Below are positions 1-64,000 of a DNA stretch of 64,000 nucleotides, piece after piece. Under the pieces are notes generated by a model. It was not told where the DNA came from, did no database searches, and saw nothing but the letters and a program-made list of their open reading frames with translations. Each line of letters starts with the position of its first letter. Position 1 is the first letter of the stretch. Source of the stretch: Candidatus Enterousia sp. (GTDB taxonomy: Bacteria > Pseudomonadota > Alphaproteobacteria > Rs-D84); contig JAZRJE010000007.1 of assembly GCA_045645645.1 (NCBI GenBank), positions 34,735 through 98,734 on the forward strand. Reading direction: 5' to 3'. The position numbers and the translations under genes were made by a program.

Positions 1-1768
1 CCCTAATTAATAATTCTTTTATTATTGCAGAAGCAGTTTTTGCAGCTGGTCCACTGGAACCAGAATGTTCTGTGACAACACAAACGGCATATTTGGGGTT
101 ATCTAATGGTGCGTATCCAACGAATAAGCCATGGTTACGCATATTCCATTTTAATTGTTCATTAGTTAATACGCCACTTTCGCGTTCTTTTTTAGATATA
201 CTACGAACCTGAGAGGTTCCTGTTTTACCTCCCATTTTCTTACCTTTTACATTAATTGCACTTCCTGCTGCTGTACCACCTTGTTGTAATACTTGTTCTA
301 ATCCAGTTAACACATGTTTAATATTTTTTTCACGCAGCCTCAAATTACTAAAACGTGGATTTCGTCCATTGTCCATGATTCTTGGAATAACAACTTTATT
401 TGATGCGACACGTGACATCATAGTTGCCAGTTGCAAACAATTAGCCAATATAAAACCTTGTCCTATACCAGAAATAATAGTATCACCATGAACCCATTTG
501 GCTCCTATTTGTTTTTCTTTCCATTTTCTATCTGGCATAACCCCTGGCATTTCTCGTGCTAAAATATCGTCCATAAACTTTTCAGTAAATCCTAATTTTG
601 TAGCCATTGACTTAATTGCATCAATGCCAATACGCAATGCGATTTGATAAAAATATATATCACAAGAATGTTTTAATGCACCATACAGGTCAACATGACC
701 ATGACCATCATCTTCCCAGCAATGATATCGTCTATCTCCGTAATCCCAATGACCTGGGCAATATATTTTTTCTTTAGTTGTAATTGCGCCTGATTCTAAT
801 CCAGCCAGTGCAACGACAATTTTGAATGTAGAACCAGGTGGATAAAGTCCTTCAATAGCCTTGTTCATAAAAGGTTTTGCATAATCTTCACGCAGGTTAC
901 TTATGTATTCTTCACCATCGTTTGTTCTAAATATATTTGGGTCAAAACTTGGTGTTGAAACCATTGCTATAATATTTCCTGTTTTTATATCTAATACGAC
1001 ACCAGTGCCAGAACGATGTTGTGTTAATGCATCATATAATTTACGTTGAATATCAGAATCAATAGTGGTTTTTATATTGTCACCTGGTATAGAAGGTATA
1101 TATTGTGATTTATCTTCACCAGTCACCCTTCCTACAGCGTTTGTAATCATAACAGTTTGTCCAGGGACACCAGCCAGATCTGGATTAAATCTTTTTTCTA
1201 ACCCTGTTATACCAGTTGTAAAAAATGGCGCATTGGCTACAGATTTATTAGGTGCCCCGACATAACCGAAAACTTGGGCCCCAGCAGGTCCTAATTCATA
1301 AACCCGTCCATAACCGCTTTCAACATGTAATCCTGGCAGATTTTTAGCCTGTAATTTTGCAAGTGTTTTCCAATCAGTATTTTCACTAACTAAAACAGGT
1401 TGAAATTTTTGCTGTTTAAATATTTTTTTACGAATATTTTTTATGTTTTTTTCTTTTAAGTTTAAGTCTTTTGCAACAATATTAATTAAATTGTCTATGT
1501 CAGATGTTTCTTCTGGTATTATGTATATTCTATAAATTGGCACATCACGTGATATTGGTGTTCCATTTGCAGACAGGATTTGACCACGTATTGCCATATC
1601 CAGTTGAGTTCTGTATGAATTATTCTCACTTTTTTCAGTATATTCACGATAATTAAACAACTGCATCTGCAACATACGTATAACTAATACAGATGTCAGT
1701 ATTACTCCCCCTGTTAAAAACAATGCGCTACGTCTATCAAATAAGCGGGCAACTTCTTTATCAATCAT
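1..1768 (-). CDS. mrdA: Penicillin-binding protein 2 (class B transpeptidase); 3' end runs off the window start
   Basis: Hand translation from ATG at 1768: MIDKEVARLFDRRSALFLTGGVILTSVLVIRMLQMQ (TM anchor), later GKTGTSQ (KTG motif), open to KELLIR at position 2. ATGA overlap with the mreD stop. Absent from the ORF track because it has no stop in the window. Confidence 0.93.
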   Translation of the reverse strand, partial: MIDKEVARLFDRRSALFLTGGVILTSVLVIRMLQMQLFNYREYTEKSENNSYRTQLDMAIRGQILSANGTPISRDVPIYRIYIIPEETSDIDNLINIVAKDLNLKEKNIKNIRKKIFKQQKFQPVLVSENTDWKTLAKLQAKNLPGLHVESGYGRVYELGPAGAQVFGYVGAPNKSVANAPFFTTGITGLEKRFNPDLAGVPGQTVMITNAVGRVTGEDKSQYIPSIPGDNIKTTIDSDIQRKLYDALTQHRSGTGVVLDIKTGNIIAMVSTPSFDPNIFRTNDGEEYISNLREDYAKPFMNKAIEGLYPPGSTFKIVVALAGLESGAITTKEKIYCPGHWDYGDRRYHCWEDDGHGHVDLYGALKHSCDIYFYQIALRIGIDAIKSMATKLGFTEKFMDDILAREMPGVMPDRKWKEKQIGAKWVHGDTIISGIGQGFILANCLQLATMMSRVASNKVVIPRIMDNGRNPRFSNLRLREKNIKHVLTGLEQVLQQGGTAAGSAINVKGKKMGGKTGTSQVRSISKKERESGVLTNEQLKWNMRNHGLFVGYAPLDNPKYAVCVVTEHSGSSGPAAKTASAIIKELLIR

Positions 1769-2217
1769 ATTGTTACCCTTTTAATTAAATTAGTTATTGG
1801 TATATATAATAAACCTAACCAGATTAATAACCATATTGTTTGCAACAAATTATAAAAAGTAAAACTAGACAATAATAATAAAATAAACCCGATAAATATA
1901 AATATCATAAATATATGCCATGCATTTTTATCTATTTTTGTTAAATCAAAAAAAGTTTGGAATCCATTAACAGCATAAAACAAGCAATATAAAGAAGTCC
2001 AAAATACTAAAGTTTCAAACTTATAATCGATTAAAAAGCAGAAAATAACAGCAAATGGTGCAAACCAACATGTTGGTCTAACAAAAGAACAATAAAAAAT
2101 AGGTATTAAAGCTAAAATACCAGCTGGATTCCAAAAAGATAAAGATAATCTCCACAGTATTAAGACAGATAACCATGGTGTTAAAATTTGCAAAAAATTT
2201 ATTAATTTATTTTTCAT
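1765..2217 (-). CDS. mreD: MreD-like integral membrane protein
   Basis: 150 aa, about 5 hydrophobic segments, located between mreC and mrdA; called mainly on synteny. Confidence 0.65.
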   Translation of the reverse strand: MKNKLINFLQILTPWLSVLILWRLSLSFWNPAGILALIPIFYCSFVRPTCWFAPFAVIFCFLIDYKFETLVFWTSLYCLFYAVNGFQTFFDLTKIDKNAWHIFMIFIFIGFILLLLSSFTFYNLLQTIWLLIWLGLLYIPITNLIKRVTI

Positions 2218-3042
2218 TTATTTATATTCGCCCAGATTATCAAAACTCAATACCATAACCCTGCTTAATTGTTTATAGTTCAATATTTGCACTTCTTCTT
2301 CATTGATCATTTTACCAACAATAATACCATTTGGTAAAACGCCACTAATATTACTTGTTGTTAATATTAAACCAGGAGTTGCTTGAAATTGTGGATCGCT
2401 AAAAAAGCCAATAGTTGGTGTTTTTGTGCCGTTTCCTGCTAAGAATCCATAAACACCAGACCCTGAAATTCGTACGGCAATATTTGTGTCTGCGTCATTT
2501 AATGCGCGCACACGTGCAAAGTTTCCACCAGAATCTATAACAATACCAACCAGCTGATTTGTCATTGAAACAACGACTTGTCCTTTTTTTACCCCATTAT
2601 CCGCACCACGATTAATGATAAATGTAGAATGATGCATTGCATTATTGTCAAACATCACATCAGCAATTATTGTTTTACGAGGTTGTGCAGATACCATGTT
2701 TAATTCGTTGTTTAATTTTTTATTTTCAGCAATTGCAACATCACACTTAAATTTATCACTTAAAGCTTGCTCTAATCTAACACGTAACTCCTCATTTTCT
2801 TCGCGCAGATTTGACAGTTCATAGATGTTATTTATTGTGTTTCCGACGGCTCTAACTGGCCAAGTAACAATATTTCCAACAGTGTTTGCAACAGGTAACA
2901 CAATATGTGCCAGTCCATTTAATATGGTATAGTCAGGCTTTGCGACCATGATATAAATAAACAAAACGGGCAAAACCGCGGCAGCGGTGGCAGATTTTAT
3001 AATCATATATACCCTGGAAGATAGTTTATTTTTATTCATCAT
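2218..3042 (-). CDS. mreC: Rod shape-determining protein MreC (start at 3042 or 3039)
   Basis: TM segment, coiled coil (LREENEELR), then IINRGADNGVKKG...LVGIV and ILTTSNISGVLPNGIIVG. Start trimmed to MMNKNK. Confidence 0.88.
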   Translation of the reverse strand: MMNKNKLSSRVYMIIKSATAAAVLPVLFIYIMVAKPDYTILNGLAHIVLPVANTVGNIVTWPVRAVGNTINNIYELSNLREENEELRVRLEQALSDKFKCDVAIAENKKLNNELNMVSAQPRKTIIADVMFDNNAMHHSTFIINRGADNGVKKGQVVVSMTNQLVGIVIDSGGNFARVRALNDADTNIAVRISGSGVYGFLAGNGTKTPTIGFFSDPQFQATPGLILTTSNISGVLPNGIIVGKMINEEEVQILNYKQLSRVMVLSFDNLGEYK

Positions 3043-3082
3043 GGCTACTTTATACGTAAAAAAAAGGATATTCAATAAAAAC

Positions 3083-3110
3083 TTGATTTTTCCATAAAAT
3101 ATGCCAAAAT
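3083..3110 (+). promoter_or_regulatory. sigma70-type promoter for rpmI-rplT-pheST
   Basis: TTGATT-16bp-CAAAAT with TG extension (TGcCAAAAT). Confidence 0.5.
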
Positions 3111-3116
3111 ATGCAT

Positions 3117-3148
3117 CAGTCAAAGTGGCAGGCATTGCCACCAGACTG
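3117..3148 (+). promoter_or_regulatory. 5' UTR stem-loop upstream of rpmI
   Basis: CAGTC/GACTG outer stem and GTGGCA/TGCCAC inner stem with an asymmetric internal loop. Confidence 0.55.
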
Positions 3149-3177
3149 TAAAACACCTAAAAATAAAAGGATATAAA

Positions 3178-3381
3178 ATGCCAAAATTAAAAACAAAGTC
3201 ATACTTGAAAAAGCGTGCGTCTATGACAGCAACAGGTAAGATCCGCGTTGCTCGTAACGCCCATAAGAAACTGTTGCGTAAAAAATCTGCACGTGCAAAC
3301 AATGCAGGTTCAAAACCACAGTATTTGAACGATAACATGGTTGGTCAGGCTAAAATCTTGGCTCCATATGGTTTGAAATAA
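3178..3381 (+). CDS. rpmI: 50S ribosomal protein L35
   Basis: MPKLKTKS...KR...TATGKI...HKKLLRKK, ends LAPYG. Confidence 0.96.
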   Translation: MPKLKTKSYLKKRASMTATGKIRVARNAHKKLLRKKSARANNAGSKPQYLNDNMVGQAKILAPYGLK

Positions 3382-3396
3382 TAAGGGGGTTATGAT

Positions 3397-3765
3397 ATGG
3401 CAAGAGTTAAACGTGGAACAACCGTAAAACAAAAACATAACAAGATTTTGGCGCGTGCCAAGGGGTATTTGGGCCGTCATCATTCAACATATCGTGCCGC
3501 ACGTGAAAAAACAGAAAAAGCGGGTCAGTATGCATATCGTGATCGTCGCGTAAAAAAACGCGAATTTCGTGGTTTGTGGATTGTCCGTATTAATGCTGCG
3601 GTACGTCAAAATGGTATGACATACAGCCAATTTATGAACGGCTTGAAAAAGGCTGGTATTGCATTAGATCGTAAAGTATTAGCTGAAATGGCATATGCTG
3701 GCGATGCAAACTTTGTTAAATTGGTTGATACAGCAAAACGATTTAGCGCCGGGGAATCTAAATAA
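3397..3765 (+). CDS. rplT: 50S ribosomal protein L20
   Basis: MARVKRG...AKGY...[24 protein letters not shown]. Confidence 0.98.
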
Positions 3766-3796
3766 TCCCTTGTCGGCGGGGTATTTGTTTTGTAAG

Positions 3797-3824
3797 ATAA
3801 AGGTCGTCGACAGACGACCTTTAT
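3797..3824 (+). terminator. 12-bp hairpin between rplT and pheS (weak terminator or processing stem)
   Basis: ATAAAGGTCGTC-gaca-GACGACCTTTAT; poor U-tract. Confidence 0.5.
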
Positions 3825-3858
3825 TCATATAAAGAAAAAAAGTTTTAGGGTAAATGTT

Positions 3859-4806
3859 ATGCAAAAACAAATAAAGAACATAAATACACTGGATGAATTA
3901 CAGTCTTTGTATACTGCAACATTCGGAAAAAATGGGACTATGACCGCGCGTTTGAAAGAAATGAAAAATCTGGATAACGAAGCGCGTGCTGCATTAAATC
4001 GTGAAAACAGCGAATTGCGTCAGTTGTTTAAAACACGTCAGATAGAAATTGAAAATGCTGTATTAATGGCTGGACTACAGAAACAAAAATTGGATGTTTC
4101 ATTAAATGCATCGTCTGAAAATCGTGGATCTTTACATCCAATGACACAAAGTTTGATTGAAATTTCGCAAATTTTGGAATCTTTTGGTTATACCCCATAT
4201 ACAGGTCCAGAAATAGAAGATGATTGGCATAATTTTACCGCATTAAATACACCTGATTATCATCCAGCACGTGATATGCAGGATACATTTTTCTTAGAAA
4301 ATGGTAATGTTATGCGTACTCAGACATCTGCGATTCAAATTCGCACAATGGAAAAAACTGGGGCGCCAATAAAAATGTTTGGTATTGGTTCTACATATCG
4401 TAAAGAAATGGACGCAACGCATGCACCTATGTTTGGTCAAATAGAAGGCTTATATGTTAATAAAAATGTAACAATGTCTGAATTGATTGGTGATATTCGT
4501 GCTTTTTTAAAGCGTTTTTTTGAAATTGATAATGTTGAGTTGCGTATTCGTCCGTCTTATTTTCCATTTACAGACCCATCGATTGAGGTTGATTTAAAAT
4601 GGAAAAATGGTCGTTGGTTGGAAATTATGGGGGCTGGTATGGTGCATCCTAATGTTTTGCGAAATTGTGGTATTGATCCAGAAGAATACCAAGGTTTTGC
4701 ATTTGGATTTGGGTGGGATAGATTGGCAATGTTGAAGTATGGTTTACCAGATTTGCGTGATTTTCGTGGTAATGATATCAGATGGTTAAAAAGTGCAGGA
4801 TTTTAA
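3859..4806 (+). CDS. pheS: Phenylalanine--tRNA ligase alpha subunit
   Basis: NFTALNTPDYHPARDMQDTF, RTQTS, RPSYFPFTDPS, GAGMVHPNVL, FAFGFGWDRLAMLKYG. Confidence 0.98.
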   Translation: MQKQIKNINTLDELQSLYTATFGKNGTMTARLKEMKNLDNEARAALNRENSELRQLFKTRQIEIENAVLMAGLQKQKLDVSLNASSENRGSLHPMTQSLIEISQILESFGYTPYTGPEIEDDWHNFTALNTPDYHPARDMQDTFFLENGNVMRTQTSAIQIRTMEKTGAPIKMFGIGSTYRKEMDATHAPMFGQIEGLYVNKNVTMSELIGDIRAFLKRFFEIDNVELRIRPSYFPFTDPSIEVDLKWKNGRWLEIMGAGMVHPNVLRNCGIDPEEYQGFAFGFGWDRLAMLKYGLPDLRDFRGNDIRWLKSAGF

Positions 4807-4822
4807 TTTTGGGGGTATTGAT

Positions 4823-7126
4823 ATGAAATGGACATATGATTGGTTAACAGATTATTTAGATACAAATTTATCGCCCGAACAAATTGCTGATGAATTAACA
4901 CGTGTTGGCTTAGAAGTAGAAGAATTAGTAACACCTGTTGCCCCAATTGCGGCGCGTATTGTTGAATGTGTGGCGCATGAAAACAGCGACCATCTGCACG
5001 TGTTAAAGGTTGATGATGGGTCTGGCACTTTGCGCCAGGTTGTGTGTGGTGCGCCAAATGCACGTGTGGGGCTTGTTTCTGCATTAGCAGTGCCTGGGTG
5101 TATTATTGATGGTCATGAAATTACATCTGGAAAACTGCGTGGTGTTATATCTGATGGTATGATGTGTTCTGGCAAAGAGCTGGGGATTAGTGACGACCAC
5201 AGTGGAATTATTGAATTAGATGAAAATACAAAAATTGGATCATCGGTATTAGATGTAAAAACGATATTTGATGCTGGAATCACACCAAATCGCCCTGATT
5301 ATTTGTCTGTACGTGGCATTGCACGTGATTTGTCGGCCGCTGGTGCTGGCAAATATATTGTTCCGATTGATAATAAATTTAAGACTGTTTCTGGTACACG
5401 TCGTGTGGTTATTAAAACTGATAAATGTGCGACATATAAATTGCTGGAAATTAGTAATTTACAAATGACTAAAAGTTGTGAAAAAATCGCATCACGTCTG
5501 CGTGCAATTGGTATAAATCCTAAAAACGCTGCAATTGATGCAACAAACTATATTTGTTATGATATGGCACAACCTATGCATTGTTTTGATGCAGATGAAA
5601 TTCATGGTGATATTGTTGTACGTATGGCAACGCCTGGTGAAAAATTCACTGATTTATTTGGTACAGAACACGAATTAACCGATGCGGATATGGTTATTGC
5701 CGACGATATGGGGATTTTAGCTTTAGCTGGTGTAATCGGTGGGGCACGTGGTGCAACAACTGATAGCACAAAAAATATAATCCTAGAATCTGCATATTTT
5801 GATCCTGTATCTGTTCGTAAATCTGCAAAAAGAATTGGTATGTCAACAGATGCGTCATATCGTTATGAACGTGGTATTGATCCAACAATTACTGGTATAG
5901 CTGTAATGAAAGCTGCTGAAATAATAATGGATAGATGCGGTGGTAAAATTACTAATGCGTATATTGCAGGTTCGGACATCATTCCAGAAGTAAAAATCAA
6001 TTATAATCCAAAAATATTTGCCAAAAAAACAGGCGCCGAAATGGATGAAAAAATCCAGCGTGATATATTAGAAAAATTGGGCTATACGCTGGAAACAAAG
6101 GGGGATAAATGGATTCTTACCCCACCAAGTCGTCGTGTGGATGTTAATATCCCAGAAACAGTTGTGGCAGATTTGTTGCGTATATATGGATATGAAAAAT
6201 TAGCCTTGGTTGCTGTGCATACAATTGGGGATGTGGATAAAAAATATAATCACGAATTATATTTAAAAGAACATATGGCGTCACGTGGTTTAAATGAATG
6301 TTGTTCTTATGCGTTTGGCAATTCGATTGTTGAAAAAATGCTGTCGGATAAGCCAGTTGTAAAGATTGCAAATCCAATCACAACAGATATGGATACAGCA
6401 CGTAATAGTTTACTGGGTGGATTATTGCAAACAGTATCAAATAATGAAAAACGTGGATATCCAGATTTAAATTTGTTTGAACTGGGAACTGTGTTTGATG
6501 GTGATGCGCCAAGGCAACAACATACATCATTGTGTATTGTTCGTACTGGTTGCACTGGTCCAAAGCATTGGCAATCACGCACACGTGAAGTTGATATATA
6601 TGATGTAAAAAATGATATTATATCAATGTTAAATGGTCAGAAATTTACGGTATCAACAGAAAATGTACCTAATTGGGCGCATCCATATCGTTATGGTAAG
6701 GTGGTTCAGGGTAAACGTGTATTGGCCGAATTTGGTGAGTTGCATCCATCAATCGCAAAGCAGTTGCGTATAAAAACAAATGTTGTAATTGCAATTGTTG
6801 ATGATGTTAACAGTATGCCGAAAAAGCGTATTGGAAAAAATATAACACTATCTGAATTTCAACCGATTTCGCGCGACTTTGCCTTTGTTGTTGATTCTGA
6901 TATGCCTGCTGAAAAATTAACAGGTGCGGCCATGGCTGCAGATGCACGTATTACAGATGTGGTTGTGTTTGATGCGTTTGATTTATCAGATGGTAAAAAG
7001 TCAATTGCGTTTACAATCACAATTGCACCACGTGAAAACATGTCAGATACAGATTTATTAAAAATCCAGGATTTGGTGATAAAATCTGTTGAAAAGAAAT
7101 GCGATGCAAAAATACGTGATAAATAA
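4823..7126 (+). CDS. pheT: Phenylalanine--tRNA ligase beta subunit
   Basis: QVVCGAPN, GMMCSGKELG, ITPNRPDYLSVRGIARD, FQPISRDFAFVV; start at MKWTYDW after a GGGGG SD. Confidence 0.97.
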   Translation: MKWTYDWLTDYLDTNLSPEQIADELTRVGLEVEELVTPVAPIAARIVECVAHENSDHLHVLKVDDGSGTLRQVVCGAPNARVGLVSALAVPGCIIDGHEITSGKLRGVISDGMMCSGKELGISDDHSGIIELDENTKIGSSVLDVKTIFDAGITPNRPDYLSVRGIARDLSAAGAGKYIVPIDNKFKTVSGTRRVVIKTDKCATYKLLEISNLQMTKSCEKIASRLRAIGINPKNAAIDATNYICYDMAQPMHCFDADEIHGDIVVRMATPGEKFTDLFGTEHELTDADMVIADDMGILALAGVIGGARGATTDSTKNIILESAYFDPVSVRKSAKRIGMSTDASYRYERGIDPTITGIAVMKAAEIIMDRCGGKITNAYIAGSDIIPEVKINYNPKIFAKKTGAEMDEKIQRDILEKLGYTLETKGDKWILTPPSRRVDVNIPETVVADLLRIYGYEKLALVAVHTIGDVDKKYNHELYLKEHMASRGLNECCSYAFGNSIVEKMLSDKPVVKIANPITTDMDTARNSLLGGLLQTVSNNEKRGYPDLNLFELGTVFDGDAPRQQHTSLCIVRTGCTGPKHWQSRTREVDIYDVKNDIISMLNGQKFTVSTENVPNWAHPYRYGKVVQGKRVLAEFGELHPSIAKQLRIKTNVVIAIVDDVNSMPKKRIGKNITLSEFQPISRDFAFVVDSDMPAEKLTGAAMAADARITDVVVFDAFDLSDGKKSIAFTITIAPRENMSDTDLLKIQDLVIKSVEKKCDAKIRDK

Positions 7127-7137
7127 TAGTAAAAAAT

Positions 7138-7170
7138 AAAAAAACACCGGTAAAAGCCGGTGTTTTTTTT
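7138..7170. terminator. Bidirectional intrinsic terminator (pheT / virD4)
   Basis: A7-CACCGGT-aaaa-GCCGGTG-T8 between convergent genes. Confidence 0.85.
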
Positions 7171-9367
7171 ATTCTAGTATTTTTATTTCCTTGGTTGCTG
7201 GATAGTAAATCTTTGGTTTTCCAGTGAACCCCAGCGCACGATGGTGTGACGCTACCAAGAATTCAGGCAGTGGTGGTGCTTCACCCATTGCAAGAAGTTT
7301 TGATAGTCTAGGATCTTTGTATGCCATTTGTTTGTCTGCTTCAATTGGACGATGATACCACCCTTGGAATATAACAAGTTGTTTGTCACTACTTAATCTT
7401 AAAATATCCATTGGTGTGTATAACAAAGATTCTTTTGTGACCTCTTTACCATCTGCACCCTTTTCTTTTTTCATTTTCATACCCATCATATTTGAGAAGC
7501 TTTCCGCAGTACCTGGGTCATTTTGGCGCATAACAATTTTTGCAGCCGTTGTAGAAATGATTGTTTTTGCAGCTTCTGGACCATATTTTTCAGCAATCTG
7601 GTTTAAATCCTGGCCGATTAACAGATATGATATTTTTTGTCCACGTCCCAAATCAGGCCCCTGAATAACGGCTTGCATCTTTTGCATTTTTGGCATTTCG
7701 TCCAATACAAACAATACTGGATATTCGCCCAGTTTTTGACCGTTGTGTTCGGCACCTGGCGGATTTGCAAGCAAGAAGTTTGACATCAGTTCAATAAATA
7801 TCGCTGTAATTGGGTTTAGTGCTTGGGCGTCAACCATGTTAATAGATAGATATACTGTCACTGGCTTAACCTTGCCGTCACGTGGGTCACGAATTCCGCG
7901 CAGATCAGAAAAATGAAAATCTGAATGAGATGTACGATTTCTTACCGCTGCATTACGGAATATAGTCAGCCCCGACAACGCTGTTGACATGATTGACCCA
8001 CGTTCTTTATCAGGTGTATTCGCTAATTGTGTTAATTCTTGAACCGCACGGTGTGAATATGCGTATTGTCGTGCTTCGTCTACCGCATTTTGCAACAAAT
8101 CTTTCATAGGGTCTGCCATTGCAACCATCTGGTCCCCTGCCCTGCGTCGTTCTTCCATTTGCTGGGCGATTGCGATTTGACTGGATGTTAACCAGTCTAA
8201 AATCATGGGCAACGATGCTTCTTTCCCACGCCATGCATCTGGGATGTTTGCCCATGTACCAACATGTACATAATTCATCGCGTTTAATTCACCACGTTGC
8301 AGCATTGCGTGCGCAGCGTATGCGTTTGGATCTGTCATCATTGACAGATAATAATCAGATAACACCGCTGCGTCTTCTGCGTTAAATGTGCCATTAACCA
8401 TACGAGCGTAGAAATAATCGTCTGCTTTGGCACGTTCTACCTTGGATACAATATATTGAACGAATCCAGTCAGTGCTGCGCGTCCCGTAATTGTCCAGTG
8501 TGGGTCAGCAGATGATCCAGTCCTGTCTGGAATAAGCGTGTTGCAAATTGAATCGATATATAAATCACGCTGTTCTGTATTAAACGGTACATGTTCTGGG
8601 GATAGTGGATTCCATGATGGATAATATATACCACGTGCCGGATCGTCCTGACCCGCCCAGTTCATAATAAACACCGGCCCAACAGTTGCACGATATGCAC
8701 TGGTATTTTGTTTTAATTCTGGCTTTGGGTCGTTAATAATCATCGAAACATCATTGCAATCCAAAATTGTCGGGATAACAACCCCTTGTGTTTTACCTGT
8801 TCCCGGGGGGGCAACACATAATGCAGATAAACATTCATCCATCATTAATGGTTTTTTCTTAAAGTATCCTAAAACCATCATAAAACCACCAAGTAGCCCC
8901 ATCTTTTTTATATCTGCTTCACTGGCCTTGTTTGATGATTTTTCATCAAATTTATCTTTACCATGTGGGTTAAATTCGTCTGTAAATGTTCCATCTGACA
9001 GGAAATAGTATGCGATAATTGGTAATATTGGCACCATACACGCCAAGTCAGTGCGATATACGCACCGCCAAACCCACGCTGGTAATTCTGCCAGTGATGA
9101 TAAGCCGCCACTGGTTAACAGGTTCATTAAATATGTTTTGGTCCATACGGATGTAGCGGGACTCCACCCATATCGCCAAATATGTTCAATAATAAAAGCA
9201 GATGCAAATGCTATCGCACAAACAATCCATATTCCACACCCCCAGCGAATTCGCCAGAATATTTGTGCCATTGGGGTTTTTTCATGTTCTTTGTACGAAC
9301 CAGATTTAAAAATCCCCAGACCTTTTCCTTTGCCAGATGCGGATAAGATGTTGAACTTCTTTGCCAT
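7169..9367 (-). CDS. virD4: Type IV secretion coupling protein, VirD4/TraG family
   Basis: Two N-terminal TM segments, Walker A APPGTGKTQG, IINDPKPEL, WNPL, DPHW, Walker B LFVLDE, GRGQKISYLLIGQDLNQIAEKYG. Confidence 0.9.
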   Translation of the reverse strand: MAKKFNILSASGKGKGLGIFKSGSYKEHEKTPMAQIFWRIRWGCGIWIVCAIAFASAFIIEHIWRYGWSPATSVWTKTYLMNLLTSGGLSSLAELPAWVWRCVYRTDLACMVPILPIIAYYFLSDGTFTDEFNPHGKDKFDEKSSNKASEADIKKMGLLGGFMMVLGYFKKKPLMMDECLSALCVAPPGTGKTQGVVIPTILDCNDVSMIINDPKPELKQNTSAYRATVGPVFIMNWAGQDDPARGIYYPSWNPLSPEHVPFNTEQRDLYIDSICNTLIPDRTGSSADPHWTITGRAALTGFVQYIVSKVERAKADDYFYARMVNGTFNAEDAAVLSDYYLSMMTDPNAYAAHAMLQRGELNAMNYVHVGTWANIPDAWRGKEASLPMILDWLTSSQIAIAQQMEERRRAGDQMVAMADPMKDLLQNAVDEARQYAYSHRAVQELTQLANTPDKERGSIMSTALSGLTIFRNAAVRNRTSHSDFHFSDLRGIRDPRDGKVKPVTVYLSINMVDAQALNPITAIFIELMSNFLLANPPGAEHNGQKLGEYPVLFVLDEMPKMQKMQAVIQGPDLGRGQKISYLLIGQDLNQIAEKYGPEAAKTIISTTAAKIVMRQNDPGTAESFSNMMGMKMKKEKGADGKEVTKESLLYTPMDILRLSSDKQLVIFQGWYHRPIEADKQMAYKDPRLSKLLAMGEAPPLPEFLVASHHRALGFTGKPKIYYPATKEIKILE

Positions 9368-9422
9368 TGTGTTATGATTATACCAGAAAAAAGCAATCGG
9401 ATAAATCAGGAAATATGAATTT

Positions 9423-10076
9423 ATGAAAAATATTCCAAGAATTTTTGCAGGTTCTAACCTTGAAACAGGTATTCAGATACCATTATCGCGTGAAATTATG
9501 CATTATTTGACACGTGTTATGCGTACAAGACAGTGTTTGGTTTTTGGTGGTGGAAATGAATACAATGCAACTATTTCTGATGATGACAAAGGGTTAATTA
9601 TTGGTGATAAGACATCGCATGTTGATCCATCAAACAATATAACACTGATGTTTTCACCTATTAAGCATACAGATGACTTGATAAATATGGCGACACAAAT
9701 GGGTGTGGCGAAATTGTTGCCAGTTATAACTGCGCGTACGGTTGCGCATCATATAAATTGGGAACGTATGCGCAAGATAGCTGTTGAAGCATCTGAACAA
9801 TCAAACCGCAATTCTGTTCCTGAAATTTTACCGACTGTAAAATTTTCAGATTTAGATTTATCAAATGTTGTGTTTGCAGACGAACGTGCTGCATATGGTA
9901 AAGAAATGTCAAATGATTTTAATACAGACAAAATTTTAATTGGACCAGAAGGCGGATTTTCTGACGAAGAATTTTCTGCGCTGGACACATCTGGGGCGCG
10001 TGGAATTAGTTTAGGTAAGACAATATTGCGTGCTGAAACAGCGGCGATTGTCGCGCTAAGTAAAATAATAAAGTAA
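9423..10076 (+). CDS. rsmE: 16S rRNA m3U1498 methyltransferase RsmE
   Basis: HYLTRVMR, EASEQSNR, IGPEGGFS, LGKTILRAETA. Confidence 0.95.
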   Translation: MKNIPRIFAGSNLETGIQIPLSREIMHYLTRVMRTRQCLVFGGGNEYNATISDDDKGLIIGDKTSHVDPSNNITLMFSPIKHTDDLINMATQMGVAKLLPVITARTVAHHINWERMRKIAVEASEQSNRNSVPEILPTVKFSDLDLSNVVFADERAAYGKEMSNDFNTDKILIGPEGGFSDEEFSALDTSGARGISLGKTILRAETAAIVALSKIIK

Positions 10077-10079
10077 AAA

Positions 10080-10775
10080 ATGACTGTTAGAATTGCGAAG
10101 TTTTTAGCAGATAAAGGTGTGTCATCACGACGTGGTGCAGAAAAGTTGATTTCCGATGGGTTGGTTACAATAAATGGTACTATCATAGATAGTCCGCTAA
10201 ATTTTGTTGATGAAAACGATGTTGTAGCAGTACGTGGGCATAAGGTTAATAGGAAAAAAGAAACCGAATTATATGCATTTTATAAACCAATTAATACAAT
10301 GACAACAACATGTGATCCAATGGGGCGAAAAACGATATATGATGTTATTCCGAAAAAATATCACAGTTTAAAATATGTTGGTCGTTTGGATTTTAAAACG
10401 ACTGGATTATTGTTGTTAACAAATGATGGTGATTTGGCGCGTCGTCTAACATTGCCATCATCAAAAATACCGCGTGTATATATTGTGGACGTTGCTGGTG
10501 ATACAAAAAACATAGAACGTGCGCGCAGTGGGATAACTGTTGATGGTGTAAGATATGCGCCAATGAAAATAGATATCTTAGAACCAAGTGTTTTGCGTAT
10601 TGAGATATGTGAAGGAAAAAAGAATGAAATTCGTATAGTTATGCGTGCGTGTGGGTGTCCTGTAAAAAAATTACACCGCATATCTTATGGGAAAATAAGT
10701 TTGGGAAAATTAACCAGTGGTCAAATTGCTAAGATCTCACAGAAAACAATTGACGAAATGTTAAAAACTCTCTAA
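10080..10775 (+). CDS. rluB: rRNA pseudouridine synthase, RsuA/RluB family
   Basis: S4 domain (RIAKFLADKGVSSRRGAE), VGRLDFKTTGLLLLTNDG, EGKKNEIR; exact subfamily uncertain. Confidence 0.8.
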   Translation: MTVRIAKFLADKGVSSRRGAEKLISDGLVTINGTIIDSPLNFVDENDVVAVRGHKVNRKKETELYAFYKPINTMTTTCDPMGRKTIYDVIPKKYHSLKYVGRLDFKTTGLLLLTNDGDLARRLTLPSSKIPRVYIVDVAGDTKNIERARSGITVDGVRYAPMKIDILEPSVLRIEICEGKKNEIRIVMRACGCPVKKLHRISYGKISLGKLTSGQIAKISQKTIDEMLKTL

Positions 10776-10802
10776 TATTCTATTAACGGAAGGGAGATTT
10801 AT

Positions 10803-11780
10803 ATGAAAAAAACATCTGTAAAAAATACAAAAAAAGCCCAAGTTTCTGGAGTAAAACCAGTTGTGAATGTTGCAAAAACTAAAACATGTGTTAATCCATG
10901 GTCTTTGTCGATTTATGTATATTGGTTTATTATTTTGTTCTTCATTGCGGCAACATTTTACATTTTAGGTCGCAGTCATAATGCAATATATACACCGAAT
11001 AATGGTATTGCAGAAGAAGCGTTGATGCAGGCATCGGATTATTATGATAATGGCAAAGCTAAGTTGTTGGCTGGTAATATTGATGAAGCTGTTGCAGATT
11101 TAACAACAGCAATCGATACAGGTTCTGCATCTGTCGATACGTATATATTACGTGGCGAAGCGTATATGCAATCTGGTGATTATCGTAATGCGATGGATGA
11201 TTTTAATGCGGCGCTGGAACGTGATCCACAAAATGCAGTTGCTTTTTATGATCGTGCATTGTTAAACACAAGATTAGAAGATTACAGTGCGGCATTAAAC
11301 GATATTAATAACTCTATGGCGTCAAATGCACAAAATCCAACACCTGTTTTGCAATTACGTGATTTGTATGCAAAGCGTGGTCAGTTAAATCTGTGGTTAA
11401 AGAATTGGGAAGGTGCAATTGCAGATTATACAAATTCTTTGGCAAGACCAGAAGGTATTGTGAATCCAACTGTTTACGCCGAACGTGCTGAGGCATACAC
11501 AGCCTTGGGTAATTATGCCGAAGCTGTTAATGATTATTCTTCTGCTGTACGTGTAATTTCTGAACAGATTCAAGGTGCTACAACAATGGCAGAACGTGAA
11601 AGTTTATCGACGCGTGCGATGAATTATTTTGAAAAATCGGCAGCTTTAAATGTAAACTTGGGTAATATGGATGCGGCACGTGCCGATTTAGAATCTGCGC
11701 GAACAATTGGTGCTGCATTGGGAGATACAGAAACTGTTGAACGATTGGATGTATTGCTGTCCGATATGAACGCAATGTAA
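10803..11780 (+). CDS. Membrane-anchored TPR-repeat protein
   Basis: Basic N-tail, one TM (IYVYWFIILFFIAATFYIL), about 5-6 TPRs (YILRGEAY...A..DFNAALERDP..AVAFYDRA). Confidence 0.8.
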   Translation: MKKTSVKNTKKAQVSGVKPVVNVAKTKTCVNPWSLSIYVYWFIILFFIAATFYILGRSHNAIYTPNNGIAEEALMQASDYYDNGKAKLLAGNIDEAVADLTTAIDTGSASVDTYILRGEAYMQSGDYRNAMDDFNAALERDPQNAVAFYDRALLNTRLEDYSAALNDINNSMASNAQNPTPVLQLRDLYAKRGQLNLWLKNWEGAIADYTNSLARPEGIVNPTVYAERAEAYTALGNYAEAVNDYSSAVRVISEQIQGATTMAERESLSTRAMNYFEKSAALNVNLGNMDAARADLESARTIGAALGDTETVERLDVLLSDMNAM

Positions 11781-11796
11781 TTAAGTTTGTGTATAT

Positions 11797-11824
11797 AAAA
11801 AAATCCCGCAACAGCGGGATTTTT
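11797..11824 (+). terminator. Intrinsic terminator
   Basis: A7-TCCCGC-aaca-GCGGGA-T5. Confidence 0.75.
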
Positions 11825-11881
11825 AATTGCAAATTTACATTTGTTTTTGTATTGTATTTCTGTATATCACAGGGGTGTATT

Positions 11882-12076
11882 ATGGAAGAAAATAAATTAA
11901 CGTTTGAAGAAGCTTATAAACAGTTAATGGAATTGGTAAAGAAAATGGAATCTGGCGAATTACCATTGGCAGATTCTGTTTCTGCGTACGAACAGGGGGT
12001 AAAATTAAAAGCGTATTGTGAACAATTATTAAAAGAAGCGGAATTAAAAATAGAAACATTGAAAGTAAACAATTAA
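11882..12076 (+). CDS. xseB: Exodeoxyribonuclease VII small subunit
   Basis: LTFEEAYKQLMELVKKMESGELPLADSVSAYEQGVKL. Confidence 0.93.
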   Translation: MEENKLTFEEAYKQLMELVKKMESGELPLADSVSAYEQGVKLKAYCEQLLKEAELKIETLKVNN

Positions 12077-12096
12077 CAGTATTAGCGGATTTTATC

Positions 12097-14616
12097 GTGG
12101 CAGAAAAAAGTAAATTAACCCCTGTTATGCAACAATATGTTGATATGAAGGCGGAAAATCCAGACGCTTTGTTGATGTTTCGTCTGGGCGATTTTTATGA
12201 ATCTTTTTTTGAAGATGCAAAAACAATCAGTTCTAATTTGGGATTGGTTTTAACTGCGCGCGGTACAGATGGTGATGGTGAATCTATACCCATGTGTGGT
12301 ATTCCATGGCATGCTGCAGATAACTATTTTGGGCGTTTGGTTCGTGCTGGTTTTTCTGTGGCATTGGTTGAACAAATGGAAACCCCAGCAGAAGCCAAGG
12401 TTCGTGGTCATAAATATATTGAACGAAAGGTTGTTCGTGTTTTAACACCTGGAACACTAACTGATGAAAATTTATTAACGCCTAAAAGTTCAAATTTTTT
12501 AGTATCTGTTATGCCGCTATCAAATGATGAATTTGATATTGCTGGTTGTGACATATCAACAGGTGAATTTTTTATAGGTAAAACATCAGAAATTATTGAT
12601 GATTTAGTCAGATTAAATCCTGCAGAAATAATTTATCCTGCGTTCAGTGCTGAACAGGAAAAAATTATGCAGCTGCGTGATATTTTTAAAACAACCGCAG
12701 TATTTGAAAAGTTATATCATCGTACTGATATTGATCAAATAGTATCACGTGTATTTGGTGGTGTTGTTCGTATGGATACGATATCTACGAATATTGATAA
12801 TGCGATATGTTTATTGGCTGGCTACTTGTTTAATACTCAACGAGAAGCGTCGATAACATTTCGTGCGCCACACATGTTTAAGTCAGGGGCGCAGTTGTTA
12901 ATAGATTCTGCTACGTGGAAAAGTTTGGAAATAGATGCCTCGATAAATGATGGTGGTGTGTCATTGATTGATGTTTTAGATAATACCAGAACCGCGGCAG
13001 GTGCACGAAAATTGCGTGGATATCTGCGTGCTTTATCAGCAGATATAGATGAAATAAAGATACGTCAATCACATATTGCGCATTTTATTTCAAATCCAGA
13101 TATTATGTCATCTGTGCAACGTATATTATCAACTGTGCCAGATGTTGGACGTTGTTTGTCGCGTTTATTATCTGGTCGCGGCACGCCACGTGATATGCGA
13201 AATATATCAGATTTTATAAATATATTACCTAATGCAAAGATGTTATCGGGTCGGCTAGATGCAAATTTATCTGCTAAATTTGCAGATATTTCTACGCATG
13301 ATGAAATTGGAATAATGTTACGTAATGCCTTGTCAGATCAATTACCTACTTTTTTTCGTGATGGTAATGTGATACGTGAAGGTTTTGATGCTGGGCTTGA
13401 TGCGATGCGAAATCTTGCCAACGGTGCAAAGGAAACAATTGCTGCATTGCAATCAGAATATGTTAATACCACAGGTATAAATACATTAAAAATTAAATAT
13501 AATAATATCTTGGGGTATTTTATAGAAGTTCCATCGTCACGTGCGGATATAATGATGAAACCAGAAAATGGTTTTATTCATCGTCAGACAATGGCTGGCA
13601 ATATGCGCTTTACAACGTCACGTTTGATTGATTTAGACAATGATGTTCGCAGTGCAGCAGAAAAAGCATCTGGTTTAGAATCAGAAATTATAAATACATT
13701 GATTGCACACATACGTGACATTGCAGATGATTTGTTGTCGACATCAGATTTATTAGCAGATGCGGATGTTTGGTGTTCTTTATCATACTGTGCAGATATT
13801 TATGATTGGACATGTCCACTTGTGACATCAGATTGTTCTTTTGATGTTGTTGGTGGTCGTCATCCAGTGATTGAATCGGTCTTGCGTTCACGTGGTGATA
13901 ATTTTGTAAAGAACGATTGTAATTTAAATGCGCGTGCAATTGCATTATTGACTGGACCAAATATGGCGGGTAAGTCGACATATCTACGTCAGAATGCGAT
14001 AATTGTTGTATTGACACATTTGGGGTCTTTTGTGCCGGCAACGCGTGCAACGATTGGTATTTGTGACCAATTATTTAGTCGTGTTGGTGCATCAGACAAT
14101 TTGGCAGCAGGACAATCTACGTTTATGGTTGAAATGGCCGAGACTGCAAATATTCTAAATCGTGCGACATCTAAATCATTTATTATTTTCGATGAAATTG
14201 GACGTGGTACAGCAACATATGATGGTATGGCGATTGCCCAAGCTGTGTTGGAATTTTTAAATGATATGCAGCCAAGAACATTATTTGCAACGCATTATCA
14301 TGAACTGACGCAGTTGGTGTCTAACGGCAGTCTGCAGAATGTATCATGTCTAACAATTGATGTTCGTGAACATAATAATGAAATAATATTTATGCACAAA
14401 ATTATATCAGGGGTTGCAAACAGATCATATGGTATTCATGTTGCGCGCATGGCAGGTATGCCGTCAACAGTTGTGGCACGTGCAGAAACAGTTTTATCTG
14501 GGTTGGAATCACATGAACCAGTTGCAAAGACGAATATAAGTGTAAAAAATGAATCCAAGAAGCCTTTGTGTGTATCATCGCCTGGGCGTTCGCAATTAAA
14601 TCTGTTTGGGGAATAA
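12097..14616 (+). CDS. mutS: DNA mismatch repair protein MutS
   Basis: TPVMQQY, FRLGDFYE, PMCGIP, TGPNMAGKSTYLRQ, STFMVEM, DEIGRGT, FATHYHEL; GTG start. Confidence 0.97.
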   Translation: MAEKSKLTPVMQQYVDMKAENPDALLMFRLGDFYESFFEDAKTISSNLGLVLTARGTDGDGESIPMCGIPWHAADNYFGRLVRAGFSVALVEQMETPAEAKVRGHKYIERKVVRVLTPGTLTDENLLTPKSSNFLVSVMPLSNDEFDIAGCDISTGEFFIGKTSEIIDDLVRLNPAEIIYPAFSAEQEKIMQLRDIFKTTAVFEKLYHRTDIDQIVSRVFGGVVRMDTISTNIDNAICLLAGYLFNTQREASITFRAPHMFKSGAQLLIDSATWKSLEIDASINDGGVSLIDVLDNTRTAAGARKLRGYLRALSADIDEIKIRQSHIAHFISNPDIMSSVQRILSTVPDVGRCLSRLLSGRGTPRDMRNISDFINILPNAKMLSGRLDANLSAKFADISTHDEIGIMLRNALSDQLPTFFRDGNVIREGFDAGLDAMRNLANGAKETIAALQSEYVNTTGINTLKIKYNNILGYFIEVPSSRADIMMKPENGFIHRQTMAGNMRFTTSRLIDLDNDVRSAAEKASGLESEIINTLIAHIRDIADDLLSTSDLLADADVWCSLSYCADIYDWTCPLVTSDCSFDVVGGRHPVIESVLRSRGDNFVKNDCNLNARAIALLTGPNMAGKSTYLRQNAIIVVLTHLGSFVPATRATIGICDQLFSRVGASDNLAAGQSTFMVEMAETANILNRATSKSFIIFDEIGRGTATYDGMAIAQAVLEFLNDMQPRTLFATHYHELTQLVSNGSLQNVSCLTIDVREHNNEIIFMHKIISGVANRSYGIHVARMAGMPSTVVARAETVLSGLESHEPVAKTNISVKNESKKPLCVSSPGRSQLNLFGE

Positions 14617-14618
14617 AT

Positions 14619-15491
14619 ATGGCAGACGGATTTATAATCTTAGACAAAGAATCTGGATTATTTTCGAGAACGGCTGGTGGTCGCATTGCACGTATGTTTG
14701 AAACTAAGAAATTCGGACATATTGGTACACTGGATCCAATGGCGTCAGGTGTTTTACCTATTGCAATTGGTGGTGCAACGAAAATGATACCGTTTATCGA
14801 AGATGTAAATTCGAATAAAAAAGAATATTTGTTTTCGTGTCAATTTGGTTTTGAAACAGATACCCTTGATATAACTGGTCATGAAATTGCCCGCAATAAT
14901 ATTATACCAAGCATAGAAGATGTTATATCTGTTTTGCCGAAAATGACTGGTAAAATCATGCAAACGCCACCTGTATATTCAGCAGTGCACGTTGATGGTG
15001 TTCGTGCATATGATGCAGCGCGTCGTGGACGTGAAATTGAAATACCGCCACGAGAAATAGAAATTTATGAGCTAGAATTTTTATCTGTACGCAATGAATC
15101 TTGGTGTTTTCGCGTGTTATGCAGTCGTGGTACATATGTACGCAGTATTGCACGTGATATTGCCAAAAAGTGTGGTGCATATGCGACTGTTGATATGATA
15201 CGTCGAACCCAAACCAATGGTTTTACTATAAAAAATGCAGTAAAACTTGATTTTTTAGAAAATCTGGTTAATAATGGTGGCGATTTCAAGAAATACTTGG
15301 AACCAATTGATTCAGGACTGGGGGACATTCCGGTTATGAATCTGGACGGCACGACGGCTGAATTTTATAAAAACGGCGGTTTTGTCGCGACAACGGGTGC
15401 GGACGGTCTGCGTCGTGTATATTCTGGTGATGAATTCATCGGAATTGGTACGGTAGCAGACGGAAAATTGCGCCCAAAACGAACAATATAA
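14619..15491 (+). CDS. truB: tRNA pseudouridine(55) synthase
   Basis: GHIGTLDPMASGVL, PPVYSAVHVDG, CSRGTYVRSIARD. Confidence 0.96.
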   Translation: MADGFIILDKESGLFSRTAGGRIARMFETKKFGHIGTLDPMASGVLPIAIGGATKMIPFIEDVNSNKKEYLFSCQFGFETDTLDITGHEIARNNIIPSIEDVISVLPKMTGKIMQTPPVYSAVHVDGVRAYDAARRGREIEIPPREIEIYELEFLSVRNESWCFRVLCSRGTYVRSIARDIAKKCGAYATVDMIRRTQTNGFTIKNAVKLDFLENLVNNGGDFKKYLEPIDSGLGDIPVMNLDGTTAEFYKNGGFVATTGADGLRRVYSGDEFIGIGTVADGKLRPKRTI

Positions 15492-15510
15492 AAAACAAAA
15501 GGAAAAACAA

Positions 15511-15783
15511 ATGTCCGTTACAAAAGAACAGATTGCCGAAGTAGTGGCAAATTTCAAAACGACTGAAAAAGACAATGGTGGTTCTGCGGCAGCCCAGGTT
15601 GCAGGTTTGACATTGCGTATTCGCAATTTGACAGAACACATGAAGGCTAATCACAAAGACAAACACTCAAAACGTGGTTTGTTGTTGATGGTTAACCGTC
15701 GTAAGAAATTATTGGCATACATCAAGAAAAATGATGTTGCTGAATACGAAGAACTGATTAAGAAATTAGGTCTGCGTAAATAA
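15511..15783 (+). CDS. rpsO: 30S ribosomal protein S15
   Basis: QVAGLTLRIRNLTEHMKANHKDKHSKRGLLLMVNRRKKLL...LGLRK. Confidence 0.98.
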   Translation: MSVTKEQIAEVVANFKTTEKDNGGSAAAQVAGLTLRIRNLTEHMKANHKDKHSKRGLLLMVNRRKKLLAYIKKNDVAEYEELIKKLGLRK

Positions 15784-15784
15784 T

Positions 15785-15812
15785 AAAAAAATCCCCGATT
15801 GGGGATTTTTTT
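15785..15812. terminator. Bidirectional terminator (rpsO / nth)
   Basis: A7-TCCCC-gatt-GGGGA-T7. Confidence 0.85.
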
Positions 15813-15814
15813 AT

Positions 15815-16453
15815 TCATTGTTTTGCTGGACACCATTTTGCGACGGGACACCTTTCGCATTCTGGACGCAACGCTTTGCATACATATCGTCCATGTAAAA
15901 CCATTACATGGTTTACAATTGGATGATATTTTTTTGGGATTTTTTGTAGCAGTTTTTCTTCTACTTTTTCAGGTGTATTGTCTGTATCATCAACCCATCC
16001 ATATCGATGAGCGTTGCGAAAAACATGTGTATCAACGCCAATATTTGGCGCACCCCATAAAACATTACATATAACGTTCGCTGTTTTTTGACCAATTCCT
16101 GGTAATTTCATTAAAGTATCACGATTGCGATATTTATCAGGAAAATTATCTGTCATCTTTTCTGCGACCAAACGTTCGGCCAGCGCAATTATATTTTTTG
16201 CCTTGTTGTTAAAGAAAGAAATAACACGTATGTGTTCTTTTAATCCATCAATTCCCAAATCTAACATTTTTTGTGGTGTTGGTGCGATGCGGAATAATTC
16301 AGGCGTTACCTCATTTACTTTTTTGTCTGTCGCCTGAGCTGATAAAATAACCGCCACCGCAAAGTTAAATTCATTGGTATGATACAACTCTGACCGTATA
16401 GTCATATCGACTGTATCAGGGACTAATTCAAAATATCTTTGTGGCGTCAGCAT
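15815..16453 (-). CDS. nth: Endonuclease III
   Basis: AVILSAQATD, LPGIGQKTANV (HhH), VDTHVFR, C-x6-C-x2-C-x5-C [4Fe-4S] motif. Confidence 0.96.
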   Translation of the reverse strand: MLTPQRYFELVPDTVDMTIRSELYHTNEFNFAVAVILSAQATDKKVNEVTPELFRIAPTPQKMLDLGIDGLKEHIRVISFFNNKAKNIIALAERLVAEKMTDNFPDKYRNRDTLMKLPGIGQKTANVICNVLWGAPNIGVDTHVFRNAHRYGWVDDTDNTPEKVEEKLLQKIPKKYHPIVNHVMVLHGRYVCKALRPECERCPVAKWCPAKQ

Positions 16454-16665
16454 TATTTCTGCTTTTGTAACAGTTCCAGAATTTTTGCGTTTTGTTGTTT
16501 TACAATTCGCAAATTGTCCAGTATTGTATATTCTTCACGTGTTAAATTTAACTTACGTGAACATAACGATTCTCTTTTGCAAAGACCGTTTGCACGAAAA
16601 TCAGGACATTGGCAACCATAATCATTTTCTGGATAAAAAAATTCTTTACAATATTTTCCTGCCAT
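16453..16665 (-). CDS. Hypothetical 70-aa Cys-rich protein
   Basis: AGGA SD, TAATG overlap with the nth start, 5 Cys; fills an otherwise empty gap in a tight operon. Confidence 0.75.
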   Translation of the reverse strand: MAGKYCKEFFYPENDYGCQCPDFRANGLCKRESLCSRKLNLTREEYTILDNLRIVKQQNAKILELLQKQK

Positions 16666-16676
16666 TTTTTAATTCC

Positions 16677-17096
16677 TTATTTTTGATTTTCTTTATCACG
16701 ATGAACAAACTGTAACAGACGTGTAATCAATTCCATTTCTTCTGTCAAATAGATTTCATGGTCGCATCCACCCTCTCCTGGCATGTTTTCATGTTTTTTG
16801 CATTTACCACCTGGGGTCTGATGCGGACAATGTTTATCAATTTGACCACAATACAGATTATTCGGATATGTCTGCATCGGTTTAAGTGTTGTGGAAATAA
16901 TACGTGGACCAGAATTGTATATGTGATACAGATATTTAATCAAAAATCCACTTTCTGGATTTTCAACCACAACAGAATCAGGACAACGTTCTTGCTTATC
17001 CAACCTTTCTGTCAATTTGCATCGTCCATCTGGCAATTTTTCGGGACATTTTGTCCCGATGTTGCCACAGTATAAATATGGATATTTTAGATTCAT
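16677..17096 (-). CDS. Hypothetical 139-aa protein with two tandem four-Cys repeats
   Basis: AAGGA SD overlapping the ileS end; internal duplication with identical C-x6-C-x8-C-x11-C spacing. Confidence 0.8.
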   Translation of the reverse strand: MNLKYPYLYCGNIGTKCPEKLPDGRCKLTERLDKQERCPDSVVVENPESGFLIKYLYHIYNSGPRIISTTLKPMQTYPNNLYCGQIDKHCPHQTPGGKCKKHENMPGEGGCDHEIYLTEEMELITRLLQFVHRDKENQK

Positions 17097-17105
17097 ATTT
17101 TATCC

Positions 17106-20100
17106 TTATGCCTTATTTACAGATACATTCAAATTATATCCTTCGATATCAGTTGTGTATTCACCGTCACCAGATTTCATTTCGACAATCAATGCTTCGT
17201 GCATAATACGTTTTTTATGTACTTCGATTGCATTAACGATTGCTGGATCACCCGAATACGTCAGGGTTATTCTATCAGAAACATCCAAACCTGCTGTCTT
17301 GCGTGTATCCTGGATGAAACGCAATGCGTCATTTGCCAACCCTTCTGCGACCAGGTCTGCTGTCACTTCTGTATCCAGAACAACCACCGCTGTATTGTCT
17401 GGCAATGCCGCACCTGAAACCCCAGTCTTGACGGTTAAGCGGTTTTCAAATTCGTCTGCATTCATCTCGTGTCCACCAGCAACTAATTTGTCACCAACTA
17501 ATTCATATTCGCCACGTTTGACGGCTGGAATAATTTCTTTTAAAGCCCCACCCAGACGTGCGCCAATTTTTGGTGTAATCAAATAGATAAAGCTATCTGC
17601 AACTTCATCGATATTTTCAATGAATTTAATTTCTTTAACATTTAATTCATCACGAATGATGTCAGCGTATGCACTTAAATCTGGGCCTGCAACGGTCATA
17701 TTAGCCAACGGCAAACGATTACGTAATTTGTATTGTTCACGCAATTGTTTTCCAGTAGATACGACCATTTGTACACGTCGCATATCATCGACAATTTTTT
17801 TATCGAAGATTTCCGCAGTTGGAAAATCTGTTAGATGTACAGATTCTGCATCCGTTAAGTTGCGATAGATGTATTCGGAAACAAATGGTGCGAACGGTGC
17901 CAGAACACGACACAATGTTGTCATCACTGTGTACAGTGTATCAAAAGCATCTTGTTCTTCGTCCCAGAAACGTGCACGACCACGACGAATGTACCAGTTG
18001 TTCAAGATGTCCAAGAATCGAACAAATTCTTTGATTGCAACATCTGGCTTGTATTCATCCAGTGCTGATTTTACAACACCAATCAAGACGTTTAATTCTG
18101 CCAAGATATATTTATCCAGTGCATTTGTTGGATTTTGCATTTCTTTTGCAACGATATTTCCAGCATTTGCATACAGTGTAAAGAAATGATACGCATTCCA
18201 CAATGGTGTTAAGATAGTTTTTGTAGATTCAACGAACACTTTACCTTCTTTATCAACTGGCACTGGTTCAGCTTTCATAAAGTTTGACCCCAGCACGAAC
18301 AAACGAATAGCATCTGCGCCATATTGTTCTATTTGCTGTTCAGGGTTAACAAAGTTCTTTAATGATTTAGAAAATTTCTTTTTATTTTCATCAACAACCA
18401 TACCATTTGCAGAAACATTCTTAAACGCAGGTTTATCAAACAACGCTGTTGCCAGCACCATCAGTGCATAGAACCATCCACGTGTTTGGTCTTGTCCTTC
18501 GATAATATAATCAGCTGGGAAAGTTGCTTCAAAGCGTTCCTTGTTTTCAAATGGATAATGCAATGATGCCCATGGCATAGAACCAGATTCAACCCAACAA
18601 TCCAAAACATCTGGTATACGTTTCCATCCATCCTTTTCCAGTTTATCTAATGTTGGACGATGCAGGTCAGATACTTCTACACCAAAGAATTCTTCTAATT
18701 CAGCAATTGAGCCAAACACTTTGTATTCACCGTCTTTTTCCCAAATTGGTAATGGCATCCCCCAGAAACGATTACGTGAAATTGACCATGGACGTGCCCC
18801 TTCTATCCAGGTACGGAAACGTTCGCCAGCACTTGTCCAATTAACCAGATTATTATTTGCAATCAGTTTATCCTTGATTTTTGGTACGTCAATATACCAA
18901 GAATCTGTTGCACGATAAATTAACTTTTCTTTTGAACGATCGCCAAATGGATAGTTGTGTTTGTATTGTTCTTTCTTAACCAAACGACCATTTGATTTTA
19001 ACCAATCCAGTATCGCTGGTGTTGCTACAAATATATTTTGACCTGCAAAATCAACAACTGTTTCATCAAAGTTACCATATGTATCAACGTTTAATAACAC
19101 TGGGAATTTTGGATCAATATTTTTTGCTGCCCAAAAGTCATCTGCACCGTATGCAGGTGCGATATGAACAATACCTGTACCATCACCATCGGAAACATAG
19201 TCCGCTGGAATTATTTGGAACAGTAAATCAGATTGTCCCGCATAGTATGGAAACAACGGCGTGTAATGCATGCCAGCTAATTCAGCACCTGTTAAGCGCC
19301 CTATTTCCGTTGCATTTGCGAATTGTTTTTCATATGCCTTTAAGCGACTTTCTGCAACAACATAAACTGCGCCATCATTATCCTGCATACGCAGATATGT
19401 CATATTTGGATTAACAGCCAGCGCACTATTTGCAGGCAATGTCCATGGTGTTGTTGTCCATGCAATTGCACGATCACCATTTTCTAATTCAAACCAAACT
19501 GTGACTGCATCATCAACAATTTCACGATAATCACTGGATGCTTCGGAATTTGAAATTACCGTACCATTAACCCAGTCATATGGATTAACGCTGTAGTCTT
19601 TGTACAACAGACCTTTTTCATACAAAGACTTTAATGTCCACAACATTGATTCCATATAATCTTTATTCATGGTTTTATAACCATATCCATCGCCAATATC
19701 AACCCAGCGACCCATACGTGCAATAAATGCGTTCCATTCATTTGTATATGTCATAACATCGCTGCGACACATATCGCAAAATGCCGCAATACCATCATCT
19801 GCAACAATATCTTTGGCAGATTTACCAACCTTTTTTTCAACAGAATTTTCGGCTGGCAAGCCATGACAATCCCAACCTAACTCACGTCTGACATAGCGAC
19901 CCGACATTGTCTGGAATCGTGAAACCATATCTTTGACCACAGACACCCCTAAATGTCCCCAATGTGGCAAACCATTAGCAAATGGTGGGCCGTCATAGAA
20001 ACTAAATGGATGTCCCAACTTTGTTTTTTCTAATGTTTTATGAAACGTGTCGTTTGCACGCCAATAGGCTAATAATTCATGTTCTAATTCTGGGAAATTA

Positions 20101-20129
20101 GCACGTGGGTCTGTTTTTGGATATGACAT
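17106..20129 (-). CDS. ileS: Isoleucine--tRNA ligase, type 2 (eukaryote/archaea-like clade)
   Basis: DGPPFANGLPHWGH, GWDCHGLP, WTTTPWTLPAN, WSISRNRFWG, EGQDQTRGWFY, KFSKS; 1007 aa with a long C-terminus and no IleRS1 zinc finger. Confidence 0.95.
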   Translation of the reverse strand: MSYPKTDPRANFPELEHELLAYWRANDTFHKTLEKTKLGHPFSFYDGPPFANGLPHWGHLGVSVVKDMVSRFQTMSGRYVRRELGWDCHGLPAENSVEKKVGKSAKDIVADDGIAAFCDMCRSDVMTYTNEWNAFIARMGRWVDIGDGYGYKTMNKDYMESMLWTLKSLYEKGLLYKDYSVNPYDWVNGTVISNSEASSDYREIVDDAVTVWFELENGDRAIAWTTTPWTLPANSALAVNPNMTYLRMQDNDGAVYVVAESRLKAYEKQFANATEIGRLTGAELAGMHYTPLFPYYAGQSDLLFQIIPADYVSDGDGTGIVHIAPAYGADDFWAAKNIDPKFPVLLNVDTYGNFDETVVDFAGQNIFVATPAILDWLKSNGRLVKKEQYKHNYPFGDRSKEKLIYRATDSWYIDVPKIKDKLIANNNLVNWTSAGERFRTWIEGARPWSISRNRFWGMPLPIWEKDGEYKVFGSIAELEEFFGVEVSDLHRPTLDKLEKDGWKRIPDVLDCWVESGSMPWASLHYPFENKERFEATFPADYIIEGQDQTRGWFYALMVLATALFDKPAFKNVSANGMVVDENKKKFSKSLKNFVNPEQQIEQYGADAIRLFVLGSNFMKAEPVPVDKEGKVFVESTKTILTPLWNAYHFFTLYANAGNIVAKEMQNPTNALDKYILAELNVLIGVVKSALDEYKPDVAIKEFVRFLDILNNWYIRRGRARFWDEEQDAFDTLYTVMTTLCRVLAPFAPFVSEYIYRNLTDAESVHLTDFPTAEIFDKKIVDDMRRVQMVVSTGKQLREQYKLRNRLPLANMTVAGPDLSAYADIIRDELNVKEIKFIENIDEVADSFIYLITPKIGARLGGALKEIIPAVKRGEYELVGDKLVAGGHEMNADEFENRLTVKTGVSGAALPDNTAVVVLDTEVTADLVAEGLANDALRFIQDTRKTAGLDVSDRITLTYSGDPAIVNAIEVHKKRIMHEALIVEMKSGDGEYTTDIEGYNLNVSVNKA

Positions 20130-20155
20130 AATTTACTACTCCGTATTTTATTATT

Positions 20156-20203
20156 AAAAAAAGGCGCATATGCGCCCCAGCCACCGCCAAAGCGCAGTCA
20201 GCC
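20156..20203 (-). promoter_or_regulatory. Attenuator RNA: protector, antiterminator and intrinsic terminator upstream of ileS
   Basis: Minus strand GGCUGACUGCGCUUUGGCGGUGGCUGGGGCGCAUAUGCGCC-U7. Terminator stem GGCGC/GCGCC; upstream UGCGC can pair with GCGCA in the terminator 5' arm. Confidence 0.8.
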
Positions 20204-20204
20204 A

Positions 20205-20237
20205 TTATTTAATAATAATTATTGTTACCTGTTTCAT
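20205..20237 (-). CDS. ileS leader peptide MKQVTIIIIK
   Basis: ATG AAA CAG GTA ACA ATA ATT ATT ATT AAA TAA: four consecutive Ile codons directly before the attenuator. Confidence 0.8.
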   Translation of the reverse strand: MKQVTIIIIK

Positions 20238-20253
20238 TTTTTAACTTAATTTC

Positions 20254-20329
20254 TGGTGCCGGTGATAGGACTTGAACCTACGACCCCCTCATTACGAATG
20301 AGATGCTCTACCAGCTGAGCTACACCGGC
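20254..20329 (-). tRNA. trnT: tRNA-Thr(CGU)
   Basis: 76-nt cloverleaf GCCGGTG...TTCAAG...CACCGGC-ACCA, anticodon loop TT-CGT-AA. Confidence 0.96.
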
Positions 20330-20390
20330 ACAACGCCCATGACTATAGACTATATTTATCACAATTTCCAGTGGTTTTTAGTTTGGTTTA

Positions 20391-22034
20391 TTAATTTTTA
20401 ATCTTACGCAATACAACCATAATGCCTGCTGGTGTCATACCAGGAATACGCGATAAATCTGCAATGTTTTCTGGACGTGTGGCACTTAACTTTTCAATCA
20501 GTTCATTTGTTAATCCTGGTAATCCAGTATAGTCAAAATTACTGGGGATTTTCATGTTTGCGTCACGTTTATATGCAGCGATTTCGCGCTCATTGCGTGC
20601 AATATATCCAGCATAAAATTTATCGTTTTCTGCAAATATATCTTTTTTTAGATTGTATAACAGTTTGTATTTTTCTGCAGATAATAATCCTAAGTTAACA
20701 GCAGTTTTACCCAGTCGTTTTATTGCGTTGTCTGCGCGCAGATTTAATCTGTATTCTGCACGTGATGTGAACATACGATATGGTTCATCAACCCCCAGTG
20801 TGGTTATATCATCAATTAAAACCCCAATCATAGCATTGGTTCTGTCCAGAATTAAAAATTCCTGATTTAAAGCGAATGCGGCGGCATTTGCCCCTGCGAC
20901 TAATCCTTGGGCTGCGGCTTCTTCGTACCCAGATGTGCCGTTAATTTGTCCTGCAAAGAACAAGTGAGGTATATCTTTGCTTTGTAGCTTATCATTTAAT
21001 GCGCGTGCATCAATAGCGTTGTATTCAATTGCATATCCGTATCGTGCAATACGTGCATTTTCCAAGCCTGGAATGGTACGAATCCATTTGTCTTGGATTT
21101 CTGCCCCAAAACTGGTTGATATGCCATTTGGATAAATTATATCACTGTTATAACCTTCTGGTTCCAAGAAAACATGATGAGATGTATGTTCTGGAAATCG
21201 CATAACTTTATCTTCCAGACTTGGACAATATCTGGGGCCTGTACCGACAATATCACCATTATACATAGGTGCATTTTTTATATTTTCACGAATTATATTA
21301 TGTGTTATTTCATTTGTATGTGTAATGTAACATGGACAGTGAAAATTATTATCATTGTCACCTGTGTCAAACCAATCATGTGGTGTGTCTGGTTCTTGAA
21401 TTTCACATACAGACCAGTCAATAGAATCACGGTAAATACGCGCAGGTGTTCCTGTTTTTAAACGCAGAATTTTAAAGCCGTTTTTAAGCAATACATCTGA
21501 AATGTTTTTATCTGCAGCTTGGTATGTTCCGTCATCTTGTAAGCGGCCAGATGAGATTTTTTCATCACCACGTGTCACGACGCCATCTAAAAAAGTCCCA
21601 GTTGTTAACACGATAGATTTAGTTAAATATTCATTGTTAACAAGTTTTTTTTCAATATCTAATTTTGTAACAGGTTCATATTTTATTTCCAGATTTTCAT
21701 ATTCTGATAAAATATCAAGTATTGCATTATGATATAAATCGCGATCAATTTGCGCACGCAGTGCTTGTGTTGCGGCACCATGTGTTGCGTTTAAAGTTCG
21801 CCAATGGATACCTGCTTTATCTGCGGCGCGCCCCATAACGCCCCCCAGTGCAGTCATTTCTGCCACCATTTGTGATTTACCAGGTCCCCCAATACTTGGG
21901 TTGCAAGACAATGCCCCCAGATCACTTTCAGTTTGGGTTATCAGTAATGTTTTTGCCCCACGTCTAGCAGATGCTGCTGCGGCCTCAACCCCAGCATGTC
22001 CGCCACCAATAATGATTACATCATAATTTTTCAT
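20391..22034 (-). CDS. mnmG: tRNA uridine-5-carboxymethylaminomethyl modification enzyme (GidA), shortened
   Basis: GGGHAGVEAA, SCNPSIGG, RLKTGTPARI, GPRYCPSLEDK, AGQINGTSGYEEAAAQG, YRMFTSRAEYRL. Confidence 0.96.
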   Translation of the reverse strand: MKNYDVIIIGGGHAGVEAAAASARRGAKTLLITQTESDLGALSCNPSIGGPGKSQMVAEMTALGGVMGRAADKAGIHWRTLNATHGAATQALRAQIDRDLYHNAILDILSEYENLEIKYEPVTKLDIEKKLVNNEYLTKSIVLTTGTFLDGVVTRGDEKISSGRLQDDGTYQAADKNISDVLLKNGFKILRLKTGTPARIYRDSIDWSVCEIQEPDTPHDWFDTGDNDNNFHCPCYITHTNEITHNIIRENIKNAPMYNGDIVGTGPRYCPSLEDKVMRFPEHTSHHVFLEPEGYNSDIIYPNGISTSFGAEIQDKWIRTIPGLENARIARYGYAIEYNAIDARALNDKLQSKDIPHLFFAGQINGTSGYEEAAAQGLVAGANAAAFALNQEFLILDRTNAMIGVLIDDITTLGVDEPYRMFTSRAEYRLNLRADNAIKRLGKTAVNLGLLSAEKYKLLYNLKKDIFAENDKFYAGYIARNEREIAAYKRDANMKIPSNFDYTGLPGLTNELIEKLSATRPENIADLSRIPGMTPAGIMVVLRKIKN

Positions 22035-22037
22035 TGC

Positions 22038-22766
22038 TTAGAAACGTCCCATACCACCGTTTACATGTAATGTTTGTCCGTTTATATACGCCGCTTCATC
22101 TGATGCTAAGAACACACATGCGTTTGCAATATCTTCTGGTTCACCAAATCTGCCTGCTGGTATTTGTGCCAGATATGTTTTCTTTAATTCTTCTGGCAAA
22201 ACATCTGTCATTGGTGTTTTGATAAATCCTGGTGCGATTGCATTAGCGGTGATACCACGTGAAGCAACTTCAGCTGCAATAGATTTTGTCATGGCAATCA
22301 TACCACCTTTACTTGCAGCATAGTTTGCCTGACCTGGTCCCCCGATTGTACCGATAATTGATGCCATATTGATAATACGACCAAAACGATTTTTCATCAT
22401 TGGCATAATTGCAGCACGACACATTTTAAAGCATGAACGCAGATTGGTATTTATTACTTCGTCAAATTGTTCGTCGCTCATGCGCATCAGTAATGTATCA
22501 CGTGTAATACCTGCGTTATTTATCAAGATATCAATCTTTCCGCATTTTTCTATTGTATTCATGACCAGTTCAACAGCCCCGCCATCTGCCGCCAGATCGC
22601 ATGGAATTTTGATATACTCATCGCCAAATTCTGTATCCATTTTTTTTGTGTTTCGACCAGATACAACAACTGTTGCCCCAGCATCTTTCATTTTACGTGC
22701 AATTGCCCCACCGATTCCTCCTGTTGCGCCAGTTATCAATGCAACTTTACCTGATAGATCAAACAT
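22038..22766 (-). CDS. fabG: 3-oxoacyl-ACP reductase
   Basis: TGATGGIG, NNAGITRD, NYAASK, NAIAPGFI, HVNGG. Confidence 0.95.
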   Translation of the reverse strand: MFDLSGKVALITGATGGIGGAIARKMKDAGATVVVSGRNTKKMDTEFGDEYIKIPCDLAADGGAVELVMNTIEKCGKIDILINNAGITRDTLLMRMSDEQFDEVINTNLRSCFKMCRAAIMPMMKNRFGRIINMASIIGTIGGPGQANYAASKGGMIAMTKSIAAEVASRGITANAIAPGFIKTPMTDVLPEELKKTYLAQIPAGRFGEPEDIANACVFLASDEAAYINGQTLHVNGGMGRF

Positions 22767-22768
22767 AA

Positions 22769-23644
22769 TTAAATCTCCAATTTTTTAGGTGTTATTTTAT
22801 CTGTAATACGTGAACACAGTCCCGTCAATACGTTTCCTGGTCCAACTTCAATCTGTTCTGTAATGCCAAGCTCTACCATATTTAAAACACTTTCACGCCA
22901 GCGAACATCATGTGTCATTTGGTAAACAAGTGCTTCTTTTATTTCATCAATATTTTGTGTTGGATTACATGTTTTATTCAAAATAATTGGCACGACGGGT
23001 TTTTTAAATTCAACAGTGTCTAGTGCATCACGGATTTTATCTGCTGCTGGTGATTGAACACGACAGTGCACAGGAACAGACAGTGCCAGTGGCATTGCAC
23101 GTTTTGCGCCCTGCTCTTTTGCAAGTACCATGGTTTTTTCAACCACGTCGCGCAGTCCTGAAATCACAACTTGTCCAGGACTATTATCATTTGCGACATC
23201 ACAGCCTGTTTCAGAACAAATTTTACGTAGTGTGTCAATTTCCAGTCCTAAAATAACAGCGGTAAGTCCTGTCCCAACTGGTACAGCGTTTTGCATTGCA
23301 TTTCCACGTATGCGTAATAATTTTGCTGTGTCGCCAATTGTCAGTGCGCCTGCAGCACACAGGGCTGTGTATTCACCCAAAGAATGTCCTGCAACAAATT
23401 CAGGTAAATTTACATTGCTTGCGCGCAACATTGCAATTGATGTAGCCATAATAGCAGGTTGAACATTTGCAGTCAGTGTCAAAGTATCTGCTGGTCCATC
23501 AAATATAATATCTGACAGTTTTTCACCCAGTGCTTCATCAACTGCGTCAAATATCGCACGTGCGTCCGCATTTGTTTCATACAGTTCTTTTCCCATACCA
23601 ACGGATTGTGCACCCTGTCCTGGGAATACAAAAATAGATGACAT
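22769..23644 (-). CDS. fabD: Malonyl CoA-ACP transacylase
   Basis: FPGQGAQ, GHSLGEY, NDNSPGQVVISG, VRWRES. Confidence 0.96.
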   Translation of the reverse strand: MSSIFVFPGQGAQSVGMGKELYETNADARAIFDAVDEALGEKLSDIIFDGPADTLTLTANVQPAIMATSIAMLRASNVNLPEFVAGHSLGEYTALCAAGALTIGDTAKLLRIRGNAMQNAVPVGTGLTAVILGLEIDTLRKICSETGCDVANDNSPGQVVISGLRDVVEKTMVLAKEQGAKRAMPLALSVPVHCRVQSPAADKIRDALDTVEFKKPVVPIILNKTCNPTQNIDEIKEALVYQMTHDVRWRESVLNMVELGITEQIEVGPGNVLTGLCSRITDKITPKKLEI

Positions 23645-23673
23645 TTATTGTCCTTTATTAAATCACAAGGATA

Positions 23674-24219
23674 TTATACTTTGCGAATACTGAATTCGCA
23701 ACCGCAATAATTCTGACGATAAAAATCAGATTCACGATTGATTTGCAGCCGCAGATTTTCGTCCCATTTTATTGGCATGTATTCGATGTTTTTACATACT
23801 TTTTGTGCGGATGTGTTAACCTGGTTTTGGTCTTTGTGTCTGGATACGCCTAATACGCTTGCAATTGCGTTGTATCCGTTTTCTTTTGCGAATTTTACTG
23901 CGCGACGAAATCGATATTCAAAGCATAGCGAACATCGTGTCCCACGTTCTGGTTCTTTTTCTAATCCGCGTACTGCATCGCGCCATGCGTCATGATCATA
24001 TTCTAAAACAGCGTATTTAACCCCAATATTTTCACAGTATTTAATTTGTTCGTGCATACGCTTTGTATATTCTGTTTCTGGGAAAATATTTGGATTATAG
24101 AATAAAACAATAAAATCATCAATGTTATCAATTGCACCATCTGCTAATTGTTTAATCGCACCCGCAGAACATGGGGCACAACAAGACAATAACACAAGAC
24201 GTATTTTATCATGAATCAT
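23674..24219 (-). CDS. queH: Epoxyqueuosine reductase QueH (DUF208)
   Basis: SCCAPCS, FYNPNIFP, PERGTRCSLCF, YRQNYCGCEFS. Confidence 0.9.
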   Translation of the reverse strand: MIHDKIRLVLLSCCAPCSAGAIKQLADGAIDNIDDFIVLFYNPNIFPETEYTKRMHEQIKYCENIGVKYAVLEYDHDAWRDAVRGLEKEPERGTRCSLCFEYRFRRAVKFAKENGYNAIASVLGVSRHKDQNQVNTSAQKVCKNIEYMPIKWDENLRLQINRESDFYRQNYCGCEFSIRKV

Positions 24220-24244
24220 TTATTTTGTTTTTTTCTTGCCTTTG

Positions 24245-26236
24245 TTACTTAACAAATTCTGTGCCAACTGCTGTATCGTTACTTAATTCAATAATATTTT
24301 TATCGTCGTTCCCAATCCCCAGTTCTGCTGTGCCACACATCATTCCAAAAGATTCGATTCCTGCAACAGTACGCTGATTAATTGGTTTTTTTGCAGTTGG
24401 TAATACGCAACCAACTGGTGCGATAACACTTATCATATTTTTACGAACATTTGGTGCTGCGCACACAATCTGTGCTGGTTTTTCTGCGCCATATTCAACA
24501 GACAGAATATGTAAATCGTCACGTGTCGGATGTTTTTGAACTGACATAATTTTTGCAACTGTCGGTTTTGGTGACGTGTTTTCTTTTTTTGGTGTATACT
24601 TTTCTGTCAATCGTGTAACTGTTTCATCATCGATGCGATTAAATAGATTTTCAGGTACAATAAATTCTGCACCATCATCAATACGATGTTCATATTTTTC
24701 TGGCCAAGACAAATCATGTGTATTCACAAAAACATTTTGCATTTTTTCAGCAGCTGCTGGAATAAACGGCATCGACACACGTGCGTATAAGTCTATTAAT
24801 TGGAAACATTCGTTCAATACAGCACCAGCGGTGTCAATTTCACCATTTTTAACCAATGCCCATGGTTCATGTGCGGTCATATATTCGTTACCAATAGCGT
24901 ACAGTCCGCGCAATGCCGCAATTGCGTTGCGGAATTCGCATGCGTCTAATGCAGCAGTTAATTCTGACAGCTTTTCATTGATTTTTGATTTTAATTCAGA
25001 ATTCACTGTGCCAGATTTTGGAACATTATTTCCAAAGTTCTTTGCAGTCAGTTTGCATACGCGTGATACAAAATTTCCCAGCATACCATTCAAATCTTTA
25101 TTTACAATATCTGCAAATCGTGTAATTGTAAAATCAGTGTCATCTGTTTCAGGGGCGCTGGCCATTAATGCATACCGCCAATAGTCCGCAGGCAGTTCTT
25201 GTACTGCATCGTTCAAGAAAACGCCATTACCAGTAGATTTTGAAATTTTTGCACCATTCATATTCAAAAAGTTCATACCCTTTAACACGTCAACAGTTTT
25301 CCAATTGTCATCCATTGCCAGTTCTTGGGATGGAAAAAATATAGAATGGAATGAAATATTATCTTTGCCCATAAATTGTGTATAGTGCACATCATCGCCA
25401 CCATGCCACCAATCAGCCCAGTTTTTATTTGCCGCCTGTGATATAGAAACGTATCCCCATGGTGCATCAAACCATACATAAAAAACTTTGTTTTCGTATC
25501 CAGGTTTATTAACAGGAATTCCCCATTTTAAATCACGCGTAATTGGGCTGTCGTGTAAGCCTTCTTCTAACCATTTATTCGCAATGGCCAGTGCTGTTTT
25601 TGGCCACCCTTTACGAGAATCAATCCATTGGCGTAGTTTGTTCTGCATTTCGCTTGATTTAAAATACATATGTTTTGTTTCACGCATTTCCACTGGTGAG
25701 TCTGGTGTAATTGCGCTGTGTGGATTGATTAGTTGTTCTGGTTCTAATGTTGTATCGCAATTTCCACATTCATTTCCATAAGCTTTTTCATAACCGCATT
25801 TTGGACATGTTCCGACAACAAATCTGTCTGCCAAGAACATTTTATCTTTGATTGAATATGGCTGAACAGATGTTTTTTCGACCAGCATATTCTGCTCTTG
25901 CAGACGGTCAAATAGCCGTTGGATTAATTGCTCATGCAGTTTTGTATGTGTTCGTCCATATGTATCAAAAGATAAATTAAAATCACGTACAGACTGTTCA
26001 TGTGCGGCACGATATTTATCAACGTATTCTTCAACAGGAATCCCCTCTTTCATAGCGCCGATTTCACTGGCTGTTCCATGTTCGTCGGAACCACAAACAA
26101 ACAAAACATCACGTCCCATTGCGCGACAAAAACGTGCATAAACATCACTTGGTAACCAGCAACCGACTAAATGACCAATATGCAAATTATTGTTAACATA
26201 TGGCAAAGCCGACGTAATTAAGTATTTTTTAGCCAT
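24245..26236 (-). CDS. metG: Methionine--tRNA ligase with C-terminal tRNA-binding OB domain
   Basis: SALPYVNNNLHIGH, GSDEHG, zinc knuckles CPKC/CGNC, YVWFDA, KISKS, QIVCAAPN. Confidence 0.96.
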   Translation of the reverse strand: MAKKYLITSALPYVNNNLHIGHLVGCWLPSDVYARFCRAMGRDVLFVCGSDEHGTASEIGAMKEGIPVEEYVDKYRAAHEQSVRDFNLSFDTYGRTHTKLHEQLIQRLFDRLQEQNMLVEKTSVQPYSIKDKMFLADRFVVGTCPKCGYEKAYGNECGNCDTTLEPEQLINPHSAITPDSPVEMRETKHMYFKSSEMQNKLRQWIDSRKGWPKTALAIANKWLEEGLHDSPITRDLKWGIPVNKPGYENKVFYVWFDAPWGYVSISQAANKNWADWWHGGDDVHYTQFMGKDNISFHSIFFPSQELAMDDNWKTVDVLKGMNFLNMNGAKISKSTGNGVFLNDAVQELPADYWRYALMASAPETDDTDFTITRFADIVNKDLNGMLGNFVSRVCKLTAKNFGNNVPKSGTVNSELKSKINEKLSELTAALDACEFRNAIAALRGLYAIGNEYMTAHEPWALVKNGEIDTAGAVLNECFQLIDLYARVSMPFIPAAAEKMQNVFVNTHDLSWPEKYEHRIDDGAEFIVPENLFNRIDDETVTRLTEKYTPKKENTSPKPTVAKIMSVQKHPTRDDLHILSVEYGAEKPAQIVCAAPNVRKNMISVIAPVGCVLPTAKKPINQRTVAGIESFGMMCGTAELGIGNDDKNIIELSNDTAVGTEFVK

Positions 26237-26263
26237 TTTCAACCTCACAAATAAATCGTGCAA

Positions 26264-26291
26264 ATTATAAACTATATTTTATACAAATCAA
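26264..26291 (-). promoter_or_regulatory. sigma70-type promoter for metG-queH-fabD-fabG-mnmG
   Basis: TTGATT-16bp-TATAAT on the minus strand. Confidence 0.6.
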
Positions 26292-26307
26292 TATTTATAA
26301 AGAAAAC

Positions 26308-26331
26308 AAAAAATACCGGCAGGTGCCGGTA
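26308..26331 (-). terminator. Terminator after tRNA-Val
   Basis: TACCGGC-acct-GCCGGTA-T6 on the minus strand. Confidence 0.75.
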
Positions 26332-26339
26332 AAGATTTC

Positions 26340-26416
26340 TGGTGGGTGGTATTGGACTCGAACCAACGACCTTTACGATGTCAACGTAACGCTCTAACCA
26401 ACTGAGCTAACCACCC
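26340..26416 (-). tRNA. trnV: tRNA-Val(GAC)
   Basis: 77-nt cloverleaf, anticodon arm TTACG-TTGACAT-CGTAA, encoded CCA. Confidence 0.96.
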
Positions 26417-26479
26417 ATAAAGCCAACGCATTATAACAGACAATTTTTCAAATGCAAATGATAAATACAATGAGGTTTC

Positions 26480-26508
26480 AAAAAAAATCCCCAAATCGGG
26501 GATTTTTT
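26480..26508 (-). terminator. Terminator after accC
   Basis: A8-TCCCC-aaatc-GGGGA-T6. Confidence 0.75.
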
Positions 26509-27853
26509 ATTCACTTTTCAAAAATTCTTCCAGCCAATGGTTGTCAAAATTTAATTGTTTTACATCTTTGTTTTTTAATAACTTTTGCTGTAACGGAATT
26601 GTTGTTTTTACACCTTCTATTACGAATTCATCCAATGCACGTGCTGCACGCATAATACATGCAGGACGGTTTGGTGCATGGACAATCAATTTTGCAATCA
26701 TTGAATCGTATGTTGCTGGGATTGTGTATCCAGTATAAATTGCGCTGTCTACGCGAACACCCATTCCACCAGCTGGCGCATACATAGTAATTTTTCCAGG
26801 GTTTGGAATAAATGTTTCTGGGTCTTCTGCATTAATACGAAACTCAATAGCATGTCCATTTGGAATTACGTTTGATTGATTGTAGCCTAACTTTTCACCA
26901 GCGGCGATACGGATTTGTTCACGAACCAAGTCAACCCCATAAACCATTTCTGTAACAGGGTGTTCAACCTGTAAACGTGTGTTCATTTCCAAGAAATAGA
27001 ATTTTCCGTCTTCAAACATAAATTCAAATGTTCCAGCATTTGTATATCCCATTTTCTTAGCGGCAGATTTACATATTTCTATCATGTCATCGCGCTGCTT
27101 CTGTGTCAGAATTGCTGCGGGACATTCTTCCATAACTTTTTGATTACGTCTTTGTAGCGAACAATCACGTTCACCAAAAATGACGACATTACCATGGGTG
27201 TCACCCAATACCTGAAATTCAATGTGTCGTGGGTGCATTAACAATTTTTCCATATATAATGTATCGTCACCAAATCCCGATAAGGCTTCTTGTTTTGTAA
27301 TTTGAAAAGCGTCATGCATTTCGTCTGCTGACATTACAGCGCGCATACCACGCCCACCACCGCCAGCGGCTGCTTTTAACATAACTGGGTATCCGATTTT
27401 TTTAGCCCACTCTAAGGCGCTTTCCAGTGTGTCTACAGCCCCATCAGAACCTGGAACAACAGGCAATCCGCATCCAATAGCGGTACGTTTGGCATTAACC
27501 TTGTCTCCCATTTTTTCAATTATGTCTGGGGACGGTCCAATCCATATCATTTTATGCTGTTCGACCTTGCGCGCAAAGTCTGCACGTTCAGATAAAAAAC
27601 CGTATCCTGGGTGGATTGCATCGGCATTTGTCAGTAATGCTGCTGTCAAAATTGCAGATTCGTTTAGGTATGAATCACGTGCGATTGCAGGACCAATGCA
27701 TACAGATTCATCAGCTAATTGAACGTGCATAGCATCATGATCAGCGGTTGAATAAACTGCTACTGTACGAATTCCCATGTCACGACACGCACGAATTATA
27801 CGCAGTGCGATTTCACCACGATTTGCGATTAAAACTTTTTTTATTTGTGGCAT
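26507..27853 (-). CDS. accC: Biotin carboxylase
   Basis: ANRGEIA, HPGYGFLSE, KAAAGGGGRG, RDCSLQRRNQK, EMNTRLQVEHPVTE, YDSMIAKLI. Confidence 0.97.
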   Translation of the reverse strand: MPQIKKVLIANRGEIALRIIRACRDMGIRTVAVYSTADHDAMHVQLADESVCIGPAIARDSYLNESAILTAALLTNADAIHPGYGFLSERADFARKVEQHKMIWIGPSPDIIEKMGDKVNAKRTAIGCGLPVVPGSDGAVDTLESALEWAKKIGYPVMLKAAAGGGGRGMRAVMSADEMHDAFQITKQEALSGFGDDTLYMEKLLMHPRHIEFQVLGDTHGNVVIFGERDCSLQRRNQKVMEECPAAILTQKQRDDMIEICKSAAKKMGYTNAGTFEFMFEDGKFYFLEMNTRLQVEHPVTEMVYGVDLVREQIRIAAGEKLGYNQSNVIPNGHAIEFRINAEDPETFIPNPGKITMYAPAGGMGVRVDSAIYTGYTIPATYDSMIAKLIVHAPNRPACIMRAARALDEFVIEGVKTTIPLQQKLLKNKDVKQLNFDNHWLEEFLKSE

Positions 27854-27856
27854 ATC

Positions 27857-28294
27857 TTATTCAATAATAACAAGTGGTTGATCAAATTCAACAGCCTGAC
27901 TGTCAGACACCAAAATTTCTTTTATGATACCGTCTTTGTCAGATTTAATTGGGTTAAATGTCTTCATTGCTTCTACCAGTGCGACAGTATCACCTTCTTT
28001 AACAGATGTTCCGACTGTAACAAACTGTTTTGCGCCAGGTTCTGGTGCCAGATACACAACGCCAACCATTGGTGATTTTAACGTATGCCCAGAAATAATT
28101 TTTTCAGATTTTGCACAAGTCTGGTTTTTGTTTGAATCTGTTGCAGGAACAGCGACAGTCGCTGTTTGTTGTTTTGATAAATGAATATGTTTACGATATA
28201 CGCCAAACAAAAACTGACGTTCTAAGTTTAATTCAGTAATCCCCATATCGTCCATGATCTTTGACATAGATTCAACGGTTGCACGAAATGACAT
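27857..28294 (-). CDS. accB: Biotin carboxyl carrier protein
   Basis: KSPMVG, VEAMKTFN biotinyl-Lys motif, VEFDQPL. Confidence 0.95.
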   Translation of the reverse strand: MSFRATVESMSKIMDDMGITELNLERQFLFGVYRKHIHLSKQQTATVAVPATDSNKNQTCAKSEKIISGHTLKSPMVGVVYLAPEPGAKQFVTVGTSVKEGDTVALVEAMKTFNPIKSDKDGIIKEILVSDSQAVEFDQPLVIIE

Positions 28295-28336
28295 TTTTTT
28301 TAATCCTTTTTAAAATTTTCATATCATATCTTTAAT

Positions 28337-28364
28337 ATTTTATCACAATGTAATTAGTTGTCAA
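28337..28364 (-). promoter_or_regulatory. sigma70-type promoter for accBC
   Basis: TTGACA-16bp-TAAAAT on the minus strand. Confidence 0.6.
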
Positions 28365-28369
28365 GTATA

Positions 28370-28609
28370 TCAGGGCACAGGATCGAAACCGAAACCACCC
28401 CCAGGTCTGCATCTGGATATGCGTTTAATTCCCAGCCAAGTTCCACGAAAAACACCATATTTTTCAATAGATTGTCGTGTGTATTCACTGCAGGTTGGTG
28501 TAAAACGGCATGCCGCACGTCCACCAATAAATGGCGAAATTGCGGATTGGTATATACGTACGGCACCAATTGCGATGCGTTTAGATAAGCTAGTGGTTTT
28601 CGTTTGCAT
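28370..28609 (-). CDS. yidD: Membrane protein insertion efficiency factor YidD
   Basis: YQSAISP, CRFTPTCSEY, GTWLGIKRISRCRP, GFDPVP; start trimmed to MQTK. Confidence 0.9.
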   Translation of the reverse strand: MQTKTTSLSKRIAIGAVRIYQSAISPFIGGRAACRFTPTCSEYTRQSIEKYGVFRGTWLGIKRISRCRPGGGFGFDPVP

Positions 28610-28943
28610 TTTTATGCATTTTTTTAATCCAGTGCAATGCTTTGCACATGGCGTCCAGTCCTTGATCATATGTTGCGTCCAAGATTTTATGACGTGCAAC
28701 AAAAACGTAATCAAGATCTGCCAGCATCATGTCGTCATATTTTCGAATCCATTCACGCAGCAGCCTTTTTGCACGATTGCGATCAACAGCATGTTTAAAA
28801 GTCTTTTTTGTGACAATCAAACCGTATCTTGCATCATCTTGATATTTAGCTGGTTTTGCCCGAACGATAAAATAAGCAGACATACCCGATAAATCATCGG
28901 GAGTCATTGCAAAATCGTCATGTTTTTTTATTGTTTCACGCAT
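28590..28943 (-). CDS. rnpA: Ribonuclease P protein component
   Basis: GLIVTKKTFKHAVDRNRAKRLLRE (RNR motif), DYVFVAR; upstream of yidD. Confidence 0.9.
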   Translation of the reverse strand: MRETIKKHDDFAMTPDDLSGMSAYFIVRAKPAKYQDDARYGLIVTKKTFKHAVDRNRAKRLLREWIRKYDDMMLADLDYVFVARHKILDATYDQGLDAMCKALHWIKKMHKNANENH

Positions 28944-28997
28944 GTTCCTTATAATAGCATATAAAACAAATAGTCAAACTTTTTTTATTGCCTTACC

Positions 28998-29026
28998 TTG
29001 ATTTTTGCAAATCCCCGTTTTATAGT
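28998..29026 (+). promoter_or_regulatory. sigma70-type promoter for mreB
   Basis: TTGATT-17bp-TATAGT. Confidence 0.55.
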
Positions 29027-29059
29027 GTTACGAACGTATTTATGAATTAATATTCTTAG

Positions 29060-30118
<1,059 letters not shown>

Positions 30119-30125
30119 AAATGTT

Positions 30126-30159
30126 AAAAAAAACACCGGTATTTACCGGTGTTTTTTTT
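30126..30159. terminator. Bidirectional terminator (mreB / typA)
   Basis: A8-CACCGGT-attt-ACCGGTG-T8. Confidence 0.87.
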
Positions 30160-31990
30160 ATTCTTCAATATGTTTCTTTAACTTTTTACGTGTATTGCTG
30201 TCTAATTCTTTTTTGCGCAGACGAATTGTATCTGGTGTTACTTCGACCAATTCGTCATCCAAGATATAAGACAATGCTTCTTCCAGTGAAATGCGACGTG
30301 GTGGGGCCAAGAATAATTTTTCATCAGCTGTCACCGAACGCATATTGGTTAATTCTTTACCCTTGATTGGATTTACTTCCAAATCATTTTCTTTGCTGTG
30401 TTCACCGATAATCATACCTGAATAAACCTCAGTTTGTGGATCGATAAACAGTGTGCCACGTGGTTGCAGGTTAAATAATGCATATGTTGCTGCACTGCCC
30501 TTTTCCATAGATACCAGCACGCCAGGGCGATACTGTTGGATTGCCCCACGATATGTGTCATATTTATCAAATACGCGGTTCATGATACCAGTGCCACGTG
30601 TATCTGTTCTGAATTCTGATAAGTAACCAATCAGGCCACGTGATGGTGCAGAAAATACGATGCGTGTTTTTCCACCACCCGATGCTTTCATTTCTGTAAT
30701 TGTTGCTTTGCGTTTGGTCATTTTTTCAATAACGACACCGCTAAATTCATCATCAACGTCGATTACAACGTCTTCGATTGGTTCTAATTTTTCACCGTTT
30801 TCACCTTCTATCATAACGACGCGCGGACGTGAAACAGATAATTCAAAGCCTTCACGACGCATTGTTTCAATTAAGATACCCAGTTGTAATTCACCACGAC
30901 CAGACACTTCGAACGCTTCATTATTTTCGCTTTGTTCTACTTTCAGTGCAATGTTTGTTTCGGCTTCTTTAAACAGGCGTTCACCAATCATGCGTGAAGT
31001 CAGTTTTTTACCAGATTTACCAGCCAATGGCGATGTATTTACAAAGAAAGTCATGGTCAAGGTTGGTGGATCAATTGGCATTGCTGGTATTGGTTCTGTG
31101 ACGCTTGGATCACACAATGTATCTGCCACTGTTGCTTTTGAAAAACCAGCGACAACAACAATGTCCCCTGCGGATGCAGTGTCACGTGAAACTTTTTCAA
31201 TCCCACGATGTTCAATGATTTTTGTAATTTTAGCGTTTTCAATAAATTCGCCCTTCATATTAATAGCTTTTACAGACTGACCAACTTTTACTGTGCCAGA
31301 TTCAATCTTACCAGTCAGAATTCGTCCAACATATGGATCTGCTTCCAGTGTTGTGGCCAACATTTTAAAAGGTGCATCCAGCTGGCAACGTTCACCGTTG
31401 CAATCTGGTGCAGGTACATGATCAACAATCAATTGGAACAGTGGCGTCAGGTCTTTACGTTCGTCATTTAAGTCACGAACCGCCCAACCATCACGTCCAA
31501 CAGAATACAGGTATGGAAAATCCAGCTGTGAATCTGTTGCGCCCAATTTGTCGAATAAATCAAATGTTTCTGTTAAAACTTCGTCTGGACGTGCGTCACT
31601 GCGGTCAACTTTGTTGATGCAAACGATTGGTCGCAATCCTAATTTTAATGCTTTGGATAATACAAATTTAGTTTGTGGTAATGGTCCTTCGGCGCTATCA
31701 ACCAGCAAAACCACCCCATCAACCATAGATAAAATACGTTCAACTTCGCCACCAAAATCTGCGTGTCCAGGTGTGTCAACGATGTTAATTTTATAATCGC
31801 CCCACTGAATAGATGTTGGTTTTGCAGAAATTGTAATGCCGCGTTCACGTTCAATATCACCGCTATCCATGACGCGGTCATCAACACGTTCGTTTTCGCG
31901 GAAAGTCCCAGCCTGTTTTAGCATGTTATCAACCAATGTTGTTTTACCATGGTCGACGTGCGCAATAATTGCAATGTTGCGAATTTTCAT
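30158..31990 (-). CDS. typA: Translational GTPase TypA/BipA
   Basis: RNIAIIAHVDHGKTT, DTPGHADFGGEVER, SGRGELQL, PRGTLF, EVTPDTIRLRK. Confidence 0.97.
   Translation of the reverse strand: MKIRNIAIIAHVDHGKTTLVDNMLKQAGTFRENERVDDRVMDSGDIERERGITISAKPTSIQWGDYKINIVDTPGHADFGGEVERILSMVDGVVLLVDSAEGPLPQTKFVLSKALKLGLRPIVCINKVDRSDARPDEVLTETFDLFDKLGATDSQLDFPYLYSVGRDGWAVRDLNDERKDLTPLFQLIVDHVPAPDCNGERCQLDAPFKMLATTLEADPYVGRILTGKIESGTVKVGQSVKAINMKGEFIENAKITKIIEHRGIEKVSRDTASAGDIVVVAGFSKATVADTLCDPSVTEPIPAMPIDPPTLTMTFFVNTSPLAGKSGKKLTSRMIGERLFKEAETNIALKVEQSENNEAFEVSGRGELQLGILIETMRREGFELSVSRPRVVMIEGENGEKLEPIEDVVIDVDDEFSGVVIEKMTKRKATITEMKASGGGKTRIVFSAPSRGLIGYLSEFRTDTRGTGIMNRVFDKYDTYRGAIQQYRPGVLVSMEKGSAATYALFNLQPRGTLFIDPQTEVYSGMIIGEHSKENDLEVNPIKGKELTNMRSVTADEKLFLAPPRRISLEEALSYILDDELVEVTPDTIRLRKKELDSNTRKKLKKHIEE
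31178..31193. promoter_or_regulatory. parS-like site inside typA
   Basis: aGTGTCACGTGAAACt matches 13/14 of the parS core GTTTCACGTGAAAC. Confidence 0.5.
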
Positions 31991-32072
31991 ATGTATTATC
32001 CTATATTTTTAAGTTTATCTGCATCAGAGTACACCCAAAAACGCAAGATTTCAACTTTTTTATATAAAAATA

Positions 32073-32102
32073 TTGACATTTGTTTTATTTTGTCTATATT
32101 AT
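32073..32102 (+). promoter_or_regulatory. Near-consensus sigma70 promoter for the ORFan at 32138
   Basis: TTGACA followed by TATATT (16 bp) or TATTAT (18 bp). Confidence 0.55.
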
Positions 32103-32137
32103 CTTCATAAAGAATAAGGTAAATATTGGAGGTAGAA

Positions 32138-32569
32138 ATGATAGATTACAATGCTACATTACAGGATTTTTTTAGTGAAATAATCAATTTTTTAAATAAA
32201 CAACTAGAAAGTGCCAAAGACGAAATTTGTTTTTCCAGAATAGAAGAAGCTATTAACATAGTGCGCAAGATTTCTAGTAATCCTGTTAAATATGCGGATT
32301 ATAATACACGTGTCAAAGAAAATTTGGTTGCAGATGTAAATGCGTTTATGTTATCAGAACGTGATAATTCTGTTTATTTATTGTATCGAGATGTTTTGTG
32401 CTCAATAGAAAATTTAAACAGTCAATATGATTGGAAACGCGGACAAGCACAAGAAAAACTTTTGCAATCATTACGTAAAATCAAATATAAAAATTCTAAT
32501 AATTTATTAAAAAAGATAGAATATTTATTTAAATCATCAGATAAATTTGCAGTACAGAAACAGAAATAA
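32138..32569 (+). CDS. Hypothetical 143-aa helical protein
   Basis: GGAGG SD 5 nt before the ATG, own promoter and terminator; no recognisable motif; ends AVQKQK. Confidence 0.8.
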   Translation: MIDYNATLQDFFSEIINFLNKQLESAKDEICFSRIEEAINIVRKISSNPVKYADYNTRVKENLVADVNAFMLSERDNSVYLLYRDVLCSIENLNSQYDWKRGQAQEKLLQSLRKIKYKNSNNLLKKIEYLFKSSDKFAVQKQK

Positions 32570-32571
32570 GA

Positions 32572-32593
32572 AAAGCCAGCATTTGCTGGCTTT
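32572..32593. terminator. Terminator hairpin between convergent genes
   Basis: AAAGCCAGC-attt-GCTGGCTTT. Confidence 0.7.
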
Positions 32594-32597
32594 AAGT

Positions 32598-33815
32598 TTA
32601 TTCGTATCGCAAACTATCAATTGGGTTTAGTTTAGCCGCTTTCATAGCTGGCATAACACCTGATGATAACCCAACAATAACAGCAACAGAAACAGATAAA
32701 ACCACCGGCCATATGCTAAATGGTACACTGTATCCTAAAATACCGCGCCCTACCCCTTGGGACAAACCTACGCCTATTATTAATCCAATCATAGAGCCTA
32801 GGAAAGAAATCATAATAGATTCCGCCAGGAATTGAATAATAATATGTCGTTCACGTGCACCAATTGCTTTGCGGATACCAATTTCTCGTGTACGTTCTGC
32901 AACAGATACCAACATCATATTCATGATACCAATTGCACCTACTAACAATGATACAGCTGCGATTGCAATTAATAGCAGTTTCATGTACCCAGTTACAGTG
33001 TTCATTGTTTCCATAATTTGTTTCATATCCATGATTTGAAAATCATCAACGGCATCATCCTTTAATCTGTGGCGTTGACGCAACAGAGTTGTTATTTGTT
33101 CAATTGCCAGCGCATTGTCAGCATCAGGATACAGTTTTAGTGCAATCATTTGAACGGCGTTCGGGAATCGAGAACCTTGTAATCGTTTTTTTAGTGTTGT
33201 AATTGGAATTAGAACCATGTCGTCCTGACTGCCCATTGCAGAATCACCCTTTGCCTTGGTTACTCCAATAATGGTCATTGGTGTGTTCATAATTCGTATA
33301 ACTGATCCGATTGGGTTTTGTGGCAAACCTAATTCTTCGGCTGTTTCTGGGCCAATTACAGCATACGTAGATGCGTTACGTACTGCGGACATGTCAAAGA
33401 AAGTACCTTTTTCCATTTCTACATTTTGTACTGTTGTATAATCTGGATACACGCCAATCATCGAAGTTCCCCAGTTTTTATTGCCATAAATAATTTGTGC
33501 AGAACCGTTTTGAATTGGTGATACTGCCATAACGTCAGGTAATTTTGCAATGAATTGTGCGTCATCGATTGTCAATGTTTGTCTGCTACCAGTTCGAACA
33601 CCTGATGTTTGTGCGGCTCCAGCACGTATCATAATGGTGTTTGTTCCCAGTGAAGAAAATTGGTCAGTTATTTCTTTTTGTACTGTTTCGCCAACAGCAA
33701 CCATAATAACCACTGCCATAACACCAATAATAATACCAAGAACGGTCAAAAAAGAACGAATTTTATTGCCACTAATTGATAACCAAGATTCTTTTAATAT
33801 ATCGTTTATACTCAT
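32598..33815 (-). CDS. ABC transporter permease, MacB/FtsX family
   Basis: RSFLTVLGIIIGV, large periplasmic domain, IGIMNMMLVSVAERTREIGIRKAIGA, KLNPIDSLRYE. Confidence 0.93.
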   Translation of the reverse strand: MSINDILKESWLSISGNKIRSFLTVLGIIIGVMAVVIMVAVGETVQKEITDQFSSLGTNTIMIRAGAAQTSGVRTGSRQTLTIDDAQFIAKLPDVMAVSPIQNGSAQIIYGNKNWGTSMIGVYPDYTTVQNVEMEKGTFFDMSAVRNASTYAVIGPETAEELGLPQNPIGSVIRIMNTPMTIIGVTKAKGDSAMGSQDDMVLIPITTLKKRLQGSRFPNAVQMIALKLYPDADNALAIEQITTLLRQRHRLKDDAVDDFQIMDMKQIMETMNTVTGYMKLLLIAIAAVSLLVGAIGIMNMMLVSVAERTREIGIRKAIGARERHIIIQFLAESIMISFLGSMIGLIIGVGLSQGVGRGILGYSVPFSIWPVVLSVSVAVIVGLSSGVMPAMKAAKLNPIDSLRYE

Positions 33816-33836
33816 TTTTGTCCCCCTGCCCCAGAT

Positions 33837-34559
33837 TTACAAATTATGATCGTTTTTAGGTATTTTGCCATCGTAATTTATTTTTCCATCACGAATGTGG
33901 ATCAGTCTATCTGCATATTTTGCGATATCAAATTCGTGTGTGATCATGACAATAGTTATTCCCATATCTTTATTTAGTTCTCTAAAGAATTTTAAAATTT
34001 CATTTCCCATTTTACTATCAAGTGCACCAGTTGGTTCGTCAGCCAGAATTAGTTTTGGATCTCCTGCCAATGCACGTGCAATAGCAACGCGTTGTTTCAT
34101 TCCACCAGACAATTGTGTTGGCAAATATGATTCAAATTTTTCTAATCCGACGCGTTTCAGCATTTCACGTGCGCGTCGTTGTCTTTCATCCATTGTCATG
34201 CCGCGATACATAAGTGGTAACATGACGTTATCCAGTACACTACGCTTAGGTAACAAATTAAATTGTTGAAAAACAAACCCTATATATTCATTACGAACTA
34301 ATGCTAATTCATCTGCTGTCATTCCTGTTATGTCACGACCATATAATTCATAAACACCGCTTGTTGGTGTGTCTAATGCCCCGATTATGTTCATGCAGGT
34401 TGATTTACCTGATCCAGATGGTCCCATAATAGCAACAAATTCGCCGGCTTTTACCGTAAAATTAATGTCAAACAGTACTTGTTGTTCGCCACCTAATTCC
34501 ATCGGAAAGCTTTTGTTTATCTCTTTTAAAGAAATAATAATGTCAGATGATTTTTTCAT
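33837..34559 (-). CDS. ABC transporter ATPase, MacB/LolD-like
   Basis: GPSGSGKST, LSGGMKQRVAIARAL, LADEPTGALD, ITHE. Confidence 0.95.
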   Translation of the reverse strand: MKKSSDIIISLKEINKSFPMELGGEQQVLFDINFTVKAGEFVAIMGPSGSGKSTCMNIIGALDTPTSGVYELYGRDITGMTADELALVRNEYIGFVFQQFNLLPKRSVLDNVMLPLMYRGMTMDERQRRAREMLKRVGLEKFESYLPTQLSGGMKQRVAIARALAGDPKLILADEPTGALDSKMGNEILKFFRELNKDMGITIVMITHEFDIAKYADRLIHIRDGKINYDGKIPKNDHNL

Positions 34560-34631
34560 ATTTGTATTCCTGTTGTATCAGGTATTATTATATCACAAAA
34601 AACGATATACAAAAAATGGAATTTAATTCAT

Positions 34632-34664
34632 AAAAAAAAAGCCGATATTTATCGGCCTTTTTTT
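34632..34664 (-). terminator. Terminator after parB
   Basis: A9-GCCGAT-attt-ATCGGC-c-T7. Confidence 0.75.
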
Positions 34665-35541
34665 AGGATAATTTTTCTATTAATTCGTTTAATTGTATTC
34701 GTGTTGAAAAAGAAATAATAATTTGACCAGCCCCACCACGACGCTCGACGATTTTAACTGGGGCCCCGATGGATTTTTCAATGTTATTTTCCATTACTTT
34801 TAATTGTTTTTTGTCGATTGTTTTTGATGAAAAAGACCGGCATTTGCCAGCACGTGTTCCAGCCTTAACGGCACTTTGTGTTTCGGCAACGGACATTTTT
34901 TTGCTGATAATTTTGTGCGCCAGTTCTTCTGGGTTTTCAGCTACGGCAATTGTGCGTGCGTGTGATGCAGAAATCTCCCCAGATTCGACTAAATTTTGTA
35001 CAGATTTTGGTAATGTTGTTAATCGCATTATATTGCGAATATAACTTTCGGACTTTCCAATCAGACGAACAACATCTGTTAATTCATAGTTACATTGTTC
35101 CATCAGGTTTTTGTATGCATTTGCCTCTTCGATTGGGTTCAAGTTTTCACGTTGTACGTTTTCTATTAATGCAATTTCCATTGCGTTTTCATTGCTAATC
35201 GTTTTAACCAGTGCGGGTATCTCGTTAAGACCAGCTAGTTTACTTGCACGGTATCTGCGTTCACCAGCGACGATTTCGTACATATATGGTTGACCTTTTA
35301 CGGTTCGTAGCAATATAGGCTGCAGTACTCCTTTTTCACGAATAGACGCAGCCAATTCGTTTAATTCTTCGTCATTAAAGGTTTTGCGTGGCTGATCTGG
35401 ATTTGTCCCAATTTGCATCAGTGGTATAGATTTAACGACGACACGTTCTGTGCCAGCTAAAACAGATATGTTTGGTATAGTGCCTTTTGCTTGATTAAGA
35501 TCTGCTAATCCGCGTCCTAATCCAAATTTATTTGCTGACAT
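34663..35541 (-). CDS. parB: Chromosome partitioning protein ParB
   Basis: NPDQPRK, GVLQPILLR, IVAGERRYRA, ENVQRENLNPIEEA, HTH motif GKSESYI. Confidence 0.96.
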   Translation of the reverse strand: MSANKFGLGRGLADLNQAKGTIPNISVLAGTERVVVKSIPLMQIGTNPDQPRKTFNDEELNELAASIREKGVLQPILLRTVKGQPYMYEIVAGERRYRASKLAGLNEIPALVKTISNENAMEIALIENVQRENLNPIEEANAYKNLMEQCNYELTDVVRLIGKSESYIRNIMRLTTLPKSVQNLVESGEISASHARTIAVAENPEELAHKIISKKMSVAETQSAVKAGTRAGKCRSFSSKTIDKKQLKVMENNIEKSIGAPVKIVERRGGAGQIIISFSTRIQLNELIEKLS

Positions 35542-36313
35542 TTTCTAGTCCTTCGGTTTTTTCAATTATCTCTGTGGCCACGCGCAAGTATGCCTGTGCG
35601 CCTGGGGATTTAAAATCGTAGAATAGGGCAGGTTTTCCATGGCTTGGTGCTTCTGATACACGTACATTGCGCGGAATGACTGTTTTAAAAACAGTGTCGC
35701 CAAAAGCGTTTCTAACATCATCTTCGACGGCGCGTGTCAGACCATATTGTTTGTTGTACATTGTTAAAACTATACCCAGTATTTCTAAGTTTGAATTCCA
35801 TTTTTCTCGCACAGCTGTAATTGTGTCGATTAGTTGTGTCAGACCTTCCAGTGCATAAAATTCGCACTGCAAAGGAATTATTAGTGAATCCGCAGCTGTT
35901 AATGCGTTTACAGTTAAATAACCTAGTGCGGGTGGGCAATCCAGCAGGATGTAATCATAATGATCTGAAATTGATGCTAATGCATTGCGTAAACGAAATT
36001 CAGGGTTTTCCATGCCTAGTAAATCGATTTCTAGTCCTGCCAATGCTTGTGAAGAAGGTAATAAGTGTAATCCTGGTACTGCAGTTGATAAAATGTTGTC
36101 TGTAATATTTGCAGTTCCCATTATGACGCCATATGCGCTTTGTTGGTGGTTTGCACGAACGAACCCTAAGCCCGTTCCAGCGTTACCTTGGGAATCTAGG
36201 TCAACCAGTAAAACACGTTTTTTTATTGCTGCCAATGATGCACCAATGTTTATTGCGGTGGTTGTTTTTCCAACGCCGCCTTTTTGATTTGCAAAAGCAA
36301 TGATTTTTACCAT
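35528..36313 (-). CDS. parA: Chromosome partitioning ATPase ParA/Soj
   Basis: NQKGGVGKTT, DCPP, PLQCEFYALEG, IPRNVRVSEAPSHG. Confidence 0.96.
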   Translation of the reverse strand: MVKIIAFANQKGGVGKTTTAINIGASLAAIKKRVLLVDLDSQGNAGTGLGFVRANHQQSAYGVIMGTANITDNILSTAVPGLHLLPSSQALAGLEIDLLGMENPEFRLRNALASISDHYDYILLDCPPALGYLTVNALTAADSLIIPLQCEFYALEGLTQLIDTITAVREKWNSNLEILGIVLTMYNKQYGLTRAVEDDVRNAFGDTVFKTVIPRNVRVSEAPSHGKPALFYDFKSPGAQAYLRVATEIIEKTEGLENVSK

Positions 36314-36431
36314 TTTTCCCTTTCCCGATAAAATTGTTTAAATTCTTGATAACTTTATAAAAATCGTTCGATTCGGTCAAGGTATTAAAAAAACAAAACA
36401 AAAAACATAGTAAAAATAAAGAGTTGTTTTT

Positions 36432-36447
36432 TGTTTCATGTGAAATG
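36432..36447. promoter_or_regulatory. parS-like site 1
   Basis: TGTTTCATGTGAAATG, 12/14 of the parS core, in the rsmG-parA intergenic region. Confidence 0.6.
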
Positions 36448-36528
36448 GTTGTTTTTGTAAAAAGTAAAAAAATATCGGTAAAAGTCGGTGTTTTTTATAT
36501 AATAGTCTAAAAACAATATGTTGATTGT

Positions 36529-36544
36529 TGTTTCGTGTGAAATT
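36529..36544. promoter_or_regulatory. parS-like site 2
   Basis: TGTTTCGTGTGAAATT, 11/14 of the parS core, about 97 bp from site 1. Confidence 0.5.
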
Positions 36545-37103
36545 ATCGGTCAAAATGTACAGAAATAACGTATCCATCACCAGTTTTTGATGGTGTTAAT
36601 TCATAGTTGAATTTGTATTTTTGCTTTGCTTCGTTGATTTCTGTTTCAATTTCTCGGCCTTTTAATAAAAAAAGCCGGCATTTTTTATGTGCGACATAGT
36701 CTAATATCTTTTTTAGTGATGCAAAAGCACGAGCGGTGAATACTAAATTGTCGTTTTTTGCTGGTAATTGCCGAACAAAATCTTCTAATCTTCCGTGGTA
36801 TATTTCAAGATTTTTTAATCCCAGCTCTTCTTTTACGGCACGCAGGAAAGAAACTTTTTTTCCAATAGATTCGATACATGTTACTTTCCAGCCTATTATT
36901 GCCAGTACGACCGCTGGAAATCCAGCTCCGCTGCCCATGTCAGCGATTTGTACGTTCTTTGGTAATATGTCTGCCAGTTGGGCTGAATCAGCTATGTGAC
37001 GATTTTTTATGTCGTTTAGTGTGCTTGGGGCGACCAAATTCATTCGTGTCGACCATTCGCGTAACAGTTTTTCGTATTGTTCAAATTTGACATTATTGCT
37101 CAT
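36543..37103 (-). CDS. rsmG: 16S rRNA m7G527 methyltransferase (GidB)
   Basis: WSTRMNLV, RHIADS, DMGSGAGFP, TARAFASL, LLKG. Confidence 0.95.
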   Translation of the reverse strand: MSNNVKFEQYEKLLREWSTRMNLVAPSTLNDIKNRHIADSAQLADILPKNVQIADMGSGAGFPAVVLAIIGWKVTCIESIGKKVSFLRAVKEELGLKNLEIYHGRLEDFVRQLPAKNDNLVFTARAFASLKKILDYVAHKKCRLFLLKGREIETEINEAKQKYKFNYELTPSKTGDGYVISVHFDR

Positions 37104-37124
37104 AAGCGGTATTCTAACATAATC

Positions 37125-38741
37125 ATGAAGAAAATAGAAAGTTTATTTATTGGTGGTGCATTGTTTTTTGCGGTGGTTGTTGCTGGTGGTGCAATATATT
37201 CTCGTAATTTATCGCAGGGCAATGTTGTACAAACTGTTTTTCCAGATAGCAAATTTGGGGTGTTTTTGGCTGCTCAGCATGCTATATATGTCAACGATTT
37301 TGAAAACGCGGCACGTTTTGCAGAAGGTTTATCAGATACAGAAGTTGTTCTGGTTCAAAATACAAAATATTTGTCAGAATTTTTAAATGGTAAAATGCCA
37401 AGCGATGTTGATTTGTTGAAAAAAGAGCAGGGCGCAGCAGCAAAGATTATATACGATGCGCATCTTGTTTATACAGATCAATGGAAAGCGTTTCACAATC
37501 GTCATAAGACTGATACAGGGGCATTAGCTGCGCCATTTCGTATATGGTCTGCAATAGCTAATGATTGGCGAACGAATACATTCAAATTTATCGATGGGTT
37601 GTCGACAAACGATTCTTGGAAGGCTTTTGTTCGTGGTCAGATATATGCAGAGATGGGTGATATTGACAAGGCGAATATTGAATTTGCAAAAGTTCATCCT
37701 GATTTTATGAATATAAACGACTATTTGTATTTAATGTCGTTTTATACCCATCATGGTTTACTGGAAGATGCACGCATTTTGCAGGATGATTTTATTGCGC
37801 GTCCAGGTGGAATGTTTATGTCTGGGTTTGATGCTTATCCAGTCTGGGAAAGCTTTTCTGGGTACAAAAATCAGTTGGCTTTCAGTTTGGTTCAAACTGT
37901 GTCGCATACACAGATATTAATGTATTCAGATTTAGCAATGTTATTTCTACGATTTGCGGAAATAACTGCACCAGAATTTGCTAAAAATAATGATGCAGTG
38001 AATTATTATTTAGGTCAGTATTTTTACACTAATCGTGGCGATTATAAAAAATATTTTGACAGAATTTCATCAGATTCTCCATTTAAGTTATTTGCAGTAT
38101 TGCGTGAATCAGAACGAACTGGCGATATTCGTGCCTTGACAGCAATGCTTTCAGAAAATCCGTTGTTTGTTCCAGCAATAAATGCGGTTGTTTCGCATAA
38201 TATAAAATATGGTAATCGTCGTGCAGCATTGCGTGTTATAAATCAGGCGTTATCAAATGAGCATTTGCCTGACAGTGGTCGTGCATCATTATTGAAGAGC
38301 AGGGCACATGTATACTATGTTTTTGGTGATTTTGATTCTGCGCAGTCAGATTTATATGCTGCATCAGATATAATAACTGCGGATAGTGAAATTTTATCAT
38401 TGCAGGCGAAAATTTGGGCTGCACAGAATCGTGAAATTGAAAATGCATATGAATATGCAATGTCGTTGGTAAAAATGAATCCGTCAGATGTATTTGCATG
38501 GGATACTTTAGCGTGTGTAGTCTTTGTGCGTGAGGGAGAAGGGGCAGCATTGGAAATTCTAGAGCGTGTAGGAGATGTTTCAACCAACTGTTCTTCGTTG
38601 TTTGAGAGATTGGGGGATTTGTATCGTCGTATTGGTAATTATGATAGTGCCCGAAAAGCTTATAATCGTGCAATTGAATTATCCGATGATGGTTTGGTTA
38701 TTGTTCCAGAATTGGAAAAGAAATTAAGGAAGTTAAAATGA
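37125..38741 (+). CDS. Exported or membrane-anchored TPR-repeat protein
   Basis: N-terminal hydrophobic segment; C-terminal TPRs (AWDTLACV, ERLGDLYRRIG..DSARKAYNRA); promoter TTGACA-17-TATTCT just upstream. Confidence 0.75.
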   Translation: MKKIESLFIGGALFFAVVVAGGAIYSRNLSQGNVVQTVFPDSKFGVFLAAQHAIYVNDFENAARFAEGLSDTEVVLVQNTKYLSEFLNGKMPSDVDLLKKEQGAAAKIIYDAHLVYTDQWKAFHNRHKTDTGALAAPFRIWSAIANDWRTNTFKFIDGLSTNDSWKAFVRGQIYAEMGDIDKANIEFAKVHPDFMNINDYLYLMSFYTHHGLLEDARILQDDFIARPGGMFMSGFDAYPVWESFSGYKNQLAFSLVQTVSHTQILMYSDLAMLFLRFAEITAPEFAKNNDAVNYYLGQYFYTNRGDYKKYFDRISSDSPFKLFAVLRESERTGDIRALTAMLSENPLFVPAINAVVSHNIKYGNRRAALRVINQALSNEHLPDSGRASLLKSRAHVYYVFGDFDSAQSDLYAASDIITADSEILSLQAKIWAAQNREIENAYEYAMSLVKMNPSDVFAWDTLACVVFVREGEGAALEILERVGDVSTNCSSLFERLGDLYRRIGNYDSARKAYNRAIELSDDGLVIVPELEKKLRKLK

Positions 38742-39601
38742 AAATATCTGTGATTGGTGCTGGTGCGTGGGGGACTGCGTTGGCGATTGTGTCTGCACGT
38801 GGTGGCGCAGATGTTATATTGTGGTCTTATGATGGTGACTACAAGCAATTTGATGGTGTTGAAATGCCAACAAATATAACTGTAACCAAAGAAATGTCAG
38901 ATGTTCGTAACAGTGATGCATGGTTGATTGTTACGCCTGCCGCCTTTTTTCGCGAGACAATTCGCAAAGCTCGTGAATTTTATACATCGCAGCCAATAAT
39001 CATCTGTACCAAGGGCGCAGAAAGTTCTACTGGTGCATTCACATCAGAAATGTTGCGTGATGAGTTACCAGAATGTAAACATTATGGTGTTTTGTCTGGG
39101 CCACAATTTGCAGCAGAAGTTGCCACAGGAATTCCAACAGGTTCCACATTAGCTGGTACAGAAAAGGCGGTAAAAATAGGAAGACAAATATTAAATAAAC
39201 TGTATCTCGAAGAAAGCGATGATGTCATTGGTGCAGAAATTTGTGGTATGGGTAAGAATGCAGTTGCTTTGATATGTGGATATAATTCTGTTGCGTGTCG
39301 TGGTGAAAACGACAGGGCATTATTGTTTACCCGCGCTTGGAATGAGGTTACAGATCTTGGGTTGGCATCAGGTGCGAAAACACGCACGTTTTTGCAGTTG
39401 TGTGGAATAGGTGATTTGTTTTTATCGGCAACATCACCGACCAGTCGAAATTATTCGGGCGGTATGGCAATAGCCATGGGCAATCCGCCTGCTGGTACAG
39501 TAGAAGGTCTGTTTGCATTAGGTGGATTGATTGCGCGCGCACGTGCATTAAGTGTGTCAACACCTATTTTATGTGAAATGCGTGATAAGATGGGGTTATA
39601 A
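38738..39601 (+). CDS. gpsA: NAD(P)H-dependent glycerol-3-phosphate dehydrogenase
   Basis: IGAGAWGTALA, TKG, LSGPQFA, GKNAVA, GIGDLFLSATSPTSRNY. Confidence 0.93.
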   Translation: MKISVIGAGAWGTALAIVSARGGADVILWSYDGDYKQFDGVEMPTNITVTKEMSDVRNSDAWLIVTPAAFFRETIRKAREFYTSQPIIICTKGAESSTGAFTSEMLRDELPECKHYGVLSGPQFAAEVATGIPTGSTLAGTEKAVKIGRQILNKLYLEESDDVIGAEICGMGKNAVALICGYNSVACRGENDRALLFTRAWNEVTDLGLASGAKTRTFLQLCGIGDLFLSATSPTSRNYSGGMAIAMGNPPAGTVEGLFALGGLIARARALSVSTPILCEMRDKMGL

Positions 39602-39626
39602 AAAAACTGGCGTTTGCCAGTTTTTT
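39601..39626. terminator. Bidirectional terminator (gpsA / infC)
   Basis: A6-CTGGC-gttt-GCCAG-T6. Confidence 0.82.
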
Positions 39627-40182
39627 ATTTTGATGTCTTTACAGGTGCGACGATTATTGATTTTGTTCGTTCATCAGGTTTTGATTTCGATTCTAATGTA
39701 CCGCGATCGCCAATAACATCCATAATACGTGCAAACAATTCAGGCACAGCATCTTTACCACGTGCTAAAACCTTTTTTGAACCTTTTGTCATAACAGCGA
39801 TTTTAACCTTATTGCCGTCACCCAAAAATTCCAAAACTTTTTTCATTTTTATATTCAGGTCGTTTTCTTCGATAAATGGTTTGACCCAAACTTCTTTCAT
39901 TTCAGTAGTTTTTTGGTGTTTTTTTGCTTCTGATGCACGCTTTTTCTGTTCATATTTAAATTTGCCATAGTCCATAATTTTAGTAATAGGCGTTGGACCA
40001 TTTGCATTCATTTCGACTAAATCCAATCCCATATCTTGGGCCAATGCAATTGCGTTAGCAGTTGGCATAATTCCCAGATTTTGGCCATCTGCACTAATTA
40101 CTTGAACGGATTTAGCAAAAATCCGATTATTCATACGTGGGCCGACATCGCGGCGATTGTCACGATTTAAAGTTGGTTTAAT
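39625..40182 (-). CDS. infC: Translation initiation factor IF-3 (ATT start codon)
   Basis: GLDLVE, KIMDYGKFKYE, FLGDGNKVK. In-frame ATT 16 codons upstream of the tracked ATG, 6 nt after an AGGAG SD. Confidence 0.92.
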   Translation of the reverse strand: MKPTLNRDNRRDVGPRMNNRIFAKSVQVISADGQNLGIMPTANAIALAQDMGLDLVEMNANGPTPITKIMDYGKFKYEQKKRASEAKKHQKTTEMKEVWVKPFIEENDLNIKMKKVLEFLGDGNKVKIAVMTKGSKKVLARGKDAVPELFARIMDVIGDRGTLESKSKPDERTKSIIVAPVKTSK

Positions 40183-40219
40183 TTTAAGCTCCTTTTATAA
40201 ACTATGGCGAAATTATTAA

Positions 40220-40993
40220 CTATTTTGAAGCACTTTTCAACAAGTTTTGAATATTTTGCAAAGCGTTCCATACGTCACGCTTTGCGGCTGGCTTCAAAAT
40301 CAGGTAGTTTGGATGATATATAGGCAACACAATTGTACCATTTTCCAGTGTTACTGATATGCCATGATCACGTCCTAGATTTATTTTTGCCAGCTCCATC
40401 GCAGGCAAAGTACCTAGCGTTAATATTATCTGTGGATTTAATAACTCTAAAGCTCGATTAACAAATGGCCTTGCTAAATCTATTTCCTCACGTGTTGGTG
40501 TGCGACCACCAGGGGTGCGCCAAAACAGCATTGGCATAATAGATACGTTATCGCGCGACATTCCGATTGCAGTCAACATTTTATCCATCAGTTCCCCATT
40601 GGCACCTGTTAAAATCTGACCAATTGCATCATCGTCAGCACTTGGTATATCTGTAACAATAATCATACCATTAGGTTTTGATGCAATATGTATTGGTACA
40701 ACATTTGTTGCGATCATTCGTAATGGGTGTTTAAATTCAGAAATCATGCGGTTTAATGCATATAAATCAACGGGACGCATCGCCATCGAAGTGGCCATTT
40801 CTACAGACATTGGGCTAGATGGTGCAATTGGTGGTACAACATATGTTGCAGTACGTGTCGGATCATTACTATTAGCCTGTTTTTTTTGTGTCTGACTATT
40901 TCGTTCTATTACACCCGCACGAACAAGTGGAATATCAGACAATTCCCATTTTACGCCAGCTAAAACTAAATCTTGTAAAGAACGATATCCCAT
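40220..40993 (-). CDS. Uracil-DNA glycosylase family 4-like protein with degenerate catalytic motifs
   Basis: GELMDKML, WRTPGGRTPT..E, PQIILTLG, YHPNYL...KRDVW; TDIPS in place of GEAPG. Confidence 0.75.
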   Translation of the reverse strand: MGYRSLQDLVLAGVKWELSDIPLVRAGVIERNSQTQKKQANSNDPTRTATYVVPPIAPSSPMSVEMATSMAMRPVDLYALNRMISEFKHPLRMIATNVVPIHIASKPNGMIIVTDIPSADDDAIGQILTGANGELMDKMLTAIGMSRDNVSIMPMLFWRTPGGRTPTREEIDLARPFVNRALELLNPQIILTLGTLPAMELAKINLGRDHGISVTLENGTIVLPIYHPNYLILKPAAKRDVWNALQNIQNLLKSASK

Positions 40994-41070
40994 ATTTGTT
41001 TTTCCTTGATTTTTCAAAACTTTGCTTGTAGAATAGAACACGAGCAACAGAAACTCAAGGGAGTATTTTC

Positions 41071-41487
41071 ATGAAAATTAAAAACTTTGCTATCTTGGCT
41101 GGTGTTGCAGGCATGTTGGCCGCATGCGGCGGTTCCAGCATTGTCGAACCAGCTGATTTAAATGAACAGCGTGTTTTCTTTGCGTTCAATTCTTCTGAAA
41201 TTTCCGAAGATGCGAAAAACAACCTGTTAGGTCAGGCTTTGTATATGAAAAATCACGAAGATGTTAATATCCAAATTGCAGGAAATTGTGACGAACGTGG
41301 TTCAACAGAATACAACTTGGCATTGGGTGCAAAACGTGCAAACGCTGCAAAAGAAGTTATCGTAAATGATGGCGTATGTGCAAAACGTATTTCTACCATA
41401 TCTTATGGCAAGGAACGTCCATTGGTTCAAGGTACAGGTGAAAAAGTCTGGAAATGGAATCGTAACGCCACAACAACAGTTAAATAA
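41071..41487 (+). CDS. pal: Peptidoglycan-associated lipoprotein
   Basis: Lipobox LAAC, GNCDERGSTEYNLALGAKRAN, ISYGKERP. Confidence 0.95.
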   Translation: MKIKNFAILAGVAGMLAACGGSSIVEPADLNEQRVFFAFNSSEISEDAKNNLLGQALYMKNHEDVNIQIAGNCDERGSTEYNLALGAKRANAAKEVIVNDGVCAKRISTISYGKERPLVQGTGEKVWKWNRNATTTVK

Positions 41488-41500
41488 TTATTGTTGTAAT

Positions 41501-41528
41501 AAAAATCCCGCCAAATGGCGGGTTTTTT
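41501..41528. terminator. Bidirectional terminator (pal / sspB)
   Basis: A5-TCCCGCC-aaat-GGCGGG-T6. Confidence 0.8.
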
Positions 41529-41534
41529 ATTAGT

Positions 41535-41996
41535 TTATTTTTTGTTTTTTCTGAATTCATCCAATGATACGATTCGTCCATCATCAGGAACAGTTCCTGG
41601 TTTTTCGTCCAACGGTAATTCCATATCGTTATCTGGTGCAACTTGGTTTTTTGGATGAAAAGATAGCATAAAATCTACGGATGGATCTTTGAATTCAACC
41701 AGTGACGAAAACGGTACACGAATAAAGAATGGGCGGCCGTCAAAAGTCAACTGAACACCAAATTCTTTATCAGATACATTCAAATTATTATAAGAGTACT
41801 GCAGAACAATCGTCATTATATCAGGATAACGCATACGTAAAAAGTCTGGCAATACGACACCTGCGTCACGTGTTTTAAAGGTGATAAAAAAGTGTGTGTT
41901 ATCACCCAACCCATTAACCTGGGCATGAATTAATGCATCTTTTACAACAGATTTTAATGCATTGTCTAGTAATGTTTGATAATCAATACGTGCCAT
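41535..41996 (-). CDS. sspB: Alphaproteobacterial SspB (ClpXP adaptor)
   Basis: HFFITFKT, YPDIMTIVLQ, LTFDG, VPFSSL..F.DPSV.F, C-terminal VSLDEFRK. Confidence 0.87.
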   Translation of the reverse strand: MARIDYQTLLDNALKSVVKDALIHAQVNGLGDNTHFFITFKTRDAGVVLPDFLRMRYPDIMTIVLQYSYNNLNVSDKEFGVQLTFDGRPFFIRVPFSSLVEFKDPSVDFMLSFHPKNQVAPDNDMELPLDEKPGTVPDDGRIVSLDEFRKNKK

Positions 41997-41997
41997 A

Positions 41998-43080
41998 TTA
42001 TTTCTCCGCCCCCAGTATATTATTTATTTGACCATTTATGCAAGTGACAAATACTGCATCAGGAACATCTTTGAATACGTCAATTTCTAAGCCTGTTGCC
42101 CAAACCTGGGCGTGTGCTTCGCCCAGATCTTGAAATAACTTTTTTCGTGCTTTCATATCCAGATGTGCTGCGGCTTCATCCAAAAGAATTAATGGTTCTG
42201 CGCCTGTTTTAATATTTATAAGCTTTGCATGTGCTAAAATTAAGTCTAACAGAATAGTTTTTTGCTGACCTGTACTGGTTAAGTGTGCTGGCATTTTTAA
42301 TTCATTATTAAAAACGCCGAAATCCGATTTGTGTGGACCATCTAGTACCATTTTATCTCCGACCAGCTCACGTGTATTATATAGGTATTCCATATATGCA
42401 CGTTCTGCATCACCAGCTGACATTCCATCTATAATCATCTGTTCTATTTTGCCAGATACCGAAATGGCACATCGTGACAAAAAGTAATTTAATTGTCCTG
42501 CATATTGTATACGTGACGAAGCAACTGCGACAGCAATGCCAGCGATTTGACTGTCTAATGCATCCAGCCAATGTTTATCTGCGCTGGACTTTAATGCAAA
42601 TCCGCGTTCCGACAGCAGTTTAGAAAGACGTGCGACACGACCATTATGTGTGGTATCAAATGCACCAGCCAGTCTATCAAAAAAAATTCTACGTTCCGCA
42701 GCACTATCAACAAACAGCCTGTCTTCGCGTGGTGTTAACCAAATCATTCGCAGATGTTTATTTAATTCTGCCAATGTTGCACTATCGCCATTTATTTTTG
42801 TGCGTCGATTAGTATCCCCAGAATTAAAATAAACAGAAATGTCTGTTTCATCGGCCAATGTTGAAAAAACTGAAAATCCGCCACTGCCACCAAAACGGCT
42901 TATTTCATTCATAGGTGCATTGCGCATACCACGATCGCCAGATAACATAGATACAGCTTCTAATATAGCTGTTTTTCCAGCACCATTCGGACCTGTGACA
43001 ATTATATTGCGTCGATTATTTGTAATAATGCGACATGCGCTGTGATTACGAAAATCGGTTAAACTTAATATATTTATCAT
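41998..43080 (-). CDS. recF: DNA replication and repair protein RecF
   Basis: LTDFRN, GPNGAGKTAILEAVS, RRIFFDRL, STGQQK, LLDEAAAHLD. Confidence 0.94.
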   Translation of the reverse strand: MINILSLTDFRNHSACRIITNNRRNIIVTGPNGAGKTAILEAVSMLSGDRGMRNAPMNEISRFGGSGGFSVFSTLADETDISVYFNSGDTNRRTKINGDSATLAELNKHLRMIWLTPREDRLFVDSAAERRIFFDRLAGAFDTTHNGRVARLSKLLSERGFALKSSADKHWLDALDSQIAGIAVAVASSRIQYAGQLNYFLSRCAISVSGKIEQMIIDGMSAGDAERAYMEYLYNTRELVGDKMVLDGPHKSDFGVFNNELKMPAHLTSTGQQKTILLDLILAHAKLINIKTGAEPLILLDEAAAHLDMKARKKLFQDLGEAHAQVWATGLEIDVFKDVPDAVFVTCINGQINNILGAEK

Positions 43081-44190
43081 TTAATTTTTTTTCTTAGCAT
43101 TATTAAGGCGCAACTGTCCACAAGCAGAACCAATATCTGTGCCACGTTCACGACGAATTCTTGTGTGAATTCCATTTTTTATTAAAATATCTTGGAATCT
43201 ATGAACTGCGTTTCCAGATGGTGCAGCAAAGTCACGTTCATCAACAGCATTCCATGGAATAAGATTAACCATACAATTTTTATCATGTAATAAACATGAT
43301 AGTTTTTCTGCGAATTCTGGTGTAGCATTGTATAAAACTGTTTCTCCATTTTCATCATAACGTCCCAACAAAATATATTCGATCATCAGCTGACGGTTAT
43401 GTGTATCTGTGAAACGCCATGCTGCATCCATTACGTCTGAAAGCTTATATTTGTTATTTATCGGCATTATCTGAGACCGCAATTCGTCTGTTGGTGCATG
43501 CAAGGAAATAGCAAGATTAATTGGGCGTCCCCATTCAATAAGTCTTTCAATTCCTGGAACAATACCACACGTTGAAACAGTTATTCTTCGCCATCCAATA
43601 CCCATTTCATGATTTGCACGTTCAATAAAATCAATTACATTCTCTGTATTCTGCAATGGTTCACCAGTACCCATAATTACAATATGTGAAACATCATTGT
43701 TATTTGCATCACCATTTGGTCTAATTGATTTTTCGCTAAAATTATCATTGCGTAATTCCCATTGTGCAACCAAAATTTGTGCAAAAATCTCATTTGCTGT
43801 CAGGTTGCGTTTCAGACCCAGTAAAGTGCTGGCACAAAACTTGCATCCCATTGCACATCCTGCTTGGGAACTTACGCAGACACTATTACCATATGTTGTA
43901 CGCATTAAAACGCATTCAATTTGTTCCCCATCGGTCAATTCCAGTAAGAATTTAGTAGTTTCGCCATCAGAAGACACAAGTTTCTTGATTGTTTTTACAG
44001 GCAGTGTCTGAGCAGAATTATCCAAGTCTCGACGTAAAACATCGGGTAGATTTTTCATAGATGCAAAATCTGGTGCCCCACGCATCAGCCATTCACGAAT
44101 TTGTTTTGCACGAAACTTTGGCTGTCCCAGTCCAATGATAAATTCTGTTAGTTCTGCATCTGAAAAATTAAATAAAATATTTTTTTTCAT
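43081..44190 (-). CDS. rlmN: 23S rRNA/tRNA m2A methyltransferase RlmN
   Basis: CVSSQAGCAMGCKFC, MGTGEP, ISLHAP, NLIPWN, ACGQL. Confidence 0.95.
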   Translation of the reverse strand: MKKNILFNFSDAELTEFIIGLGQPKFRAKQIREWLMRGAPDFASMKNLPDVLRRDLDNSAQTLPVKTIKKLVSSDGETTKFLLELTDGEQIECVLMRTTYGNSVCVSSQAGCAMGCKFCASTLLGLKRNLTANEIFAQILVAQWELRNDNFSEKSIRPNGDANNNDVSHIVIMGTGEPLQNTENVIDFIERANHEMGIGWRRITVSTCGIVPGIERLIEWGRPINLAISLHAPTDELRSQIMPINNKYKLSDVMDAAWRFTDTHNRQLMIEYILLGRYDENGETVLYNATPEFAEKLSCLLHDKNCMVNLIPWNAVDERDFAAPSGNAVHRFQDILIKNGIHTRIRRERGTDIGSACGQLRLNNAKKKN

Positions 44191-44192
44191 AA

Positions 44193-45011
44193 TTATAATT
44201 TATACCTGTTATCATTAATTACAATTACTGCTTTGCGACGCAGTTGTTTTAATTGTTGGTCTGCTTGAAACATTGCAGATTTAAAAATGGCATTTTGTTT
44301 TATGATCTGGTCAAGATCGCCATATTCATCAGTTTTTTTTGTATCGCAAACCAACAACACATTTCCATCTTTACGTTGTGACCATGTTAATATTTTCAGT
44401 CCAACAATACGTTCACGAACGTCTTGTGATAATTCATACTGCAGTGCGGTAATTTTTTGTGGCGCACCTCCTAAATCTTCTGCGATTTTGATTGCTTCAT
44501 CACAAGACTTAGGTTTTGCCAGTTTTTTTGCAACTTCTTCTGGAATATCGATCAGCCTTATAATTGTCATCTCTATTGGTAAACCATGTTCTACAGACAA
44601 GCTATTTTTTTCTGCGTTGATTTCTTCATCGGTTACATCAATTGTTGGCACGATTGTACGTGCAACTAATACCTGCCATGCGATTTCTGATTTCAAAGCA
44701 CTGCGTGCCATGTCGCGTTCTGCAGCAGACAAATCGCCAAGTTTCATTTTATTTAATTCTTTTTCAACATCTTCATCGCTGGGGACTGTGCCAAAGCTAG
44801 CTGCGTGTGCCAATTTAACTGCATCGTCAATTATAGCATTTAAAGCCACACGGCGATTATCAGATGAGGTTTTCCCTTGTTTTGCCATCAAAGTGGTTCT
44901 TGAAGTTATGTCTGTATCTGTGATTGGTGTGCCGTTAATTGTTGCGATAACTGACGCGCCATATGCAGGCAGGGCACAAAGAACCGATAAACATATAAAC
45001 CATTTTTTCAT
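44193..45011 (-). CDS. surA: SurA-like periplasmic chaperone
   Basis: Signal peptide, IATING..IT..DI, C-terminal QLRRKAVI; follows lptD. Confidence 0.75.
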   Translation of the reverse strand: MKKWFICLSVLCALPAYGASVIATINGTPITDTDITSRTTLMAKQGKTSSDNRRVALNAIIDDAVKLAHAASFGTVPSDEDVEKELNKMKLGDLSAAERDMARSALKSEIAWQVLVARTIVPTIDVTDEEINAEKNSLSVEHGLPIEMTIIRLIDIPEEVAKKLAKPKSCDEAIKIAEDLGGAPQKITALQYELSQDVRERIVGLKILTWSQRKDGNVLLVCDTKKTDEYGDLDQIIKQNAIFKSAMFQADQQLKQLRRKAVIVINDNRYKL

Positions 45012-45031
45012 ATTTTTCTTCCTTTCAGATG

Positions 45032-47059
45032 TTAATATCGTTGGCCATTTATACTCATGCCAAATCTAAATTGGAATGTTGTATTCCCGATATAGTCTTC
45101 TTTGACAGCATTATCATGTTGATATTCAATAGATAAATAATAACAAGGATGTTCGTAAAACAATCCTCCTGTATGACGATGGAAGTCATCAATTGTCATA
45201 TTATAAATACCATTCCAGCGCAAAGACCAACGTGCAGAAAGTTGCAATCCAACCCCAATAACCGCTTCGTTGATATTATCTTCACGTGCCTGCGTTTCTT
45301 TAAATTGTTGTGACCAAATATGTCCCAATGTCAGAAAGTTCCGATAGCTTCCCAAGCGTGCCTTTGTTTCCATGTGTCTTAACGATAAATCATCTCTGTC
45401 CAGGCGGAAACGGCTGGCTATTCTGAACCATTTATTATTATTGTATCCAAAGCGTCCCACATAATCAGATGCGCCATGGTGGTATCCGCTATTTATGTCT
45501 AATGTATCTGCACGATCAGTGAAATCATAAGATTGGCCTAAGAATATCTCAGCTGTTTTTCCGTTAATATTGTTAAACGTTGCCCAACGCACACCATAGT
45601 CTGCAAATGTTCCATTTTCCCATAGATCATAACCAGAAAAACGGTTATCTGAAAACAGGGTTGAATCTGACAAGAATGTACCAGCAGAATCATTGTTAAG
45701 TCCAAATTGCTCTTCTTCTGTTCTTCGCATGATAGTTATACGAGCACGCGGTTCTATGACTTGTGTCCATTTTTTTGATGGTCGAAACAGTGGTAATCCC
45801 CATTCAGCATATCCGCTGGGCAGGAAACGATTCTTAAACCCAGAAAAGTTAGTCTGGTCAATCAGTTCAGAATTATCAAAATGGTATAAATCATAACGTG
45901 CATCCAAACTTAATGTCAGTCGATTTCCCCCCCACAACGTCCATGGTGACACGATACGTGCATCACCGGTCATGCGTTGTGAAGACATATTATCACCAGA
46001 AACGCCTAAAATATCTGCGATAAAAGTCATATATGTTTCTTTAAAAAGTGGGTTTGTCTGATATACACCACGTATATTTGGTAAAATGTTGCCACTAGGT
46101 TGTGTATTTGTTCCATAGTATACAGATCGCATTTCCTGGAAAATGTGAGCGTCTGCCACGGCATAAGATGATTGTCCAAATATCTCAATTTTTGCGCCAG
46201 AATCCAAATAAGGTTGATCGCTATAAAAACCATACTTTTGCAGATAAGTCTTATCAGATGCGCGTTGTAAAAATATGGTTGCGTGTGCGTTGTTACCTAA
46301 TTCGATAACATCATCGTTAAATATATGCCAGCGGCTTTCACCTTCTTTATTGTATGTATAAGATCCCTGTGTTCTAAATTCTGAATGTGGTGCATTTAAT
46401 CGGTGTTCCAGTTTAAACAAAGGATTTTCTTTGGTCAGATATGCCGTTGTCAGTGTCATATCATGAGTGTCAGAAAAATTAATATATAATGGCAGATTTA
46501 TCTGGGTTCCCATTTTATTAGTAGATGCAAAATCAGGTGTCAAAAAACCTGTTTTATACTTTACCCCAGGATCTGGCATTTCGAAAAAAGGCAACCATAA
46601 AACAGGTACATTATACGTCCACAAAACAGGACTATAAAAACGCAACATGCGTTCATCCATTTTGTATACAATTTTATATGTTGAAATTTTCCATGCGTCT
46701 CCAAAACTGTCACAATTATCACAGGCTGTAAATATTGCATCACGTGCCACTGTTGTGTTACCTGTGCGTTCAACGTTTTCAGATTCTATATACACATGAT
46801 CGCCAATCCACAATCTGATATCATCGCCTGTTAAATTATCACCATTTTGTGAAATATAAGAATCAACCAGTGTCATTCTTTGACCTGATTTATTTGTTAT
46901 TTCTGTTTTTCCAGATGTTTTTATAACAGAGCTTTTTAAATCGTATTCAATTTTATCTGCTGTAATAGTTTTTGGTTCGTTTGTGTTTATTGACAGACTG
47001 GCAACTGCTGTATAACCAGATATTAAATACAAACTTAAAACAAAGAGTGTTTTTTTCAT
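45032..47059 (-). CDS. lptD: LPS assembly outer membrane protein LptD (OstA)
   Basis: Signal peptide, ITADKIEY, FTACDNC, KTGFLTPDF, IIEPR-like IEPR, FSGYDLWE, CYYLSIEY. Confidence 0.9.
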   Translation of the reverse strand: MKKTLFVLSLYLISGYTAVASLSINTNEPKTITADKIEYDLKSSVIKTSGKTEITNKSGQRMTLVDSYISQNGDNLTGDDIRLWIGDHVYIESENVERTGNTTVARDAIFTACDNCDSFGDAWKISTYKIVYKMDERMLRFYSPVLWTYNVPVLWLPFFEMPDPGVKYKTGFLTPDFASTNKMGTQINLPLYINFSDTHDMTLTTAYLTKENPLFKLEHRLNAPHSEFRTQGSYTYNKEGESRWHIFNDDVIELGNNAHATIFLQRASDKTYLQKYGFYSDQPYLDSGAKIEIFGQSSYAVADAHIFQEMRSVYYGTNTQPSGNILPNIRGVYQTNPLFKETYMTFIADILGVSGDNMSSQRMTGDARIVSPWTLWGGNRLTLSLDARYDLYHFDNSELIDQTNFSGFKNRFLPSGYAEWGLPLFRPSKKWTQVIEPRARITIMRRTEEEQFGLNNDSAGTFLSDSTLFSDNRFSGYDLWENGTFADYGVRWATFNNINGKTAEIFLGQSYDFTDRADTLDINSGYHHGASDYVGRFGYNNNKWFRIASRFRLDRDDLSLRHMETKARLGSYRNFLTLGHIWSQQFKETQAREDNINEAVIGVGLQLSARWSLRWNGIYNMTIDDFHRHTGGLFYEHPCYYLSIEYQHDNAVKEDYIGNTTFQFRFGMSINGQRY

Positions 47060-48114
47060 TTTTTAGCCAGTATACCAAATATTACAATTAACAATAAAAC
47101 CTCAATTCCTGCCAGGATAGCAAAACCAGTAATGCTGCGTATCATATTAGAACCAGACATAAACAGGGCCATAACAACTGCCATAGACGCAACTGCAATT
47201 GCGGGTGCAAAACTGGTCCGACGCCGTAGCAACGATGCACGCAACAATATACAAACACACAATGCTGCTAAAACCAGGTTCATAAATGGCATTAAGATAC
47301 GATTAGATAATTCTGTTAATACGGTTTTATGACGCTTCATATCAGGCGAATCTAATACGGACTTAATCAATATATCTGTTGGTATGCGACGAACACGATA
47401 AGAAGAACTTGAACTTTTTTCTACGATATTCAAATCCATATCAAATGTATCAAATGTTCCAGTTACCATTGAACTGCCAGTTGCCTGTAATGATCCGTTG
47501 TTCATTACAATCGACAGTCCACGTGGTGTAGAAATTAATTTACCTTTTTCTGCAAATATTGTTTGCCAACTATCATTTTCACGTTTGTCAGACAGCATGA
47601 CCTGGGCCAGATCGTGACCAGAAACTTTGTCTACATACACGACCAACCCGTCGTTCAATTCAGTAAATGCACCTTCTTGTAATTTCATATGTGCCATACC
47701 ATAGCGTAAATTCCACTGTGTGTCATAGAATTTAGCTTGCGTAACAGGTACAAGCCATGTGCTTAGCAGTAAATGCAATGCTGTCAGCACAGAAGCAAAA
47801 ATCAATGCTGGCATTGCAAGCTGTCGTGGTGATATTCCAGATGCCGCCATAACAGTAATTTCATTGTCAGCAATCATTTTATTGTATATAAAGATCACAG
47901 CTATGAATGTAACAAATGGGACAATAATCGACATAATAAAAGGAATCATCATTGCTGTCATACCGATAAAACTACCCAAATCAACGCCATAGTTTAATAA
48001 AAACTTCATCATAGACATGATTTGAACCATCCATGCCAGTCCTGTTAATACCAGCAACAGCATAATAAATATTGCGATTAATTGTCGCGAAAAGTACTTA
48101 CTAATAATCTTCAT
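47056..48114 (-). CDS. lptF: LPS export permease, LptF/LptG family
   Basis: KYFSRQ + TM, DNEITVMAASGIS, EGAFTEL; six TM segments; start placed at MKII after TTGACG-17-TATACT. Confidence 0.85.
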   Translation of the reverse strand: MKIISKYFSRQLIAIFIMLLLVLTGLAWMVQIMSMMKFLLNYGVDLGSFIGMTAMMIPFIMSIIVPFVTFIAVIFIYNKMIADNEITVMAASGISPRQLAMPALIFASVLTALHLLLSTWLVPVTQAKFYDTQWNLRYGMAHMKLQEGAFTELNDGLVVYVDKVSGHDLAQVMLSDKRENDSWQTIFAEKGKLISTPRGLSIVMNNGSLQATGSSMVTGTFDTFDMDLNIVEKSSSSSYRVRRIPTDILIKSVLDSPDMKRHKTVLTELSNRILMPFMNLVLAALCVCILLRASLLRRRTSFAPAIAVASMAVVMALFMSGSNMIRSITGFAILAGIEVLLLIVIFGILAKK

Positions 48115-48179
48115 TACGTGCATAAGTATAAAGCCCAAAAATCAAACCGTCAAATAAATAAAGCATTTTTAAATTTTTC

Positions 48180-48207
48180 TTGATTTTATACGAATCGTCT
48201 TTATAAT
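48180..48207 (+). promoter_or_regulatory. sigma70-type promoter for nusA-infB
   Basis: TTGATT-16bp-TATAAT. Confidence 0.6.
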
Positions 48208-48235
48208 ACACAGTGTTCTTAAACGAGTTTTTAAG

Positions 48236-48262
48236 GGCGGGGTTGAAAGAACCCCGCCTTTT
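48236..48262 (+). terminator. Terminator-like hairpin in the nusA 5' leader
   Basis: GGCGGGGTT-gaaag-AACCCCGCC-TTTT, between the promoter and the SD. Confidence 0.7.
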
Positions 48263-48297
48263 AATAAGACATCTAAACAAGCTAAGGAGTAAAACAA

Positions 48298-49836
48298 ATG
48301 TCTTTTGTTTCTATGCCACGCCAGGATTTGTTGCTAGCTATTGATTCTCTGGCCCAGGAAAAGATGATTGAACGTGAAATTGTTATAGAATCATTAGAAG
48401 CTGCAATCGCAAAAATTGCAAAGCATAAATATGGTGAAGAATTTAATATTGTTGCGAATATTGATCGAAAAAATGGCGCGATTTATGTTAAGCGCTTGTT
48501 TACGGTTATTGATACGCCAGAAGTTGTTGGCGAAGAATATGATCCAAACACAATGTTAACGGTGGCACAGGCAAAAAAATATTCAAAAAATCCAGTTGTT
48601 GGTGATGTTGTGGAAGATTCCTTGCCAGAACCAGAATTTGGTCGTATGGCATTTCAGACAGCGAAACAAATTATGACAACACGTGTCCGTGATGCAGAAA
48701 AAGGTCGTCAGTTCGAAGAATTCAAAGATAATATTGGAGATATTGTTAATGGCGTCGTAAAACGTATTGAGTTTGGAAATATATTTGTTGATATCAACGG
48801 CAAAGCAGAAGGTTATATTAAAAGCACAGAGTTAATTCCAGGTGAACGTCTGACGGTTGGTGATCGTGTTCGTGCGTTAATTATGGACGTTGCACGTTCT
48901 AATTCTGGTCCACAGATTTTCTTGACACGTACACATCCGATGTTTATGGAAAAATTGTTTGTCCAAGAAGTTCCAGAAATTTACGAAGGTATTATTAAAA
49001 TTAAATCTGTTGCACGTGCACCTGGTTCACACGCAAAGATTGCGGTTGAAACAGCAGATCCATCTATTGATGCGGTTGGTATGACAGTTGGTATCAAGGG
49101 GACACGTATTCAGCCTGTCATCAACGAATGTCATGGTGAAAAGATTGACGTTATCTTGTATTCCGAAGATCCAGCAGTATTTATTGTCAACGCTATGCAA
49201 CCAGCCAAGGTCGCAAAAATTATTGTTGATGAAGATACACGTACTGCAGCAGTTGTTGTTAATGAAGATCAACAGTCTTTAGCGATTGGTCGTCGTGGTC
49301 AAAATGTACGTCTGGCATCGCAATTGACGGGTTGGAATATTGATGTTATGAACGAAACCGAAGAACAAGAACGTCGTGCAAAAGAATTCAAAGAAAAGAC
49401 AGAATTGTTTATCAACGGATTGGATGTTGATGAAATGATTGCTCATTTATTGATTACAGAAGGGTTCCGTACAATAGAAGAAATTGCGTTTGTTGATGCA
49501 AGCGAATTAGAGTCAATCGAAGGATTTAACGCTGAACTGGCATCGGAATTGCAGAAACGTGCCAAAGATTATTTGGACAAAGTCGAACACGATTATCTGG
49601 ATGCGGGTCATAAATTAGGTATGACAGATGATTTGTTGACCTTCTCGTTCATTAAGCGTCCAACAATCATGAAACTTGGCGAAGCAGGCATTAAATCACT
49701 GGAAGATTTAGCAGATTTATCATCTGATGAACTAGTTGAAATCTTAGGTGAAGATAATATGTCAAATCGCTTGGCGGGTCGAATAATTATGAAAGCTCGT
49801 GAAGTGGCATATAACATTAAACAGGACGAAGAATAA
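48298..49836 (+). CDS. nusA: Transcription termination/antitermination factor NusA
   Basis: FGRMAFQTAKQ, S1 and KH domains (ARAPGSHAK, AIGRRGQNVRLASQLTGW), C-terminal acidic repeats. Confidence 0.97.
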   Translation: MSFVSMPRQDLLLAIDSLAQEKMIEREIVIESLEAAIAKIAKHKYGEEFNIVANIDRKNGAIYVKRLFTVIDTPEVVGEEYDPNTMLTVAQAKKYSKNPVVGDVVEDSLPEPEFGRMAFQTAKQIMTTRVRDAEKGRQFEEFKDNIGDIVNGVVKRIEFGNIFVDINGKAEGYIKSTELIPGERLTVGDRVRALIMDVARSNSGPQIFLTRTHPMFMEKLFVQEVPEIYEGIIKIKSVARAPGSHAKIAVETADPSIDAVGMTVGIKGTRIQPVINECHGEKIDVILYSEDPAVFIVNAMQPAKVAKIIVDEDTRTAAVVVNEDQQSLAIGRRGQNVRLASQLTGWNIDVMNETEEQERRAKEFKEKTELFINGLDVDEMIAHLLITEGFRTIEEIAFVDASELESIEGFNAELASELQKRAKDYLDKVEHDYLDAGHKLGMTDDLLTFSFIKRPTIMKLGEAGIKSLEDLADLSSDELVEILGEDNMSNRLAGRIIMKAREVAYNIKQDEE

Positions 49837-49900
49837 ATAAATTAATCGTAACGAGCAATAAACATATTGCTCGTTGCTATTTGAAGTACGGAGTAATTTT

Positions 49901-52300
49901 ATGGCAACACTGACACTTGGAAAATCTGTGACAATTGATGCGGTACACAGCAAAAAAGGCGATGCGGTATTTGTTGAACGACGTCGTCGTGTTGTTGCGC
50001 CAAACAACAATGAATTGCGTGAAGAGCCCAAAACGCCATCAGCCACACCTAAAAATGCGGCTGATGAAAAGTTACGTGCAGTGTTGGCGGCCGCCAAAGC
50101 ACGTGAGGAAGAACGTAAGGCTCGTGAAGCTGCCGAAGCAGAAGCAGCGGCCAAACGTGCTGCAGAAATAGAACGCGAAGAACGTGAATATGAACATGTT
50201 CGTGAACAGTTGGCGGCACGTGAAAATAATGCGCCTGATACAGATGTTGAAGAAGACGTGAAGCCACGCAGTAAACCTGTGCAAGCACAGCAAAAAACAT
50301 TCACGAATAATGCGGTTGCTGGTACATCTCGCAAAAATCGTGGCAATGATGATGAAGATACGCGTCCAAATAAACATTCCAAGAAAGACTTTAAAAAATC
50401 TGGCAAGATTTCAATACACGATATTGTTATGGGTGGTGACGAAGACGATGATGAAATTGGGTTGCGTGGTGCAAATCGTCGTCGCTCAGAAGCATCGTTA
50501 AAACGTTTTCGTGAAAAGGCACGTGCAGTATTTTCGGCTCCACAAAAAGTGGAACGTGTTGTGTCTTTAGGTGATACAATAACTGTAAAAGATTTAGCGA
50601 ACGCAATGGCTGAAAAGGTCGGTAATGTCGTTAAAAAGTTGATGGAAATGGGTATGATGGTTTCTATGAATCAGTCTATTGATGCTGATACAGCTGAGTT
50701 GATTGCTTCAGAATTTGGTGCAACAGTGAAACGTGTCGTTGTAAAACCATATGCAGACCAATTAGAACGTGAGCCAAATCCAGAAAAAATGACATCTCGT
50801 GCACCAGTTGTAACTGTTGTTGGACACGTTGATCATGGAAAGACATCATTACTAGACGCTTTTCGTAATGCGAACGTTGTGGCTGGCGAAGCTGGTGGCA
50901 TTACACAACATATATCATCATATGAAGTTAAAACAAAGTCTGGTGAAATGATTACGTTTTTGGATACACCTGGTCACGAAACGTTCACAGCAATGCGTGC
51001 ACGTGGTGCTCAAATGGCAGATATTGTTGTTCTTGTTGTGGCGGCGAATGATTCTATTATGCCACAGACTATCGAAGCGATTAATCACATTCGTGCCGCT
51101 GGTGTTCCATTTATTGTTGCGATTAATAAAATTGACTTGCCACAGGCAAATCCTCAACGTGTAAAAATGGATTTGTTGCAACAAGAAGTCCAGGTCGAAG
51201 AAATGGGTGGTGATGTTCAATGTGTTGAAATTTCTGCTACCAAAAGAATAGGGCTTGATAAATTAGAAGAAGCAATTTTGTTACAGGCTGAGATGATGGA
51301 ATTAAAAGCCGATGCAGAAATGCCTGCTGTTTCATATGTTGTCGAAGCAAAAATGGAAAAGGGACTTGGGGCAGTTGCGACAATATTAATGCGCCAGGGA
51401 ACATTAAAAATAGGTGACGTTTTTGTTGTTGGGGAAACTTTTGGTCGTGTTCGTGGTTTGATTGGTTCTGATGGTACGCGTGTTAAATCTGTACGTCCAG
51501 GCCAGCCTGCGGTTGTTTTGGGATTAAATTCTGTGCCAGCTGCTGGTGATGAATTACGTGTAATGGAAACCGAAGCGCAAACACGTGAAGTTGCAGCGTA
51601 TCGTGCTCAACAGGCTAAGGATAAAGCAAATGCCGTAAAACGTTCATCGTTGGAAGAATTGTTTGCAAAACGTGATGAAACAAAAAAGTTAATATTACCA
51701 GTTATTTTACGTGCAGACGTTCAAGGTTCTGTTGAAGCAATTAATGACATGTTGAAAGATATTAACACAGACAAGGTTGGTGTTGATATACTGTCGTCTG
51801 GTGTTGGACAAATTACAGAAGGTGACATTCGTCTGGCCACGGCATCTGGTGCTGTGATTATTGCGTTTAATGTTCGTGCGGATTCTGCTGTGCGTGACAT
51901 GGCGCGTACAAATAATGTTGATATTCGTTATCACAGTGTTGTTTATCGTATTACAGATGAAATCAAAGAAATCTTGTCTGGTAAGTTAGCGCCAGAACGA
52001 AAAGAAAACTTTATTGGTTATGCAGACGTTATTGCCTTGTTTACTGTTGGCAAGGGAACACGTGTTGCTGGATGCCGTATGAGTGAGGGTACGATAAAAA
52101 AAGACGCATTCGTACGTTTATTACGTAACAATGTTGTTATTTATGATGGCAAGATTGGCGAATTACGTCGAGAAAAGAACGAAGTAAAAGAAGTGTCTGG
52201 TGGCGTTGAATTCGGTATGTCTTTTGATAAGTACAATGACTTAAAAGAAGGTGACCGTGTTGAATGTTATGAAGTTGAAGAAGTTCGTGCAAAAATCTAA
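49901..52300 (+). CDS. infB: Translation initiation factor IF-2
   Basis: VTVVGHVDHGKTSLLD, GEAGGITQHI, DTPGHETF, ADVQGSVEAI, EFGM. Confidence 0.97.
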   Translation: MATLTLGKSVTIDAVHSKKGDAVFVERRRRVVAPNNNELREEPKTPSATPKNAADEKLRAVLAAAKAREEERKAREAAEAEAAAKRAAEIEREEREYEHVREQLAARENNAPDTDVEEDVKPRSKPVQAQQKTFTNNAVAGTSRKNRGNDDEDTRPNKHSKKDFKKSGKISIHDIVMGGDEDDDEIGLRGANRRRSEASLKRFREKARAVFSAPQKVERVVSLGDTITVKDLANAMAEKVGNVVKKLMEMGMMVSMNQSIDADTAELIASEFGATVKRVVVKPYADQLEREPNPEKMTSRAPVVTVVGHVDHGKTSLLDAFRNANVVAGEAGGITQHISSYEVKTKSGEMITFLDTPGHETFTAMRARGAQMADIVVLVVAANDSIMPQTIEAINHIRAAGVPFIVAINKIDLPQANPQRVKMDLLQQEVQVEEMGGDVQCVEISATKRIGLDKLEEAILLQAEMMELKADAEMPAVSYVVEAKMEKGLGAVATILMRQGTLKIGDVFVVGETFGRVRGLIGSDGTRVKSVRPGQPAVVLGLNSVPAAGDELRVMETEAQTREVAAYRAQQAKDKANAVKRSSLEELFAKRDETKKLILPVILRADVQGSVEAINDMLKDINTDKVGVDILSSGVGQITEGDIRLATASGAVIIAFNVRADSAVRDMARTNNVDIRYHSVVYRITDEIKEILSGKLAPERKENFIGYADVIALFTVGKGTRVAGCRMSEGTIKKDAFVRLLRNNVVIYDGKIGELRREKNEVKEVSGGVEFGMSFDKYNDLKEGDRVECYEVEEVRAKI

Positions 52301-52303
52301 AAT

Positions 52304-52328
52304 AATCCCCCGACAGGGGGATTTTTTT
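52304..52328 (+). terminator. Terminator after infB
   Basis: AATCCCCC-gaca-GGGGGATT-T5. Confidence 0.85.
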
Positions 52329-52344
52329 AAGTGATAATCCATAC

Positions 52345-52373
52345 TTGCAAAATGGAAATGATTGTCTTAGAAT
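52345..52373 (+). promoter_or_regulatory. sigma70-type promoter for mrcA
   Basis: TTGCAA-17bp-TAGAAT, 10 nt before the ATG. Confidence 0.55.
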
Positions 52374-52383
52374 TTAATGTGTT

Positions 52384-54429
52384 ATGAAATTCAAAAAAAT
52401 TTTACGCATTTTATTTAATGTTTTCTTTTGGGGTTGTACTGCTGCGATTGCAGGATTGGCAGTCTTAGTGTTTATTCATGGTAATGACTTGCCTGATTAT
52501 AAGAATTTAGCAACTTATGCACCACCAGTAGCGACCAGATTATATGCGTCAGATGGTTCTTTGTTAATAGAATATGCAGAAGAACGTCGTGTGTTTATTG
52601 ATTATGATGATATACCGCAACAATTGATAAATGCATTTGTTGCAGCCGAAGATCAAAATTTCTGGACACATCCAGGTATTGATGTTCAGGGAATTTTACG
52701 TGCTGCTACAAACAATGTTATGCGTACAATGGGGGTTAATGCCAGTTTTTCTGGGGCGTCAACAATAACGCAACAGGTTGCAAAGAACTTCTTCTTGTCC
52801 TCAGAACGCACAATATCCAGAAAAATCAAGGAAGCTATATTAGCACTTCGTCTAGAACGAACGTTTTCAAAACAGCATATATTAACGTTGTATATGAATC
52901 AGATATTCTTAGGCGCACGTGCATACGGTGTTGGGTCTGCGTCATTAATGTATTTTAATAAGCCTGTATCGGAATTAACATTGGCTCAGTGTGCATTTTT
53001 AGCATCCTTGCCTAAGGCGCCAAATAATCGTGAACATGCGATAGAACGTCGAAATTATGTGTTGCGTCGTATGGTTGAAGAAGGGTATATATCACAGTCT
53101 GATGCAGAAATAGCTGCCGCCGAAGAATTAAATATCAACAGTGGCTTTACAGCGCAAATGGAAGAAGATTTTCAATATTTTGCAGAAGAGGTTCGTCGTC
53201 AACTTTTGAATGTCCTTGGTCGTGAAGTTTTATATAATCAAGGGCTTTATATAAAGACAACGATTAATCCAGAAATGCAACGTGCGGCTGCGGCAGCTCT
53301 GGCTAAGGAATTAGATGCCTACAATGCAAATCATCCAGATGAACCAAAATTACAGGGTGCAATAATAGCAATGAATCCGCATACAGGTCGTGTCTTGGCG
53401 ATGACGGGTGGACGTGCCTTTAGTGAAAGTTCTTTTAATCGTGCAACCCAAGCATATCGTCAAGTAGGCTCAACAATAAAACCATTTGTTTATTTAGCTG
53501 CCCTGGAACGTGGATACAGTCCACAGACGCTTTTGTTAGATGCTCCCATTGTTGGTATTCGTGAAGATTTATCAGAATGGAAACCTGAAAATTATGATAA
53601 AAAGTTTTTAGGTGATGTTCCATTGCGTTTATCGCTAGAAACCTCACGAAATGTACCAACTGTGCGTTTGGTACAAAGTGTAGGTGAACGTGAATCAATA
53701 GAAGTCGCGCAGCGTTTTGGTGTATATCCACGTAATATGAATAATATTAACTTATCAATGGCATTGGGGTCTGGGGAAACAACATTAGAGAAGTTAGTGT
53801 TGGGATATTCTGCATTAATAAATGGTGGTCGACATATTGATTCACGTTTTGTAGATTATATTGCAGATCGTTATGGTCGTGTTATGACCGAAGAAGAATC
53901 AGAATTGATAACGTGGACGCCTGATATGGAACCCCCAAAAATAGAGCATTTGTCAGAGCCTTTATCTGATCCACAAAGTTTATATCAAATGGTTTCTATT
54001 CTACAGGGGGCGGTTGAACGTGGCACTGGCAAGCAGGCGCGTGTTTCAGGACATACGATTGCTGGAAAAACAGGAACAACAAATGACGTCAAAGATGTTT
54101 GGTTTATTGGATTTACAAAAAATTTAATAGCTGGTGTATATCTGGGATATGATACCCCAAAATCATTGGGACGTGGTGCAGGTTCTCATATGGCCGCACG
54201 TGTTTTTGCAGAGTTTATGCGTTCTGCGCTGGCTGATGAAAAAAATCAACCTTTTTCTGTGCCAAATGGTTTAACTTTTGTGCGTGTAAATCGCAGAAGC
54301 GGCGTTGCAGCGTCATCAGATCCGTCTGACGTTATTATCACAGAAGCTTTTAAACCAGGGCAATCGCCAAATCCAGCACCATCGATAAAACAATCTATAT
54401 CAGATGCGGTTGTTGGCGGTGTGTTTTAA
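52384..54429 (+). CDS. mrcA: Penicillin-binding protein 1A (class A)
   Basis: AAEDQNF..H.G.D, GASTITQQVAKN, RKIKEA, RQVGSTIKPF, SRN, GKTGTTN. Confidence 0.95.
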   Translation: MKFKKILRILFNVFFWGCTAAIAGLAVLVFIHGNDLPDYKNLATYAPPVATRLYASDGSLLIEYAEERRVFIDYDDIPQQLINAFVAAEDQNFWTHPGIDVQGILRAATNNVMRTMGVNASFSGASTITQQVAKNFFLSSERTISRKIKEAILALRLERTFSKQHILTLYMNQIFLGARAYGVGSASLMYFNKPVSELTLAQCAFLASLPKAPNNREHAIERRNYVLRRMVEEGYISQSDAEIAAAEELNINSGFTAQMEEDFQYFAEEVRRQLLNVLGREVLYNQGLYIKTTINPEMQRAAAAALAKELDAYNANHPDEPKLQGAIIAMNPHTGRVLAMTGGRAFSESSFNRATQAYRQVGSTIKPFVYLAALERGYSPQTLLLDAPIVGIREDLSEWKPENYDKKFLGDVPLRLSLETSRNVPTVRLVQSVGERESIEVAQRFGVYPRNMNNINLSMALGSGETTLEKLVLGYSALINGGRHIDSRFVDYIADRYGRVMTEEESELITWTPDMEPPKIEHLSEPLSDPQSLYQMVSILQGAVERGTGKQARVSGHTIAGKTGTTNDVKDVWFIGFTKNLIAGVYLGYDTPKSLGRGAGSHMAARVFAEFMRSALADEKNQPFSVPNGLTFVRVNRRSGVAASSDPSDVIITEAFKPGQSPNPAPSIKQSISDAVVGGVF

Positions 54430-54445
54430 AAAAAAGGGGTAAAAT

Positions 54446-54757
54446 ATGAAACGTATATTTTCATTACTTGTTTTGTGTGGATTTTTGGCAGCATGTGATA
54501 ATGTTCAAGATTCAGGAAAAAATCCAACATATATATGTGGCAACTATGAAATGGAAATAACTTTTTCAGATGATGGTAATACGTTACATGCAGTAATTTC
54601 TGGTGACGCGGTTGATTTAAGTCTTTCGCAATCTGCATCTGGTGCCAGATATGCTGGTGTTTTGAATGATACGTCTGTTGTTTTATGGAACAAGGGTGAA
54701 ACGTGGACAATGTTTGTTGGTTCTGATGAAACAATGATAGAATGTTTTGCTAAATAA
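54446..54757 (+). CDS. mliC: MliC/PliC-family lysozyme inhibitor lipoprotein
   Basis: Lipobox LAAC, Y.C, SASGARY and LWNKG signatures. Confidence 0.85.
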   Translation: MKRIFSLLVLCGFLAACDNVQDSGKNPTYICGNYEMEITFSDDGNTLHAVISGDAVDLSLSQSASGARYAGVLNDTSVVLWNKGETWTMFVGSDETMIECFAK

Positions 54758-54818
54758 CGTTTATTTTCATATTTTAATATGATAGAATGGTCAGCATAAA
54801 GGGCAAGGAGTTGTTATT

Positions 54819-55910
54819 ATGCTGACCGATTATTTTTATTCTCATGGTTTTTCTTTTTTTGCAAGTGGTTGGATGCAGTTTGGTGCTGCGTTTGGAATAG
54901 CTTTTCTAATAATGCTTATGTTTGGGCGTTCGTTTGTACGTGCGATGCACGCGTGGCAAAAGCGTGGACAACCAATCAGTGAAAATGTTCCTGAATCTCA
55001 TCGTAAAAAAGCTGGAACGCCAACAATGGGTGGAATTTTGCTGATTTTTGCTATTTTAACTGGTTCTTTGTTGTTTATGCCATTACATAGTAATTTACCA
55101 GGTTGGATTGCGTTGTTGTCATTGGTGATGTTTGGAACATTGGGATTTGTAGATGATTACAAAAAAGTTTCCAGTCAATCAAAAAAGGCAGCAAATGGTT
55201 TAAGTCCATCAATGCGTCTTGTTGTTGAAGGGATTTTTGTCATAATTTTAGCATATTTAATAAATTTAACAATTCCACCATATATTCCGGAATATTCACT
55301 AGCAATTGGTTCTGGTATAATCCTGCCGCTTGGTTTGTTGTATTATGTGTTTGCGTATTTTGTTATTTGTGGTGGTGCAAACGCAACAAATATTACAGAT
55401 GGTTTAGATGGAATGCTATCAAAACTGTATATGCCAGTATTAGTTGTATTAGTTGTAGCGCTGTATGGTGCAACCCGCATTGGATTTATGGATACAGTAA
55501 TGTTCTTGCCGACTGTTAGTGGGCTGTACGCAGTATTAGGTGCAGCGTTTGGTGCAGTGCTAGGATTTTTATGGTTCAATGCGAAGCCCGCATCAATTTT
55601 TATGGGTGATGTTGGTTCATTAGCATTAGGCGGTTTTATGGGTACTGTTGCAATGCTGCTGAAATCGGAACTTATAATGGGGATTGCAGCTGGCATGATG
55701 GTGTTGATATTGTTGTCGTCATTTGTTCAAACTATGTGTTTTAAGTTGACTAGAAAAATGACGGGAACTGGCAAGCGGGTGTTTTTACGAGCGCCATTGC
55801 ATCATCATTTTGAAGAACTGGGGTGGGCAGAAACAAAAATAGTAGACAGATTTTTTATCATATCTGTGCTATTTTCTGGCTTAGCATTGGCGTTTTTGAA
55901 ATTTGCATAG
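54819..55910 (+). CDS. mraY: Phospho-MurNAc-pentapeptide transferase
   Basis: KKAGTPTMGG, GFVDDY, NATNITDGLDG, FMGDVGS, APLHHHFE. Confidence 0.97.
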   Translation: MLTDYFYSHGFSFFASGWMQFGAAFGIAFLIMLMFGRSFVRAMHAWQKRGQPISENVPESHRKKAGTPTMGGILLIFAILTGSLLFMPLHSNLPGWIALLSLVMFGTLGFVDDYKKVSSQSKKAANGLSPSMRLVVEGIFVIILAYLINLTIPPYIPEYSLAIGSGIILPLGLLYYVFAYFVICGGANATNITDGLDGMLSKLYMPVLVVLVVALYGATRIGFMDTVMFLPTVSGLYAVLGAAFGAVLGFLWFNAKPASIFMGDVGSLALGGFMGTVAMLLKSELIMGIAAGMMVLILLSSFVQTMCFKLTRKMTGTGKRVFLRAPLHHHFEELGWAETKIVDRFFIISVLFSGLALAFLKFA

Positions 55911-55918
55911 GGTAAAAT

Positions 55919-57064
55919 ATGTTTGATATTCCACGTACCGAAGAAAGTAAATTTACCAGTTGGTATTATGGCACAGATCGTAAATTGCTGGGGTGTATAT
56001 TGGTTTTGATTTTTGTTGGTATGTTATGTGTTGTGTCTGCTGGTTCTGTTCAGGCCCTGCGCAAGGGGTGGGAATGGTACTATTTTCTTAATAAAATGTT
56101 CCCTTTTTATATTGTTGGTTTGGGAACATTGATTGTTGTCAGTATGCTTAACAGACGGTGGATATTGGCGATTTCTGGTGCGAATGTTGCAGTGTGTTTT
56201 CTGTTGTTGATATGGACTGTAATTAACCCTGTTGCCAGTCATGGATCAGAGCGTTGGGCTGTAATTGGTGGTGTCCAGTTAATGCCATCAGATATTATGA
56301 AGCCTGGTCTTGTAATTATGACTGCATGGTTTTTATCTAAGATGAAGGAATTTTTTGGCAAGGATATATTTTTAAATCGTGATGCATGGCGACTTAATTG
56401 GATAAGCTGGTGGACGTATTTAGTTCCATTAGGTTTAGTGTTGCTAATATTGTTTAAACAGCCAGACGTTGGCACTACGCTTTTATATATTGCGGTAATT
56501 GGGACAATGTTCTTTATTGCGGGTCTTCCCAGAAAAATATGGTTGCCGTTAATTGGGGTGTTTGGTGGGATTGGTTTTTTAGCGTTTTTATTTCATTCGC
56601 ATGTACATCGTCGTGTTCTAGATTTCTTTAAGCCACTTGATCCGACGACGCAGGTTGGGTTGTCTGTAAATGCTGTGCGCCAAGGTGGTTTGTTTGGTAT
56701 GGGTGATGAAGCGTTTGCTAAAGAAGCTTTGCCAGACGCTCATACAGACTTTATTTTTGCGGCAATAGCGGAAGATTGGGGGGCCATATTGGCGTGTGGA
56801 TTGTTGGTTTTGTTATTAATTGTTGTTCGTCGTCTAACAGTGGCAGCAATGTCGGCACGAGACTTGTTTGTCTTTTATGCTGTTGGGGGTACGACTGCGT
56901 TGTTTGGATGTCAAATATGTATAAATTTAGCCACGACATTGGGTATGATGCCACCTAAGGGAATGACGTTGCCTTTTATTTCTTCTGGGGGCAGTTCTTT
57001 TCTGGGGTATTGTTTGTTGTTTGGAATGGTTCTTGCGATTATTCGTGAAGACAAATGGAGATAG
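55919..57064 (+). CDS. ftsW: SEDS peptidoglycan polymerase FtsW
   Basis: ERW...QLMPSDIMK, QPDVGT, HTDFIFAAIAEDWG, GMTLPFISSGGSS; located between mraY and murG. Confidence 0.9.
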   Translation: MFDIPRTEESKFTSWYYGTDRKLLGCILVLIFVGMLCVVSAGSVQALRKGWEWYYFLNKMFPFYIVGLGTLIVVSMLNRRWILAISGANVAVCFLLLIWTVINPVASHGSERWAVIGGVQLMPSDIMKPGLVIMTAWFLSKMKEFFGKDIFLNRDAWRLNWISWWTYLVPLGLVLLILFKQPDVGTTLLYIAVIGTMFFIAGLPRKIWLPLIGVFGGIGFLAFLFHSHVHRRVLDFFKPLDPTTQVGLSVNAVRQGGLFGMGDEAFAKEALPDAHTDFIFAAIAEDWGAILACGLLVLLLIVVRRLTVAAMSARDLFVFYAVGGTTALFGCQICINLATTLGMMPPKGMTLPFISSGGSSFLGYCLLFGMVLAIIREDKWR

Positions 57065-57073
57065 GATTAACAA

Positions 57074-58132
57074 ATGAAAAAGAAAATAAAAGTTTGGATT
57101 GCAACAGGTGGTACGGGAGGGCATGTTTTTCCTGCGTTGGCTGTTGCCGAAGAATTAGTTAATAGAAATGCACGTGTAATAATTTCGTGCGATAGTCGTG
57201 TTAAAAAGATGGTTAAATCAGGGCGACCAAATGGTGCAAAGGTTGTATATGTTTGGGCGTCTGGTGTTGGTGCGAAAAGCAAACTAAAACAATTAATAGC
57301 ATTATCTAAAATTGCGATAACGGCATTCTTTTTAACGCTTCGCTTTGCGGTTTCACGGCCAGACAGGGTTGTAGCGTTTGGGGGGTATGCATCGGTTGCG
57401 CCAGTTTTTGCAGCACATGTTTGGCGTATTCCGACATTTTTGCATGAACAAAATGCTGCAATTGGTCGTGCCAACAAATTTACAATGCGCTGGGTAAAAA
57501 CGCTTATGACAAGTTTTACTAGTGTAAAAGGTATGCCTTCTGATACAAATACGGATATAATTTATACGGGTTTACCTGTGCGACATGATTTTATATCTTA
57601 TGCGGGTGCTGATTTGCCAGGCGAATCAAAACTTCTAGTTACTGGTGGTTCATTGGGTGCGACGATACTGGATGAAGTTGTTCCTGTTGCAATCAGTGCA
57701 ATGAAAAATAAAAAAATATTTGTTACGCATCAAACACGTCCAGAAAATGTTGCGCGTCTGCAACAATTTTATGCAGACAATAAAATACATGCAAATGTTT
57801 TGTCTTTTATTCATGATATGGCTGGTGCGATTGCTAATTCTGATTTGGTAATTGGTCGCAGTGGTGCCAGTACAGTAATAGAATTGGAAACGATTGGACG
57901 CCCTGCAATTTTAGTACCGTTAAATATTAATCCAGATCAGGCCGCCAACGCAGATGCTTTTGCAAAATTGGGTGGTGGTTTTGCTGTAGAACAGTCAAAA
58001 TTTACACCAAAATGGTTAAGTGCAACATTGACTGAATTGTTTGCAAATCCAGCAAGGCTTGCAAAAATGGCAGTAAAGTCACGTGTTGAAAACAATGCTG
58101 TAAAATTAATCTGCGATGCAGTTTTAAAATAA
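57074..58132 (+). CDS. murG: GlcNAc transferase MurG
   Basis: TGGTGGHVFPA, FGGYAS, HEQN, TGGSLGA, RSGAST, DQAANA. Confidence 0.96.
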   Translation: MKKKIKVWIATGGTGGHVFPALAVAEELVNRNARVIISCDSRVKKMVKSGRPNGAKVVYVWASGVGAKSKLKQLIALSKIAITAFFLTLRFAVSRPDRVVAFGGYASVAPVFAAHVWRIPTFLHEQNAAIGRANKFTMRWVKTLMTSFTSVKGMPSDTNTDIIYTGLPVRHDFISYAGADLPGESKLLVTGGSLGATILDEVVPVAISAMKNKKIFVTHQTRPENVARLQQFYADNKIHANVLSFIHDMAGAIANSDLVIGRSGASTVIELETIGRPAILVPLNINPDQAANADAFAKLGGGFAVEQSKFTPKWLSATLTELFANPARLAKMAVKSRVENNAVKLICDAVLK

Positions 58133-58136
58133 AAGG

Positions 58137-58164
58137 TTCCCGTACGATGTGCGGGAATTTTTTT
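58137..58164 (+). terminator. Terminator after murG
   Basis: TTCCCGTAC-gat-GTGCGGGAA-T7. Confidence 0.75.
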
Positions 58165-58242
58165 ATTATGAATTTAGTTGTTTTTTCTGCTTGCTCTAGT
58201 TTTGTGATTTGTTCTATGATTAAAGCAGGAAGGAAAGGAATT

Positions 58243-59562
58243 ATGCGTCACATAACTGTTTCTGTTTTTGCATTATTGTTTGTAATGCCTGTATTTGCTG
58301 ATGCGCGTTTGCCAGTTGTGAATTTAGCTTCTGGGGCAGTGTCTGCACGTGCAGCGTTTGGGGAAAGTGTTGTTGAACCAGAAAAAAAATTACCACACAA
58401 GAATGTTGTTGCACGTCCTGTGTCAAAGCGGGTAGTTGCGCAAGTTTCTAAGAAAACAGACGTTGGTGAAGCAATTGCTTCTGTCGGTGATGTTTTGTCG
58501 CCACGTCGTCCCAGTGATGATTTGTGGGCGCGCGGTGCGGTCAGTGCAGATGCGCCGTTGCGCATGCCGTCTCTGTCAGAGTTTGCGGTCTATCGCAGTG
58601 ATGATTTGTTGCCTGAAGAAAATTTAGATTCTTCTTCCATGCCAAAAACGTTTGCGTATCAAGAAGAAAACCGTTCTGTTCCTTCGCGGGTTATAAATGA
58701 TAAAAAGTCGGATTTGGATGCTCAAATAGATCGTTTGGTTGAATTGCAGCGTCGTGCAGACGAAAGTGTTCAGGTGCAACAGAATGTCGCATCACGTGTT
58801 ATTGCGCGTCCAGTTGCGATGGAAAAGAAAGTACAGCCTGTAGCAGAACAGGGGTTGAAACCTGTTGTTAATGTTGCAAATGCATCACAACAAGAACAGC
58901 CAGAAAGTATTGCGGTGCGTCGAATGGTTGTTCCAATGGAAACCCAAGATGTTATTGTTCGTACAGTGGAAAAAAACGAATCTCCGCGCATTGCGGCTGT
59001 GCGTGACGATATGACAAAGTTAAGTCCATCAGAATTACGTCGTGCTTTTCGTAAGACGTTCTTGTCAGAAAACAAGCATCTTTCGACATATCAGATAGAT
59101 GATAGTTTTGATGTTGTCAGTGATATGTCTGCGTCAACAGCGGGTTTTACATCTGCTCGTGATTTAACAGAAGATGCAGGTATTCGTCCGCTTGAGATAA
59201 AAATAAAATTTCGTAACGATGATTCAGCATTATCTCGTGATAACTATAATTTGTTAAGTGAATATGCTGCGATTGTTGTGCATAACCCAACACGTGCGAT
59301 TCAAATAGCAATACCATCCAGCGCAACAACAGATGCGGATATGCGCAAATTGACTGCTCGTCGCCTGGCAATAGTAGAGCAGGTCTTACGAGATACAGGT
59401 GTGTCACAGCAACGAATTATGCCTGTGCTTAGTCAGCGTAATGAGGAAGGTTTTGTTTTGCGTGTGATTTCAAGTGAACAGTATGAGAGTCTGTCACAGC
59501 AAAAGCGTAATATGTTTGGTGATACGGTATCATCCAAGAAATATAAAAGTATGACGTGGTAA
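58243..59562 (+). CDS. Exported hypothetical protein with a degenerate C-terminal OmpA-like domain
   Basis: AAAGGA SD, signal peptide (VFA-DA), low-complexity middle, C-terminal KF..D...LS...RKLTARR...V..VL..TGVS..RI. Confidence 0.65.
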   Translation: MRHITVSVFALLFVMPVFADARLPVVNLASGAVSARAAFGESVVEPEKKLPHKNVVARPVSKRVVAQVSKKTDVGEAIASVGDVLSPRRPSDDLWARGAVSADAPLRMPSLSEFAVYRSDDLLPEENLDSSSMPKTFAYQEENRSVPSRVINDKKSDLDAQIDRLVELQRRADESVQVQQNVASRVIARPVAMEKKVQPVAEQGLKPVVNVANASQQEQPESIAVRRMVVPMETQDVIVRTVEKNESPRIAAVRDDMTKLSPSELRRAFRKTFLSENKHLSTYQIDDSFDVVSDMSASTAGFTSARDLTEDAGIRPLEIKIKFRNDDSALSRDNYNLLSEYAAIVVHNPTRAIQIAIPSSATTDADMRKLTARRLAIVEQVLRDTGVSQQRIMPVLSQRNEEGFVLRVISSEQYESLSQQKRNMFGDTVSSKKYKSMTW

Positions 59563-60278
59563 AAAGTCTTTTTAAATCAGTAATGAATTTTTTATTTCCT
59601 CTGGCGTGTCCACTGTGTGGCACGCCAGTATCAATACATGGTGAATTATGTGCAGATTGTTGGACTTCTTTCAATTGGATTGATGGGTCTAAGTGTGTTT
59701 GTTGTGGTTATCCATTTGTAATGGATGTTGGGTGTGATGCAAAGTGTCCTGTTTGTGCGTCTGGTGGGAATCAACTAGATTGGATTCGTTCAGCATGTGT
59801 GTATGACGATATGTCGCGTAATGCAGTATTACCGTTTAAGCATGCGGGTCGAATATCTTATTCGTCATTTATGGCACGAGCCATGATATGGGCCTTGCGT
59901 GATCGAGAGTTGTCGAATATAGATATTATTATGCCAGTACCATTGGCATATCGTCGTTTATTTAAACGTGGTTATAATCAATCGGCTTTGTTGGCGGCCC
60001 CAATTGCTAAAACAATGGGCGTAAGAATAGATTTTGATTCTGTTGTGCGAAAATATAGGCGTGATATGGGGCATTTGAATTTGCGTATGAGAAAAGAAAA
60101 TATTCGTAGTGTTTTTGATGTTGTTAAACCAGAAAATATAGCAGGGAAAAATATTTTATTGGTTGATGATGTTATGACGACAGGGGCAACTTTTTATGAA
60201 CTGTGTCGTGTATTAATAAAGGCAGGTGCAGCGTCTGTTTGTGGTGTTACTTTTTGTCGGGTTGCACGTACAGTCTAA
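59556..60278 (+). CDS. comF: ComF family protein (zinc ribbon + PRTase)
   Basis: CPLC, CVCC, CPVC, PVPL...RGYNQS, LLVDDVMTTGAT. Confidence 0.92.
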   Translation: MVKSLFKSVMNFLFPLACPLCGTPVSIHGELCADCWTSFNWIDGSKCVCCGYPFVMDVGCDAKCPVCASGGNQLDWIRSACVYDDMSRNAVLPFKHAGRISYSSFMARAMIWALRDRELSNIDIIMPVPLAYRRLFKRGYNQSALLAAPIAKTMGVRIDFDSVVRKYRRDMGHLNLRMRKENIRSVFDVVKPENIAGKNILLVDDVMTTGATFYELCRVLIKAGAASVCGVTFCRVARTV

Positions 60279-60640
60279 GAATAATTTTTTTTATTTGATA
60301 TTTCATGTAACATAAATTTAGTGTGTTTCAGATGTGCTTCCTGCATTATTATTTTTGTGCTACATAAACGCATAATCTCTATTATGTCTTTTGCTACAGA
60401 GTTTAGTGTGTGTTTTTTGCCAGTGTTGATATTTGCTTCTTCTAATAAGTCGTTTCCCAAAAAAACTGAATAATAAATATTTGATCCATTTTTATCTGTT
60501 GCGGTTATTTCTGCACAAATCGCCAATGGTGCATTGTCTGGTACCATTATATGATACATAACGATTTGGTCCATGGTTGTAACAGACACAGGGTACTTAT
60601 CAATCATTTTTACTAAAAGATTTTTATTGTCTGGGTTCAT
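60275..60640 (-). CDS. Hypothetical 121-aa protein (paralog A)
   Basis: Similar to the adjacent ORF (IIEIMRLCSTKIIMQE); 2-bp gap to it. Confidence 0.75.
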   Translation of the reverse strand: MNPDNKNLLVKMIDKYPVSVTTMDQIVMYHIMVPDNAPLAICAEITATDKNGSNIYYSVFLGNDLLEEANINTGKKHTLNSVAKDIIEIMRLCSTKIIMQEAHLKHTKFMLHEISNKKNYS

Positions 60641-60642
60641 GT

Positions 60643-61035
60643 CTAGTTATATGGCTTGTTTTTTTCTAATTGCATTAAAAGACCGTTTTGTCTGGATTTC
60701 ATTTCTTGGACCAAGATTTTGTTAGAGCAGTGACGCAGTAATTCCATAATCTTGTGTGTTGTTTCAGTTGGTCTTTTGTTTTCTATGCAGAATCCGTCTA
60801 TTAATGTTTGATTGTTCATTGTAATGATATAATATCGACCTGGTCTATTGTGTTCGTCTGTTGTGTATACGCAAGAAAATCCAAATACAGTTCCGTCGTC
60901 CATTTCGATTGTGTATTCTACTTCTGTGTCTGTATAGATAACGCCAATGCTACGTGAACGAATTATGTGATGTAAAAATTTAATAGTTTCTGGGCTCATA
61001 CGTTGTATTCTGCTGTCAAAAAAAACATTTGTCAA
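60643..61035 (-). CDS. Hypothetical 130-aa protein (paralog B), start uncertain (TTG)
   Basis: IMELLRHCSNKILVQE matches paralog A. Confidence 0.72.
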   Translation of the reverse strand: MTNVFFDSRIQRMSPETIKFLHHIIRSRSIGVIYTDTEVEYTIEMDDGTVFGFSCVYTTDEHNRPGRYYIITMNNQTLIDGFCIENKRPTETTHKIMELLRHCSNKILVQEMKSRQNGLLMQLEKNKPYN

Positions 61036-61142
61036 ATAAAATATTATTATAATTAGTTTGTGGCCAATATTTACTAAACCAAAAGTCTAATGATAGATAT
61101 GGTATAATCTTGTGGATAAAATAATGTAAGATTGATTTTATA

Positions 61143-62480
61143 TCAATCAAAAGGATTATCCGATTTTTGATAATCAATTACAACGGGCAAGTGTTCCCAT
61201 TTTAATGCCGTTGCAATTCCACGTCTTAAATACCTGGTATATGATTCTGGTATGTCTGACGCACCACCAACATTAATTGTGATTTTCATTGGGTGACGTC
61301 CAGTTTGGCGTGCAAATTTAATTTTCATTGGTCGTTTTAGTCGTGACATTGGGGGTTGTCGATCAGTAACTAATTTTTCAACGATTCTGTTGATTAAGCT
61401 TGTTGGTGCTTGGGCTGATGAAATATCCCATTGTTCGTAAACGCGCTTAAATAGATTTTGTACCCCTGTGCCAGTCTCTGCAGAAATAGCTAATATTAAT
61501 GGTTTGATAATCTGGTGAAAAGAATTAGAAAATTGGTGTTTTAATTTTAGTAATTTTTCATCTCTTTCCGCTTGGTCAATCAAATCCCATTTGTTTAGTG
61601 CGACGCATAAAATTTTGCCTGCATCATATACGCGTCCAGCGATTCCTAATGCTTGGTTTTCAATATTTTTAGTTGCATCCACAACCAGTATAACAACATC
61701 TGCTTTACTAATAGCGTCCAATGATTTTAATGCGGATAATGTTTCTACATCGTCCTTAACGCCTGCTTTTCGGCGTAATCCAGCCGTGTCCATTAAAATA
61801 ATGTCGCGACCATAAAATTTAGTTGGAATTTTAACTGTGTCACGTGTGATTCCAGGTGCGTCCATAACAATTTGGCGTTGTTGTCCTAAAACACGATTAA
61901 CCAATGTAGACTTTCCAACGTTTGGCTGACCCATAATCGCAATCTTAATGCGTTTTTCTTCATTGTTTTTTTGTGTTGTTTGGGTTAAGTTGTCTTCACC
62001 AGCAATCTTATCTAAGAATTCATATATTTCATCAAATCCACGTTTGTGTTCAGCAGAAATCAATTGTGGTTCACCGAACCCTAGTTTGTAAAATTCATGA
62101 ATATCAGCCATACGCTTACCAGATTCGGATTTGTTAACCAGCAGCAATACAGGTGCATGTGTTTTGCGGTGCACTAAACGTGCCCAATCTAAATCTTCAT
62201 TGGTCAGGCCTGTTCGTCCATCAACAACAAACAAAATGGCGTCAGACTGCATTATTGCATCGATGGCCATATTGGTAGAATCTAAAGCAATTCCATCTTT
62301 TGCGTTTTCCAGTCCGGCAGTATCCATCAGTTTATATGGACGATTACAGAAGTTGCCACAAATTGTATCACGTGTAACACCTGGGCGATCGTGAACCAGT
62401 GCGTCACGTGTTCCTGTCAGTGCATTAAACAAGGTAGACTTTCCTGTATTAGGGCGTCCTGCTATTGTTACTTTTAACAT
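61143..62480 (-). CDS. der: Ribosome biogenesis GTPase Der/EngA
   Basis: Two G domains: GRPNTGKSTLFN...DTAG and GQPNVGKSTL...DTAGLRR, NKWD. Confidence 0.96.
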   Translation of the reverse strand: MLKVTIAGRPNTGKSTLFNALTGTRDALVHDRPGVTRDTICGNFCNRPYKLMDTAGLENAKDGIALDSTNMAIDAIMQSDAILFVVDGRTGLTNEDLDWARLVHRKTHAPVLLLVNKSESGKRMADIHEFYKLGFGEPQLISAEHKRGFDEIYEFLDKIAGEDNLTQTTQKNNEEKRIKIAIMGQPNVGKSTLVNRVLGQQRQIVMDAPGITRDTVKIPTKFYGRDIILMDTAGLRRKAGVKDDVETLSALKSLDAISKADVVILVVDATKNIENQALGIAGRVYDAGKILCVALNKWDLIDQAERDEKLLKLKHQFSNSFHQIIKPLILAISAETGTGVQNLFKRVYEQWDISSAQAPTSLINRIVEKLVTDRQPPMSRLKRPMKIKFARQTGRHPMKITINVGGASDIPESYTRYLRRGIATALKWEHLPVVIDYQKSDNPFD

Positions 62481-62547
62481 CGTTTTTTCCATTGATTTTT
62501 TGTAATTATAAAGCAAAAATATAAATAATCAAATCTGGGGGTGAAAA

Positions 62548-63141
62548 ATGATAAAAAAAATTAAACGTGCACTTGGACATGTTCGCAGTATTATTGTAAA
62601 CCCGCGTCGTTATTTTACGAAAATTGTCGCAGATGGAAATATGGAAGAGGCGATGTTCAAAGCCTTCTTATATGGATTAGTTGGTGGAATATTAGTATTT
62701 GTGATCAATTTGCTAACAGGCGCATCCTTTACGGTTAGTTCGTTGTTTAGTGCGTTGATTATTACACCTGTTATTGCGGTGGGTGTATTGTTTATTATGG
62801 GTGGATTAATGATGCTGGTTTCCGAAATTACGGGGGGCGAGCGTGATTGGGAAATTGCGATAAAGGGTTTGGCGTCTGTATTTTTTATGTATCCTGTAAT
62901 TTTGGGGTTAAATGCATTAGCGTTTAATTGTACATCAATGTGGGTAATCAGTTTATTGGTTGACGCATATGTGTTGTTTTTGTTTTATAATATTGCTTTA
63001 TATTGTATGCGTGGCAAACGTAGTAATGTGTTAATGGTCATTGGTATCATAGCTTTATTTTTATTGACTGTATACGCGACGGATTATCGTATGGGCTGGT
63101 TTGTTATTAAGAACAATAGTGCCGCATTTGCATGTCTTTAA
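62548..63141 (+). CDS. Yip1-domain membrane protein
   Basis: IIVNPRRYF..I followed by about 5 TM segments; family assigned by pattern only. Confidence 0.65.
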   Translation: MIKKIKRALGHVRSIIVNPRRYFTKIVADGNMEEAMFKAFLYGLVGGILVFVINLLTGASFTVSSLFSALIITPVIAVGVLFIMGGLMMLVSEITGGERDWEIAIKGLASVFFMYPVILGLNALAFNCTSMWVISLLVDAYVLFLFYNIALYCMRGKRSNVLMVIGIIALFLLTVYATDYRMGWFVIKNNSAAFACL

Positions 63142-63157
63142 TTTTTAAATGAAAAAG

Positions 63158-63185
63158 AAAAAACACCCAATTTTGGGTGTTTTTT
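63158..63185. terminator. Bidirectional terminator (Yip1 gene / tRNA-Cys)
   Basis: A6-CACCC-aatttt-GGGTG-T6. Confidence 0.8.
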
Positions 63186-63188
63186 ATT

Positions 63189-63262
63189 TGGAGGCTTGGG
63201 TCGGAATCGAACCGGCATCCAAGGATTTGCAGTCCTCTGCATAACCACTCTGCCACCAAGCC
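63189..63262 (-). tRNA. trnC: tRNA-Cys(GCA)
   Basis: 74-nt cloverleaf GGCTTGG...GAGGA-CTGCAAA-TCCTT...CCAAGCC-TCCA. Confidence 0.96.
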
Positions 63263-63356
63263 CTAACTGCGTAAGATATATTACGCAAAAAAAAATTGTA
63301 ATTCAACATAAAAAAGTATAAAATAAAAAAAGTATTGTTTCAGAGAGAGAATTTAT

Positions 63357-64000
63357 ATGAGAAAACTGTCGTTTTTGGTGTTTTTGTTAATGCCATATTG
63401 TGTCATGGCGTCATCTGATGACTGTGCAACACGTACGGTTGTGCCGTCAGAACGAATGACGTTGCCTCAGGTTATAGAGCTGGGATTGTGCCGAAATCCG
63501 CAAACTGCAGCGTCATATTTGTCATACGAATCGGCTCATTTTTCAAAAAATGCTGGCTATGCAAATTATTTGCCCAGTGTCAGTGCCAGTGCAAATGCAA
63601 ATTTACCATACAGAAATAAAGAGTGGGGTGATTGGTCGTATGGTGCATCGTTATCTGCATCGTATCTGATATTTGATTTTGGAAAACGTCTGTCTGACCA
63701 GAATCAGTTAATAGCAGCATGGCGTGCAGCAGGGTTTGATTATGATGAATCTGTGCAAAATTATATTTATGGTTTAATTGGTTCGTATTATTCATTGTTA
63801 AATGCGGATGCGGATGTAAAATCAGCTGAAAAATTATTGTCCGTTGCAAAGACAGCGCATGAAATGGCGACTAAAAAATTTAAGGCAGGATCTGTTGCAA
63901 AGGCAGACGTATATAAGGCAGATACCACATTAGCCAGTCGTGAACTGGATTTAGAGCGTGCGAAAAACAATCGTGAAATAGCAAAGGGAAAATTACTGAC
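63357..64000 (+). CDS. tolC: TolC-family outer membrane efflux protein (5' part; runs off the window end)
   Basis: Hand translation MRKLSFLVFLLMPYCVMA..., L.RNP, YLPSVSA, YLIFDFGK, YYSLL, KFKAGSVAKADV. Confidence 0.88.
   Translation, partial: MRKLSFLVFLLMPYCVMASSDDCATRTVVPSERMTLPQVIELGLCRNPQTAASYLSYESAHFSKNAGYANYLPSVSASANANLPYRNKEWGDWSYGASLSASYLIFDFGKRLSDQNQLIAAWRAAGFDYDESVQNYIYGLIGSYYSLLNADADVKSAEKLLSVAKTAHEMATKKFKAGSVAKADVYKADTTLASRELDLERAKNNREIAKGKLL

Follow-up and report, generated by a model that had tools for sequence, protein, structure and literature searches.

Three small proteins of unknown function, encoded in a stretch of the Candidatus Enterousia genome that we analysed as a single window of 64,000 nucleotides, end in glutamine-lysine (QK), and the same window encodes a VirD4-type coupling protein. 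Are these tails a translocation signal that VirD4 reads, as the original prediction proposed, a mark of some other kind, or simply what the 3′ end of a gene tends to become in a very compact genome? The answer begins with an observation that goes far beyond the window: the QK tails belong to a tag at the C-terminus that is specific to the clade and reads roughly [K/N/R]-Q-[K/R]-COOH, in many cases Q-K-Q-K. The tag is a short polar basic cap placed after the last helix, present on some 7-8% of lineage-specific proteins and almost absent from conserved ones.

The three tails of the window

Genes were called with our own simple scripts, built around a home-made gene caller, which gave 58 genes in the window and 897 in the genome. 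The latter were split into conserved (n=567) and lineage-specific (n=330) according to whether a homolog exists in another genus of the family. The three predicted open reading frames are real, with the coordinates and ends collected in Table 1 and positive coding scores, and no other gene among the 58 ends in QK. Only five window genes are without a homolog in another genus, and the three QK genes are among them. As a count, three QK ends among 58 genes are not unusual when set against the genome's own rate (26/897; P=0.24), and it is this genome-wide rate that is anomalous.

Table 1. Features of the window discussed in the text
Feature	Position	Strand	Remarks
VirD4-type coupling protein, 732 aa	7169..9367	-	PF02534 at 128 and 47 bits
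Cysteine-containing ORFan, 70 aa	16453..16665	-	C-terminus ILELLQKQK
139-aa protein	16677..17096	-	ends HRDKENQK; two C-x6-C-x8-C-x11-C repeats and a predicted C-terminal helix
Helical-bundle ORFan, 143/147 aa	32138..32569, or TTG start 32126	+	ends DKFAVQKQK
Terminator-like hairpin gccagca-ttt-gctggc	32570..32597	.	fills the 28-nt gap after the 147-aa gene

The bodies of the three proteins had been described as unrelated, and this stands for two independent families, not three, because the 70-aa and 139-aa proteins are adjacent paralogs that have a cysteine motif and an LTxEE helix in common (BLASTP E=0.002). Both genes sit within an operon, the stop of the 70-aa gene overlapping the start of a downstream endonuclease III gene (TAATG). 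For two of the three window families intact orthologs were found in other species. The G078 ortholog of the 70-aa protein has the identical QKQK end, with synonymous codon differences; the 139-aa protein has four clear orthologs in the genus (58 other species searched), three of which end in D/E-K-Q-K and the fourth, the most diverged, in QKEK. The 147-aa family is present in 28 of these 58 species, and all of the 20 sequences considered (19 orthologs and the window protein) end in K or R, 13 of them in Q[KR].

A Pfam search of the three proteins returned no family above threshold. None has a hydrophobic N-terminal segment (maximal 17-residue hydropathy 0.02, 0.70 and 0.52), in line with the predicted lack of a signal peptide. 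The helix that was expected before each tail is seen in both the 139-aa and the 147-aa model, with low confidence. The single-sequence AF2 model of the former is poor and uninformative on function; that of the latter reaches a pLDDT of 80-95 at residues 1-120 and stays below 50 at residues 123-143, so that, as modelled, the 147-aa protein is a folded bundle followed by a low-confidence tail of about 20 residues ending in VQKQK. No match to its fold was found in the PDB. The A-rich tail of its gene lies directly 5′ of the hairpin, which separates it from a convergent permease gene (32598-33815). A hairpin of this type stands directly 3′ of every 147-aa ortholog, and the tails of these orthologs are composed of K, N, T, Q, R and S.

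A terminal tripeptide almost confined to accessory proteins

Over the whole genome QK ranks second among terminal dipeptides, while KQK heads the tripeptides and QKQK the tetrapeptides. The comparison of ORFans with core proteins, which had been suggested at the outset, bears the expectation out: Q[KR] ends 28/330 lineage-specific proteins and 5/567 conserved ones (p=1e-8, about tenfold), while the full tripeptide [KNR]Q[KR] ends 22/330 (about 7%) and 1/567, respectively. Terminal lysine reaches 28% in both classes alike and must therefore be seen as a general bias. What distinguishes the lineage-specific class is glutamine, enriched at -2 (12.1 vs 2.5%) and at -4 (9.7 vs 2.3%), with no enrichment at -1, -3 or -5 to -8; in conserved proteins Q at -2 amounts to 0.8x composition. 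In the accessory class alone, position -2 shuns acidic residues and has Q in place of E and K (K 10 vs 15.7%, E 2.1 vs 8.3%). Acidic residues are depleted at positions -1 to -3, and the tails are net positive across their last 6-20 residues: the last six carry +1.7, against +0.6 in the rest of the accessory class. Over residues -22 to -2 their net charge does not significantly exceed that of the rest (p=0.11). The enrichment holds across length strata (below 200 aa, 15/157 lineage-specific vs 0/172 conserved proteins), and it is still significant when only lineage-specific genes with an ortholog in the congener are retained (9/133 vs 5/567, p=2e-4).

The carriers, in Enterousia and its relatives, are accessory, mostly Pfam-less and mostly non-membrane proteins. 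The label of ORFan is a fair one, as 20 of the 23 tail-bearing proteins scanned are without a solid Pfam domain; the remaining three have GNAT, DCD and DUF2817 domains, with none in common, the carriers thus including a dCTP-deaminase-like enzyme, a GNAT acetyltransferase and a DUF2817 protein. A hydrophobic segment is missing from 48 of 59 tail proteins and present in 11, several of which are apparently N-in/C-out, which would place their tail probably in the periplasm. Paralogy does not inflate these counts: when the 33 Q[KR] proteins were all compared with one another by BLASTP, one weak pair (g0696/g0790) came up besides that of the window, and no common C-terminal domain of the XVIPCD type. 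Nor do the tails mark a mobile island, the densest cluster (seven tail genes, C5:2.1-16.3 kb) lying among gatA, gatC, sufBC, a secretin gene, a gyrB/parE-type gene, dnaJ, pgsA and uvrC.

The tripeptide, and with it the Q[KR] enrichment, recurs in a congener (G057, 21/311 vs 1/583), in another genus (G030, 6/146 vs 0/552) and, weakly, in another family of the order (G112, 4/160 vs 0/222). Its frequency is about 7% in the genus and 2.5-4% elsewhere in the order, VirD4 being equally conserved throughout. It had been anticipated that relatives devoid of virD4 would seldom carry the tail, and such is the case in two small alphaproteobacteria, class-level outgroups with no VirD4 match, where the pattern is missing (2/218, and 1/246 in G215). 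The second of these, with 26% GC and 26% terminal K, speaks against a general lysine bias of AT-rich genomes. A test of terminal lysine and termination context gave the same division, final K being class-independent, Q at -2/-4 and the tripeptide being class- and clade-specific. Within the genus the tag turns over rapidly. Among 14 diverged ortholog pairs of G000 and G057 with a tail in at least one member, both members keep it in five, a retention like that of other tail classes (14-55%, from 1/7 for KK, the lowest, to 21/38 for hydrophobic ends, the highest), which lends no support to purifying selection. Tails are gained recurrently, via small indels or frameshifts.

What may read, or produce, the tag

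The coupling protein of the window had been called an orphan. This description does not hold, as genes for VirB4, VirB9, VirB10 and a VirB11-like ATPase are scattered elsewhere in the genome; no match to the TrbL/VirB6 Pfam model was found there. VirD4 itself occurs in 101/101 genomes of the family and in 151/151 sampled from the order, and its residues from about 241 to 420 have a net charge of -9. Being universal in the order, it offers no co-occurrence that could discriminate within the clade, and the only contrast, with distant VirD4-negative outgroups, amounts to one phylogenetic event.

We infer that the tag may have a reader acting on the protein, and that this reader may be VirD4. That the tag is a type IV translocation signal recognised by VirD4 is, tentatively, the most likely single reading. 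The tag would be the extreme C-terminal part of the signal, and the acidic all-alpha domain of VirD4 would recognise it in the cytoplasm. From VirD4 the tagged protein would pass to the VirB-type secretion machine encoded by the scattered genes, and each genome would encode some 25-30 candidate substrates. A stricter formulation, in which the minimal tripeptide would be the VirD4 recruitment element of the Rs-D84/Enterousia order and the tagged ORFans its effector repertoire, we regard as doubtful. Recognition by VirD4 has to contend with the fast turnover of the tag, with probably periplasmic C-termini and ordinary enzymes among the carriers, and with a tag that becomes rarer outside the genus although VirD4 is equally conserved.

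Alternatively, the tag would have another protein-level reader, acting as a stabilising cap that hides the end from proteases, as a degradation or chaperone tag, or as the address of another export route. This is possible, if on the unlikely side. The class, position and amino-acid-level features of the tag suit any protein-level reader, and the tagging of soluble enzymes and membrane proteins alike suits a stability or quality-control tag better than a single secretion route. As for other export routes, a secretin/TcpQ protein (C5:8344-10989), a 551-aa T2SSE (GspE/PilB-type) ATPase and ABC exporters are encoded in the genome. C-termini are moreover under unusually strong selection generally in Enterousia (K 28%, Thr 1/897, Pro 0.19x); a literature search on proteome-wide C-terminal residue bias brought nothing useful. 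The analysis turned up no candidate for such a reader, however, and a general optimum of stability or termination should reach conserved proteins too, where Q at -2 remains low despite terminal K; G215, likewise, has the terminal-K bias and lacks the Q pattern.

It is rather unlikely that the tails have no function and arise from nucleotide-level constraints on 3′ ends in a very compact genome, the stops falling within the A-tract of a bidirectional terminator or the A-rich leader of the next gene, and only unconstrained, fast-evolving C-termini being free to drift to AAA, CAA, AAT and AGA. Many QK genes read caaaaaTAAaaa-hairpin-ttttt, a 3′ hairpin follows QK genes more often than others (46% vs 24%, p=0.018), A5 stands immediately upstream of 83% of 231 hairpins, and among accessory genes Q[KR] is found in 13/74 with a terminator vs 15/256 without. 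A nucleotide-level component exists, as witnessed by the A-rich codon bias of the tails (CAA for 76% of tail Q vs 62% genome-wide; AGA or CGA for 15/20 of the Arg that follow Q at the terminus vs 22% genome-wide), and the fast turnover, the recurrent gain through indels or frameshifts and the terminators abutted by all 147-aa orthologs point the same way. Yet the enrichment persists among genes without a terminator (15/256 accessory vs 4/421 conserved), two of the window genes, those for the 70-aa and 139-aa proteins, are internal to an operon, and no C peak is seen upstream of the 231 hairpins, so that the terminator A-tract fails as a DNA motif. Tail Q is encoded by both CAA and CAG, and several Arg codons are in use, CGT and CGC included. 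An optimum for A-runs predicts K or E at -2, both of which fall in the accessory class, while Q rises; and the AT-rich G215, with the same K bias, is without the pattern. Loss of the stop codon (TAA/TAG to CAA/CAG) can be set aside as well, since it predicts a Q peak at -1 that is not seen; a second in-frame stop lies most often at +1, and where it lies at +2, K makes up just 17% of the residues at +1.

Chance, or an artefact of a biased gene caller or of a biased conserved/non-conserved split, is very improbable, for although the window count is compatible with chance and calls and classes come from our own simple scripts, hypothesis and test had been set ahead of the data, the enrichment reaches p = 1e-8, 1e-7 and 8e-5 in three genomes, C-termini are independent of start-codon choice, 9,129 shadow ORFs end in K in 4.8% of cases (28% in non-conserved genes) and in Q[KR] in 0.55%, which excludes spurious ORFs as the source, and the pattern survives in length strata and in genes with congener orthologs.

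Significance

Signals for type IV secretion have a reputation for fuzziness. Should the tag prove to be one, a sharply defined terminal tripeptide that can simply be counted would be the simplest type IV signal known, and would provide a candidate effector list, obtainable from the letters only, for an entire order of Alphaproteobacteria that are host-associated and uncultured. These gut bacteria with tiny genomes would then gain effectors by evolving three terminal residues. If it is not, an approximately 30-fold split between accessory and core proteins by a tripeptide, in several genomes, is a new proteome-level regularity, for which quality control, gene-birth dynamics or RNA constraints on 3′ ends in compact genomes are candidate causes.

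Comparison with known systems

A bias towards C-terminal lysine, linked to the context of the termination codon of bacterial genes, was reportedly described by Bjornsson, Mottagui-Tabar and Isaksson, and by Rocha et al. in B. subtilis. Enterousia resembles this generic situation in its genome-wide preference for AAA-TAA, its avoidance of Thr and Pro as last residue and its A-rich last codon, and the generic bias accounts for the final K. It acts on all genes equally, however, and Q at -2/-4, restricted to accessory proteins, lies outside its scope. By analogy only, the tag also recalls PTS1 (SKL type), a degenerate motif of three residues which otherwise unrelated proteins carry at their free C-terminus; PTS1 is eukaryotic, with another consensus and another reader, and no homology is implied.

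To our knowledge, every validated type IV signal is much longer than the tripeptide. Signals of type IVA systems are hydrophilic, positively charged, disordered C-termini (PMC8740702; PMC11098119). The Bep proteins of Bartonella are similar to the tagged proteins in their positive unstructured tail after a helical domain and in the VirB/VirD4 machine encoded alongside, but they need a BID domain of about 100 aa (PMC11098119, PMC6509941), and the Enterousia carriers have no such domain in common. The VirD4-dependent antibacterial X-Tfe effectors of Xanthomonas, also type IVA substrates, come near in their glutamine-rich tail and positively charged extreme C-terminus, the last six residues being required for translocation (PMC8740702; also PMC11098119). 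Their glutamines are dispensable, and they end in a mixture of hydrophobic and basic residues, as in SRSMSM (PMC8740702). The XVIPCD of Xanthomonas and Stenotrophomonas is a domain that is conserved, folded and some 120 residues long, read by the all-alpha domain of VirD4 (PMC8740702), unlike the Enterousia tail proteins, which share no domain. The Agrobacterium VirB/VirD4 substrates VirF, VirE2 and VirE3 have a C-terminal transport signal (Vergunst et al. 2005, as summarised in PMC8740702 and PMC11098119). The Enterousia tag is like the signal described there in being located at the extreme C-terminus, hydrophilic and net positive, without acidic residues and probably disordered, in that the last few residues matter, and in being carried by otherwise unrelated proteins in a genome that encodes a VirD4 coupling protein. 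The Agrobacterium signal is Arg-rich, spread across some 20 residues or more and devoid of a glutamine requirement, whereas the feature of Enterousia, known from sequence alone, is a crisp Lys/Asn/Arg-Gln-Lys/Arg tripeptide.

The proteins of the window and their families

The proposal that an orphan VirD4 translocates a set of effectors marked by a QK tail rested on three small proteins, whose coordinates and termini are exactly as claimed. All three receive positive coding scores in our own gene calls, and a hydrophobic N-terminal segment is absent from each. None of the three (0/3) matches a Pfam family above threshold. Their bodies had been held to be unrelated, but the adjacent 70-aa and 139-aa genes encode weakly yet recognizably related proteins (BLASTP E=0.002), with a Cys motif and an LTxEE helix in common, so that the window holds two independent families and not three.

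Features discussed in the text. Coordinates without a contig prefix refer to the window, which is C7:34735-98734; C5, C7 and C17 are contigs of the same genome
Feature	Position	Strand	Remarks
VirD4	7169-9367	-	732-aa ORF
70-aa protein	16453-16665	-	end ILELLQKQK
139-aa protein	16677-17096	-	end HRDKENQK
147-aa protein	32138-32569	+	end DKFAVQKQK; alternative TTG start 32126
Bidirectional terminator, window example	32570-32597		hairpin
Tandem paralog pair	60275-61035		121 and 130 aa; ends KKNYS and NKPYN
Three extra genes between gatC and gatA	C5:1639-2848		locus L066; same orientation, tightly packed
Densest cluster of tail genes	C5:2.1-16.3 kb		7 tail genes
TcpQ-domain protein and secretin genes	C5:8344-10989		locus L066; adjacent
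Convergent genes	C5:11077-11478 / C5:11499-11990		both end CAAAAATAA
GspE/PilB-type ATPase	C7:7605-8816		551 aa
dCTP-deaminase-like protein	C17:11003-11827		locus L075; Pfam DCD, 95 bits
ORFan, highly charged	C17:20168-20425		85 aa; end SEQVQR
VirB11-like ATPase	C17:20445-21404		

The 147-aa protein is predicted to form a helical bundle, modelled with confidence over residues 1-120 (pLDDT 80-95, pTM 0.76) and with pLDDT below 50 over the last 21 residues; a PDB fold search gave no significant match. Its relatives come from MAGs labelled Candidatus Enterousia sp. or uncultured Alphaproteobacteria. In this family (19 orthologs and the window protein) a conserved FAVK motif is followed by a variable spacer of 3-7 residues, and the last residue is K or R in 20/20 sequences, 13 of which end in Q[KR], with Q written as CAA or CAG and R as AGA, CGA, CGT or CGG. 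The 139-aa protein has four clear orthologs, three terminating in D/E-K-Q-K and the most diverged one in QKEK, while the sole ortholog found for the 70-aa protein retains QKQK with synonymous codon differences. Lineage-specific genes make up 5 of the 58 in the window, and a QK tail is present on three of those five. Apart from these three, only the tandem paralog pair has no homolog in genus g10 among the window genes.

A terminal tripeptide of accessory proteins

We called 897 genes in the whole genome (924 kb, 22 contigs, 38% GC) by codon-usage log-odds with greedy overlap removal, at a coding density of 92%; the C-termini are independent of the choice of start codon. QK is terminal in 26 of them, so that three such ends in the window have P=0.24 against the genome rate and the count, taken alone, is unremarkable. 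Lysine closes 28.3% of genes, 4.2 times its share of overall composition. Among terminal dipeptides QK ranks second, and KQK (12 genes) and QKQK (5 genes) lead the tripeptides and the tetrapeptides. Threonine is terminal in 1/897 genes (0.02x composition) and proline reaches 0.19x, and in this lineage the last codon seems to be under unusually strong selection; in G213, a class-level outgroup, 13/340 genes end in T.

Genes were then split by tblastn (E<1e-5) against the complete 716,531-bp genome of G030, from another genus of the same family, into 567 'conserved' and 330 'non-conserved', or accessory, genes. The original prediction supposed an excess of Q[KR] ends in ORFans over core proteins, and the excess found is strong.

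C-terminal features of non-conserved and conserved genes in this genome
Feature	Non-conserved	Conserved	Test
Terminal K	28.2%	28.4%	p=1
Terminal Q[KR]	28/330	5/567	p=1e-8, OR 10.4
Terminal Q[KR], genes under 200 aa	15/157	0/172	p=1e-5
Q at -2	12.1%	2.5%	p=1.4e-8
Q at -4	9.7%	2.3%	p=1.9e-6

At -1, -3 and -5 to -8 glutamine stays at its background level, and 83% of 59 tail proteins pooled from three genomes have K, N or R at -3. Because Q is enriched at -2 and -4 only and -3 is mostly K, N or R, we may describe the motif as a terminal tripeptide, [KNR]-Q-[KR], often with another Q before it and preceded by a hydrophobic or helical stretch.

The terminal tripeptide in six genomes
Genome	VirD4	Non-conserved	Conserved	p
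G000, this genome	yes	22/330	1/567	3e-9
G057, congener, whole genome	yes	21/311	1/583	2e-9
G030, other genus, same family	yes	6/146	0/552	8e-5
G112, other family of the order, 400 kb	yes	4/160	0/222	0.03
G213, class-level outgroup, 400 kb	no match	2/218	0/122	0.54
G215, class-level outgroup, 400 kb, 26% GC	no match	1/246	0/132	1

A tail equally common in relatives lacking virD4 would have been at odds with the original prediction; G213 and G215 show no enrichment, in a comparison where the outgroup 'non-conserved' class, set against Enterousia, is not strictly equivalent to the others and the clade contrast amounts to a single phylogenetic event. As G215 has 26% terminal K, the final K reflects a general AT-rich or termination-context bias, and the glutamine-containing tag does not.

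Tagged proteins and the turnover of their tails

Tagged proteins range from 55 to 445 aa. A solid Pfam domain is absent in 20/23 of those scanned, the exceptions being a GNAT acetyltransferase, a dCTP-deaminase-like protein and a DUF2817 protein. Hydrophobic segments are absent from 48/59 and present in 11/59, several of which look N-in/C-out. The dCTP-deaminase-like protein, absent from genus g10 and 73% identical in the congener, with KQK terminal in both, may be a defence enzyme that depletes nucleotides and not a housekeeping one.

Most tagged genes are species-specific: comparison of G000 with G057 leaves 19/28 and 14/25 of them, respectively, without a reciprocal-best counterpart. We examined 14 pairs of diverged accessory orthologs in which one or both members are tagged, and the tag is shared in 5. 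Its retention is similar to that of the other tail classes checked, at 14-55% (KK lowest, 1/7; hydrophobic ends highest, 21/38), and gives no positive sign of purifying selection on the exact tripeptide. Nucleotide alignments reveal gains through a point change (AAA to CAA), small insertions (YSFIK* vs YSFAQNQKQK*) and terminal frameshifts. The tag therefore arises repeatedly and independently, and loss is also easy; a degenerate signal with a function would behave in this way, and so would a strong generative bias.

The secretion machinery and the possible readers of the tag

Enterousia (order Rs-D84) has been described as a group of gut bacteria whose genomes stay below 1 Mb (PMC12306168). 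VirD4, encoded in 101/101 sampled genomes of the family and 151/151 of the order (order sample at >=90% completeness), is not the orphan it was taken for: VirB4 is encoded about 9 kb upstream of the window, VirB9 and VirB10 on contig C18 and a VirB11-like ATPase on C17, while the TrbL/VirB6 Pfam model gave no match. The highly charged ORFan ending in SEQVQR lies on the same strand as the VirB11-like gene, directly downstream, and is the only tagged gene found beside a type IV secretion gene. The TcpQ, secretin and GspE/PilB-type ATPase genes of this tiny genome point to a second machine that spans the envelope, a type IV pilus or a type II-like system.

The tag may, tentatively, be read by VirD4 as a type IV signal, and neither of the two comparisons proposed against this reading refuted it. 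It has to accommodate a tag much shorter than any validated signal, no raised charge over residues -22 to -2 (p=0.11), some carriers that are ordinary enzymes or sit in the membrane, fast tail turnover, and a tag frequency that differs 2-3-fold inside the order while VirD4 is constant. Another protein-level reader, or a stability cap, seems rather unlikely as the explanation.

That the tag is a nucleotide-level by-product in unconstrained tails we consider unlikely. The last codon does show some nucleotide-level influence: Arg after Q is AGA or CGA in 15/20 cases vs 22% genome-wide, and the tail Q is CAA in 76% vs 62%. This bias is shared by last codons generally, with AAA, GAA, AAG and AGA ranking top. 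Many QK genes run caaaaaTAAaaa-hairpin-ttttt, and accessory genes have Q[KR] about three times more often beside a terminator (13/74) than without one (15/256). A5 stands immediately upstream of 83% of the 231 hairpins. Intrinsic terminators are almost all bidirectional, the stop codon commonly lies inside the A-tract (AAA-TAA-AAA-hairpin-TTTTT), and the convergent genes on C5 have one symmetric hairpin in common.

The terminator A-tract was rejected as the cause: the class difference is present with a terminator (13/74 vs 1/146) and without (15/256 vs 4/421), there is no C peak in the 21 nt upstream of the 231 hairpins, and an A-run optimum predicts K at -2, where the accessory class shows K down, E down (2.1 vs 8.3%) and Q up. 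Stop-codon loss (TAA to CAA) was rejected as well: it would put Q mostly at -1 and a variety of residues after it, as +1 is the commonest place of the next in-frame stop and the intervening residue is K in only 17% of +2 cases.

An artefact is highly improbable, since 9,129 shadow ORFs show terminal K at 4.8% and Q[KR] at 0.55%, terminal K is equal (28%) in both gene classes, the enrichment persists for genes with a reciprocal-best G057 ortholog (9/133 vs 5/567, p=2e-4), only one weak pair besides the adjacent window pair is related among tail proteins, and the densest cluster, rather than a mobile island, consists of small ORFans set between gatA, gatC, sufBC, a secretin gene, a gyrB/parE-type gene, dnaJ, pgsA and uvrC. 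The extra genes between gatC and gatA encode a 160-aa protein with an RNA polymerase alpha C-terminal domain and two ORFans, ending in NKQK and EQQR.

Being class-, position- and clade-specific, the pattern suggests a cause acting on the accessory proteins of this clade. The interpretation of tailed proteins as VirD4 substrates is partly supported: the QK-tail observation holds and extends far beyond its three examples, while the orphan status of VirD4 and the unrelatedness of the adjacent pair fall. No account of such a tripeptide tag was found in the literature searched. Should it not be a type IV signal, the tag would be an unexplained regularity of the proteome; a true one would be a new and unusually crisp variant among such signals. 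In known type IVA signals the C-terminus is hydrophilic, positively charged and disordered, with its last few residues essential, and residues ~241-420 of the Enterousia VirD4 are mildly acidic (net charge -9). Together with the likeness to the Xanthomonas X-Tfe effectors, these features make a tag read by VirD4 the most concrete single hypothesis, as those effectors have a tail rich in glutamine and a basic extreme C-terminus and are read by the all-alpha domain of VirD4 (PMC8740702; PMC11098119).

Follow-up and report, generated by a model that had tools for sequence, protein, structure and literature searches.

To our knowledge, leader-peptide attenuation of an aminoacyl-tRNA synthetase (aaRS) gene is experimentally established essentially only for pheST. 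The E. coli pheST attenuator, with its leader ORF pheM, has clustered cognate codons, hairpins that form alternatively and, directly upstream of the synthetase gene, an intrinsic terminator; the Phe codons of pheM lie within region 1. The thrL, ilvL and ivbL leaders (thr, ilvGMEDA and ilvBN; Rfam Thr_leader and similar) use Ile codons as sensors, hairpins 1:2, 2:3 and 3:4, and termination by default. Rare codons in such leader runs sharpen the sensing, as CUA does in the leu leader. T-boxes require no translation: their RNA pairs with uncharged tRNA and senses it directly. Characterised cognate amino-acid controls of aaRS genes, such as the pheST attenuator and the T-boxes, are negative feedbacks, and ileS of E. 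coli is controlled by growth rate.

For ileS, T-boxes are described in Firmicutes and translational T-boxes in Actinobacteria (PMC1262725). In Caulobacter crescentus an "ileS leader CDS" (CCNA_03934) was found by means of ribosome profiling, named as such and mentioned in passing as a negative control, with no mechanism given (Schrader et al. 2014, PMC4117421).

Here we analyze a 64,000-nt stretch of DNA from Candidatus Enterousia sp. (the window), for which a first-pass annotation had proposed a complete ribosome-mediated attenuator between a tRNA-Thr gene and ileS. Its coordinates and sequences for all parts proved correct when checked on the window sequence. The parts are:

20342..20370, minus strand: promoter-like site of tRNA-Thr, TGGAAA-17-TATAGT (consensus scan; putative function)
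20254..20329, minus strand: tRNA-Thr, anticodon CGU, CCA encoded (ARAGORN; Rfam tRNA, 70.2 bits)
20238..20253, minus strand: A-rich spacer of 16 nt from the tRNA 3´ end to the leader ATG (sequence)
20205..20237, minus strand: leader ORF MKQVTIIIIK*, 10 codons and UAA (ATG AAA CAG GTA ACA ATA ATT ATT ATT AAA TAA)
20211..20222, minus strand: Ile run AUA AUU AUU AUU, codons 6-9 (sequence)
20179..20203, minus strand: P1ext, protector (anti-antiterminator) hairpin GGCU-g-ACUGC/GCGGU-GGCU (folding)
20171..20196, minus strand: AT, antiterminator helix UGCGCUUUGGC/GCUGGGGCGCA, 11 bp (4 G-U) with a GGUG loop
20156..20178, minus strand: T, intrinsic terminator GGGGCGC-AUAU-GCGCCUU followed by a U-tract (terminator scan)
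20139..20142, minus strand: Shine-Dalgarno sequence of ileS, GGAG, 3´ of the terminator (sequence)
17106..20129, minus strand: ileS, the regulated gene, isoleucyl-tRNA synthetase of 1007 aa (translation; PF00133, PF08264 and PF19302, precomputed; relatives named isoleucine--tRNA ligase)

By its architecture the element is a genuine leader-peptide attenuator. With pheST it shares the cognate codon run, the alternative hairpins, the terminator just before the synthetase gene and the class of the regulated gene; it differs in amino acid, lineage and sequence, and in that its ORF has only 10 codons and would be read from an RNA that is leaderless or derived from a tRNA precursor. The thr and ilv leaders precede biosynthetic operons and are longer, with codons of several amino acids mixed, whereas here Ile alone would be read and the gene is that of the charging enzyme. 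The Caulobacter ORF, likened by name and position alone, is also a small translated ORF upstream of an alphaproteobacterial ileS, but that ileS lies in another gene context. T-box leaders of ileS have in common with the present one the gene, tRNA-Ile charging as the signal and the choice between antiterminator and terminator. The comparison with Gram-positive T-boxes drawn in the first-pass annotation is nevertheless beside the point, the organism being an alphaproteobacterium. Neither a T-box nor any other Rfam family was detected on the leader, at E up to 10 (window 19800-20700) or at the gathering score (relatives); the positive control, an ileS locus of Clostridiales (L071), gave a clear T-box with 113 bits. 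An ORF MEKHIIII* upstream of that Clostridiales ileS was set aside, as it precedes a bona fide T-box and is probably due to chance. The first-pass annotation further knew of no description for this lineage. We likewise found none in the literature of an Ile leader before ileS in the Enterousia lineage, but the ORF named in Caulobacter gives the idea some precedent within Alphaproteobacteria.

Scanned for further leader ORFs that combine an amino-acid run and a terminator, the window yielded no credible case. No Phe leader was found for pheS of the window (3859, plus strand), and a Phe-rich ORF (3881-3825) was rejected as its leader since it is antisense to the pheS start.

The three hairpins compete for the same strands. 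P1ext pairs the variable spacer after the stop codon and ACUGC with the invariant GCGGUGGCU. AT would sequester the 5´ strand of the terminator, its UGCGC, within the 11-bp helix, being complementary to the terminator's GCGCA. GGGGCGC is common to AT and T, ACUGCGC and GCGGUGGCU are common to P1ext and AT, and the doubly used strand GGUGGCUGGGGCG is invariant, its partners being variable. The conserved G-rich strand occurs once in the window. From the U-tract to the ATG of ileS (20129) there are 26 nt in the window, and ACGGAG recurs before ileS in most relatives. The −1 frame is open through the attenuator; we considered it as a frameshift candidate and dismissed it, as there is no canonical slippery site. 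This open frame explains over-long ileS calls in some assemblies: some annotations extend ileS through the element, giving products of 1027-1031 aa, and pipelines miss the element.

For comparison we used 17 distinct Enterousia-type ileS loci, several statistics being based on 15 of them. The full module precedes ileS in all 17, in constant order: the 10-codon ORF, a spacer kept at 7-9 nt, P1ext, AT of 10-11 bp, and T 22-37 nt before ileS. The poly-Ile uORF pointed out by the first-pass annotation is thus conserved in relatives, with four to five consecutive Ile codons in every locus (17/17) and the consensus M(K/I)Q(T/V/A)(T/I/A)IIII(K/R)*. Its ATG, UAA and length are invariant (17/17), there are no internal indels, and indels appear directly after the stop. 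Changes are confined to codons 2, 3 (synonymous), 4, 5, 9 (synonymous ATT to ATC) and 10 (K to R), the synonymous ones including CAG/CAA and ATT/ATC. Sequence conservation starts at the leader ATG, and the genes 5´ of the module vary (mnmG, acyl-ACP thioesterase, PagL, OmpA-like, RND membrane-fusion protein, pheT, YbaB, OmpH and others). Between species the 82-nt core is 87% identical, as against 57% codon identity at conserved IleS residues. Of the 60 codons in the Ile run (15 loci), 59 match ATA-ATT-ATT-ATT, the lone change being a synonymous ATT to ATC; conserved Ile positions within ileS share one codon in just 51% of pairs, ATC accounting for 37% of the Ile codons of ileS. Since the module is kept before ileS in 17 of 17 loci with unrelated upstream DNA, it is not a product of chance.

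Transcription reaches the module in two ways. In five of the 17 loci, the window included, tRNA-Thr(CGU) lies directly upstream of the leader. The A-rich spacer, 15-20 nt long in the other four of these loci, is in the window devoid of a Shine-Dalgarno sequence and too short for a promoter. CTGGAAAT...TATAGT is found again upstream of the tRNA in three of them (L161, L163 and L165), and in L166 CTGGAAAT is present with a differing −10-like hexamer (TTAAAG). The tRNA-Thr promoter is probably the sole one that feeds both leader and ileS in the window genome. Because the window leader lacks a Shine-Dalgarno sequence and sits on a tRNA precursor, its translation is an assumption. In the remaining 12 loci the tRNA is absent and a promoter lies upstream. 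TTGnnn-17-TAnnnT ends 7-8 nt (in one locus 10 nt) before the ATG in 10 of 10 tabulated promoter-type loci, and the two others (L173 and L174), judged by eye, show a like arrangement. As the promoter ends so close to the ATG, the leader mRNA of promoter-type loci is probably leaderless. Of the first-pass suggestion that the terminator of the tRNA gene may double as an Ile sensor, the sharing of the terminator holds within the subclade of the window, where T is the sole terminator after tRNA-Thr and serves both units; it does not extend to the 12 loci with a promoter instead.

Folding yielded P1ext, AT and T as mutually exclusive pairings in silico, in agreement with the alternative structures foreseen in the first-pass annotation. 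AT is the minimum-free-energy structure of the full leader, and in 15 sequences 95.8% of its pairs are kept, with one-sided changes only and no double compensatory change; a C-to-U change in L008 retains both AT (as G-U) and T (as U-A). When RNA reaching up to the U-tract is folded, the minimum-free-energy structure includes P1ext in 11 of 15 loci, window included, and P1ext is the best tail-free fold in 15 of 15. In 14 of 15 loci it starts 1-3 nt downstream of the stop codon. Only 78.5% of its pairs hold at fixed alignment columns, because the register shifts; compared with the mean of shuffled spacers, native ones gain 2-6 kcal of stability in each of the 15 loci. T is 100% paired in the 15 sequences, with one compensatory change (C-G to U-A) and a freely varying loop; across loci it has a GC-rich stem of 5-7 bp, a tetraloop and U5-U8, and would be expected to terminate. 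Covarying stems, which the first-pass annotation had named as a test, are thus represented by one pair in T and none in AT or P1ext; covariation is weak and uninformative because the element is nearly invariant. An 11-bp A-U duplex of the Ile run with the U-tract and AAUAAUAA, seen in the full-length fold, was rejected as the switch, since it needs RNA past the termination point and is limited to the tRNA-linked subclade.

We propose, with somewhat better than even confidence, that the element is a ribosome-mediated transcription attenuator which sets the share of upstream transcription continuing into ileS, and that its logic is homeostatic. In the window genome, transcription would arrive from the tRNA-Thr promoter. 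The nascent leader would fold P1ext first, GGGGCGC would be left free, and T would form and stop the polymerase at about 20156; this default event would also end the tRNA-Thr transcript. A translating ribosome would unwind P1ext from its foot. Once its leading edge is about 4-9 nt beyond the stop, the strand set free would zip into AT, the 5´ strand of T would be sequestered, and the polymerase would proceed into ileS. With the edge at least 10 nt past the stop, the first bases of AT would be covered and T would re-form. Since slow Ile codons (AUA and three AUU) precede Lys and the stop, arrival and dwell of the ribosome would depend on charged tRNA-Ile, the product of IleRS. When Ile-tRNA-Ile is short, the ribosome would linger on the last Ile codons with P1ext open and AT uncovered, resulting in read-through and more IleRS; when it is ample, the ribosome would be at the stop codon or gone, and T would form. 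Induction on Ile-tRNA shortage seems the likeliest response and is offered as a proposal. What the analysis shows is the parts themselves, how well they are conserved and, in silico, the pairings open to them; translation of the ORF, pausing, ribosome positions and direction of the response are what we infer. Among public sequencing runs the organism was seen in DNA runs only, the single RNA run giving no usable coverage.

The position of the ribosome was also modelled, on the assumption that its leading edge is 11-12 nt from the first A-site base. The modelled equilibrium probability of T, P(T), is 0.98 when no ribosome is present or when its leading edge has not passed the stop; it is about 0.5 at an edge of +7 to +9 (0.06-0.2 in seven loci) and about 1 at +10 or more. 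The barrier from P1ext to AT amounts to 12-18 kcal without a ribosome and to about 6 kcal at an edge of +7 to +10. The Ile codons span 6-18 nt upstream of the stop. As 6 nt separate the end of the run from the stop, and the hairpin begins 1-3 nt after the latter, modelled stalls on the first three Ile codons do not reach P1ext, and termination is predicted; P(T) for Ile stalls is 0.86-0.98 overall, a result that depends on the footprint uncertainty of 1-3 nt. A stall on the fourth Ile codon (edge +3/+4) would open 1-3 bp at the foot of P1ext, with P(T) of 0.86-0.88 and a barrier of 10-11 kcal. AT is favoured only at an edge of +6 to +9, that is, with the A site on Lys or the stop. According to the model, termination would be the default state, and read-through would occur only with a ribosome on the last one to three codons.

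The classical thr/ilv/pheST architecture claimed in the first-pass annotation can thus be upheld in part. The ORF with its Ile run, the protector hairpin, the antiterminator and the terminator are conserved as a unit, but the geometry is non-classical in that the first hairpin comes only after the Ile codons: unlike in pheM, the run ends before the stop and region 1 begins after it. Read-through caused by a stall on the Ile run is plausible physiologically, and the modelling does not cleanly agree with it. For a ribosome at the stop codon, the outcome flips between AT and T within a single nucleotide (+9 versus +10). This lies inside the footprint uncertainty, so the direction of the response is not derivable from sequence.

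The same parts could work by reversed logic, a reading we regard as unlikely, albeit worth serious attention. Translation would then license read-through, and shortage of Ile-tRNA would lower ileS transcription. Untranslated or late-translated RNA would terminate through P1ext and T, a timely ribosome on Lys or stop would let AT form, and IleRS synthesis would be coupled to successful decoding of Ile in a feed-forward, growth-rate-like manner. This is the most direct outcome of the modelling, in which AT appears only with the A site on Lys or stop and stalls on Ile1-Ile3 equal the absence of a ribosome; the 10-codon ORF and its distance to T also roughly fit a ribosome close behind the polymerase. 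The price would be that an essential enzyme comes under positive feedback, in which a fall in IleRS causes more stalling and hence a further fall in IleRS, and we know of no cognate control of an aaRS gene (pheST, thrS, T-boxes) that runs in this manner. Where the spacer measures 7 nt (two loci, L035 and L170), moreover, a stop-codon ribosome has its edge at +9 and P(T) is already 0.98-1.0, and a sensor of shortage would be well served by codons as slow, and as strictly kept, as AUA and AUU.

An unlikely variant would be a timer-type attenuator, with the Ile run as a delay line upstream of the switch and Lys/stop as the decisive codons. Timely Ile decoding would license ileS, and the logic would be reversed or non-monotonic. 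If this were true, mild shortage would induce ileS and severe shortage would shut it off, a control of aaRS genes of a kind not described so far. In a wider view, Ile-run leaders before ileS, seen here in two unrelated designs in gut Alphaproteobacteria, might form a recurrent, undescribed class with leaderless loading of the sensing ribosome as a common theme.

A second Ile-leader design occurs in other gut alphaproteobacteria (L003-L006 and L082; IleS 46-47% identical). There, a related ileS has a short ORF ending in ...IIIP* at a distance of about 100-115 nt on its 5´ side; next comes a hairpin, AUCCCC-UAA-GGGGAU, with the stop codon inside its loop; a long-range stem from the start region to the tail may also form. 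It differs from the Enterousia leader in its unrelated sequence, a 5´ UTR of about 40 nt, an irregular U-tract and synonymous variation of the Ile codons. Such Ile-run ORFs, varying between ATT and ATC, speak against the improbable alternative of a leader bound by a protein or tRNA (for example, in IleRS autoregulation), which would choose between AT and T and leave the ORF incidental or an aid to ribosome loading. Nucleotide conservation of the whole 82 nt, exact Ile codons included, does exceed the needs of coding for Ile, and covariation cannot settle which helices matter. On the other hand, start, stop and length of the ORF are invariant and indels avoid it, promoters stand at leaderless distance from the ATG, and the Rfam searches described above returned no family on the leader.

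It is very improbable that T is just an ordinary terminator of the tRNA-Thr (or other upstream) unit beside a chance AT-rich mini-ORF, with ileS expressed by leakage or from its own promoter. T is good by itself and is followed by an A/T-rich stretch. Runs of four Ile-type codons are also not rare in the window (nine observed against 4.3 expected at 38% GC), so the Ile run alone could be a matter of chance. However, the ORF and both upstream hairpins are kept in the 12 tRNA-free loci, always directly before ileS, no conserved −35/−10 pair was found in the 22-37 nt between U-tract and ileS of the relatives, and conservation of the core far exceeds that of synonymous sites; the comparative data already contradict this reading. 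Equally hard to credit is the idea that the ORF, co-transcribed with ileS, serves to make a small hydrophobic peptide (MKQTTIIIIK) acting in its own right: the peptide is well conserved in sequence, but it has ten residues and no partner genes, its ORF is always joined to the hairpin/terminator module and ileS, and conservation at the codon level, not at the amino-acid level only, points to a role in cis.

Taken together, the Ile attenuator before ileS is a real and apparently undescribed member of the textbook class of attenuators. With 10 codons and 82 nt it would represent a minimal natural attenuator, whose natural input takes two forms, a leaderless transcript or the 3´ trailer of a tRNA precursor, and a compact model for converting ribosome position into a termination decision. 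The strict conservation of this leader in a gut alphaproteobacterial genus with reduced genomes suggests that small genomes keep a cheap, protein-free feedback on tRNA charging.

The first-pass annotation placed a complete attenuator before ileS, and inspection of the window found all of its listed elements in their positions:

22034-20391, minus strand: mnmG, first in order, upstream of the promoter-like site of tRNA-Thr
20370-20342, minus strand: promoter-like site TGGAAA-17-TATAGT
20329-20254, minus strand: tRNA-Thr(CGU), ending in CCA
between tRNA-Thr(CGU) and the leader ORF, minus strand: A-rich spacer of 16 nt
20237-20205, minus strand: leader ORF ATG AAA CAG GTA ACA ATA ATT ATT ATT AAA TAA (MKQVTIIIIK-stop)
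between leader ORF and terminator, minus strand: G+C-rich segment with alternative folds
20178-20156, minus strand: terminator GGGGCGC-AUAU-GCGCCUU plus U-tract (terminator scan)
between U-tract and ileS, minus strand: 26 nt with a GGAG Shine-Dalgarno sequence
start at 20129, minus strand: ileS, 1007 aa

Runs of four Ile-type codons are unremarkable in DNA of 38% GC (9 seen in the window, 4.3 expected), so this observation alone does not exclude chance. Our comparison draws on related loci, homologous proteins and the contigs encoding them. The IleS of the window is 84% identical to that of four MAGs of Candidatus Enterousia, an uncultured gut alphaproteobacterial genus, and its next relatives are other gut Alphaproteobacteria (46-48% identity); the Gram-positive frame of reference adopted at first is thus inapplicable. 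For comparison, 17 distinct loci with ileS of the Enterousia type were assembled; their IleS shares 83-92% identity with that of the window.

Conservation of the poly-Ile ORF upstream of ileS is complete in this set. A 10-codon ORF, M(K/I)Q(T/V/A)(T/I/A)IIII(K/R)-stop, starts 103-119 nt 5´ of the ileS ATG in 17 of 17 loci and is followed in each by the same set of hairpins and terminator. Among these species, codons are identical at only 57% of same-amino-acid ileS residues and at 51% of its conserved Ile residues; synonymous sites of ileS are close to saturation. The 82-nt leader core is 87% identical. Its Ile codons read ATA-ATT-ATT-ATT in 59 of 60 cases, the one exception being a synonymous ATT-to-ATC change, and Ile codon usage within ileS is ATT 50%, ATC 37% and ATA 12%. 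The aligned relatives have zero indels inside the ORF, and the only codons that vary are 2, 4, 5 and 10 (Lys/Arg at the last of these), besides synonymous changes at 3 (CAG/CAA) and 9. The spacer right after the stop varies in sequence and length (7-9 nt). This pattern would be expected of a translated regulatory ORF, translation itself being predicted. Constancy at the codon level further suggests that specific slow codons are selected in the Ile run: decoding of AUA falls to a minor, lysidine-bearing tRNA and that of AUU depends on G-U wobble, and an established parallel is the use of rare CUA codons in the leu leader of enterobacteria. Sequence comparison thereby confirms the leader as a real element under strong selection.

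A strain variant in a public gut metagenome run (X1) carries a substitution and small indels, all of them within the post-stop spacer (window 20199-20204), the segment that also varies between species. Public gene calls at two loci (L173:1201-1272, L174:1201-1260) stretch ileS by 20-24 codons through the attenuator, to products of 1027-1031 aa, because the G-rich hairpins contain no stop in one reading frame; these calls are an annotation artefact that hides the leader.

Since the leader is present in 17 of 17 loci while the sequence upstream of it differs, the conserved unit is the module "leader plus ileS". In five loci (window, L161, L163, L165, L166), tRNA-Thr(CGU) lies 15-20 nt before the leader ATG and is preceded by varying genes; the other 12 (L001, L002, L008, L035, L167-L174) have no tRNA upstream. 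Promoter spacing was tabulated for ten of the tRNA-less loci: in all ten, 7-8 nt (10 nt in one locus) separate the end of a TTGnnn-17-TAnnnT promoter from the leader ATG, and L173 and L174 look alike in this respect, judged by eye. Given this spacing, the mRNA of tRNA-less loci probably starts on the AUG or no more than 1-2 nt from it, i.e. it is leaderless. The tRNA-Thr link is a derived feature of the window's subclade. There, as originally proposed, the attenuator terminator doubles as the tRNA-Thr terminator, since no space is left for a separate promoter.

On the other side of ileS (window 16453-17096, minus strand) directly follows an ORF of 137-139 aa, which recurs in all closest relatives fetched (L161-L166); in some (L161, L165) a second one of 70-76 aa comes after it. 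Neither has a Pfam match. Their recurrence in the closest relatives supports them as putative real genes; Enterousia loci at a greater distance lack them or have other sequence in their place.

Folding recovers both predicted states of the leader, a protector hairpin (P1ext) with the intrinsic terminator (T) and an antiterminator helix (AT), with competition among the three helices. AT, formed by UGCGCUUUGGC and GCUGGGGCGCA, sequesters the 5´ strand of T and is the minimum-free-energy fold of the whole leader. In P1ext, the variable spacer plus ACUGC is paired with invariant GCGGUGGCU(G). For RNA ending at the U-tract, the length available when the choice is made, 11 of 15 loci, the window among them, have P1ext together with T as their minimum-free-energy structure, and P1ext is the best fold in 15 of 15 when the 5´ strand of T is kept free. 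Fourteen different spacers pair, with register shifts, with one invariant P1ext strand, and at each locus P1ext is 2-6 kcal more stable with the native spacer than with shuffled ones on average. The dual-partner strand GGUGGCUGGGGCG is invariant, as is typical of a switch. Of the stems for which covariation had been anticipated, T (paired in 100% of alignment cells, with a freely varying loop) shows a single compensatory change, C-G to U-A in L008, and AT (95.8% paired) has one-sided changes only. With so little variation in the element, formal covariation is weak; the proposed structural model rests on conservation, energetics and one-sided substitutions.

In the tRNA-linked subclade (window 20130-20222, minus strand), pairing of the Ile-codon run with the U-tract end and AAUAAUAA can give an A-U duplex of 11 bp. 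It appears in the full-length minimum-free-energy fold and could be relevant to read-through transcripts only.

As long as the 3´ strand of T is still missing, AT is the more stable helix, at about -16 kcal compared with -10 to -13 kcal for P1ext in most loci, and in L170 and L172 they are nearly equal; the estimated barrier of refolding from P1ext to AT is 12-18 kcal. Because P1ext is transcribed first, it would act as a kinetic trap, and termination would be the default. We mimicked the ribosome leading edge by progressive masking of the RNA from its 5´ side, counting from the last base of the stop codon.

Mean equilibrium probability of T, P(T), and mean P1ext-to-AT barrier by edge position
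Edge 0 or upstream: P(T) 0.98; barrier about 14 kcal
Edge +3: P(T) 0.86; barrier 11 kcal
Edge +6: P(T) 0.80; barrier 8 kcal
Edge +7 to +9: P(T) about 0.5 (0.06-0.2 in seven loci); barrier about 6 kcal
Edge +10: P(T) 0.96; barrier about 6 kcal
Edge +11 and beyond: P(T) 0.98-1.0; AT forms no longer

Predicted edge by A-site codon, assuming a toeprint distance of 11-12 nt from the first A-site base
Ile1-Ile3: -6 to +1
Ile4: +3/+4
Lys: +6/+7
Stop: +9/+10

Judged by both modelled series, read-through would require a ribosome at the very end of the leader ORF. The range of permissive positions is narrow in the model, and its upper boundary would be set by the conserved 7-9 nt spacer.

The first-pass annotation invoked the classical thr/ilv/pheST architecture. 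The attenuator parts agree with it, but the codon placement does not: in trp, his, phe and pheST attenuators the regulatory codons lie inside region 1, whereas here the Ile run lies upstream of the switch. Two directions of response are conceivable. Firstly, in a homeostatic mode, if Ile-tRNA is short, the ribosome would linger on the last Ile codons, keeping P1ext open and AT uncovered; with ample supply, T would form either when the edge of a ribosome at the stop invades UGCGC or when the ribosome departs and P1ext re-forms. Secondly, a timely ribosome at Lys or stop would permit read-through and stalling would lead to termination. This is the most direct outcome of the modelling, but it would impose positive feedback on an essential enzyme. 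To our knowledge, cognate control of aaRS genes is negative feedback in all characterised cases; for this reason, and because slow codons seem to be selected, read-through upon Ile-tRNA shortage is the preferred direction if the attenuator is ribosome-mediated, and the reverse is rather improbable. The two readings are about 1 nt apart in ribosome footprint, which puts direction beyond the reach of sequence analysis.

That the element is a ribosome-mediated attenuator of ileS reading Ile decoding is, in our judgement, quite probable. A protein-binding leader and a functional micropeptide are both disfavoured, as the ORF-like conservation pattern and the leaderless promoter spacing speak against each. 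Rfam searches, in which a Clostridiales ileS locus gave a clear T-box as positive control, exclude a T-box and other known RNA families, and the 12 loci that bear the leader but no tRNA contradict an ordinary tRNA terminator next to a chance ORF.

A second, unrelated Ile-leader design precedes ileS of other gut Alphaproteobacteria (IleS 46-47% identical). Its ORFs lie at approximately L003:2858-2905, L004:2864-2911, L005:2860-2904, L006:2874-2918 and L082:1366-1410, 127-143 nt before the start of the tblastn match, itself a few codons inside ileS. They end in IIIP-stop (MLQNFIIRSVFIIIP, MCRFYIRTIPAIIIP, MCTFNIHIISIIIP, MRFIYIHSGSIIIP, MPLFYKNITFIIIP), with synonymous ATT/ATC variation at the Ile codons. 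A conserved hairpin, AUCCCC-UAA-GGGGAU, has the stop codon in its loop and is followed by a U-rich tail which in at least three loci pairs with the start-codon region (AUGUGCA:UGCACAU, AAAAAGAUGC:GCAUCUUUUU, UGCAAAAA:UUUUUGCA). About 40 nt upstream there is a TTGAC-type promoter. Short upstream ORFs with at least three consecutive Ile occur in 22 of the 165 type-2 ileS loci scanned, and all except L052 and L071, where they are probably due to chance, fall in the Enterousia-type or second-design clade. A canonical T-box (113 bits) precedes a Clostridiales ileS of the type-2 family (L071:2729-2945), so related ileS genes are under two different RNA controls in different phyla.

In the rplT-pheS intergenic region of the window (3766-3858, plus strand) there is a hairpin, AAAGGTCGTC-GACA-GACGACCTTT. 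This region holds no Phe-rich leader ORF, so the genome is without a counterpart of the pheM-type attenuator that E. coli has at the corresponding position.

The literature has a passing mention of a Caulobacter "ileS leader CDS (CCNA_03934)" (PMC4117421) and describes ileS T-boxes in Actinobacteria and Firmicutes (PMC1262725). As the first-pass annotation had supposed for this lineage, our full-text search found ileS nowhere described as the target of an Ile leader-peptide attenuator. With translation of its ORF predicted, the leader-peptide attenuator class would gain a new target gene, ileS, and a new lineage. Two features of the element are unusual: the Ile run sits upstream of the switch, and the RNA that carries the element would be either a leaderless transcript or a tRNA-Thr precursor.
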